A stretch of 63,836 nt of DNA, filler included, from Octopus bimaculoides (taxonomy: Eukaryota): assembly GCF_001194135.2 (NCBI RefSeq). It is 7 parts of 7 records of this genome, joined end to end, with 100 filler letters (N's around TTAATTAATTAA, not from the genome) between each part and the next. Parts side by side here need not be neighbours in the genome. Positions count along the whole stretch, not along the records: positions 1 to 11,188 come from NC_069008.1; positions 11,289 to 16,732 come from NC_068983.1; positions 16,833 to 46,430 come from NC_068989.1; 4 more parts are not named here. One strand, given 5' to 3'. The position numbers and the translations under genes were made by a program. The notes beneath the pieces were generated by a model, which did not search any database, had not been told where the DNA came from, and saw only the letters and a list, made by a program, of their open reading frames with translations. Below are positions 1 through 63,836 of this stretch, piece by piece. How positions within the stretch are numbered: the stretch's first letter is position 1; every line of letters starts with the position of its first letter.

Positions 1-28
1 TGTCTCTCTCACCAAGGTCATCAGCTGT

Positions 29-73
29 CGAACGCCGACGAAGGGAAATAACCCTGAAATCCGGATACGTTCG
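29..73 (+). ncRNA. Type I hammerhead ribozyme motif (family B, copy 1)
   Basis: Stem I CGAACG(29-34)/CGTTCG(68-73); core CCGACGA(35-41, U4->C variant of CUGANGA); stem II AGGG/CCCT with loop AAATAA; GAAA-T; palindromic loop CCGG; ATA triplet (65-67). Confidence 0.7.
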
Positions 74-215
74 TGCTGCTGGTCGAGGTGAGAGGGATAA
101 CTCCCTTGGCAAACAGGACACAGTCGTGTGTCGATAAGCCAGCTGGAGGAGATGTCCTCCTGGGGCTAAAAGCAACAGTAACATCCACCCCTAGGGGTCA
201 GCCACACTTAAGTGG
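29..215 (+). mobile_element. Family B hammerhead-bearing repeat terminus (probable PLE terminal repeat or non-autonomous derivative)
   Basis: Shares AGCCAGCTGGAGGAGATGTCYTCCTGGGGCTA..AACAGTA and GCCACACTTA with 16139-16345; both end at (TA)n. Confidence 0.65.
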
Positions 216-228
216 CAATATACTACAC

Positions 229-375
229 TTTATATATATATATATATATATATATACATACACAAACATACACACACATATATACATATACACACACGCA
301 CACTATAGATTCATATACATACATACACACACATACACACACACACAAAAACACACACACACATATATATACAGT
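229..375. repeat. (TA)n/(CA)n compound microsatellite
   Basis: Directly visible. Confidence 0.95.
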
Positions 376-419
376 TGCCATGCTTGACTGCTATATCCAC
401 AAGTTTTTTTATTCTCTCT

Positions 420-570
420 GTTTATTTTCTCTTATTCCTTTCTGTCGAAGAGTGTAGGCTTGAAACGTAAAAGACTTTCTCACTTTCCCGAACATCAAAC
501 TAATACACCTGCTAGTTGTTCATACACCTGTCTTTGTCTTTTGTTTTTCTGTAAATTTCAACTATATACA
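420..570 (+). mobile_element. Family A PLE-like terminal repeat with minimal hammerhead-like motif
   Basis: CTGTCGA-A-GAGT-gtag-GCTT-GAAAC-GTA at 442-469; homologous to 640-750(-), 15911-16030(-), 22140-22290, 43900-44070, 44320-44470; ends at (TA)n. Confidence 0.6.
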
Positions 571-639
571 TATATATACATAGATATATCTATACATACA
601 TACATATATATATGGGAGAATGTACGAAAAAAAAACAAC

Positions 640-750
640 AGACGAGGACAGGTGGTGTAAACAACAAAAGGATGTATTAGTTTGATGCTTGGGAATACAG
701 AAAGTCTTTAACGTTTCAAGCTACGCTCTTCAACAGAAAGAATACGGAGA
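640..750 (-). mobile_element. Family A terminal repeat, inverted relative to 420-570
   Basis: Reverse complement reads CTGTTGAAGAGCGTAGCTTGAAACGTTAAAGACTTTCTG (736-699). Confidence 0.6.
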
Positions 751-898
751 AAAACACTGAGAAAAAAAAAAAAATATATATATATATATAGATTCAAGGT
801 TGAATATGGTACTTATGCGTAGGCACCCGAATATCGTATTCCAAAAGGATAGGTGATCAAAAAATCAAAAAATAAGCAACACGGATTTCAAAGGTGAT

Positions 899-987
899 TG
901 TAGTACGCACGTTTCATGCTACTCCAATTTATTTAAGTAATGCGAGCATTACATTAAATGCAATATGAAGAGCAATCTTCAGCTGCA
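899..987 (-). ncRNA. Type I hammerhead ribozyme motif with long stem II (family C)
   Basis: Minus strand: TGCAG-CTGAAGA(982-976)-60-nt self-complementary hairpin-GAAAC(915-911)-GTGC-GTA(906-904)-CTACA. A second copy at 19356-19393 has the perfect partner CTGCA. Confidence 0.65.
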
Positions 988-1477
988 CGAAANNNNNNNN
1001 NNNNNNNNNNNNNNNNNNNNNNNNNNNNNNNNNNNNNNNNNNNNNNNNNNNNNNNNNNNNNNNNNNNNNNNNNNNNNNNNNNNNNNNNNNNNNNNNNNNN
1101 NNNNNNNNNNNNNNNNNNNNNNNNNNNNNNNNNNNNNNNNNNNNNNNNNNNNNNNNNNNNNNNNNNNNNNNNNNNNNNNNNNNNNNNNNNNNNNNNNNNN
1201 NNNNNNNNNNNNNNNNNNNNNNNNNNNNNNNNNNNNNNNNNNNNNNNNNNNNNNNNNNNNNNNNNNNNNNNNNNNNNNNNNNNNNNNNNNNNNNNNNNNN
1301 NNNNNNNNNNNNNNNNNNNNNNNNNNNNNNNNNNNNNNNNNNNNATATATATATATATATATACATATTTTCTCTTGAATTTATGTAAGTATGTATAGAA
1401 TAATATATAAGCTGAATAAAGTTAAAACATAGTCTGGTTCTCATGTTTTTTATTATGGTATTTTAACAAAATTAATG

Positions 1478-1502
1478 CTTTCATACATAGTGTACTCATC
1501 GG
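1478..1502 (-). ncRNA. Degenerate hammerhead core in 3' UTR of PLE remnant
   Basis: Minus strand CCGATGA-GTAC-actat-GTAT-GAAAG; stems I/III not recoverable. Confidence 0.35.
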
Positions 1503-1700
1503 ATTTCAAATGTGTTTAATTCACAGTTGAGTTCTAGACAACTTTAGTGTCTCTTAGAACGCTCCAACCAGCTGAATATTTTAGAATACCGTTTTAATCA
1601 ATCCACATGCTCTTAAACATCACAGTTTGCCAGGTGTGCCGATATTCTGTAACGTGTTTATATTTATTAATCCACATCATTAACTGGTTGTTATATTATT

Positions 1701-2018
1701 GTTGCTACTTCCATTCAGGACAAGTTTGAACATTTTAATAAAACGTTTTTCTTTTATCTTTCTTCCAACCTCACTTGTGTCTTGTAGTTTGTGGAAAAGA
1801 AAAATTTTTTTAATTTTCTGACCACATACCTCTATATGTTTGCTCAATGGAATTTGGCAAACATTGACGTTCTGAATTTCTTGCTTGTGGACTCATGAAT
1901 GTTCTGATAATGCATTCCCTGTCTTGCCTACATATAATGCCTCACAATTCAGGCATTTAATGCAGTAGATCAAATTTCTGCTTTTGCAGTTCATATCTGC
2001 ATTTGCAAAAATCTGTCC
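1701..2018 (-). pseudogene. Penelope-like element GIY-YIG endonuclease remnant
   Basis: My translation of the minus strand: GQIFANADMNCKSRNLIYCIKCLNCEALYVGKTGNALSEHS*VHKQEIQ...IPLSKHIEVC...RKIKEKRFIKMFKLVLN. It has LIYCI..C..C...YVG, a C-terminal E..FI...LN, and one stop. Not in the ORF track. Confidence 0.85.
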
Positions 2019-2151
2019 ATTTTTTTGTTTTAATGGATCTATCCATATGTATGTATAAAATACAGGAAAACTAGACTATGTTTTAACTCTATTCAACTTA
2101 TATATTATTCTATATACATTTACATAAACTCGTAACAATCTAAATATATAT

Positions 2152-2759
2152 AAACAGGATTTGGAAGCTGGCATTTTCTGCATGATAGCTGTCTATCACA
2201 AAATGAAAGTAAAATCATTAGGAGGAGGAATTTTTATTAAATAAATGAAAGTAAAGCATTACGACATCCAAAGTTGTAAGAATTTCTGAAGTTTTTATAT
2301 CTGTTTTCAAATCATCATAGTAAGATTTATTAAAACTTTACCAACATACTGAAACAATAAAACTATAGATAATGTCTTTCATTTTCTTCCATAGATGAAT
2401 AGCTTGTCGTTGTCAGACAATTTTTACAATAGAATGTCTTATAAAAATTTTTGTTTATTCCATGTCAGACCATGCCTTCCCAAACAGATAGACCTCTTGA
2501 TCAGGACAGATTTGTGTAATTTTTCACAAAAAAAACTTTGTTGAGGATTTTTCTCCTTTTTAAATTATTTATGTGTCTGTTTGACTGTTTCACATGACTT
2601 TATTCATTAAAATTTATTAAAACTTTAGAAGTTCTAACAACTTTAGTCATCGTAATGCTTTGCTTTCATTTGTTTAATAAAAATTCCTCCTTCTAATGAT
2701 TTTGCTTTCATTTTGTGATAGCTATCATGCAGAAAATGCCAGCTTCCAAATCTTGTTTT
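2152..2759. mobile_element. Fold-back/MITE-like element with ~140-bp inverted arms
   Basis: 2152-2295 is the reverse complement of ~2610-2759 (GATTTGGAAGCTGGCATTTTCTGCATGATAGCT...); ~310-bp spacer; no clear TSD. Confidence 0.6.
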
Positions 2760-3199
2760 CTGATAAGGTAAAATTGATTAAACTTTAAAACCTCAGAAAC
2801 ATTTTTCTGCAGTTTTTCTGGAATAAATAAATAACAAAACCAAATTTAACGTAGAAAATTATTTCAATACATCAAATTTGAAAAATTTTGATGTAATTTT
2901 AAAATTTCACAATATGTGACAGCAACAGGGAAGACCCTACAAAAGTAGAGAGACAAGCAATTATAGAATGTGACACACACACACATTTACAAATTACACA
3001 CAGGTAATCACGAGTTTAAAATAGTGTATAGTAGGTGTATGTATGTATGTATGTATGTATGTACGTATCTATGTATGTATGTGTGTGTGTGTGTCTGTGT
3101 GTTTCTTTGAGATGGACAGCAGAAAAGCCACCTCTCCTAAAAGCAACGTATTCCTTACACCCACCTTTCCCTCCCTTCCTCAGTATTTTAAAAGTTAGT

Positions 3200-3234
<35 letters not shown>

Positions 3235-3825
3235 ATGTGTGTGTGTATGTGTGTGCATATATCTATGTATTTATGAAAGTATGTATGCAGCATCACATGT
3301 ATATGACAGCTGTATTAATGTTTATCATCCCATTGTGACTCTATATTTGTTGCCACTTACTCGCACTCTTTAATCGCACTCCCTTCACAATATCCTGTCA
3401 CTTATATTATGGCATTTGAACCTCAAAGGTATGCCCTGGCACTTGCCACTATCTATATCTCTCTTTTCCATTACTCAACCATCTCATTTATACTCTGATC
3501 CCCGTTCCTTGCGAGCATGCCCGGCATTTTGTCATCATCTCCATCTTGCGGTCTCCCACTCTCGCTCTCTCTCTCTCTCTCTCCTCCTGCACTTCCCTCA
3601 GGTTGGGAAACCATGTATTTTCTTTGCAGTAGCACACCTCTTTCTGTCTTCATTCCTGGTCGTTCTCTCTCTGGCCGGGTAGCCTTGTACTTCCTCTACA
3701 GCAAGACATTTGTATCTGTCTCATCTTTTCATCATCATCTCCTCCTCACCTTTTCATCATCATCTCCTCCAGTGCCTCCTCCCCTCTTAAAAGTTTTTTG
3801 TCCTGCAAGTACTTTGTGACCTTGT

Positions 3826-4140
3826 CAGTGCAGGTGCCACTTAAAAGCATCCAGTCTACACTGTAAAGTGATTGGTGTTAGGAAGGGTATCCAGCTGTAA
3901 AAACCTTGCCAAAACTGACCTCACCTATGCTTGTGCCACGTAAAAGCACTACACACCTCGCCTGTACTTGTGCCACATAAAAAGCACTAAGTCCACTCTG
4001 CTGAGTGGTTGATGTTAGAAAGGGCATCCAGCTGTAAAAATCCTGCCAAAACAGTCACAGAAATCTGGTGCTGGCTCTTGTGGTACCATCCCACCCATGC
4101 TAGCGTGGAACATGAACATTAAATAATGATGATGATTATG
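3826..4140 (+). mobile_element. SINE 3' portion with internal tandem duplication and (GAT)n tail
   Basis: Two copies of GTGCCAC.TAAAAGCA...GTTAG.AAGGG.ATCCAGCTGTAAAAA; ends CCCATGCTAGCGTGGAACATGAACATTAAATAATGATGATGAT. Confidence 0.7.
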
Positions 4141-4201
4141 ATGATCTCTATTTTCTTAATTTTCTTTTATATACTTACATAATGCATACATACATACATA
4201 C

Positions 4202-4221
<20 letters not shown>

Positions 4222-4237
<16 letters not shown>

Positions 4238-4605
4238 GTTGTTTTGTTGGCACTCCGTCGCTTACGACGTCGAGGGTTCCAATTGATCCGTTCAACGGAA
4301 CAGCCTCCTCGTGAAATTAACGTGCAAGTGGCTGAGCACTCCACAGACACATGTACCCTTAACGTAGTTCTCGGGGATATTCAGCGTGACACAGTGTGAC
4401 AAGACTGACCCTTTGAATTACAGGCACAACAGAAACGGGAAGTAAGAGTGAGAGAAAGTTGTGGTGAAAGAGTACAGCAGGGTTCGCCACCATCCCCTGC
4501 CGGAGCCTCGTGGAGCTTTAGGTGTTTTCGCTCAATAAACACTCACAACGCCCGGTCTGGGAATCGAAACCGCGATCCTATGACCACGAGTCCACTGCCC
4601 TAACC
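4222..4605 (-). mobile_element. tRNA-derived SINE, near full length
   Basis: Minus strand starts TGGTTAGGGCAGTGGACTCGTGGTC...GGTTTCGATTCCC (A/B-box-like); tail runs into (TA)n. Confidence 0.8.
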
Positions 4606-5021
4606 ATATATTATTTTGGTTAAGTCAGTTTCTTGCTGCTCTGAAGACTACAGGATCTTCAGTCAAATGTTGACAATGTCTGACAACTTGCCTGAAGATC
4701 CTACAGGTGAAATTCAAAGTTGCAAGAGATAGAGACTAACTCAACCAAAATAAAATATTGTTAATCTTGACTATGGTAGTGAGTACTCTTTTTTTACAAC
4801 AGTCCACACTAAAAGGATATGCATATGTGCGTGTATATGTGTGCATGCATGTAGTCATTGAAAAGGTTGCAAGTACCAACGAAAGAGCTTTGACAAACAA
4901 AAACAAAACAAATTAGTCTATCGGATATTTAACCAATTGACTAATAATAAAGAAAAGGAGTGGAATTATACACGTGTGGGTGTTAATTATATTGGCATAA
5001 TGACTCTCCCTAGATGCAACA

Positions 5022-5023
5022 AA

Positions 5024-5092
<69 letters not shown>

Positions 5093-5112
5093 GAGAGAGA
5101 GAGAGAGAGAGA
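5022..5112. repeat. (TA)n(GA)n microsatellite
   Basis: Directly visible. Confidence 0.95.
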
Positions 5113-5786
5113 GATGGAAGAAGAGTTGCATATATAGGTATACACACACACACACACATATAACACACATGTACTCTTACGCACACAAGCATATATGTAT
5201 ATACATTGCTTATTGGTTTCTAAGGCCACTTTTGCTCATCTCTTTGTTATTTATCCCAGAACTATCCCATCTCACTCTACCACACACACACAACTCACAC
5301 ACACACACACACACACACAACACACACACACACACACACACACAACACACACACACACAAACACACACATGAATTAAGTAAATATGTCCGCAACATAATA
5401 GATTTTTTCCCACATATCCAAATATCTAACATCTAACACTTACTACTACTACTACTACTACTACCAGTTCTGTGTAGCCTTCCTCTACTATTGCTGTTCA
5501 CATTGCTTGGTTCTTGATGCATTCTTCTGACACTATCAGCTGCTGCAGCAACATTTGTGCATAAGGAGTTGATTTTTTTTATGTATACAGCTGTGTTGAT
5601 ACAATGTTGATCATGGCTGTATCAGAGTGTGATATAGCAATGTGATCAATGGAATATTACATAATTAACACCATTTCAATAACACATGTATGCTCATGAG
5701 ACAACAACGGAACCTTTGATGTAATTGTTCTCTCTCTTCTGCTAGAAACAACAAACAGCTTAATCAGACTGCCATCTTAAAAAAAG

Positions 5787-6114
5787 CATTATAATGTGTA
5801 TCTTCATCCACTTATTTGATAGTGTTGGCACTGTAATATTCTTGTCACCGCTATTATGTTGTAGTGTCTTATTATCTTTGACTTGTCTATTTTGCTATCA
5901 CTGACAGCTCAGCAAGACAATGACTTTGAAACATCTACCATGACAGTAAATTGAACTTGTATATATCACATAAGTGACACTGACTCCAACTGAGAAACTT
6001 GAACAATGACTCTACTACTACTAACTTCCTACAATGACTGACTGTCTGACTTTATAGTAGCTCTGTCATACCACTTTGTCACATGAGAAGGAGAGTACAA
6101 TTTTCATTACAACA
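5787..6114 (-). repeat. 3' LTR of Gypsy element
   Basis: Aligns with 7872-8209 over ~330 bp (roughly 80% by eye); begins TGT on the minus strand after the PPT. Confidence 0.85.
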
Positions 6115-6147
6115 TCTCCCCTTTTCGTCCCCCCCCCCCCCCTCAAA

Positions 6148-6760
6148 CTAAATATTTTTCTTTACATAAACTGTCAGAGCTGCCCAGGCTGAATGGTTGA
6201 CTTCTTCAATTATATCTAGACTTTCTAGTCTTGATATAATGCCACAAATGTGGTCTAATGTCACAAATGGCACATTCCATTTGGGCCTAAAAATGGGTGT
6301 TGCCTTTTCTTCTAACACAATCCTCGCTTTTGTTTTAGTGCAACAGCCTAATCCTGCCAAGGAAACATTTGGAAACAATTTTTTAATTTTTTGTCTCAAT
6401 TGTTTGACTTCATTCAAACTTTTGACTGTGCTGACTACATTTTCACAGAGCACATTAATGGGGTTGGGTCCCACATTCTAAATAACTCCATGCATTCTGT
6501 GCCAAATAGGTTTAGTGATTTTTTGCATCGCATAGATGGCCCTTTTTGTTTCAACTTGAAAAGTTACATTGCAAATACATTCACTGATGAAATATAATTT
6601 CTTTCCAGTAACACCACATGCTACTTTATTTGATTTAAATAATTTCAGCTTGCCGATTTGTCACCATGTTTCTTCATTTATGATAGTGATGTCACTACCC
6701 ATGTCTAATTGCATTTTAACACTAGTGGTTTTGATTCTCGCCTTTATGAATTTTCTGTTT
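6148..6760 (-). pseudogene. Gypsy aspartic protease and RT N-terminus remnant
   Basis: VKMQLDMGSDITIINEETW (D[ST]G-type motif) at ~6720-6665; ORF 6148-6474 ...KATPIFRPKWNVPF...LESLDIIEEVNHSAWAALTVYVKK, typical Gypsy RT start. Confidence 0.85.
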
Positions 6761-6915
6761 GTTGTACAGACTTTTCTCTCTGATGACAAACTATTTATTT
6801 TTTCTCATTTCGTCCAAATTTTGTTATCTTAGTTCTTCAGTGCGATTCAATGTGTTCCATGTTCCCACAGTCAAAACACATTGCTTTTTTGAACGGACAC
6901 TCCTCTCTCAGATAC

Positions 6916-7687
6916 CTACCACCACATGGGTTTATCTCCTGTTGTGTACCATGTTTTGTGAAACACTTTATCCATCTTCCGACTCTTCCACGCTGGTTTT
7001 ATCTGTAAACAATCTCTGCATTGGATTTCTTCTGTGTCGTGCCTTACTTTTAATATCATATCACACTCTTCTGATAGTTTCTGGAGAGTGATATCCTGGT
7101 TCATTTCCAGCTTTGCGAGAATTTTCTTTCTGACTTCTGTGTCCTTTGTAACAGTAAGTCCCTGACTTTTGGTCAGGGACTTACTGCTTGAACGAGTCTG
7201 AAAGTTTATCCAGTTTAAATCTCTCACGCTCTCTGTTCACTCCACACGTATATGAGGTAAAGTCTTCACCATCACTTTTCTCAGTGTTCAAACACTTCTG
7301 TGTATTGAACAACAATGTTTTTTCACTAAACATGCTACATAAAATATCAACTGTGTCCGTGAAATTTATGTCAGAAACTTTTTTAGGCAATATAAAGTTA
7401 CAGTATTTCTCATGCTCTCTCGTTGCCAGTTTCCTCAGATTTAGATATGTCTTCATTTCGTCCATCCAGTCTTGGCACTCTTTTACAAAATAATATGCCT
7501 CGAAGGTGACTCCTTCTTCTGGGTCATATTTAAATTCATTTATTGAATTTGCTACATGTTTTGGCGAAAACATATTTTCAGGTTTTGTTACCAACTTCAT
7601 TGGTTGTAGCATTTGTTGCTGTAACACTTGTTCGTGTTCTTGTTCTTTGAGTTGTTGCAGTTTTTGCAACTCAACTAGATCTAACAA
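6916..7687 (-). pseudogene. Gypsy gag remnant
   Basis: INEFKYDPEEGVTFEAY...LRKLATREHEKYCNFILPK...FSEKTLLFN and EVRKKILAKLEMNQDITLQKLSEEC; frameshifted. Confidence 0.8.
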
Positions 7688-7871
7688 GTTTTCTATAATT
7701 TTATGGATTTTTCATAAAATATGTACAACAATGTTTGTTACTCCTCTGTCGAATATTTATTTTCTCCATGTGAAAAGCTTTTCAATGTTGTCCATGTGAA
7801 TTGACAACATTTTCGCATGATCAAAAAATTTTTTTAACATCTACATGAATTGTTTATTTCCTCATCACCAC

Positions 7872-8209
7872 TGTTATAATGTGGATCCTCATCCACTTGC
7901 ATGTTACTGTCAGCACTGTAATATTCTTGTCACCACTATTATGTTATGGTGATATTCCGCATCTTATTATCTTTCAGTCATCTATCATGCTATCGCTGAT
8001 AGCTCTGCAAGACAATGACTTTGAAACATCTACCTTGATGGTAACTCAAACTCGTATATATCACATAACTGACAGTGACACCAACTGAGAAACTTGTACA
8101 ACAACTCTACGACTAATGACCTCCTACAATGACTGACTGTCTGACTTCATAGTGGCTCTATCATACCACTTTGTCATGTAGGAAGGGTAGTATCATTTTC
8201 ACTACAATA
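7872..8209 (-). repeat. 5' LTR of Gypsy element
   Basis: Ends ...ATAACA on the minus strand, one base before the PBS-like TGGTGATGAGGA. Confidence 0.85.
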
Positions 8210-8329
8210 AAAAAATAATGGGTACTTTGGATGATGCAGTTGGAATTGCACAAAGGGATGATCATGGATGGATTGCTTTAGGGAAGAGGTCAGTCTTGGG
8301 CGTTAAATGAACAGCAGCATGATGACATA

Positions 8330-9710
8330 TGAGCTAATGAGAGAATCTCCAGGTGGTTTCTCAATCTTACTAGAAATGGTAGCCAGCCAAATCTCGCCCT
8401 ACTGTCTAGATAGAAGAGCACAATAGTTGAAATATATAAACTGGGGAAGGTACGAACGGTGATGATACTGAGAGAATCGAAGGACAAGGAAATCAGGCGT
8501 AGTCCACCAGAGGTGAAAACAGCCAGGAAGTGGAAAGCAGAGGCAGAGGCTGATGACATCCTGTCTTCTCTTACACACGAAGATATGGTGGGTGCAACGC
8601 AAATTCATCAGAAAGGACTTCGTTTTGGCGCAGACCAGTTCAGACTGTTTGCAAGTATGATATGGAGCGAAAGCAGATCTATTGTTAGCAACAGTGTCAA
8701 AATGAGGGAAACAGAGAGAAGCAAGCTTGATTTGATCCAATGTATTCAACGATGTCAGATGACGAGATGGGAGGAACATGTTGTTGAGAGGAAAATAAGT
8801 TGGAATGAGATATGGAGTTAGACCACATCTCAGCTAAGTTTTCTGATTCATTCATCCTATGATGTTTTGCCATCACCTACAAATCTAGTAAGATGGAATG
8901 TCTCAGAAAATGATATATGCAAATGCAGAAAGGTCAGAACACTGAAACATATTCTTTCCAACTGTCCACTAGCATTGAACAGATATACATAGAGATACAA
9001 CCTGGTCCTGAAGGTTATCTTCAATGCTATAAAGAACCAAATTGATCTCAACAACAGTGTAAAAGACCTTTGAAAGTACCAACTAGAAATTTTATTACCT
9101 TCGTGCACTCAGGTCAGCAAATCTGTTTCAAGAAGAAGAACAACAAACTTTCTGTGAGAGATGAAAAGTGGAACGACTATTGGGAGGTGACTGCAGATTT
9201 ACCAGGGTGTCAGGGATTCTTTTACAATAAAAACCAGATATTTTAAGGTAGTGTAAAAGAAAGTTGTGAATCTAATTGAGTTAACGGTTCCTCATGAAGA
9301 TAACATGGACACCGCTCGGGCTCGAAAGATTGACTGTTATGTAAACCTCTTCGAGGAATGTGAAGACACAGGCTGGAAAGCGGAGCACTTTCCAATTGAA
9401 ATCGGATGTAGAGGGTTTGTTGGACACCGTGTAAGACAACTGTTGTTATCATTAAGCCTAACTCATCATGAAGAAAATACCACCATGACAATATCCAAAC
9501 TACAGTGGAGAAGGCTAGCCACTGGATTTGGTTAAAAAGAGATGATGAGTGATGGCTAGAAGAATATTGAGTTTTATTGGATAACCAGTTGATCTAGCAA
9601 GTGGAGCCTCATATCAGTGAGTGTGGGGGCTGGTGCACATTGATGCCATCAAGTGGTACGCCCTGAAATGGTGCACATTCTCCCCTGATGACCCTATACA
9701 CTTGCTGGTT
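8330..9710 (+). mobile_element. RLE-type non-LTR retrotransposon 3' remnant (HERO/NeSL-like)
   Basis: WKAEAEADD...MVGATQ; SYDVLPSPTNL; C.C...TLKHILSNCPLAL; IELTVPHEDN...GWKAEHFPIEIGCRGF; multiple stops and frameshifts; 3' UTR to ~9710. Confidence 0.8.
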
Positions 9711-9904
9711 TCTGGTATGCAGAGTTCTTGACTGGTAGCACTTGCATGTGCAAGTTATTTACAAAACATGTATGTATGTGTGTATGTATATACGTAAGTA
9801 TGTTTCTTCTATTTTTTAATTATTATAAATCTTCACAGAGGAGGGAGCTAGTTTCTAACAAAGATACAAAGCTCCATCTTTGGGATGTAGTTAACACAGA
9901 CAAA

Positions 9905-10430
9905 TTCACATTTGGAACTTGAAAAAAGTCTTGCATATTTTTACTGTTCCACTTTCAGATTGGACTTGTAATGTATGAACCAACTGGTCAATTTCTCTTT
10001 CTGAAAATCCCAGTTTATCCAGATTCTCCTTTAAGCATTTACTAACAAAGCCTAGTGCTCCAAGTATTATTGATATGAATATGAATTCATTGTCTGAATA
10101 TAGAAGCTCTTTTTCTTTGATTTTCAAAGAGATATTTATATCTGCAGGGCAGCTGACCTCTATGATGGTACATGCCTTTGCCCCTCTGTCTCAGACAACA
10201 ATATCCGGCCTGTTATGTTTACATTTAACAGAAGTTTTGATGGGAATATTCCACCAGTATTCCTTGAGTTGGTGCTTATGAATGTATTCCATAACAAGGA
10301 TTTTCTAAGTTTATTTCAAGACAATCTTTCTTGTAGATGGCACTGTAAATTGTTTAGCAACAACATCGTGCTGCATAGGGAGGTAATACTGTGACATGCG
10401 TAATATCTTCCATAGAAACATGACATAGCC
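9905..10430 (-). mobile_element. RLE-type non-LTR (R4/Dong-like) 3' remnant
   Basis: Minus strand WWNIPIKTSVKCKHNRPDIVV*DR...IIEVSCPADINISLKIKEKELLY...IILGALG...GTVKICKTFFKF; a small fragment of the same family lies at ~35566-35610. Confidence 0.8.
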
Positions 10431-10479
10431 TACACATGCGGTTGAGCATGTATGTATGCATGTATGTATGTATGTATGT

Positions 10480-10482
10480 ATG

Positions 10483-10528
<46 letters not shown>

Positions 10529-11358
10529 CATTACCCATTTTCCTTTACTTTATTCAAAAATTCTTATCGCTCCTTTTAAAATTACGATTTAAGCGTTGAT
10601 GTCTCAGCCCAAAGAATAAACCCAGCATGATGTGCTGCTTGACTGGTCCCCCCCTCTCTCTCTCTTTATATATATATATCTTTCTCTCGCCATGCCTCCG
10701 CCTATCTCACGCTCTCTAATATATGCCTTTCTCTTGCCATGCCTCTGTCTATCTCACTCTCTCTAAATCAGTCTCTCTCTCTCTCTCTACTCCTCTCTAT
10801 CATAGTTTCCTTAAGGATTCAGGTTCCGGGGACATAAATAAGTCTCCAACATTATGCTGCAGATAAGATAGAGATTTTTATTTATTTACTGCCTCAACAT
10901 TTTTCTCATACCTTTTTGCGCTTTAGTCTGTTCTCTATTATTTATTTGTTTCTCTCCATGAAATTCAATTGAACTCAGTTTTTGTCTTAAATTCATACTT
11001 ATTCATTTTCTAAGCTTAGCCATCTTTCTTTGCACAAAGGCTTCCTAAATTCAAGCTACTTATCTATTCTATTTACCTAGGTTTCATTGCTCTTTTAAAA
11101 ATTACGATTTATGCATTGTTGTCTCTCAAATATTTAGAATATACGATTAAGAAGTCTATCTCCTGGCTGGTGGTACACCCGCCCTCCCNNNNNNNNNNNN
11201 NNNNNNNNNNNNNNNNNNNNNNNNNNNNNNNNTTAATTAATTAANNNNNNNNNNNNNNNNNNNNNNNNNNNNNNNNNNNNNNNNNNNNTGTAGTCTAGAC
11301 AGCGTTTTTAGATTTCATTATTCTCTTTAACCCGGGCAAAGCCGGGTATTTCTGCTAG
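10480..11358 (+). mobile_element. Non-autonomous Helitron (3' end certain, 5' end approximate, spans a gap)
   Basis: Canonical 3' hairpin CCCGG-gcaaag-CCGGG (11331-11346), then CTAG (11355-11358) followed by T; (CTAT)n and internal repeats upstream. Confidence 0.65.
11233..11244. other. Artificial scaffold linker TTAATTAATTAA in a 100-bp N spacer
   Basis: 44 N + 12-mer + 44 N; identical at 16777, 46475, 57099, 60416, 62662. Confidence 0.95.
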
Positions 11359-11779
11359 TTTATAATATTTGAATCATTTCCGGAGGAAAGTCCTGACATT
11401 GTTTAGTATTATAAAGCATAGGCTTCACCATACTGCCCGAAGTAATGAAGAGATCACTCAAGAGATACTCACACACGCAGTCACACACACACACAGTCAC
11501 ATACACAGTCACACACACACACACATAGAGTCACACACACACACACACATATTGTCCATCTGTAGGTGTGAAAATTTGGCATATTTTTTAAAATAATAAA
11601 TCTCTGAGGTTCATGATTTACAGACACCATTCGAATGAAAAACAATTGGTAAGGTAAGTGTTAATGTAATTTATTCATTGGGCTTATGTCTTTTCCTCGC
11701 TATTGAGGACTGGTAATTGGCGGTCCTGATTATGGGGTTGACTGGTGACGGTGACCTTGGTGCAGAGTAGCAGTTGGTA

Positions 11780-12091
11780 CTAAGTTGGTATATCAGTGTT
11801 GTCGGCAGTCAGAGGCTTGAAATTTGCCAGAAGGGCATACCGCTGGTGACAGCAGTAAGACCAATTGTATTTCTTATTGATGGATACTGCGGTTTGTTGG
11901 AGGATATGCAGTTTTTCGCGGGGGCAGAGCTGGCACTTGGGGGCGCAGGGTGAATATAGTGACAATAGTCCACTTGATGCTAGGTGTTTCATCTCGGAGG
12001 TCACGGAGTCTCCAGAGAAAACGAGACAGGGAGGTAGAGTTCTCTCTGCCCCTGGATCTGAACGAGTGCATATGCTGAGAGTATACACCAA
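11780..12091 (-). pseudogene. Penelope-like (Neptune-type) GIY-YIG C-terminal remnant
   Basis: ENSTSLSRFLWRLRD...PSIKWTI and CQLCPREKLHIL...CCHQRYALLANFKP; same family as 18298-18630. Confidence 0.8.
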
Positions 12092-12104
12092 CAGATTACA
12101 TTAC

Positions 12105-12498
12105 TAGGCACTATACGAGTATGACAGCCATTGACTTCAAGGCTCGTCTTCTAGGCTGTAATTTCCGGTTCGGAATTTCTGGAACCACCGTTGACACTGG
12201 CTTTAATATTCCTCGTATTCCATTAATATTCTTCGTACATTCCGTTGCGTTGTTGCCTTTATTGAACTCATAAAGCAAAATATGCCGAATATGCTCCTTT
12301 GTCACTTCCATTATAACTTTGAAAAAATAACTATTAAAATCGAACTGCACTCTTCAAAACTTGCACTAAGAATTAGGGCAAGGTAAAATTACTACCTGCT
12401 TTTATAGTAAGTTGATGCAGGTAGTTTATCCCGTCCCACTCTGACTTTCAGTTCATGCAATTGAAAAAACTGCATTACTTATGGGATGACTCAATATA
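12105..12498 (-). mobile_element. mariner 5' fragment with TIR
   Basis: MEVTKEHIRHILLYEFNKGNNATE (HTH N-terminus); TIR-like TA-TATTGAGTCATCCCATAAGTAATGCAGTTTTTT at 12498-12464. Confidence 0.8.
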
Positions 12499-12579
12499 AT
12501 TATTCATTTATATTTATATAAGGGCATTACTACAGAATAATGCCACGCCCTTATATAAATGTAAATGAATAATTATATT
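12493..12579. repeat. 33-bp inverted repeat (small hairpin/MITE-like)
   Basis: AATATAATTATTCATTTATATTTATATAAGGGC / GCCCTTATATAAATGTAAATGAATAATTATATT, one G-T mismatch. Confidence 0.85.
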
Positions 12580-12678
12580 CTTGGGATTAAAATATTCCCT
12601 TATGAATTTTTTTACACACTAGCTTCCTGATAAAATTCTTGTAAAATATTTTTATCCCATTATTGGATGACCCAATAT

Positions 12679-12773
<95 letters not shown>

Positions 12774-12849
12774 CATATATAAGCATATATATTTATAAAG
12801 AGAGAGACTCACACACAACATGTGAGTATATTAATATATATGTATCGTT

Positions 12850-13045
12850 TATCTTTTGTTTCAATCATTAGACTACGGCCACGCTGAGGTACCGCTTTAA
12901 AGAATTTTTAGTCGAATGTACCGACCTCAGGACTATTTTTTTTAAGCCTGGTACTTATTTTATCGATTACCTATGCCGAACCGCTATGTTGTGGTGACGT
13001 AAACAAACACCGGCTGTCAAGCGGAAATGGGGGACAAACAGACAC
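12850..13045 (-). mobile_element. SINE 3' half (abundant CORE-like family)
   Basis: Matches the reverse complement of the 3' half of the 50431-50811 copy. Confidence 0.75.
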
Positions 13046-13096
13046 AAAGACATGTATATATGTATGTATATATATATATCTGTGTGTGTGTGTATG

Positions 13097-13137
<41 letters not shown>

Positions 13138-13451
13138 CTCTACCTCTCGTTGCTCACTTTTATTCTACTTCCTCCCCTTCTTTTCCCTCTGCTGCTCTTT
13201 CTCTTTACACAGAGCTGGTCACGTGTGTCCGGCTGCTTTTCGTTCTTGGACTCCCCAAGCTCGCACATACTTTTTTGCCCCTCCTGTTCGTGCTTCACAG
13301 CGTTCAATACATACACACTTCACGTCTGGCTGTACAGTCTTTTTGCTTGTTTGTTTATTCACCGTTTCGTTTTCCTGTCTTGTTTTCCGTCCGCCACTAC
13401 CCTCCACGAAAATAATTTAATTTGTGTTCGTGGGAAGAACCATTTCAACGA

Positions 13452-13512
13452 TGCATACTGCCTTAATTCTTCGAAACGCCGGTGTTTTAATGGTGGCAGC
13501 TGATGAAGGAGA
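13452..13512 (+). ncRNA. Order-permuted hammerhead-like motif (diverged family C relative)
   Basis: ATA-CTGCC(13455-62) ... TCTTC-GAAACGC(13468-79) ... GGCAG-CTGATGA-A-GGAGA(13495-13512); stems I and II pair, stem III has one mismatch. Confidence 0.4.
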
Positions 13513-15169
13513 TATTTCTATGTGGTTTGCTTGTTTGTTGTACCTTGTTTATCATTTTGTTCATGTTCTTTTGCCACGTCATGTANNNNNNNNNNNNNNN
13601 NNNNNNNNNNNNNNNNNNNNNNNNNNNNNNNNNNNNNNNNNNNNNNNNNNNNNNNNNNNNNNNNNNNNNNNNNNNNNNNNNNNNNNNNNNNNNNNNNNNN
13701 NNNNNNNNNNNNNNNNNNNNNNNNNNNNNNNNNNNNNNNNNNNNNNNNNNNNNNNNNNNNNNNNNNNNNNNNNNNNNNNNNNNNNNNNNNNNNNNNNNNN
13801 NNNNNNNNNNNNNNNNNNNNNNNNNNNNNNNNNNNNNNNNNNNNNNNNNNNNNNNNNNNNNNNNNNNNNNNNNNNNNNNNNNNNNNNNNNNNNNNNNNNN
13901 NNNNNNNNNNNNNNNNNNNNNNNNNNNNNNNNNNNNNNNNNNNNNNNNNNNNNNNNNNNNNNNNNNNNNNNNNNNNNNNNNNNNNNNGTGTGTGTGTGTG
14001 TGTGTGTGTGTGTGACAGACGAAACTTTCGTTACATGGTAGAATACATTAAAAGGAGAAAACTTTTAATCTTTCAACTCTTTTAAAGGTCAATCACCTTT
14101 CTTAACGTTTGTGAATGGGCGTTCATGTACTTATAATGCCTGCTTGATGATGACATTCGACAAAATATGGAAACCCACTAGGATGTGTATTTTCACAATT
14201 GTAGTTTATTCAGCTATATAATATATTTTTGCTTTTTCTTCTTTTTAACTTAGTTCTAGAAATCTCTGGCGAAATGGTTTCGTATCAGTTTCACAGCATT
14301 TTTTAAAAAATGCTCCCTTCACCCGCGAACTTTAGAAAATATTACTTATTAGCAACAGTCATCCTGTTTAGAGTGACGTTCATAGTGACGTAACGATGAA
14401 ATGCAGAGCTAAAACAGAAAAAAAAAATATGCTAAAGTCAATTATTGTCGTATCTACACGTCTGTTCTTTCTATCCCAATACACCCACATATACACGCGT
14501 TAACATCTAAGAGAATAGTATGAAACCTAAAACAAGGTTCCGGGTCTGTGGTATTATTCACTTTTTGTTAGTTCGTTTGTAGTTTTTTTTTTTAACTAAA
14601 GCATTTCTATTTTAACAGAAACTGCCGCTTTTATTCATAAAAGTACATTCTGCAAAGTATCATGCTCAACAAGAGTTTTTGATTAACATTAGAGAGAAAA
14701 AAATAAATCATATTTGAATTAAACATAAACGACTCACTCTTTCGTTCATTTTTCATTCAATGATGGCAGCATAAAAATGCAAATGATGATAATAATAACA
14801 CTAGCTTAACACGAAATTATACTCCAGAAGATCAAATAACGGTTGTATTCTCACTAGAAAACATTACGTCAGTTTTATATTTTCAATGACTTCAGACTTT
14901 TAAAACTGAATGAATTAGTTTTCCGTTAAATAAAAGGTGCTGGGAGGAGGGAGAACCAGTTGTGTTGCTACTCAAGCTCACTTCTGTACCAACGGATGTG
15001 TGTGTGTGTGCATGTAGACAAAGAGAGAGGGAGAAAGAGAGAGAAAGCTTGTAAATATTAGGTTAAACCACTCTTTCGATAGAAAAGTCGTTGGCGTCAT
15101 AGGAATTATAAACTTCGAGAGAACGTGAAATAATTCTTTTTTGGGACGGTGAACCTTGAAGCAGAAAAG

Positions 15170-15290
15170 CTACAAGTATTCCTTTCTACTAAAGGCACAA
15201 AGTCTGAAATGTTGGGGGAGGGGACAAGTCGATTACATCAGGAATTCGAAGGATTGCTCTGGTCCAAGCGGTAGAACGCCAGTCATGTTT
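15170..15290 (+). mobile_element. SINE fragment (same family as 17140-17436)
   Basis: TATTCCTTTCTACTAAAGGCACAA...GGGGAGGGGACAAGTCGATTACATC. Confidence 0.6.
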
Positions 15291-15429
15291 ATAGAAAATA
15301 TGAGTTCAAGTGATAAACTTTTTCTATCCAAGAGTTTTTTTATTAATATTTACACGCTATTATTTGTAGCTTTATCTGCTTCAAGATCCACTATTCCAAA
15401 AAGAGTTTATAAATTCTTGACAACAATAT

Positions 15430-15477
<48 letters not shown>

Positions 15478-15910
15478 AAATAGTAAATGAGTATATGCAT
15501 ATATACGTACAGGTATGTGCATACCNNNNNNNNNNNNNNNNNNNNNNNNNNNNNNNNNNNNNNNNNNNNNNNNNNNNNNNNNNNNNNNNNNNNNNNNNNN
15601 NNNNNNNNNNNNNNNNNNNNNNNNNNNNNNNNNNNNNNNNNNNNNNNNNNNNNNNNNNNNNNNNNNNNNNNNNNNNNNNNNNNNNNNNNNNNNNNNNNNN
15701 NNNNNNNNNNNNNNNNNNNNNNNNNNNNNNNNNNNNNNNNNNNNNNNNNNNNNNNNNNNNNNNNNNNNNNNNNNNNNNNNNNNNNNNNNNNNNNNNNNNN
15801 NNNNNNNNNNNNNNNNNNNNNNNNNNNNNNNNNNNNNNNNNNNNNNNNNNNNNNNNNNNNNNNNNNNNNNNNNNNNNNNNNNNNNNNNNNNNNNNNNNNN
15901 NNNNNNNNNN

Positions 15911-16030
15911 GACGCTCGGGAAAGGAAAGAAAGAGAATTTGACATCTCGAGCGGAGCTCTTCGTCGGAAACATAGGAGAGTCCAAAGAAGGGAAAGTCGG
16001 AGGAAGAAAAAATCGCCAACGATATCCACG
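15911..16030 (-). mobile_element. Family A terminal repeat
   Basis: Minus strand CCGACGA-A-GAGC-tcc-GCTC-GAGAT-GTC-AAATTCTCTTTC...TTCCCGAGCGTC. Confidence 0.55.
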
Positions 16031-16138
16031 AGGTTACATTGTGGAATAACCGGAAGGGAAAGGGTGGAGAAAAAGTTCTTTCTAAGACAGGATAGTGCTG
16101 CGAGTGGAATGAGCTTACATCGCTAGCTAGTGATTAAC

Positions 16139-16181
16139 ACACGCTGAGGACGGGTAACCACCCAGAAACTCGAGTCTGTGT
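16139..16181 (+). ncRNA. Type I hammerhead ribozyme motif (family B, copy 2)
   Basis: ACACG-CTGAGGA-C-GGGT-aacc-ACCC-A-GAAAC-TCGA-GTC-TGTGT: intact core, palindromic loop TCGA, GUC site at 16174-16176; stem II closes with a C.A mismatch. Confidence 0.8.
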
Positions 16182-16345
16182 ATATCACGTAAGGCTAGAG
16201 ATGGGAGCGGTGACCTCCCCTCGCAAATACTAATCGGACATAGACTGCGTGTCGTTAGCCAGCTGGAGGAGATGTCTTCCTGGGGCTATAAACAACAGTA
16301 GCACTGTCTTGTATAGGACGCCACACTTAGTTGGGAAATATATGT
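16139..16345 (+). mobile_element. Family B hammerhead-bearing repeat terminus, copy 2
   Basis: Homologous to 29-215; ends at (TA)n. Confidence 0.65.
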
Positions 16346-16832
16346 TACGATATATATATATTGTTATATTTCTGGTCGTTTTTTGTCCTGTTTAGTCCAT
16401 TCTCTAAACACAGAATGAACTAAAGAGAACAGGAGGCGAGGAAACACGTGGATGGAAGAGTCACTGAACAGGTCACAGATATATGACAAAAGATTTCCAG
16501 ACAATGGATATAAGATAAAATAAAAACAATAATAAACGAGTGAAAAAGGAATATATAGTGCATGTGTTTATTTGGCAAGAAAGAAAAAAAAAATGACTAT
16601 CCAGAAATATAACAACACACACACACACACACACATACATACACACTTGCTGAGTATTCCGGGAATAGCACACCTACATAAGTAAGATTTTCTCGGTTTT
16701 AACGGAAATTTTCAAGTTTTGTTTTTCACCACNNNNNNNNNNNNNNNNNNNNNNNNNNNNNNNNNNNNNNNNNNNNTTAATTAATTAANNNNNNNNNNNN
16801 NNNNNNNNNNNNNNNNNNNNNNNNNNNNNNNN

Positions 16833-16883
<51 letters not shown>

Positions 16884-17139
16884 TACAATGTTTTCATTAA
16901 TCAATTAACGGAGTCGTTAGAAACGGCCGTGATGGATTGACATCTGTACCTCTACTGTTACTCATTAATATTTCATTCACTTGTCACGGAATCTGCCCTT
17001 CGTAAATATTATGGACCGTACATTCGATATAATGTACATATCTAAATAGCTCAACAGCTGATTTCTTCACTCAGCTGGGTCTAATTGTCTACATACACTG
17101 CAAGAATATCGTTCGGCCAGTACTTATGTACCAAGTCTG

Positions 17140-17436
17140 ATATTTATGTAATATTCTTTTCTACTCTAGGCACAAGGCCCGAAAGTTTTGGGGAGGGGGT
17201 CAGTCGATTCGATTGACCCCATTACTGATACTTAATTCAGCGACCTCGAAAGGATGAAAGGCAAAGTCGACCTCGGCGGAATTTGAACTCAGAACGTAAA
17301 AACAGGCGAAATACTGCTGAACGAAATGCTTAGCGGTATTTCGTCTGTCTTTACTGGGGTCAATCTAATCGACTGACCCCTTCCCCCAAAATTTCAGGCC
17401 TTGTGCCTAGAGTAGAAAAGATATTTACATAATATT
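17140..17436. mobile_element. tRNA-derived SINE (Meta-domain-like) with its 3' end duplicated in inverted orientation
   Basis: Arms ~17140-17221 and ~17355-17436 are reverse complements; the centre on the minus strand has B-box GAGTTCAAATTCC and GTCGACTTTGCCTTTCATCCTTTC. Confidence 0.75.
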
Positions 17437-17557
17437 GCTGTGTGTGTATATTATTCCGACCTAAAGAGGCGCCTCAATTTAAGTACCTAATTCAATTAAG
17501 TACCTAATTTAAGTATATATATATGTAGTATATATATATATATATATATTCAACTGA

Positions 17558-17607
<50 letters not shown>

Positions 17608-17631
17608 ACATATACACATGCATACACCCTT

Positions 17632-18630
17632 ATATGTTATAGGACGACGGCCTGGCAATCTCAAGCCATATGAATGATCATGTCATAGACAAGTTTAGGA
17701 AGGACCTGATAAAAATATTTTAAAAATTTAACTTGTCCATAGCGGTTACCAGAAACTAGATCATGGCCGACGACGTAGACGTGACCCTACACCTGAAAAT
17801 GGACAAGAACTACCCTTACAGGAAGCCCAAGGAGGAAACTGGGTACATCCACAGAAGCTCGAATCATCTACCCGTTGTTATTAGAGACCCATTTTCAGGT
17901 GTTAACAGAAACTTATATAAGCTTTCAGCCGATAGAGAATGCTTCAACAGAGACGCCAACCCCTACAACAATGGTGCATTGGTGAAGAATAGATTTTCTT
18001 AGAAGTTAGCATGTATGGAGTATTCCCAGCCTCAACCCCACAACCAGAAAGAGAAAGCTAATCAGGTTCAATCCTCCATTTTACCTAATCTTTTCAAGCC
18101 ACATAAAGTAAAGGTGAGCTACTTCTGCTTAGATAAAAAATTGTTTCTTGCACTGCACGCTACAACAGAGGCAAATATGCACCCACACAACCTCCAACCC
18201 CAACCTGTAATTGCGGAAACCCTAGCAGCTACCTTCCAGAAGGATCTATAGAGCAATCCTCACCCCATCCGATGTCATCGAAAGGCACTACACAAACATG
18301 ACGGTCAATGGTTTCAATAGAAGGCACATGCAGCATATGCTTAGATGCAAGGACAGAGAGAATTCCACCTCTTTGTCTCGTTTCCTCTGGGGACTTTGCG
18401 ACCTCCGGAATGAAACCCCAAACATTGAACAGACCATCATCGACAGGGCCCTATGTTACTCATTCGGTGCCTGCAACTGCCAGCTCTGTTTCCGCGAAAG
18501 ACAGCATATTCTCCACAAATCTGTAGTATCTATCATCAGGAAAATACGAACTTATTGCTTCCATCAGATGTATGCTCTCCTGGTGAAGTTCAAACCACTG
18601 GCCGCTGACAACCAAGATATACCACCTTAA
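17632..18630 (+). pseudogene. Penelope-like (Neptune-type) RT C-terminus plus GIY-YIG remnant
   Basis: Frameshifted Y(R)DDGL at ~17637-17655; DVTLHL...YPYRKP...YIHRSSNH; ENSTSLSRFLW...CQLCFRERQHIL. Confidence 0.85.
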
Positions 18631-19095
18631 CATTGACTACATCTCAACACTCGCTTCCCTATAACCAAAGACTGTTCCTAACCACCGATCACTACGCAAA
18701 ACCAGGTTGACCTTCCAACCTTATGTACACCTTGTAACTCCCCACGCCCGCCTCCATATACGTGGGTGTGCACACACACACACATACATCTACGTACATA
18801 TGCTTTTCCTCTTTTTCTTTTGTCCCCCGAACACAATCAAACTCCCCCCCCCTCTAACACCGTCAAACCTCAATCCAAAGNNNNNNNNNNCCCCCCCCCT
18901 CTAACACCGTCAAACCTCAATCCAAAGCCAAATTCTATCCTCCACCCACAGCGCTGTTGCGACCACAGTAGCATACATTTGTCATCTCGCATGCACAAGC
19001 ACGTGAACTCACCAGATGAAAAAAAGCACCCACGTGAAGCAGATACATACGAAGAGGCACCAGACACTATATCTACGCATTCATACATCTTGTAT

Positions 19096-19127
<32 letters not shown>

Positions 19128-19128
<1 letters not shown>

Positions 19129-19393
19129 AACAAATAGTAAACGAGTATATGCATATATACGTACAGGTATGTGCATACCGACATCCACCTGTATGTATAG
19201 GTGCATATCTGGGTACAGGACATTGCAAACAAACGTAGACGAGAAAACACACAAGCCACATAGAGAACATTCTACTTCATCAGCTACCCACGTTTTAACA
19301 CCGGCGTTTCGACGAATATAAAATCAAAATAAGCAACACGGATTTCAAAGATGATTGCAGTACGCACGTTTCATGCTACTCCATTTATTTAAG
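19128..19393 (-). mobile_element. Family C hammerhead-bearing terminus
   Basis: 19321-19393 matches 866-937; 19128-19180 matches 15474-15525; contains GAAAC-GTGC-GTA-CTGCA and a second GAAAC/CTGATGA pair; abuts (TA)n; truncated by a gap. Confidence 0.7.
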
Positions 19394-20033
19394 NNNNNNN
19401 NNNNNNNNNNNNNNNNNNNNNNNNNNNNNNNNNNNNNNNNNNNNNNNNNNNNNNNNNNNNNNNNNNNNNNNNNNNNNNNNNNNNNNNNNNNNNNNNNNNN
19501 NNNNNNNNNNNNNNNNNNNNNNNNNNNNNNNNNNNNNNNNNNNNNNNNNNNNNNNNNNNNNNNNNNNNNNNNNNNNNNNNNNNNNNNNNNNNNNNNNNNN
19601 NNNNNNNNNNNNNNNNNNNNNNNNNNNNNNNNNNNNNNNNNNNNNNNNNNNNNNNNNNNNNNNNNNNNNNNNNNNNNNNNNNNNNNNNNNNNNNNNNNNN
19701 NNNNNNNNNNNNNNNNNNNNNNNNNNNNNNNNNNNNNNNNNNNNNNNNNNNNNNNNNNNNNNNNNNNNNNNNNNNNNNNNNNNNNNNNNNNNNNNNNNNN
19801 NNNNNNNNNNNNNNNNNNNNNNNNNNNNNNNNNNNNNNNNNNNNNNNNNNNNNNNNNNNNNCACACACACACACATACATACATACATACGTACATAACA
19901 TACACATCCTCGCCCGCAAGTACCTTCAAAGACCGGCTAGACAGTAAGGCGCCACCAGCTTCCCATCCAACCACGCAGTCTAAGAAATTCTCTTTAATGC
20001 ATCTTCTGTTGCTGGAATGTCGATCTCACTTCT

Positions 20034-20075
<42 letters not shown>

Positions 20076-20639
20076 CGCGCGCGCATGTGTGTGCGTGCGT
20101 CTGTGTGCTTGGTGCAATATATAAACACGCGTGGATTCGGTGTTGAAAAAAAACACACGTAGAAACACGTGCCCTTCGGTCCGATGATGTCATTCACAAT
20201 CCAGCTCCGTGTGTGCTCACGCATTGTCTTTAAGAGTTTCTCTTTCGAGAGCCACACCGCAGGAAAGGTCTTGCCACGTTTACGTTTACACGAAAGTATT
20301 AACTATAAATGTGCACAGCTTTATTTTAATCATCGTTGCTTTGTGTACATTTAATCTAATTAATATTTATCTTTGCAGGTATGGAGTAAAGCTTTTCTTC
20401 ATAACATGTTATACTGAAAAAACGACTATGTTCTAATTAAATTTTTTATGTTAATGACATTTCGTATCTGCGAACCAGATTGTTATATGTCGTTTGGAAA
20501 CAATAAATTTCCCAAATTCATTTTCATTAGCGTTTTCATGCTACCACAGGCTCAGAATAGAGAGTCGTTTTGGTTTCTGTGTTGCCCTTTTTGTATGGAC
20601 GCCTAATACGTATACAAATTTTTCCTTCAGAAATTGACT

Positions 20640-21620
20640 GTTAGCGCGTTAATGCTCTGTCATAGGATTTGTGGTTGTGACGTATGTAAATTGTATGTTA
20701 ATTATAACCTTGTGCCGCAATATTAATATTGCTTTCAAATTAGTTTTTCTATTTTTGTAGGGAATTCTATATAGTATGGAAGTATTTTCTATCAATGTTT
20801 TTCTATCTAGTTTTGTTTTATAGTATGTGGTGTTGTGTACTGCAATTGGGTCTTGTTTTATAATTCAAGAGGGTTTTATCAGAAAGTGTTTTACTTGTCT
20901 GACCAGTGTAATTGTTGGAATTGTGAAGTTTGCAACTTTCACTTTCACTTTCACTAAAATTTGTAAATTACATACGTCGTTCTAAATTTCTTCTCAGATT
21001 TACATACTTGCAGTGTGTTATTAATCAGGAAGGTTTTCATCTTATTGTTTTTGTTATATTACTAGTGTCAACTAATGGTTTGATGTGACACCTTTTGTGC
21101 TTCGTTTTATAGTATTTTTATTATGCGTTCAACTGTTCTACACATGGTATGCTTTACACATTTTACGCATTATGTGTAAAGCATACCATTTTACACGTTA
21201 TGTGTAAAATACATATTGTTAGTCGGGGTACTGTATAATGGATTTTCTGCATTGTATTCCTGTCTATATTAATCAGTCGCTAAGCCTAATTGTCCATTTA
21301 AACATCCATTGTTGTAATTTTTGGATTTCAATACTAAGTGTTTCATTTGCGGAAGAGAATCTAAAGTTTCTCTCGTTCTGACATTACCATTAACATTTTG
21401 TAGTTATATGAGTATTCACTAACTCCATGCATCTGTTTGTGTCTTCTGTGTAAATTAACGTAATGGATCTATTGTTTTTAATATGTAGGCTTATATCTAG
21501 AAAAGGAATGGTATAAATATTGCTTTGGGTGTTAATTTTTAGTGCTGTTCTACAGGTCCTCCTTAAATTTCTCGACGACGTTTTCGGATATGTTATATTA
21601 CAACAGGCATATCAGCAAGA
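20640..21620 (-). pseudogene. Penelope-like element RT thumb plus GIY-YIG remnant (different subtype)
   Basis: My translation: IPFLDISLHIKNNRSITLIYTEDTN; YVIYKF...NYTGQTSKTLSDK...LDRKTLIENTSIL...KAILI...IINIQ; many stops and shifts. Not in the ORF track. Confidence 0.7.
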
Positions 21621-21832
21621 CTGGAATTCAAAGCACAGAGGGCTAGCAGAAATACCGCAAGACATTTTGTTCAACTTTACCAATTCGTTGTACATATATA
21701 TACATACATACGTCCGTACGTACGCAGTACAGATCTATCTATCTATACCTCCCTCCCTCCCTCCCTACCTGTCTGTCTGTCAGTCAGTCTAGCTGTCTAT
21801 CTCTATGTACTTGTATTTATATATGTATACGC

Positions 21833-21834
<2 letters not shown>

Positions 21835-21911
<77 letters not shown>

Positions 21912-21926
21912 TACATATATATATAT

Positions 21927-21957
<31 letters not shown>

Positions 21958-21960
21958 CAT
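21835..21960. repeat. (TA)n microsatellite
   Basis: Directly visible. Confidence 0.95.
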
Positions 21961-22139
21961 ACGTATATGCACATGTTTGTTCACACGTATAACATACGTA
22001 TATACACATATTTGTACACACATATACATACATACATACACATATCTAAACATATATATTATCTCCCCTTCCTAGCTCTCGTGTGTGATCCTTCTGTCCG
22101 GCATTCGCCATGATAGATCGCTAGCCACTAAACCTTTTT

Positions 22140-22290
22140 CTATTTTCTCTCCCTGTTTATTTCTGTCGAAGAGCGTAGGCTCGAAACGTAAATGACTTTC
22201 TCACTTCCCAAGCGTTAAACGAATACATCTGTTTGTTGTTTACACATCCGTCTTCGTCTTTTGTTCTTTTTTGTAAATTCTCACTATATA
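22140..22290 (+). mobile_element. Family A terminal repeat
   Basis: CTGTCGA-A-GAGC-gtag-GCTC-GAAAC-GTA at 22163-22190; ends at (TA)n. Confidence 0.6.
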
Positions 22291-22300
22291 TATATATATA

Positions 22301-22790
22301 CTAGCTTAAAAGCCGCACTCCGTGATGACTTTTGTACTAGCTTCTGCGGAGGGCTAAATGGACCTGCAGCCCAAAACTAAAATGAGAGATGATAATAAAG
22401 CATTTATTGGTACCCTTCTGTTTCATATTTATATCACAGAGTATCATACTTGGAGAATTTTGTATCATTGTGACACTTGGAGATCACTGTAAAGCAGCAG
22501 GATAAACAATAGTCATAGTTTTACCATTTGGTGTGGTTATGAAGAAATTGTTGCCATTGCCAACTCTGGAACAACCAACGTAAGGCTGACCATGGGAAAA
22601 GCTCTGCTGCATGAGGTGAAGTCCAGCAATTTTGAGTGATTGTCTTTGAGTCTTGGAATAAACACATTTTCTCCCTTTCCTTGTCCAGTGAGGATTGTTG
22701 CATTTGCCTGACAATCCGCCTTATTCTATTGCACAGGTTTGGAAGATCCAGATTTCTCAAAAACATGATTGGAACTTCTTTCTTCAATGT
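22301..22790 (-). mobile_element. Helitron PIF1-helicase C-terminus and 3' end
   Basis: PIMFLRNLD...LCN; KTQRQSLKIAGLHL...FSHGQPYVGCSRVG...GKTMTIVYPAAL*; terminal CTAG at 22304-22301 followed by T. Confidence 0.85.
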
Positions 22791-22870
22791 CAGTTTGTGA
22801 GAAGGTATTCCAGATTCCAGGGGAATCCAAAGAGTTAAGAAACTCAGTAGTTATTATTATAGAAGATATA

Positions 22871-24085
22871 TATTAGGTCGTCAAGTATGAAATTTGTAGA
22901 AAAGAAAAAAAAAGCTTGTTAATGTTATATAAATACAAGAAATAGTTTTATTCAACAAAGTACGCCCTAATATTGTCAATACACTTTTGCCATTTTAGCG
23001 ATAGCTTGTCCAGCCCAGAACTGTAAAAGCCTGGCAATCTAGAGTCAATAAGATCTTGGAAGCATCGTCAGAATTAATTTTTTTTCCTATCAAAAAGTTT
23101 TATCCAAATTCTGGAAGAAGTGGTAGTCAGTGGGGGCAAGATCAGGGATCAGATAAGTATGGTGGATGATGGAGGACCTCCAACTCCAACTCCTGTAGTT
23201 TCGCCAATGTCATTTTCGCGATGTGTAGTCTGGTGTTGTCTTGCAATAAAATAGGAGTGGATCTGTTAACTAATCTAGGCTGTTTTTTTGTAAGTTTCTG
23301 CATCATTTGGTCCAGTTGGCTGCAATATACTTCGTCCGTGATTGATGAGCCAGATTTAATGAAATCATAATGGATCACACCTGCGCCAGACCACCAAATA
23401 CACACCATCAGCTTCTTTTGATGAATTTTGCATTTTGGACTGTGTTTTGGTGGCTTGTCTTTGTCCAACCATTGTGCTGAACGTTTACGGTTGTTGTATT
23501 GGATCCATTTCTCATCACATGTTACAATTCAATTCAAAAATGATTCATTTTTGTGATGAGAAAGTAGCATAATGCAGGCTTCCAAACGTTGCTGTTTCTG
23601 ATTTTCATTGAGTTCATGTGGGACTCACTTATCCAACCTTTTCACTTCACCGATTTGAACTAGGTGAGTCAATATTGTTTCTTTGTTAACACCAAACAAC
23701 AACGATAATTCACGGGCACTTTGAGATGGATCTGACTCGACGGTGGCTTTCAGATCGTCATTATCCACCTTTGTTTCTGGTCGACCGCGTTGCTCATTTG
23801 TGAGGTCAGTTATTAGAACGAAATTTTGCAAACCAATTTTATACTGTCTGATGTGTAATAACGTTAAAATGAAATACTCCATTAATATTCCGAGCTGTCT
23901 GTGATGCTGTATTTCCAAGAAAGAACGCATTTTTCAAAATTGTACGAATTTCCAACTTATCTATCTCTAAACAAAAATAGCAAAAAACGATTTATAAATA
24001 CTTTATAAACCGCAAAATGAGTTAGAATAAAGAAATAGATGCGTTAGCTTTCTAACAAAACATGAAGATTGTCAAAATATAATAA
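22871..24085 (-). mobile_element. mariner-family transposon remnant
   Basis: RGRP..VDNDDLKA.VESDP; IVTCDEKW; LLQDN.R.H; LHHPPY..D.APTDYHFF; stops and frameshifts; TIR-like TATTAGGTCGTC at 22871; 5' end approximate. Confidence 0.9.
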
Positions 24086-25436
24086 TAGCGCAAAATGGGC
24101 AGCTGTCAAAGTTTACCNNNNNNNNNNNNNNNNNNNNNNNNNNNNNNNNNNNNNNNNNNNNNNNNNNNNNNNNNNNNNNNNNNNNNNNNNNNNNNNNNNN
24201 NNNNNNNNNNNNNNNNNNNNNNNNNNNNNNNNNNNNNNNNNNNNNNNNNNNNNNNNNNNNNNNNNNNNNNNNNNNNNNNNNNNNNNNNNNNNNNNNNNNN
24301 NNNNNNNNNNNNNNNNNNNNNNNNNNNNNNNNNNNNNNNNNNNNNNNNNNNNNNNNNNNNNNNNNNNNNNNNNNNNNNNNNNNNNNNNNNNNNNNNNNNN
24401 NNNNNNNNNNNNNNNNNNNNNNNNNNNNNNNNNNNNNNNNNNNNNNNNNNNNNNNNNNNNNNNNNNNNNNNNNNNNNNNNNNNNNNNNNNNNNNNNNNNN
24501 NNNNNNNNNNNNNNNNNNNNNNNNNNNNNNNNNNNNNNNNNNNNNNNNNNNNNNNNNNNNNNNNNNNNNNNNNNNNNNNNNNNNNNNNNNNNNNNNNNNN
24601 NNNNNNNNNNNNNNNNNNNNNNNNNNNNNNNNNNNNNNNNNNNNNNNNNNNNNNNNNNNNNNNNNNNNNNNNNNNNNNNNNNNNNNNNNNNNNNNNNNNN
24701 NNNNNNNNNNNNNNNNNNNNNNNNNNNNNNNNNNNNNNNNNNNNNNNNNNNNNNNNNNNNNNNNNNNNNNNNNNCATATATATGTATATATATATGTACG
24801 AAATAATATTATGGAGACAACACAGGCGAAGTCTAAAAGAACATAATTGAAATACGCATCCAAAACTTATATAAATACATATATTCTCTATAAAATGGAA
24901 ATAAAATTCTAAAATGCACAAATATTTATAAATAGACAATATCACTGCAATGCATAAAATACGATTGAATTTAAATAAAAACGATTGAATTTAAGAAAAT
25001 ATCATTTGTAATTACATTTAAAATCGTACATTGTATGATGAAATAAAAAATTTAACTTGAAAGGATTAAGTATTAAAAACATTAAAACCAACGAAAGAAA
25101 AAATATATAAACATCACATCTACGGGCCGTTTGAGAGACGTGCCAAGGAATATGACATATTTCATATTACTAATCAAGGCACTCCCCTCATTAGGATGTT
25201 ATACTAAGTTCATAAATACATCTACATAACAGGGTCGGTCCACCATCAGCAGCAATGTAAGATATTATCCTAAAAAAAACCTATATTTATATAATAGTAC
25301 CTAATTTCCATATTAATTAATAGAGCCAGAAAATCATGCTAAAAGGTATGTATTAAGGTAAACCAGAAATAATATTTTATTACATGTTAATTTTTATTTC
25401 TTCGTTATTATGAAATTAGATGTCCGAGATCAAATC

Positions 25437-26830
25437 CTACTTATTTTTATTTTTACTTTTAAATATTTTTAAGACCGTGGAGTGGATTCTATGTGTACAT
25501 GCAGGTATTGTATCAGTAAATTTATTCAATATGGATTGATTACAGAGTTTTAATATAATGTATACTTCCCTGATACATAAATTGCACCTTGTGGATCCAT
25601 TTCTATATGGGTGGGGGTCGTACGCAAGAATAGACCACGATAATCTATATGTAATATCCTTTTCCTTAAGGTCATTTATATATATTGCCAATGTCGTTGA
25701 TATCTTATATTTGGGATTATTAAAGGAGCTCAGATGGCTTCTATATCTCTGTTTGAAATTCGTCGTACTTCCAATATATATCTTGTTTTGACCATTTGGT
25801 GTTTCAATTCTACATTTATATATGACGTTATGCTGGCAACAGTTTTCGTTAATCAGACATATCAAAGGGTCTCTACAATTACATTTTTTATGGGGTTTAC
25901 AAATAGCATGATTATATATATCCGTTACTGCCTTCGTTTCAATGCCAGAATTCATGATACTATTTGTACTTTTATTCGTGTTAATTTTAGATTTATTCAT
26001 TTTATTATTACCTTTATGTTATCTGCCAATCCTATATTTTTTTACATATTTTGTTTCATAAGGTGTGTTGTTTTTATTATTATCAACATTCTTATTACTA
26101 ACTTTCCCTTTATCAGGTTTAATGCTTTTACTAAATATATTGTTATCAATTCTATCATTTACAGATTTTATTTTCTTATTCATTAAAGCGATAATAGACC
26201 AGAGGTTAGGAGTTACCGAATAAGCTAATTTTATAGAGGATTTATTGCATATTGAGTAATATTTATGTTGTTTGGGAAGTTTTCTTTTAATAATTTAAAG
26301 AACAATTTTGGTAGACCTTTCACTCTTAATGAAAAGGGTGGGGCAAACCAAACAACCTGATGAATCCTAGATCTAGTATTAAAAGCTGCCTTGTATTGTG
26401 TTGTTTGACTATGATTGCAATATGTAAAGCCATTTCTATTATTATTTTTATTTTCATTCAAATCTGAAACTTTAATCATCTTAACATTGTAATTATGTTC
26501 GTATTTATTATTATTACCGTTATTAAGGCGACTATTGTGTTGTGCTGTTTGACTATGATTGCAACATGGGAAGCCATTTCCGTTTTTATTTTTATTTGTA
26601 TTTATGCTTGAAACTTTACCTAACTTAACATTATAATTATTATTACCACTATTAAGCTTATTATTAACCTTATCATTATTGATGCTACCATAAATACTAT
26701 TTTTACTATTTTTCTTTTCTACTTTACCCTTTATATGCATTTTATTAGCACATATATCGGCATTTATCGAATTAGTTTGAGTTTTAGGGGGATCAATTGG
26801 GGAGTTCATGCTATCTGAGATCAGGTTCCT
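25437..26830 (-). pseudogene. Penelope-like (Neptune-type) ORF C-terminal part with Asn-rich expansions and GIY-YIG
   Basis: VVWFAPPFS...FFKLLKENFP; after a shift KYYSICNKSSIKLAYS; CNCR...C...NVIYKC...KIYIGSTTNFKQRYRSH...CNLCIRE...ILNK...CTH; two frameshifts; RT absent. Confidence 0.9.
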
Positions 26831-27196
26831 ATTATCACACACACACACACGCGCATAAACGCGCGCGCACACACACACGCACACAAGAACGCACATATAC
26901 CTCTACATAACAACCCCATGCAACACTCACATACACACACACTCATACACACATACACACACACACACATACACACACACGCGCATACATATATGCACGC
27001 GTACACACATCAATGCACATATACCTCCCACACACAACACACACTAATACTTACACGTACACAGACGAACATACACGCACACACAGAGAGGAATGCACAT
27101 ATACTCCACACACACAACCCCACACACAACCCCATGCACACGCACATACACATACGCACGTATACACACGCACACACATAACATATACATACCAAC

Positions 27197-27370
27197 AAAA
27201 CTCTTTGTAACATCAAAGATGAACTCAAGGCTAGGATTATGGCAGCATTCACCAATTTAAACAAGGAGACCGTCCAGAAGAGTTGCAGGAGATTTTGAAG
27301 TCGTCTGGAGGCCGTGGTTGAAGCCAATGGTGATTTTATTGAATAAATTTACTCTTTAGTATTTCAAGAG
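27197..27370 (+). mobile_element. maT/Tc1-like transposase C-terminal fragment
   Basis: KDELKARIMAAFTNLNKETVQKSCRRF*SRLEAVVEANGDFIE*; same family as 30047-30830. Confidence 0.8.
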
Positions 27371-28479
27371 AGACAAAACTACTATATATATATATATCTT
27401 TCTATCTACCTATCTATCTATCTGTCTATCTATCTATCTATCTTTCTATCTATTTATCTATCTGTCTTCCTCCATCTTTCTATCTATACCTCTGTCCTGG
27501 CCTCTACTTCACTGCTATACCCTTCTGTCCCTTCCTCCTTGTTCCACTTCCTCCCTCCACCATCCTCTCTANNNNNNNNNNNNNNNNNNNNNNNNNNNNN
27601 NNNNNNNNNNNNNNNNNNNNNNNNNNNNNNNNNNNNNNNNNNNNNNNNNNNNNNNNNNNNNNNNNNNNNNNNNNNNNNNNNNNNNNNNNNNNNNNNNNNN
27701 NNNNNNNNNNNNNNNNNNNNNNNNNNNNNNNNNNNNNNNNNNNNNNNNNNNNNNNNNNNNNNNNNNNNNNNNNNNNNNNNNNNNNNNNNNNNNNNNNNNN
27801 NNNNNNNNNNNNNNNNNNNNNNNNNNNNNNNNNNNNNNNNNNNNNNNNNNNNNNNNNNNNNNNNNNNNNNNNNNNNNNNNNNNNNNNNNNNNNNNNNNNN
27901 NNNNNNNNNNNNNNNNNNNNNNNNNNNNNNNNNNNNNNNNNNNNNNNNNNNNNNNNNNNNNNNNNNNNNNNNNNNNNNNNNNNNNNNNNNNNNNNNNNNN
28001 NNNNNNNNNNNNNNNNNNNNNNNNNNNNNNNNNNNNNNNNNNNNNNNNNNNNNNNNNNNNNNNNNNNNNNNNNNNNNNNNNNNNNNNNNNNNNNNNNNNN
28101 NNNNNNNNNNNNNNNNNNNNNNNNNNNNNNNNNNNNNNNNNNNNNNNNNNNNNNNNNNNNNNNNNNNNNNNNNNNNNNNNNNNNNNNNNNNNNNNNNNNN
28201 NNNNNNNNNNNNNNNNNNNNNNNNNNNNNNNNNNNNNNNNNNNNNNNNNNNNNNNNNNNNNNNNNNNNNNNNNNNNNNNNNNNNNNNNNNNNNNNNNNNN
28301 NNNNNNNNNNNNNNNNNNNNNNNNNNNNNNNNNNNNNNNNNNNNNNNNNNNNNNNNNNNNNNNNNNNNNNNNNNNNNNNNNNNNNNNNNNNNNNNNNNNN
28401 NNNNNNNNNNNNNNNNNNNNNNNNNNNNNNNNNNNNNNNNNNNNNNNNNNNNNNNNNNNNNNNNNNNNNNNNNNNNNNN

Positions 28480-28630
28480 GGTCCGGTAAAAGAAGCCAAT
28501 TAAAAGAAAGTACCAGGCACGAAAAAGAAAGAACTGGTGTCGCTTTGTTCGATTAAAATTCTTGAAGGCGGCGCCCGAGCATGGTCGCAGACTGATGACT
28601 GAAATAGATAAAAGAACCACTAAATTCCTT
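28480..28630 (+). mobile_element. SINE 3' tail fragment
   Basis: AAGTACCAGGC...GAAGGCGGCGCCCGAGCATGGTCGCAGACTGATGACTGAAA. Confidence 0.65.
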
Positions 28631-28971
28631 TGTAAAACCCTTGTTTCCTATCTCAATAATACTATGGCCCTGAAACCTCTCGCAGTCGCTTTACCTGCTA
28701 GAAATAGCAACCCAAATGCTTTTAAATCAGATCCCCCTGCTGGATGTTCAAGAACCAAATGAAGGGCAGATTTTCAATCCTGAGATCATCCCGATTCCCA
28801 AAAGGTATAATATGTCTATGTAGAGTAAATGTAGATTAAAATGCTGGGGTCCCAGACGGTCAGACAGAAGTTCGCTTTTATTGTATAGATATATAAATAT
28901 ATATGTACATAAAAACCTACCTACACACATACACACACACACACACATACATACACACACCCACATATCAA

Positions 28972-29555
28972 TGTCAGAAAATGGAATGAACACCATCATT
29001 TGAAAATCACTACAATTGTTTCGACACATTTTTACACCTGTAGTAGTACATTGGTGAGATGTATAATCATTATCATGTATCGAAGGTGATTGCTTGAATA
29101 AGTCCTTCATTGCATCCTACCGACATTTTATTCAGTGTGAGAAGTAATTCGTCATTTTTCGGCAGTTTACAGGCAAGAACTAAATCACAGATATAGTGAT
29201 AGATAGAATACAATTATAAACAAATTACAAAATACAGTAATAAAATGGACCAGAAAAAAGTGTCAGCTCAGTGCAAAACAGAATGAAGACTAAATGAAGA
29301 ATAAAAATTAGCATTTAGAGACAATAAATCTATGGGTTTAGTTTTGTCTGTAAACTGCTGGAAATGACACATCACTTTGGGTATGTATTATCATACTGAG
29401 TAAAATGATGGTAGGATCCAACAAAGGACTTATCTAAACAATCATCTGAGGCGGATGGATGATAATGATTACACATTTAAACAATGTATTACGAGTGTAA
29501 AGATTCGTCGAAACAATTGTAGTGATTTTAGATAAAGAATGACGTTCATTCCATT
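28972..29555. mobile_element. Head-to-head inverted pair (family E), each arm with a decayed hammerhead
   Basis: 28972-29180 is a diverged reverse complement of 29341-29555; both arms carry GTC-GAAAC-AATT-GTA-GTGAT and upstream ATCAY-CT. Confidence 0.7.
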
Positions 29556-29718
29556 TTCTATCATTTAGCTATTTAGTTAAGCTCTACAGATACTATAAAA
29601 ATCCTGCTGTATATTCAGTAGCAGGAGCATTTCCACTATTATGACAGCATCAGGTAGTCAATAACTGTGGACGAGCTTTGCATAGCATTCTGTAAGTTTT
29701 TTCCTTGAATCTTATTTA

Positions 29719-29722
<4 letters not shown>

Positions 29723-29795
<73 letters not shown>
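29723..29795. repeat. (CA)n microsatellite
   Basis: Directly visible. Confidence 0.95.
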
Positions 29796-29798
<3 letters not shown>

Positions 29799-30046
29799 CA
29801 CACACGTATGCACACACGCATACTCACACGTATATGCATATGCTCACGACTATATATGTGTATGTGTGTGTGCATGCAAATGTACGCAACTAAGCATGTT
29901 TACACTTATACATTCATACATACGTCAATACATACTTATATATTCACACATACACGCACATATGTATATATATATATAATTTACATACATATATGTAATA
30001 TACATACATATATACATACATACATGCATATATACATACATATATA

Positions 30047-30830
30047 CAGAGTGCGGTGAATAAACTGCCGTCTAAATTACGCAAAAATAAGAATAACACT
30101 ACTGACATCTCATTTTAAGAGATATATTTACCAAAATTATATAAAAATATCTTGAAATACTAAAGAATAAATTTATTCAATAAAATCGCTATTGGCTGCA
30201 ACCACGGCGTCCAGACGACTTGGAATCTCCTGCAACTCTTCTGGGCGGTCTCCTTGTTTCAGTTGATGAATGCTGCCATAATCCTTCCTTCAGTTCCTCT
30301 TTGGTGTTGCAAAAAGTTTTGTTGGTCTATCGCTCAACCGCACCCCACACATAATAATCAAAGAGGTTGCAGTCTGGGGAGTTGGGTGGACAGATGTTAA
30401 CTGTGATGTGGTCTCATAAATTGTCTGACAGCCATGACTAGGTTCTCTTGCTTGTGTGGCATGGTGCAGAGTCCTGTTGCCAGATATAGGGGGTTCCAGC
30501 AGCTACCCTCTTGACCCAGGGCAGCACTACCTCCTCCAGGCACTTGATGTAGGCCTCCGTATTGAGTCTGAGGCCGTGTGGGAAGGTGGATGGAGGCACA
30601 ACGTCGACATCACTGGATGTTGACTGGATGTTTGATTTTTATCACTTTCGGTGCATGTCATCAGATTGCACTGTCCTCAGATTGACACCCAAATATTCTG
30701 AAATGTTCGTATTGGAGCTTCCGGCGCGAATGCCAAGCAGTACAGCATGTCGTTTTCAAATTTCTGGCAGAATGAATTGCTTTATAGTACTGTTTTTCTC
30801 ACAGACGGTACCCAACTAACTCTCCTATAA
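30047..30830 (-). mobile_element. Internally deleted Tc1/mariner-superfamily element (maT/DD37D-like)
   Basis: YIKCLEEVVLPWV; WQQDSAPCHT; PNSPDCNLFDYYVW; TIR TA|CAGAGTGCGGTGAATAAACTGCC at 30047; HTH piece RHAVLLGIRAG joined directly to the catalytic region. Confidence 0.85.
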
Positions 30831-31902
30831 TGTGTAGTCAACACAATCAAAAACAACCAATGAGCATGCGCGTAATTAAAAACATAAAATGGCAAAATTT
30901 ACTCATCGTAGCCTGCATATATATATATATATATANNNNNNNNNNNNNNNNNNNNNNNNNNNNNNNNNNNNNNNNNNNNNNNNNNNNNNNNNNNNNNNNN
31001 NNNNNNNNNNNNNNNNNNNNNNNNNNNNNNNNNNNNNNNNNNNNNNNNNNNNNNNNNNNNNNNNNNNNNNNNNNNNNNNNNNNNNNNNNNNNNNNNNNNN
31101 NNNNNNNNNNNNNNNNNNNNNNNNNNNNNNNNNNNNNNNNNNNNNNNNNNNNNNNNNNNNNNNNNNNNNNNNNNNNNNNNNNNNNNNNNNNNNNNNNNNN
31201 NNNNNNNNNNNNNNNNNNNNNNNNNNNNNNNNNNNNNNNNNNNNNNNNNNNNNNNNNNNNNNNNNNNNNNNNNNNNNNNNNNNNNNNNNNTCTACATATG
31301 TATGTATGTATGTATATACATCAATATAAATGTATATGTATGTATATATGTGTGTATGTAATCTATTCTCTTCTCTTTTCCAACGGTTGCTTTGATGCCT
31401 AAAAACGATATACAGACGACGTATTTATCTTCTGCATTATATCATATACAACAACTAATGCTTATCGTTGAAATTTCAGAAACGTTTTGTACACGTCTCC
31501 CTCCTCTACTCTGTTCCCCAGAAGTGTTAGCAGATAATGGATTTTGTCACCTTTACCATATCTCAGCAGAGTGAAGAACAACTCGAAACTACCAAAGCCG
31601 AAAACGTTAGAAGAATGTCAAGAATTGTTGTGCCTAATCTCACATGACATATCCATCCATTCATTCATACATACACACACACACACACACGCACACGTAT
31701 AAATACGCCATATACATACACATGTACATACACATGCAGTCATATACACACGCGCACAAACATATACACATACATATACATAGGCATACATATATATTCA
31801 TATGACAATATATATGTGTGTGTATATATATAATATATATATATATATTATATATATAATATATATAACATATAATATATATATATAATATATATATAAT
31901 AT

Positions 31903-32065
31903 AGGCGCAGGAGTGGCTGTGTGGTAAGTAGCTTGCTTACCAACCACATGGTTCTGGGTTCAGTCCCACTGCGTGGCACCTTGGGCAAGTGTCTTCTACT
32001 ATAGCCTCGGGCCAACCAAAGCCTTGTGAGTGGATTTGGTAGACGGAAACTGAAAGAAGCCCGTC
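31903..32065 (+). mobile_element. tRNA-derived CORE-like SINE 5' half
   Basis: TGGCTGTGTGGTAAG (A box), GGTTCAGTCCC (B box), CCTTGGGCAAGTGTCTTCTAC (CORE-like). Confidence 0.85.
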
Positions 32066-32066
32066 G

Positions 32067-32107
<41 letters not shown>

Positions 32108-34129
32108 ATATGTTTGTGTGTCTGTGTTTGNNNNNNNNNNNNNNNNNNNNNNNNNNNNNNNNNNNNNNNNNNNNNNNNNNNNNNNNNNNNNNNNNNNNNN
32201 NNNNNNNNNNNNNNNNNNNNNNNNNNNNNNNNNNNNNNNNNNNNNNNNNNNNNNNNNNNNNNNNNNNNNNNNNNNNNNNNNNNNNNNNNNNNNNNNNNNN
32301 NNNNNNNNNNNNNNNNNNNNNNNNNNNNNNNNNNNNNNNNNNNNNNNNNNNNNNNNNNNNNNNNNNNNNNNNNNNNNNNNNNNNNNNNNNNNNNNNNNNN
32401 NNNNNNNNNNNNNNNNNNNNNNNNNNNNNNNNNNNNNNNNNNNNNNNNNNNNNNNNNNNNNNNNNNNNNNNNNNNNNNNNNNNNNNNNNNNNNNNNNNNN
32501 NNNNNNNNNNNNNNNNNNNNNNNNNNNNNNNNNNNNNNNNNNNNNNNNNNNNNNNNNNNNNNNNNNNNNNNNNNNNNNNNNNNNNNNNNNNNNNNNNNNN
32601 NNNNNNNNNNNNNNNNNNNNNNNNNNNNNNNNNNNNNNNNNNNNNNNNNNNNNNNNNNNNNNNNNNNNNNNNNNNNNNNNNNNNNNNNNNNNNNNNNNNN
32701 NNNNNNNNNNNNNNNNNNNNNNNNNNNNNNNNNNNNNNNNNNNNNNNNNNNNNNNNNNNNNNNNNNNNNNNNNNNNNNNNNNNNNNNNTATATAAACTTT
32801 AACAGAAATTGGATTTCTAGAGATTTCTTATTTTCTTCTCTCGCACCCACTCCCTCCACTTGTCTGACACACCATACTCATTCACTCCACCTAACACTCA
32901 CATATACGCTAACATTCGCCCAGACGTTTACCTACATATATAGAAACATAAAGAACTTATTCTCTATAAAGACACTCGCACACACAAGAAAACGCGTAAC
33001 TACATAAGTCTTCGCATCTATTATCTGCCGTGACTAACCTCCCTTGTGCTGAGAAAAACAGTGAGAAAAACCGTAGCACTCATTACTATGCTTGCCAACT
33101 CATCGTATCTTTATCACCCACTGATAAGCCATCTGTTGGCTGAAAAGCGCTAATTCGTTCTATCCACTTCTATCAGTCAATTTATTTACTCACCATGCCG
33201 CTTACATTTCGTTTTGTTTTTTTTTCTCTATTTTGTCTTTTTTTTCTTGACGAAGGCAAGTATCCGAAAAGTGAGCTGTCCTAGATTTCTTCCTCATGAC
33301 GTATTACTAGTAAAGCTGTGCATCTGTTTGTTTTTGTTTTTATTTTATTGGCATTTATTTTGGAAATCTTAGATATCTTTACACGCTGAAGAAGATCTCA
33401 GTTCCAGCTACATTGGATTGTACTGGTATTAGAATTAAGAAACTGCAGACGTAAAAACTAATGTGATTTAATAACGAAGCATTGTTTGTTGCTGGTGATT
33501 CTGAATTAACATTCATTCGCTTCTATATAGATAAAACTTCATTTTCCTGTAAAAAATGTAGTGTGAGTCTGAACTCAAATTAAGAGGCAAGAAAATACGT
33601 ACTGTAGGCCATGAAAATTCTCTGCTACACCGTTAGACATCTTAATCAGCCTTTGAACAGTAAGAGACATTTTAAATAGTAGCGACTGAATTGCAAGTGC
33701 TTAAGAGCCCACGAGAAGTATCTGGGCCGAGAAAAAATGGCGTATCTTTAATTTTACAAATTTATAGCTATGTAACTTATATTAAAGTACTGTGTTGATC
33801 TTAAGGATAAACCGTTTATTTTCATAAACAGACTTCTCAACTTTTACAGACGATTCTTAATTTCGATGAGAATGAAATTTCAACCATGGTCAAGGATTAA
33901 CTCACTCTCTACTCTCGGCAAATATAGTTTTCGTTAGTCGACACAGACTTAAATTTGTTTAAAGCAGGACAAAGTTGAATGAATCGACACAATAATTCAA
34001 TAATCGACCTACTAATTAAAAAATTTCAACATTGTTTGTCAGATTATTTTGTACTGAGAAAAACAGACTCTTAGCTTGAAAAATCTTCCTTCCCTGTGTA
34101 AGTGTATTTTCTTTTTCTCTTTTAATTTT

Positions 34130-34240
34130 GAGGCGCAGGCGTGGCTGTGTGGTAAGAAGTTTGCCAACCACATGGTTCTGGGTTCAGTCCCACTGTGTGG
34201 AACGGTAGGCAAGTGCCTTCCAATATAGCCTCGGGCCTTG
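34130..34240 (+). mobile_element. CORE-like SINE 5' fragment
   Basis: Same head as 31903. Confidence 0.75.
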
Positions 34241-34697
34241 AAAATGGAGTTGGTATATAGATTATTTTGCCTGAATATAAAAACTCAATGTTGTGTGAGG
34301 GAAATCACAAAGAAGAAACGTATAGTGTTCGTATTTTCTCAAATTAATTCAGTTGATGGAAGAGAGGTTAGAGTATTATATAAGTTAATATATAAGATCC
34401 GACGCTTTGTGTTCTTGGTTCTATTATGGATAAATAGGTTAACTTAGCTTCTGAAGTTACACAGTGCAGACACACACACACACATACACACACACACACA
34501 TACACACACACACAGACATACACACACACACAAACACACACACACACACACACACAGAGCACAAATGTGTGTGTGTATATATATATGTATATTAATAAAT
34601 CTCAGGGTAGCAAAAGAGATTTTGAAATTCTTTTTGCTACCAGTGGTCTAGCGAGAAGAAAAAACTAGTCAATAGACTATTATTATTCATATAAATA

Positions 34698-34899
34698 CAT
34701 ACAGTGTACATTTAAACACATCAGAGAGATGTCCATAATAGGACATCTAACCCGCTAGAAGGAGCAGTCAAAACTTCAAACCACAATTAGGGATAATTTC
34801 AAAAGGGAATGAAAAATAAAAACATTTACCAAAAGACTGCTCCTTCTAGCGGGATAGATGTCCTATTATGGACATCTCTCTGATATGTTTAAATGTACA

Positions 34900-34905
<6 letters not shown>
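34698..34905. mobile_element. Short fold-back element related to the 39100-39729 palindrome
   Basis: ~71-bp inverted arms 34698-34769 and 34835-34905 with terminus AGTGTACATTTAAACA shared with 39109; the spacer is homologous to 39171-39237. Confidence 0.8.
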
Positions 34906-34933
<28 letters not shown>

Positions 34934-35079
34934 TAAAAGCAAGAAGCATAAATTTCAGATATAGTTCATACTTTAATTGTGTTTAACAGCTGTTTCATTA
35001 ACAGAAACATGGTTAAATGTCTAGTGACGTAATTGTGATATATTTTTAAAAATTGCGATAAAAATCTTTCCACATGTTA

Positions 35080-35127
35080 AACTATATATTACTGACGAGG
35101 TCTAATAAACCGAAGTATGTCCATAGT
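35080..35127 (+). ncRNA. Decayed type I hammerhead motif
   Basis: AACTAT(atatta)-CTGACGA-GGT-ctaataa-ACC-GAAG-TAT-GTC-CATAGTT; GAAA->GAAG and stem I displaced. Confidence 0.45.
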
Positions 35128-36859
35128 TGTCCCTTATATGCAAAGTTCAGATTGTCCTTCTAAACATATAAATCGATTTGAGAAATTAATTCTTAATTTA
35201 TTGAAATTATACCTCTTTTACATTGAAAGCTGCTAATATTTACCATAAGGGCGTTGTTTTCTTTCTTCAAGTAAAAGGAAAATTTCATTAAGAAGTTCTT
35301 GAATATGGCTTCCAGTATATCAGCCGTTAACTTAATTATCAAATCAACACCATTGACTCACTTGAGTTATTTTCATCTCATTTTACTGTGCCGATAAAGC
35401 TTATATGTTTGTATGTATGTATGCATGTATGTATGTATGTATGTATGTATGTATGTATGTATATCCTTTAATTTTTTAACATTCTTTCTTGAAGGAGAGA
35501 ACTAACAAATAAACAAAATAGGTTCATATTGGAGTTTGCATAACAACACTTTTAATTATTACATACCTAACTTCAAGAAAATCTTGCATATTTTACTGTT
35601 CCACTGACATATTGTATAGGTAAAGTTTACGTTAGCCAGTCTCTGTCTTAGCTTGAAAAACTTACCTTCCCTGTGTAAGTGTATTTTCTTTTTCTCTTTT
35701 AATTTTGAAGCGCAGGCGTGGCTGTGTGGTAAGAAGTTTGCCAGCCACATGGGAAATAACCCTTTCACCCAGATTTTAACAGCCAAGGGAAATAATCCAT
35801 TCATTTTTCCAAATCATTTGGTTTAAATCAAATTGAGTATGCTTATTTCTTAGTATTTTAACTGTTAGGGTTATTTTCGCAATTTATCCAGTACAACTCT
35901 TAAACAAGTAAATAGCAATTTCCTAAACAGTAGATCCACTTATTTCGGTTAGTGACTTATTCACAAATATACCAACACTAGCGCCGCTGAAGGTAATATT
36001 CTCTGGGAACGCACAAAAGCCCTTTTCAAAGTTATTTACTTTGAATTTTTATTATTTCATATCTGATTAACCTGTTATTACGAAACATGCTTTACGATTT
36101 TAGTATAGATACCTTATTAGTATTTCCTCCTAAGTTCTATATATTCTGAGAATTTTTACTATCAGGTAACTAATTTCATATTATTACATAACTGACTTTA
36201 CAATTGGGGTATTCATAACTTATTGGGAATTCCTTAAAACAAGAGAGGAAAAGTGGAGAGGAATTACTTTGCTTTCCATTCCGAGCAAAATCCATACAAG
36301 AATCATCCTGGAGAGATTGAAAGATATATNNNNNNNNNNNNNNNNNNNNNNNNNNNNNNNNNNNNNNNNNNNNNNNNNNNNNNNNNNNNNNNNNNNNNNN
36401 NNNNNNNNNNNNNNNNNNNNNNNNNNNNNNNNNNNNNNNNNNNNNNNNNNNNNNNNNNNNNNNNNNNNNNNNNNNNNNNNNNNNNNNNNNNNNNNNNNNN
36501 NNNNNNNNNNNNNNNNNNNNNNNNNNNNNNNNNNNNNNNNNNNNNNNNNNNNNNNNNNNNNNNNNNNNNNNNNNNNNNNNNNNNNNNNNNNNNNNNNNNN
36601 NNNNNNNNNNNNNNNNNNNNNNNNNNNNNNNNNNNNNNNNNNNNNNNNNNNNNNNNNNNNNNNNNNNNNNNNNNNNNNNNNNNNNNNNNNNNNNNNNNNN
36701 NNNNNNNNNNNNNNNNNNNNNNNNNNNNNNNNNNNNNNNNNNNNNNNNNNNNNNNNNNNNNNNNNNNNNNNNNNNNNNNNNNNNNNNNNNNNNNNNNNNN
36801 NNNNNNNNNNNNNNNNNNNNNNGGAGGTTATGAGAAGTAATATAATATATATATATATA

Positions 36860-37210
36860 TCAGCATGGCCGAAATCAAATGACTGAAATAAGTAAAAGAA
36901 TAATATGTATATGTGTGTGCGTGCGTGTGTGTGTGTGTGTGTATGTACGTGTATGTGTACTTGTGCGTGTGTGCTTGTGCGTGTGTGCTTGTGCGTGCGT
37001 GTGTCTTTGTGTCTGAGGATGTTCCCCACTTGACAACCAGTGCTGTTGTGTTTACGTTCCCGTAACATAGCGAATCGGCAACGCGACGGATATAATAAGT
37101 ACCAGGCTTAAAATAAATAAGTACTGGGGTTGATTCATTCGACTAAAAGTTCTTGAAGGCGGTGCCCCAGCAGGGACGCAACTTAGTGACTGAAACAAGT
37201 AAAAGATAAT
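36860..37210 (+). mobile_element. SINE 3' parts (two tails with internal GT repeat)
   Basis: CTTGACAACCAGTGCTG...AAGTACCAGGC...GAAGGCGGTGCCCCAGCA...GACTGAAACAAGTAAAAGA. Confidence 0.75.
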
Positions 37211-37776
37211 AGATAAACGTAAATTCTAACCAGCCACCTGCTTGGTAGTAAGTTTATGAAGGAAAGCATTTTTTCTTCATCATCCATTAAACATTTAGAA
37301 TTATTGTAGATTTTATTTTGTCCCAGATGTCGAGATTAGGTACAGAGTATGAACTGAAGAGTTGTATTCCTTCCCCCAACGACCCATACATTGCTCCAGA
37401 CATGCTGGAACGTACCATGTTACTCAAATGGTAGCAGATATGAATCGGGAAGTGTACCTTGGGTACTAGATTTGAAAACCCCTTATCAAGGGTCGATAAG
37501 CGTTCTCTTTCTCCTACATTCTTATGACCACATTGGTGTCCAGAAGGCAGCAGATTTCCACAGCAAAGCATATATTTTCTTTGTGGTCCCACACAACGAT
37601 ATCTACCCGATTGTTTTAACTTCGTGGCAGTTTTAACTTTTAAGTTCCATTTAAAAATTAAAACTATTTTAATTAACAAGTTAAAGAAGTGATTTTAAAT
37701 TCTCAATCGCAGAATAATGCTAATAATATAGCCTGAACAGGATAAACTACCTCTATTTTGCAGAGAAAAGTGTAGG

Positions 37777-37851
37777 TGGCTAGCTGTGGACACGAACTCA
37801 CATCCCCATGATTACGCGTCACGATTCTTTGACCGATTAAGCTAAACTACC
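37777..37851 (-). tRNA. tRNA-Thr(CGT)-like pseudogene or tRNA-derived head
   Basis: GGTAGTTTAGCTTAATCGGTCAAAGAATCGTGACGCGTAATCATGGGGATGTGAGTTCGTGTCCACAGCTAGCCA; A/B boxes; anticodon stem CGTGA/TCATG with loop CGCGTAA; G at position 33, T and acceptor stems imperfect. Confidence 0.55.
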
Positions 37852-38699
37852 CACTTCAAACTCCTCTGCAAATTAAGATATATAAATCTCGCTTTATGAG
37901 ACGTTCTCATATGTTAAATTCAAATTAGGACAAACGTAAATAGACAAACGAAGTTTGCTTTTAGAAGCGTTGAGATGTATTTAGAAAGTTAAAGAAGTGA
38001 TTTTAAATTCTCAATATTCTTTTAACCCTCGGTTATAATGTAGTTAACTTTGTCAGCTTGTACTTACTTTTCTCCTTGTTCTGTTCCAGATTGTTTTAAC
38101 CACTGCATAATATATCATGCGAAAATTGTATCTAAAAGACATTCTCTCGCAGTTGGTAATAATATGGTTGATGTCTCCAGTCTTACTTTCGCATACCCTT
38201 GTATGTATGTATGTATGTATGTATGTATGTATGTATGTATGTATGTATGTGTTGTGAAAATGGCTACCGATGTGTGTGTCTGTGTGTGTACCTGAATCAA
38301 AGAGAAGAGGTGTAGTGTGTTAATGGTAATCAAAAAGCAATTATTGATTAAGTCAAGTATTGGTATTTTGACAAATTTTAACATTTTTTTCACGGTTCAA
38401 AAATTTACAAGATTTCGATTTATGGCTTCAATTAATTCCTTGATGAAGGCAATATCATTATCAAAATTACTTTGTAGACGTTTGATAATTAGTTAATTGC
38501 ATCGGTGATTATAGTTACAAGTACTTAATTATTACCAAAATACTAACACTGAAGATTTAACATCAAACATTCCGTAAAAGTTACCGGATCTTAGATAATC
38601 TGTCTGACTGGCTTTTACAACTCTTTTTGTTGCTCAGCTCTAAGGCAACACAATTTGACTCACTTATGATCAAAACTGCTCCATATCTTGGGCTTGCCT

Positions 38700-39030
38700 C
38701 ACTGCGTTGCACTTTGGGCAAGTGTCTTCTACTGTAGGCTTGGGCCAATCAAAACCTTGTGAGTGGATTTGGTAAGCGGAATCTGAAAAAAGCCCGTCGT
38801 ATGTATATATGATCACATGACCACGTGATCACGTGACAACTCAGGCAATCATAAGTTGTTACACATCGTTGGTCACAATGCGCTTTGCATCGTTTTAGCC
38901 TTCGAACGACGTTACCCCGCTGGTTAGGCGAGTAGGCCAACAATCTCCCCTGATCGAAAATGGGGACTGGAGTAACGTGAAATGAAGTGTTTTGCTCAAG
39001 AACCCAACGCACCACGATCGTGAGTGCAAC
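38700..39030. mobile_element. Nested SINE fragments
   Basis: CORE-like TTGGGCAAGTGTCTTCTAC...AAGCCCGTCGTAT (+) followed by other repeat pieces. Confidence 0.55.
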
Positions 39031-39250
39031 ACCCTACACACACACACACATACACCTGCACGCACGCATATGTAAGTATGCATATATATATGTAAGTATA
39101 TATAAAGTAGTGTACATTTAAACACAAAAGAAAACTGCTTTCAACAGGCAGTTTTTACATGCTAGAAGTAGTCAAAACGACCAAAACCACATTTAAGAGC
39201 AATCTTCAAAAGGAACGAAACATAAAAACTTTTATCTTGTTATTTTAATC

Positions 39251-39323
39251 CGGTCAGACCTAGGTTTCAAAATTTTTTTAGCAAATAAAATAATTTTCTA
39301 GGCGAATTTCTCATCAGTGACTG
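39251..39323 (-). ncRNA. Type I hammerhead ribozyme (family D, minus strand)
   Basis: CAGTCA-CTGATGA(39317-39311)-GAAATT...AATTTT-GAAAC-CTAG-GTC(39259-39257)-TGACCG. Confidence 0.8.
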
Positions 39324-39502
39324 CACCATAACACTAACATATAATTAAGAGACGAATAACACATATCTCATCGTTATACATTATAATTTTTCAAATTTAC
39401 CGCCGACTGAAACTGCGCTTGCGCAGTGAATTTGAAAAATTATAATGTATAATGATGAGACATGTGTTATTCGTCTCTTAATTATATGCTAGTTTTATGG
39501 CG

Positions 39503-39575
39503 CGGTCACTGATGAGAAATTCACCTAGCAAATTATTTTATTTGCTAAAAAAATTTTGAAACCTAGGTCTGACTG
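39503..39575 (+). ncRNA. Type I hammerhead ribozyme (family D, plus strand)
   Basis: Stem I CGGTCA/TGACTG; CTGATGA 39509-15; stem II GAAATT/AATTTT extended by TAGCAAAT/ATTTGCTA; GAAAC 39558-62; palindromic loop CTAG; GUC 39567-69. Confidence 0.85.
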
Positions 39576-40135
39576 GATTAAAATAACAAGGTAAAAATTT
39601 TTATTTTTCATTCCATTTGAAGATTGCTCTTAAATGTGGTTTTGGTCGTTTTGACTACTTCTTCTAGCGTGTAAAAACTACCTGTTGAAGGCAGTTTTCT
39701 CTTGTATTTAAATGTACACTATTTTATATTGAGAATATGTTGTCTATNNNNNNNNNNNNNNNNNNNNNNNNNNNNNNNNNNNNNNNNNNNNNNNNNNNNN
39801 NNNNNNNNNNNNNNNNNNNNNNNNNNNNNNNNNNNNNNNNNNNNNNNNNNNNNNNNNNNNNNNNNNNNNNNNNNNNNNNNNNNNNNNNNNNNNNNNNNNN
39901 NNNNNNNNNNNNNNNNNNNNNNNNNNNNNNNNNNNNNNNNNNNNNNNNNNNNNNNNNNNNNNNNNNNNNNNNNNNNNNNNNNNNNNNNNNNNNNNNNNNN
40001 NNNNNNNNNNNNNNNNNNNNNNNNNNNNNNNNNNNNNNNNNNNNNNNNNNNNNNNNNNNNNNNNNNNNNNNNNNNNNNNNNNNNNNNNNNNNNNNNNNNN
40101 NNNNNNNNNNNNNNNNNNNNNNNNNNNNNNNNNNN

Positions 40136-40190
<55 letters not shown>

Positions 40191-40199
40191 GTCTCTGTG

Positions 40200-40420
40200 T
40201 GTATGTGTGTGTGTATGTACTTTGTGTTGTGTTTGTTCCCTACTACCGCTTGACAACTGGTGTTGGTCATCTTCGTAACTTACCAGTTCGGTAACTGAAA
40301 CCGATGGAATAAGTACCAGATTTACAAATAAGTGCTGAGGTCAATTTGTTTGAGTAAGTTCGTCAAGGTGGTTCCCTAGTAAGGCCACAGAGCAGTGAAA
40401 TCAGTGAGACATAAAAGATA
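40200..40420 (+). mobile_element. SINE 3' half
   Basis: CGCTTGACAACTGGTGTTGG...GGAATAAGTACCAG; 5' half presumably in the preceding gap. Confidence 0.65.
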
Positions 40421-40689
40421 AAGGTTCTTTGATTCCCGTATTAAAGGCAATAGAGTTTTTTTCTTTTTAAAACGCATGATGTATGTTCAGACAATTATTC
40501 TCAGCATATCGAGCGGCAACAACATAGAGATTCCCTTACTGACTTGTTATCTACAACTGTAAGTAAAGACTGGCTGAGCCAGCGAGGGCTCGACTATAAG
40601 GTCACTTAACCTGCTGGAAATGAAGCGGGTCTTAAATGCCAGTTTTAAAACTGTGACAATCCTCTAGAGGCAGTGTGGTCACAATGAAC

Positions 40690-40905
40690 TGCTTTCAAAT
40701 TTTGGCACAAGGCCAGCAATTTCAGGGGAAGAATAAGTCGGTTACATCGACCTCAGTACTCAGCTGGTACTTATTTTATCGATCCCTAAAGGATGAAAGG
40801 CAAAGTCGACCTTGGTGGAATTTGAACTCAGAACGTAAAGACGGACGAAATGCTCCTAAGCATTTTCCCGGCCTGCTAAAGATTCTGCCGGCTCGCCGCC
40901 TTCAT
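40690..40905 (-). mobile_element. tRNA-derived Meta-domain-like SINE
   Basis: Plus strand AAAGGATGAAAGGCAAAGTCGACCTTGGTGGAATTTGAACTCAGAACG, as in 17240-17300; other copies at ~58085-58180, 59345-59395, 63660-63836. Confidence 0.75.
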
Positions 40906-40934
40906 GATTTTAATAATTTAAGTATTAATATTGT

Positions 40935-41210
40935 CTGGCACAGGCGTGACTGTGTGGTAAGAAGCTTGCTTCCCAACCACATGGTTTCTGTGTTCNNNNN
41001 NNNNNNNNNNNNNNNNNNNNNNNNNNNNNNNNNNNNNNNNNNNNNNNNNNNNNNNNNNNNNNNNNNNNNNNNNNNNNNNNNNNNNNNNNNNNNNNNNNNN
41101 NNNNNNNNNNNNNNNNNNNNNNNNNNNNNNNNNNNNNNNNNNNNNNNNNNNNNNNNNNNNNNNNNNNNNNNNNNNNNNNNNNNNNNNNNNNNNNNNNNNN
41201 NNNNNNNNNN

Positions 41211-41245
<35 letters not shown>

Positions 41246-41450
41246 TGCATGTCTGTGCTTGTCAACCCACCATCGCTTGACAACCGATGTTGGTGTGTTT
41301 TTACTTAGCGGTTCGGCAAAAGAGACCGGTAGAATAAGTACTAGGCTTACAAAGAATAAGTTCTGGGGTCTATTCGTTCAACTAAAAGTGATGCTCAGCA
41401 TGACCGCAGTCAAATAACTGAAACAAGTAAAAGAATAAAAGAGTAAAAGA
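40935..41450 (+). mobile_element. CORE-like SINE spanning a gap
   Basis: Head before the gap, tail (AAGTAAAAGAATAAAAGAG) after it. Confidence 0.75.
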
Positions 41451-43899
41451 ATATGGTATTTGATACATCTGTATTTGTCTATGTCACATGCCACTGGTGA
41501 TTAGGTAAAATAATTGTCATGCTGACGACGCCTTTGGAGAGAGGCATACGCGTCTACGATTGTACTTTTATCTTATAAGCCTGTCCTTTTCTTTAATGGT
41601 ATGCCAATTTTGGATTCTTAAGGTTGCCTCCCCTTCTCATATAGAGCTGTTCTCAATTGTCATTTGGTAATTGTAACAGATCCTCTACAGGCGGCGGTGA
41701 TTTTGATTTATGTTGTATGTTGTATGATACTTAATATACCTGCGTCTGCCTATGTTGTTCATATAAATGCCACTGGCCACTCAGAATTATTTCTCTTTAC
41801 TCATTTTTGTCATATATATATATATGTGTGTGTATACATATATACTTACTATGAGCTTCCTTATAGTTTCCAGTAACTAAATTCACTTACAAGGCATTGG
41901 TCGTCCCATGGCTATAGTATATGACACTTGCCCTAGGTGCTGTGCTGTGGAACTGAACCCGAAATCATGTGATTGCGAAGCGTATTTCTTAACTACGCAG
42001 CCATGCCTATGATATTTATTGATTTCGTAATTAAATCAGAGAGTAATTTTGGTTGAGGAATATAGACATTTCACAGAGATTGGTATATTACTGCTGCTTT
42101 ATGGATGAAAGATAATTAAAATGTCCATTAATTAGTGATGTGTGATTTGAATTCAGAACGTAAAGACGTGGAAGCGACTGTTGAAATAGATTTNNNNNNN
42201 NNNNNNNNNNNNNNNNNNNNNNNNNNNNNNNNNNNNNNNNNNNNNNNNNNNNNNNNNNNNNNNNNNNNNNNNNNNNNNNNNNNNNNNNNNNNNNNNNNNN
42301 NNNNNNNNNNNNNNNNNNNNNNNNNNNNNNNNNNNNNNNNNNNNNNNNNNNNNNNNNNNNNNNNNNNNNNNNNNNNNNNNNNNNNNNNNNNNNNNNNNNN
42401 NNNNNNNNNNNNTGTGATTTGAATTCAGAACGTAAAGACGTGGAAGCGACTGTTGAAATAGATTTACTTTGGTGCTCTACATTTCTGATACTTCGCTGTA
42501 GAATCGCTGTGCCAACCCTTACATGTTATATCTGACATGTAATTGTCAGTACGAAAGATAAAATATGAACCGGAGAGCATTCAGATAACAGTAGAAAGAA
42601 TCAACTGTGTAAAATGTGAACAGTTCTAAATGCCATCCACCGCTCTACACTGGTTTACTGTCAAATAGATTAAGAAAGGAGAAACATCAGTAATAAAGAA
42701 TATTTGATTATTTTTTTAATGATTGATTAATGCCAAAGATATGTCAGTGTCCATGGCATTACTAAGGTTTCCTCTTTCGTTCTCTCTATTTCTCTCTACA
42801 TATATATTGGCGAGATCATGTTTTCTTAGAATATGGTGAAAATCTGGTCTGGACAAAAAAATTCCGGTATTTTTTTAAGGGGTTATTCAGAGTAGGAAAA
42901 AGTAACTCTTATGAACTTTCTCAGAATCTTCGTGACTTGTTAGAGGAAAAGAGGAAGTTATTCTCAGATCAAAGATCTGGTCGGCATGTATCAGAGCGGG
43001 ATGCAGTAAAGGTATTCAAAGTGTCAGGTGATGTTAAACCTGCTACGGATTTAGTTGCTGGAGTTCAATCGCTTTAAAGTTTCAGGGAAGCTCCTGGGTC
43101 GCTGTGCCTGTGACACAAGTTTGATTTTACAGTGTCAATTATTTTTACTGGACTTCTTGTTAATTGTTATATTCGGCGCATTATCTTGTTAACTTCTTGA
43201 GCACTCCGTTAAAGATAAAGCCTTCATATACGATCCTACGTTCCACTAAGAGTAAATATGCAGGGAAAGGTTTCAAAGATAATTCTTGGGGATAAATACT
43301 GAAAACAAAGGTCTGAAAGGAGTGACACAGTAAGGGTAGGTTGAGGAAGAGAGACAAGTACACCTAGTGGATTTATTTAGAAATGGCATGGGATGAGCGG
43401 GACGAACTGGTATTCGAAATAAGCAGTCATCTTTCTCTTGTGATTGAAACCACACATAGACAGAAGGCTATATTAAATCTAAGAAGTACAAGAGTTTCTC
43501 TACTGGATATACATGGATATACAATCATTTGTACATCGTCTATCAGAGATTGTACTGTCTCACAGAATCAATGTGTTAGCGTTTACTTCAACAACTTCAG
43601 TGCTTTGAAGTCGAGAGATATCTTCCCCTCCCTATAGATTAAACACCAGTCATTTCCAAGTTTAGCATACAACGATTTTAACTCAGCTTTTGAAATTAAT
43701 TAATCTACCATCAATTATAACAACAAGAGATCTTACTCAACTTGGTACCTACTTTACATTTATTTGAACTTAGCCACTGAGCGTTAAAATGTAACACCAG
43801 TTATTTTTCAGCTATGTATACGTATAAATTTCCAGTTATTTTTCAGCCGTGTAACGGCACACATATTTTTCTTGGACTATCTTTTTCCTTCTCTCCGGA

Positions 43900-44070
43900 G
43901 TTTTCCCTTCTTTCCTCTTTCTGACAAAGAACCATGCTCGATACGTCACCTTACTTTTTTTTCGTCTTAAACTTTTCTGAGCGTCAATCTAATACATTCC
44001 CTGTGAATGTCCTTTTGACTTTTGTTGTTTATCCTGTTTTGGTTTTTATTTTTGATTTGCCTATATACAA
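43900..44070 (+). mobile_element. Diverged family A terminal repeat
   Basis: CTGACAA-A-GAAC-cat-GCTC-GATAC-GTC at 43921-43947, then TTTTCTGAGCGTCAATCTAATACA; ends at (TA)n. Confidence 0.5.
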
Positions 44071-44319
44071 TATGTACATACATACGTATATATATATATA
44101 TATATATATATATNNNNNNNNNNNNNNNNNNNNNNNNNNNNNNNNNNNNNNNNNNNNNNNNNNNNNNNNNNNNNNNNNNNNNNNNNNNNNNNNNNNNNNN
44201 NNNNNNNNNNNNNNNNNNNNNNNNNNNNNNNNNNNNNNNNNNNNNGAGAGAGGGAGAGAGATGTGTGTGTGGTGAGTGTGTAATTACACAGATGCTGTTG
44301 GTGATTTTTTTCATTCTTC

Positions 44320-44470
44320 GGACTTTTCCGTTTTCCTTTCCGATGAAGTGCTATGCTCGAAACGTTAAAATGTCTCTATTCTTACCGAGCGTCAAACTAA
44401 TATATTCCATGTGCACGTCCTCTTGTTGTTTGTTATTACTATTTTTATTACTCGTTTCTTTGATTTAACT
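44320..44470 (+). mobile_element. Diverged family A terminal repeat
   Basis: CCGATGA-A-GTGC-tat-GCTC-GAAAC-GTT at 44340-44366, then CCGAGCGTCAAACTAATATA. Confidence 0.55.
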
Positions 44471-45068
44471 ATGTATGTATGTATGTATGTAATGTCCTGC
44501 AGGCTCAGCGATCAATAACTTTTATATATTGTGTGACAGGCGATGAAGGCTGACCGCGCAATTCTACTAATTGATGAATTGTCCAGAGATCTGAGTTTCT
44601 TACCTGATGGGTTTCTCCTGTATTCAAGTGATTGTTTGCAGACATGATAACAGCGACGAGATAGAGAAAGAAGAGATAGGAAAGGGAGAGAAAAGAGAAA
44701 AGTGAGAGAGAGAGGTAAGAGATATGGATGTCCAAATTATTATGGATGACAGAAAAACTAGTCTTGAGGCCGTTGGTTCATATTCGCCCACCTAGATGTA
44801 ACCAAGTACAGTAAATTATTGTAGCTCACCAACATGGAACCGACAGATGTTTCGTTGGCTTGCGGTGGTTAATTCAATGTTAAATGCTGAAATTATGGGC
44901 CGTTGCGTTTCGGAGAGGATCAAATGAGAGAGAAATTATATAGAACTATTAGCGCTCTAGGATCTAAATGAGGAAGTTAGTCAAATTAATTGCGATACAT
45001 ATTCGATTATTGTTAGAAATAGAATTTATAGAAAGAGAGATCGAGAGCGAGTGAGTGAATGAATGAGG

Positions 45069-45099
<31 letters not shown>

Positions 45100-45867
45100 G
45101 AAGGGTTAAAAATTGTTAAGCTTTGCATGTAAACTGCTTCAATCAGATGAGTATATTTTGTGAAGAGACTGCTTAAGACGTTGCTCATGAATCGATCGAG
45201 TTTATCGAATTCTAAAATAGAATGCAGACTCCCACCAAAAACCAGCATCAGCACTAGCACCAGTAGAAGCAGCAGTAGCGACAACAACAGTAATAAATAA
45301 TATAAAAATAGAGTGAAAAAGAACAACAAATCACAATATATTTCAAGAACCAAACTGAATTTAATACATAAATTTGTGTATTTTCAACAAAACATTTACA
45401 ATCTCAATTTAAAACCATCACATACGTCAATCAAAAGATTGATTGTACGAGTAACAAAATATTCCAAGGAATATTGGTAGCTGTGTATAAAAGTGGGCAG
45501 AAGAGAATAAAAAAGAAAAAAGAAAAATTAAATAGAATATTTTCGTTTCTTCAGGGAGTCTCATGTATAACTATAACTATAGCTATATAGATNNNNNNNN
45601 NNNNNNNNNNNNNNTATATATTTAAATGCGATAATTCGAACATTACCTGAATAGTAGTAGTAAAAATAAAAAATATCAATAATAATAATAATAATAATAT
45701 TTTCTTAATAATAACAATAATAAAATGCTAACAATTAAATTAGTTGGATATATAAATGTATTAGTATATATATGTGTAAATGTATATTTGTATGCCTATA
45801 TGTATGTATATACGTATGTATGTATACATGTAGGTATGTATGTATTTATGAACGTATTCTTCTTGCA

Positions 45868-45950
<83 letters not shown>

Positions 45951-45955
45951 TGTTA

Positions 45956-46007
<52 letters not shown>

Positions 46008-46015
46008 CATTATTA

Positions 46016-46067
<52 letters not shown>

Positions 46068-46080
46068 CATCATCATCATT
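45868..46080. repeat. (ATT)n microsatellite
   Basis: Directly visible. Confidence 0.95.
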
Positions 46081-46369
46081 TAGAATTATCTAAATATTTA
46101 ATGGCGGTATAATATTACTAATAATGTATTCAGAACATTGTTTTTGTACATGAAGAATTCATGTCAAGTAACGTGTTCACACACACATGCGCACATGTGC
46201 GTGTTAGTGCGTGTGCGTGCGAGTGCATAGATATATATGTGCGCGGGCAAGAGTGTGAATATAGGGTGTACGTGAGTGTATTGTAGCGTATCTGCGATTG
46301 TGAGCGTGTTTGTGTATGTCTGTTTGTTTATCTATATACGTATGTGTCTATATATGTATGCATGCATAT

Positions 46370-46430
<61 letters not shown>

Positions 46431-60555: not shown

Positions 60556-63074
60556 ACTCCATACCATCACCATCAACATATCCGCCAGTACTCACTGTCG
60601 AGCTTACTGCAATATCCTTGACAGAAAGTACATTTTGTATAGCTGCACACGCAGGCGCGCACATATACATATACACACACTCAGAAAAGCGAGCTTATTC
60701 ACATATCTATATCTATGTCTCTCTCTCTCTCTCTCTCTACATACATAAATGTATATATATAAGTATATGTATGTATGTATATGGTATAGCAATACAATAC
60801 TAGATGTAAAATATCTAAATACGAAAGTCTAACGTCAAATAACTGTCAAAGCATTTAGCATCGGAATCAATATTAAAAAAAGCAGTTTTTTGTTTTATGT
60901 TTTATTTTTGTTTTATTTCCTTCCTCGTTTTTATTTGTTTACATTTTTATTGAAATTTTGTTTGGTTTTCTTTTTTTTTTTTTTTTTGGCTTTCAGTACC
61001 GATGTTGGGGCTGCTTTGGTATGAGAAGTCTGGCAACATGAAGACATGTCGCTAAGTTAAACTGTTAGACAACTCCACATTGCGCTTTTGTGATTGTCAA
61101 CATGTTGTTTGCATGAAGAATGAATGGTATTGAGGTCGAACTGTCACTTGATTCCATCAATCATTTACTAATAGTGATTACATCGACCTAATCCAAAAAC
61201 CCCCCCAAAATATCTCTTATTTCTTATTTCTGCAAATAATTTTTTAAAGTTTTCGTTTTATATATTTAGTTCTTCTGGGGGAAGTTTTTGGAGGGAGGAG
61301 TGCTGAACGCGTTGAGTGGAGATTTTGTGCGNNNNNNNNNNNNNNNNNNNNNNNNNNNNNNNNNNNNNNNNNNNNNNNNNNNNNNNNNNNNNNNNNNNNN
61401 NNNNNNNNNNNNNNNNNNNNNNNNNNNNNNNNNNNNNNNNNNNNNNNNNNNNNNNNNNNNNNNNNNNNNNNNNNNNNNNNNNNNNNNNNNNNNNNNNNNN
61501 NNNNNNNNNNNNNNNNNNNNNNNNNNNNNNNNNNNNNNNNNNNNNNNNNNNNNNNNNNNNNNNNNNNNNNNNNNNNNNNNNNNNNNNNNNNNNNNNNNNN
61601 NNNNNNNNNNNNNNNNNNNNNNNNNNNNNNNNNNNNNNNNNNNNNNNNNNNNNNNNNNNNNNNNNNNNNNNNNNNNNNNNNNNNNNNNNNNNNNNNNNNN
61701 NNNNNNNNNNNNNNNNNNNNNNNNNNNNNNNNNNNNNNNNNNNNNNNNNNNNNNNNNNNNNNNNNNNNNNNNNNNNNNNNNNNNNNNNNNNNNNNNNNNN
61801 NNNNNNNNNNNNNNNNNNNNNNNNNNNNNNNNNNNNNNNNNNNNNNNNNNNNNNNNNNNNNNNNNNNNNNNNNNNNNNNNNNNNNNNNNNNNNNNNNNNN
61901 NNNNNNNNNNNNNNNNNNNNNNNNNNNNNNNNNNNNNNNNNNNNNNNNNNNNNNNNNNNNNNNNNNNNNNNNNNNNNNNNNNNNNNNNNNNNNNNNNNNN
62001 NNNNNNNNNNNNNNNNNNNNNNNNNNNNNNNNNNNNNNNNNNNNNNNNNNNNNNNNNNNNNNNNNNNNNNNNNNNNNNNNNNNNNNNNNNNNNNNNNNNN
62101 NNNNNNNNNNNNNNNNNNNNNNNNNNNNNNNNNNNNNNNNAATTGTATGTGTGTAAATATGTGCGTGTGTGTGTGTGTGTGTACATACATTTATATAAGT
62201 CTGCTTTCTTGAATCATTGCTGACGTTTATTTAAAATTTGTTTCCTCTTTCGTTGACATTTTTATTACTATTACTATTATCATTATTAACATTATCATTA
62301 TCATTATTATTATTATCATTATTATTATTAGTTAAAATATTTTCATTGTCATGAATTTTCTTACATTTAAATGAATATTGTTTCTGCTACTTGTCTACAT
62401 GTTAGCTGTGGATGCAGTGTTTTTCTTTTTATTCCTCTTCTTATTCCAGTTGCTGTTGTTAACCGCTGTATTCTTATATTTTGGTATTTTTGATTTTTGT
62501 TTTTTGTTTTTCGTATTTGTTTTTGTTTTTTGGGGCGGACTTATTTTTTTGCTTACTGAATCTAAGCATCTCTTAGCCTTTCTATATGTGTGTATGTGTG
62601 TGTGTGTACGTATATATNNNNNNNNNNNNNNNNNNNNNNNNNNNNNNNNNNNNNNNNNNNNTTAATTAATTAANNNNNNNNNNNNNNNNNNNNNNNNNNN
62701 NNNNNNNNNNNNNNNNNTTGCTTTTAACAATTCTCATTAGACAAATATCTGTCAAATGTAAATAATGTAAATAATTTCCTCTGCATGTCTAAAAAAAAAA
62801 AAGGGGGCAACTAAAAGAGGTTAAGGTAGGATTTGCACTCTGACCTCGTAAAACCCTCACCAGCAACAACTACCAAAACAGACCCTTGGGTAGGAGGGTT
62901 GTTGCTTGAGGGGTGAAAAAGGTGTCGTCCACTAGGAGTAATAAAGGAAATCACCAACAGGTGATGGATACAGTGAGACACAGTTGCAGGGCATGCCCCC
63001 TCTTATACTGCTACTTGTATTTGTGAAACGAGTTAAATTATTAAGTGAAAAATTGGAAATGTTAATGTTATCTT

Positions 63075-63836
63075 TTATCTTCTACTTGCTTCAGCTATTG
63101 GATCAAGGCCATGCCGGGGCATCGTCTTGAAGGGCTTAGCTCAACAAACTGATCCTTGTATTTTTTTCTGTTTCTTAAAACCTGGTACTTATTCTATCAG
63201 ACTCTCTTTGCTGAACCGCTACATTACAGGGACATAAACAAACCATCACCAGTTGCCAAGCAGTGGTGGAGAAAGATGCACACAAAAGTACACACGCACA
63301 CATATTAGCGGAGTATGATGTTGCCAGGTAATTTTCAAAATAGAATGCCTTGGCGGACTTTCAGAATAGTACACCCACATAAACACACACACACGCACTC
63401 ACACAAGTCCTCTCACACTCACAAACACACACACATGCACTCACACAAGTCCTCTCACACTCACAAACACACACACACAAGCTTCTTTCAGTTTTTGTCT
63501 ATGAAATTCACTGACAAGGTTTTGGTCTTTGCCCAAGGGGCTATGCTGGGAGACTGAACCCGGAACCATGTGGTTTGTAAGCAAGCTACTTACCACACAG
63601 CCACTCTACACCTCTATGCTGGGGGACTGAACCCAGAACCATGTGGTTGGGAAGCAAACTTCTTATTTCTTTACTGCCCACAAGGGGCTACATACAGAAG
63701 GGACAAACAAGGACAGACAAACGGATTAAGTCGATTACATCGATCCCCAGTGCATAACTGGTACTTATTCAATCGACCCCGAAAGGATGAAAGGCAAAGT
63801 TGACCTCGGCGGAATTTGAACTCAGAACATAACAGC
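63075..63836 (-). mobile_element. Cluster of SINEs (CORE-like halves with internal repeat; Meta-domain-like copy at 63660-63836)
   Basis: Reverse complements of the CORE-like tail (63075-63290) and head (63480-63670); GAAAGGATGAAAGGCAAAGTTGACCTCGGCGGAATTTGAACTCAG at the window end. Confidence 0.75.

Follow-up and report, generated by a model that had tools for sequence, protein, structure and literature searches.

The hammerhead motifs of the window, by which we mean the whole 63,836-nt stretch of Octopus bimaculoides DNA analysed here (GCF_001194135.2), are probably the ribozyme-bearing 3' ends of several PLE families, likely truncated at their 5' ends at (TA)n and mostly decayed; one family, with motifs at 13452 and 19283, is permuted, predicted to self-cleave and likely derived from Naiad elements. 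The bulk of this finding is known biology in a new genome, large PLE hammerhead loads having been described in other animals (PMC4209133). We lean slightly towards a stronger reading, in which the genome would hold more than 5,000 copies of an active hammerhead whose order is not in print (permuted, with the backbone open between A9 and G10.1); together with CSG and SGC relatives, these would be the missing ribozymes of Naiads from ctenophores to octopus and the first such permutations in cellular genomes, their cut would set the 5' ends of new insertions, and a lineage with U at core position 6 would have outbred its canonical sisters fivefold.

Hammerhead motifs in the window

A preliminary description had listed 18 hammerhead sites and claimed more than a dozen motifs. 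On re-examination (part coordinates were counted by hand, and an error of a base or two is possible), 16 of the 18 are genuine, while 33381+ (33378–33455) is a doubtful relic with core and GAAA present and U16.1 missing, and 35080+ is unsupported (G15.1, no core-adjacent stem I, fold z -0.34). The canonical core is kept in about six sites, which also have three stems: 29+ (family B), 1478- (core at 1502), 39251- and 39503+ (family D), 899- (family C; core at 982, a single stem-I mismatch) and 44340+ (family A; a single stem-II mismatch and a 3-bp stem I). A-to-U at core position 6, with the rest intact, is found at 442+, 710- and 22163+; core or stem is decayed at 15940-, 16139+, 43921+, 29441+ and 29006- (core lost), and half of the motif at 19356- falls in a gap. 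The idea that most copies are working ribozymes is not supported. The type I arrangement (CYGANGA, GAAA and UH in C-G-S order, three stems) is present in family members genome-wide and in six window copies. Three motifs had been overlooked: 25194- behind a GIY-YIG ORF, a second copy of the permuted type at 19283-, and, at 57797+, a remnant resembling D.

Family B is represented by an intact type I hammerhead with a palindromic stem III at 29–73 (+) and is very young, with many 100% identical copies; a B-related type I motif at 16137–16181 (+), whose flank is 75% identical to B, has lost the closing pair of stem II. The type I hammerhead of family C at 899–987 (-) has a 60-nt domain II opened by U-U, and only the 3' half of a second C motif is present at 19345–19393 (-), its 5' half lying in a gap. 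Both family D copies are intact type I hammerheads (39251–39321, -; 39503–39575, +), the former on a divergent arm of a 630-nt palindrome. In the old family E, the core is lost at 29005–29088 (-), which forms a divergent pair with a type I hammerhead carrying a G8-A9 deletion at 29440–29527 (+). The window's motifs are carried by short repeats, truncated at the 5' end and located at (TA)n, which often form inverted pairs; families A to E form no tandem arrays there, same-strand neighbours occurring at few loci only.

Chance controls and genome-wide load

It is scarcely conceivable that the motifs arose as random matches within AT-rich microsatellite sequence, a reading refuted for 16 of the 18 sites. 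Allowing no mismatch, a wide descriptor gave 8 matches in the window, far above the mean of 0.2 (maximum 2) in 30 local dinucleotide shuffles; four of the 8 are canonical and four are U3-A8-type calls, two of the latter being overlapping artefacts. A descriptor with a 40-nt limit on domain II misses families C, D and E. Family profiles, most of them built with the window's own copies, match 13 of the 18 sites and nothing in shuffled DNA, and the flanks cluster into families, as had been anticipated, with 433–3,063 first-look candidates each. One-mismatch descriptor matches in the genome sample do lie at the shuffled level (20 vs 15–21), and 35080 and perhaps 33381 fit a chance origin, but shuffled and reversed-pattern controls are otherwise 25- to more than 300-fold lower. 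An Rfam scan of the window returned no ribozyme, its 99 matches at E up to 1 all being below-threshold, microsatellite-driven miRNA or snoRNA models.

The window is not typical of the genome but about 4.5–6 times richer: family profiles give 27 matches per 100 kb in the window vs 6.0 in 60 evenly spaced 10-kb stretches, and strict canonical matches number 4 in 54.8 kb vs 6 in 515.6 kb of genome sample. The proposed large and diverse ribozyme load nevertheless agrees with exact genome counts, which total at least 26,000 exact-core copies; a single genome-wide pattern has 13,799 matches vs 540 for its reversed-pattern control.

Association with PLE sequences

Four of the five PLE ORF remnants claimed earlier were recovered, and the fifth was not found. 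They comprise a C-terminal GIY-YIG endonuclease remnant with one stop at 1692–2030 (-; Pfam GIY-YIG E 0.0075, under the cut-off), a decayed endonuclease remnant at 11781–12077 (-; 70% identity to 18331–18629), a decayed RT-thumb and endonuclease remnant at 17643–18630 (+), and a linker and GIY-YIG endonuclease remnant at 25437–26836 (-; Pfam E 3.5e-5). Two motifs lie about 190–240 nt behind such Penelope GIY-YIG remnants in sense orientation: the type I hammerhead at 1467–1508 (-; core at 1502), about 190 nt behind one, and a type I hammerhead with a long stem II and with G5 and G12 lost at 25116–25199 (-), 240 nt behind a GIY-YIG stop. Elsewhere in the genome, a sense hammerhead follows a GIY-YIG ORF by 180–450 nt at 7 of 30 loci by strict criteria and at 15 of 30 in a second set that includes the window's own, making 22 of 60 endonuclease loci when pooled.

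Loci of 3 kb around families A to E and X, searched with 38 baits, none of Naiad type, contained no collinear PLE ORF, the copies being heavily truncated; a PLE protein match was found at 0/50 loci of A, 0/25 of D, 2/20 of B, 1/20 of C, 1/20 of E, 3/153 of X and 0/30 of the Naiad-type motif, and no PLE ORF occurred at a locus whose two A copies are separated by 2.7 kb. The origin of these families from PLEs, which we consider likely, therefore draws on anatomy and analogy. PLE-type traits are present, namely 5' truncation, (TA)n targets, inverted or partial-tandem copies and tail extension, and copies share a fixed 3' end with variable 5' ends. Together with the sense hammerheads behind GIY-YIG ORFs, these features support the suggestion that the motifs are PLE terminal repeats. 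We propose that the hammerhead of a source element would cut tandem transcripts to unit length, that a palindromic stem III would pair between two copies, and that the element's RT-endonuclease would begin at the RNA's 3' end, copy it into nicked (TA)n and usually stop early.

The octopus motifs resemble published animal PLE hammerheads, as described there, in type I order, a short or palindromic stem III and an extra base after A9, and likewise in thousands of single truncated copies, opposite-strand pairs 100–700 bp apart and many consensus families per genome. They differ in that several octopus families have a 40–90-nt domain II, the U6 core is absent from the variants given in the published text, and octopus counts are higher (more than 13,000 for one pattern). 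Hydra-clade PLEs (Craig et al. 2021, PMC8557442) are described with (TA)n targets, a motif near the 3' end, a U-U or bulged opening of stem II and a near-palindromic stem III of 3–4 bp, a profile that fits family C and the motifs at 16139 and 1502. One octopus PLE hammerhead, Hydra-1_oBim, is listed in File S2 of that paper; its motif, as given there, equals none of the window's.

Family A and the U6 core

Minimal type I hammerheads of family A with U at core position 6 form a convergent pair at 438–473 (+) and 705–741 (-), and a further U6 copy at 22159–22194 (+) has a weakened stem I. The canonical CCGACGA stands beside a damaged GAAA at 15922–15976 (-), G8 and A14 are lost in a relative at 43918–43953 (+), and the copy at 44336–44369 (+) combines a canonical core with weak stems. 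The family shows the minimal-motif hallmarks of PMC4209133 (an extra base after A9, G10.1-C11.1 and a palindromic stem III). An alternative register starting at U3 was rejected, as it leaves no stem II. The U6 subfamilies, including the three window copies, lack the A that type I requires at core position 6, and in a search of mostly open-access literature we found no natural A6U hammerhead; the variants of Lunse et al. 2017 may include the U6 core or some of the families.

With 7,846 exact genome copies (reversed-pattern control 0) vs 1,455 canonical ones, the U6 variant is about five times commoner than the canonical form and comprises several subfamilies with stems and GAAA unchanged. Such an expansion is what might be seen if the folds were kept as recognition signals for PLE proteins rather than as catalysts, cleavage being weak or dispensable for non-autonomous copies. 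A6C is reported to cost up to 10,000-fold in Mg2+ (PMC7151607), and minimal PLE hammerheads are described as poor cleavers in vitro (PMC4209133), in keeping with that idea; we nonetheless judge it unlikely, as all families besides U6 A keep every catalytic base across divergent subfamilies and the predicted cut of family X shows an excess of copy 5' ends. Family A, with both U6 and canonical subfamilies, provides a natural setting in which to ask whether cleavage or the fold alone is what PLEs need.

A permuted hammerhead family

The motif at 13452, earlier placed in family C, belongs instead to a separate permuted family, X. It lies in a 5'-truncated copy of a non-coding repeat at 13122–13585 (+; ends approximate) that runs into a gap. 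The non-circularly permuted hammerhead itself spans 13434–13506 (+) and consists of an upstream stem II strand (13434–13439), a cleavage block whose predicted cut follows 13457, GAAA (13473–13476) and CUGAUGA (13500–13506); this copy has one stem III mismatch and is not matched by the strict S-G-C descriptor. A second copy, at 19262–19317 (-), begins about 8 nt 3' of the predicted cut and has the tail of a family C copy as its insertion site. Genome-wide, the family has 5,295 pattern matches vs 15 in the reversed-pattern control. Its order (stem II 5' strand, cleavage block, GAAA block, CUGAUGA block) is a non-circular S-G-C with all core bases; reading 13452 as type II or III was rejected because GAAA sits within the stem I loop.

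In an alignment of X, 90.4% of cells are paired and 13 of 24 pairs change on both sides, a level reached by 0 of 500 shuffles, these counts describing related copies rather than independent events; slid registers pair only 42–49%. Stems I and III are 99% paired, with 2/5 and 2/4 pairs changing on both sides, and so do 4/6 pairs of the upstream stem II strand, a strand picked by best pairing. Stem II is thus apparently made, to judge from the sequences, by an upstream strand not joined to CUGAUGA, and the family is predicted to self-cleave. A further family, Y, is unrelated in sequence and differs in every helix, yet its layout is the same. The permuted family would fold as a monomer, its stem III being long, with the backbone open between A9 and G10.1, and would cut after GUH; a PLE acting in trans would mobilise it, with the 3' product favoured as template.

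We consider it fairly unlikely that the motif is an ordinary type-SGC hammerhead, in which the bases immediately following CUGAUGA would form stem II while the upstream strand would act as an inhibitory or timing helix that swaps partners. In its favour, a conserved G after the bulged base can pair with C11.1 in 22 of the 24 rows, pairing over 3 bp reaches 87.5%, and a single G10.1-C11.1 pair formed from the downstream side may exist; most X subfamilies have similar upstream and downstream strands, and Naiad-4_Dst and Naiad_Smim read by eye as S-G-C with a downstream stem II. Against this, 0 of 3 pairs covary in a stem drawn from an unbroken block C, none changing on both sides; downstream pairing is only 1–2 bp in the youngest X subfamily, the Naiad-type motif and family Y; and by eye there is no downstream stem in Naiad_EuTe, Plae, Bfor and 3_Chem, where the upstream strand pairs 4–6 bp. 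As described by Eckert et al. (2023, PMC10085705), type-SGC and type-CSG hammerheads share with X the core bases, the S-G-C order, the short link from stem I to a stem II strand and the crossing helices. They differ in being described only from metatranscriptomes and metagenomes, not from genomes of named organisms bar one weak GCS case, and in an assumed unbroken block C, where X has a covarying stem II strand upstream; stem III of X, moreover, has a long extension in which 46 of 102 copies show tandem GA in each strand, resembling a kink-turn. If X cleaves, non-circular RNA permutations move from unknown environmental RNAs to a tractable animal retroelement, and the three-block rule for enumerating hammerhead topologies is broken.

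Copy ends, tandems and transcription of family X

Of 98 X copies, 24 start within 16 nt at or 3' of the predicted cut and 26 within the 110 nt upstream of it, a rate ratio of 4.0 (p 3e-6). The 5' ends near the cut range between +1 and -12 and are most frequent at -6, where 7 copies begin; the exact cut position accounts for only 3. Stalling of the RT on a stable fold would leave a similar pattern, and the anchor hides ends further 3'.

That the short ORF-less copies are true retrozymes replicating via circular RNAs is a less likely alternative, and the retrozyme-like character suggested earlier fits the permuted family only. X units are non-coding and about 670–790 nt long, with partial tandems of 669–787 nt in 6 of 7 resolvable cases. 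The family is transcribed (2,169–3,157 reads per run in three RNA runs), and its reads continue into a next unit (245–374 per run) about as often as into (TA)n (232–371), while only 7–8 of 40 resolvable genomic copies run into a next unit. Yet families A to E are single stumps or inverted pairs, not arrays, short reads do not distinguish a circle from a tandem locus, reads over the junction being the same as those of such a locus, and a few strongly expressed loci could give the ratio. In unstranded, fragmented libraries, a type uninformative for cleavage ends, there was no end pile-up or spliced joint at X, and a GTAAGT in the unit had no spliced reads in a poorly covered part. The metazoan non-LTR retrozymes described in bioRxiv 10.64898/2026.07.22.740005 are likewise non-coding, hammerhead-bearing, PLE-dependent units; theirs are type I in tandem arrays, whereas X is permuted, with longer units in partial tandems of 1.x units.

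Probable relation to Naiad elements

We consider the permuted family of 13452 and 19283 likely to derive from Naiad elements, and it is predicted from sequence to provide Naiads with the ribozyme reported as missing from them; in print they are scored as 'HHR_half_core' or as lacking a hammerhead (PMC8557442, File S1, S5). Naiad_Obim and Naiad_Ovul end in the X layout with the same stem I, and X shares with Naiads (TA)n, truncation, partial tandems and a tail. X differs from Naiads in having no coding capacity, in its divergent stems II and III and in being partly very young, and no Naiad ORF is linked to it here. An RT motif was not found within 1.5 kb of 60 Naiad-type loci, the link of the motif to a Naiad ORF coming from the published consensus. 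Against this derivation, cephalopod Naiads are described as long inactive (PMC8557442), yet one X subfamily has identical copies that would need an active helper. In the mostly open-access literature searched, no publication connects permuted hammerheads with PLEs, with Naiads or with octopus. If X cleaves, the claim that Naiads spread without hammerheads, which had backed ribozymes as perhaps dispensable passengers, is overturned.

Over 39 nt, the Naiad-type motif of this genome is identical to the 3' end published for Naiad_Obim, with 209 matches at no more than one mismatch, and the same or a related layout was read by eye at 15 of 37 published Naiad consensus 3' ends. In published CSG-type Naiad ends, an additional helix can be seen, again by eye, to connect stems I and II at their far sides.

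A permuted hammerhead family

Site 13452, which the preliminary description had grouped with hammerhead family C, has a block order of its own and belongs to a different family, a non-coding repeat here called family X; the grouping arose because a young X copy has inserted into the tail end of a family C copy (19317). The site begins with a 6-nt strand, followed by a stem III extension and the cleavage triplet with the stem I 3' strand, and ends with the stem II 3' strand carrying GAAA and the stem III 5' strand, then the stem I 5' strand with CUGAUGA. This is the S-G-C order of the permuted hammerheads of Eckert et al. 2023 (PMC10085705), in the cited passages of which S-G-C-type ribozymes are validated in vitro and no permuted hammerheads are reported from the genomes of known organisms, bar one weak GCS case. 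In the literature we searched, the topology of the 13452 family was not found in print.

The pairing was assessed in 24 chosen representatives (22 X and 2 Naiad-type, that is, resembling the 3' end of an octopus Naiad element), in which 90.4% of cells are paired and both sides change in 13 of 24 pairs, a level reached in 0 of 500 shuffles (slid registers give 42–49%) that is not to be read as a probability because the rows are related. Among 105 parsed copies, stem I is paired at 93.5%, against 31–57% when slid. Of 102 copies, 46 have tandem GA, a kink-turn-like feature, on each of the two strands. A hammerhead topology for this family is well supported by covariation, and cleavage is predicted.

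Which strand forms stem II bears on how the core is read. The strand 5' of GAAA pairs over 5–6 bp with a strand located upstream, the spacing being fixed (22 nt in 62 of 105 copies, 20 nt in 18), and 4 of the 6 pairs covary; the bases 3' of CUGAUGA form 1–5 bp and do not covary. The simplest reading of these alignments would be a core interrupted between A9 and G10.1, an arrangement excluded by the three-block scheme. Alternatively, G10.1 may be paired from the downstream side alone, or the strands may swap. The upstream-strand layout recurs elsewhere: a sequence-free S-G-C descriptor gave 5 matches in the genome sample against 0–1 in five shuffles, and 2 of the 5 are a sequence-unrelated repeat, family Y, which is arranged in the same way (6 bp upstream, 1 bp downstream), has a kink-turn-like loop and is present twice in the 516-kb sample (L068:8900-8990 (+) and L083:7450-7540 (-)). 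In family E (L397-L416), the stretch of domain II from A9 to G12 can alternatively be drawn as a pair of independent hairpins, recalling the proposed opened core of family X.

Traces of cleavage were sought in copy 5' ends, unit structure and RNA. Among the first 100 permuted-pattern matches on contig 1, 98 are family X; of these, 24 have their 5' end in a 16-nt interval at the predicted cut or 3' of it, versus 26 in the 110 nt upstream of that interval (rate ratio 4.0, p 3e-6, with 9 copies limited by gaps treated as censored). Only 3 start precisely at the cut, and starts are most frequent 6 nt downstream of it, so that RT stalling may also account for the clustering. Full units are non-coding partial tandems, 669–787 nt long in 6 of 7 cases. 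Three unstranded RNA runs from one study, at about 6% of the data each, gave 2,169–3,157 X reads per run and no pile-up of ends. Among the 3'-end loose ends listed, about half run into the next unit, versus 7–8 of 40 genomic copies, which hints at tandem or circular templates.

Permuted hammerheads in Naiad elements

A 39-nt motif with 209 occurrences in the genome is the 3' end of the published consensus of Naiad_Obim, a member of the Naiad group of Penelope-like elements (PLEs). The cited parts of Craig et al. (PMC8557442) report Naiads as lacking canonical hammerheads, some being flagged as half cores. We inspected by eye the last 450–600 nt of 37 of 54 Naiad consensus sequences, names being inferred from the following header and checked directly for EuTe and Ppla. 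A complete permuted hammerhead was seen in 15 of the 37: seven in C-S-G order (Parc, three Nbra, Hcon, Hpol and Ptep), six in the upstream-strand layout (Obim, Ovul, EuTe, Plae, Bfor and 3_Chem) and two in S-G-C order with a long insert (4_Dst and Smim). Two more (Esco and Lpol) carry a partial motif, and by eye none was found within the inspected part of the other 20. In EuTe about 60 nt separate the RT stop from the start of the motif. In this assembly, family X could not be linked to any Naiad ORF. The Naiad 3' ends of bivalves and Clytia, as given in File S5 of PMC8557442, have another conserved, helix-rich motif in common, which lacks CUGANGA and may represent a separate class of ribozyme.

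Hammerhead sites in the window

The window comprises seven stretches, together 54,846 non-N bases, out of a 2.34-Gb genome, and all 18 sites initially listed fall on three of them. Read site by site, 29, 899, 1478, 39251, 39503 and 44340 have a canonical core and three stems; 442, 710 and 22163 have U at core position 6; 15940, 16139, 29006, 29441 and 43921 are decayed; 19356 is interrupted by a gap, 13452 is permuted, 33381 is doubtful and 35080 unsupported. Density exceeds that of shuffled sequence: a short descriptor finds 2 strict type I motifs versus 0.05–0.15 in shuffles, and a wider one 8 matches (4 canonical, 4 U3-A8-type) versus 0.2 on average over 30 shuffles. Two of the U3-A8-type matches, inside the family D palindrome, are artefacts. 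Family profiles, most of which include the window's own copy, matched 13 of the 18 sites and had no match in shuffled DNA. Flanks cluster into families, with hundreds to thousands of first-look candidates for every family tested (A 3,063; B 1,380; C 1,806; D 708; E 433; X 2,938 and 1,839). The pattern first described here is real but known, and its density and activity had been overstated.

A D-like remnant (57797-57878 (+), 27.9 bits) lies beyond the range first described, and candidate type I hammerheads with a U3-A8 core swap occur at 4854-4896 (+) and, outside the window, at L096:8358 (-), the latter with a 6-bp stem I and a palindromic stem III. Family B (15-250 (+)) is very young: many of its copies are 100% identical, and L358 holds a tandem duplicate. 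No autonomous partner was found for it.

Genome load

Exact patterns counted across the whole genome, each with a reversed-pattern control, gave 13,799 minimal type I matches (control 540), 7,846 of U6 family A (0), 1,455 of canonical family A (0; largely contained in the minimal type I count) and 5,295 permuted (15). At least 26,000 exact-core copies, long-stem families left out, bear out the very large ribozyme load proposed earlier. The window is not typical: against 60 stretches of 10 kb taken at even intervals (515,553 non-N bases in all), it has 27 versus 6.0 family-profile matches per 100 kb, and 4 versus 6 canonical strict matches although it is a tenth of the sample's size, making it about 4.5–6 times richer, partly because it was itself the source of the families. 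Extrapolated to about 2 Gb, a density of 6 per 100 kb would correspond to roughly 100,000 members genome-wide, whether intact or decayed. The genome's commonest minimal type I family (L417-L446), with a 7-bp stem II and a GUU cut site, is not in the window and is frequently found as divergent pairs 100–400 nt apart.

Penelope-like elements and the U6 variant

Four of five claimed PLE ORF remnants were found, at 25437-26836 (-; Pfam GIY-YIG profile match), 1692-2030 (-), 17643-18630 (+) and 11781-12077 (-); the fifth was not. A damaged, previously unlisted hammerhead lies 240 nt behind the stop of the first, and the supposed singleton at 1478 comes after the second. Among 30 relatives of each, 7 of the former have a strict sense hammerhead 185–343 nt downstream, and 15 of the latter a sense hammerhead within 450 nt. 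The 3-kb loci of families A–E contained no collinear ORF, and their assignment to PLEs therefore rests on anatomy: the 3' end is fixed at (TA)n while the 5' end varies, and copies form inverted pairs, convergent in A and divergent in D and E. Such anatomy has been described, with 2,000–9,000 motifs per genome and opposite-strand pairs in the cited part of PMC4209133, and with inverted, truncated and tailed PLE copies and one listed octopus PLE hammerhead in that of PMC8557442; type I motifs as PLE-linked 3' ends are already known biology.

U6 copies of family A, with U replacing A at core position 6, have flanks in common with their canonical sisters. Position 6 is U while position 7 varies freely, and the change has therefore persisted through several amplifications. 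A natural A6C hammerhead, slow in Mg2+, is known (cited parts of PMC3088659; PMC7151607); no natural A6U form was found in the literature searched. Either dimers of the U6 form still cleave, or copying needs nothing beyond the fold; that it has useful cleavage is, in our judgement, possible and somewhat short of probable.

Other repeats

Further mobile-element remnants (23142-23933 (-), 22521-22850 (-), 6148-7711 (-), 59475-60179 (+) and 8414-8821 (+)) comprise a mariner-type transposase, a Pif1 helicase domain, a DUF7083 ORF with LTR-like neighbours and RT fragments. Also abundant are SINE-like repeats (17144-17432, 40693-40857, 63753-63832, 31903-32107 and 50436-50614), which have no hammerhead core; the first is a fold-back copy.
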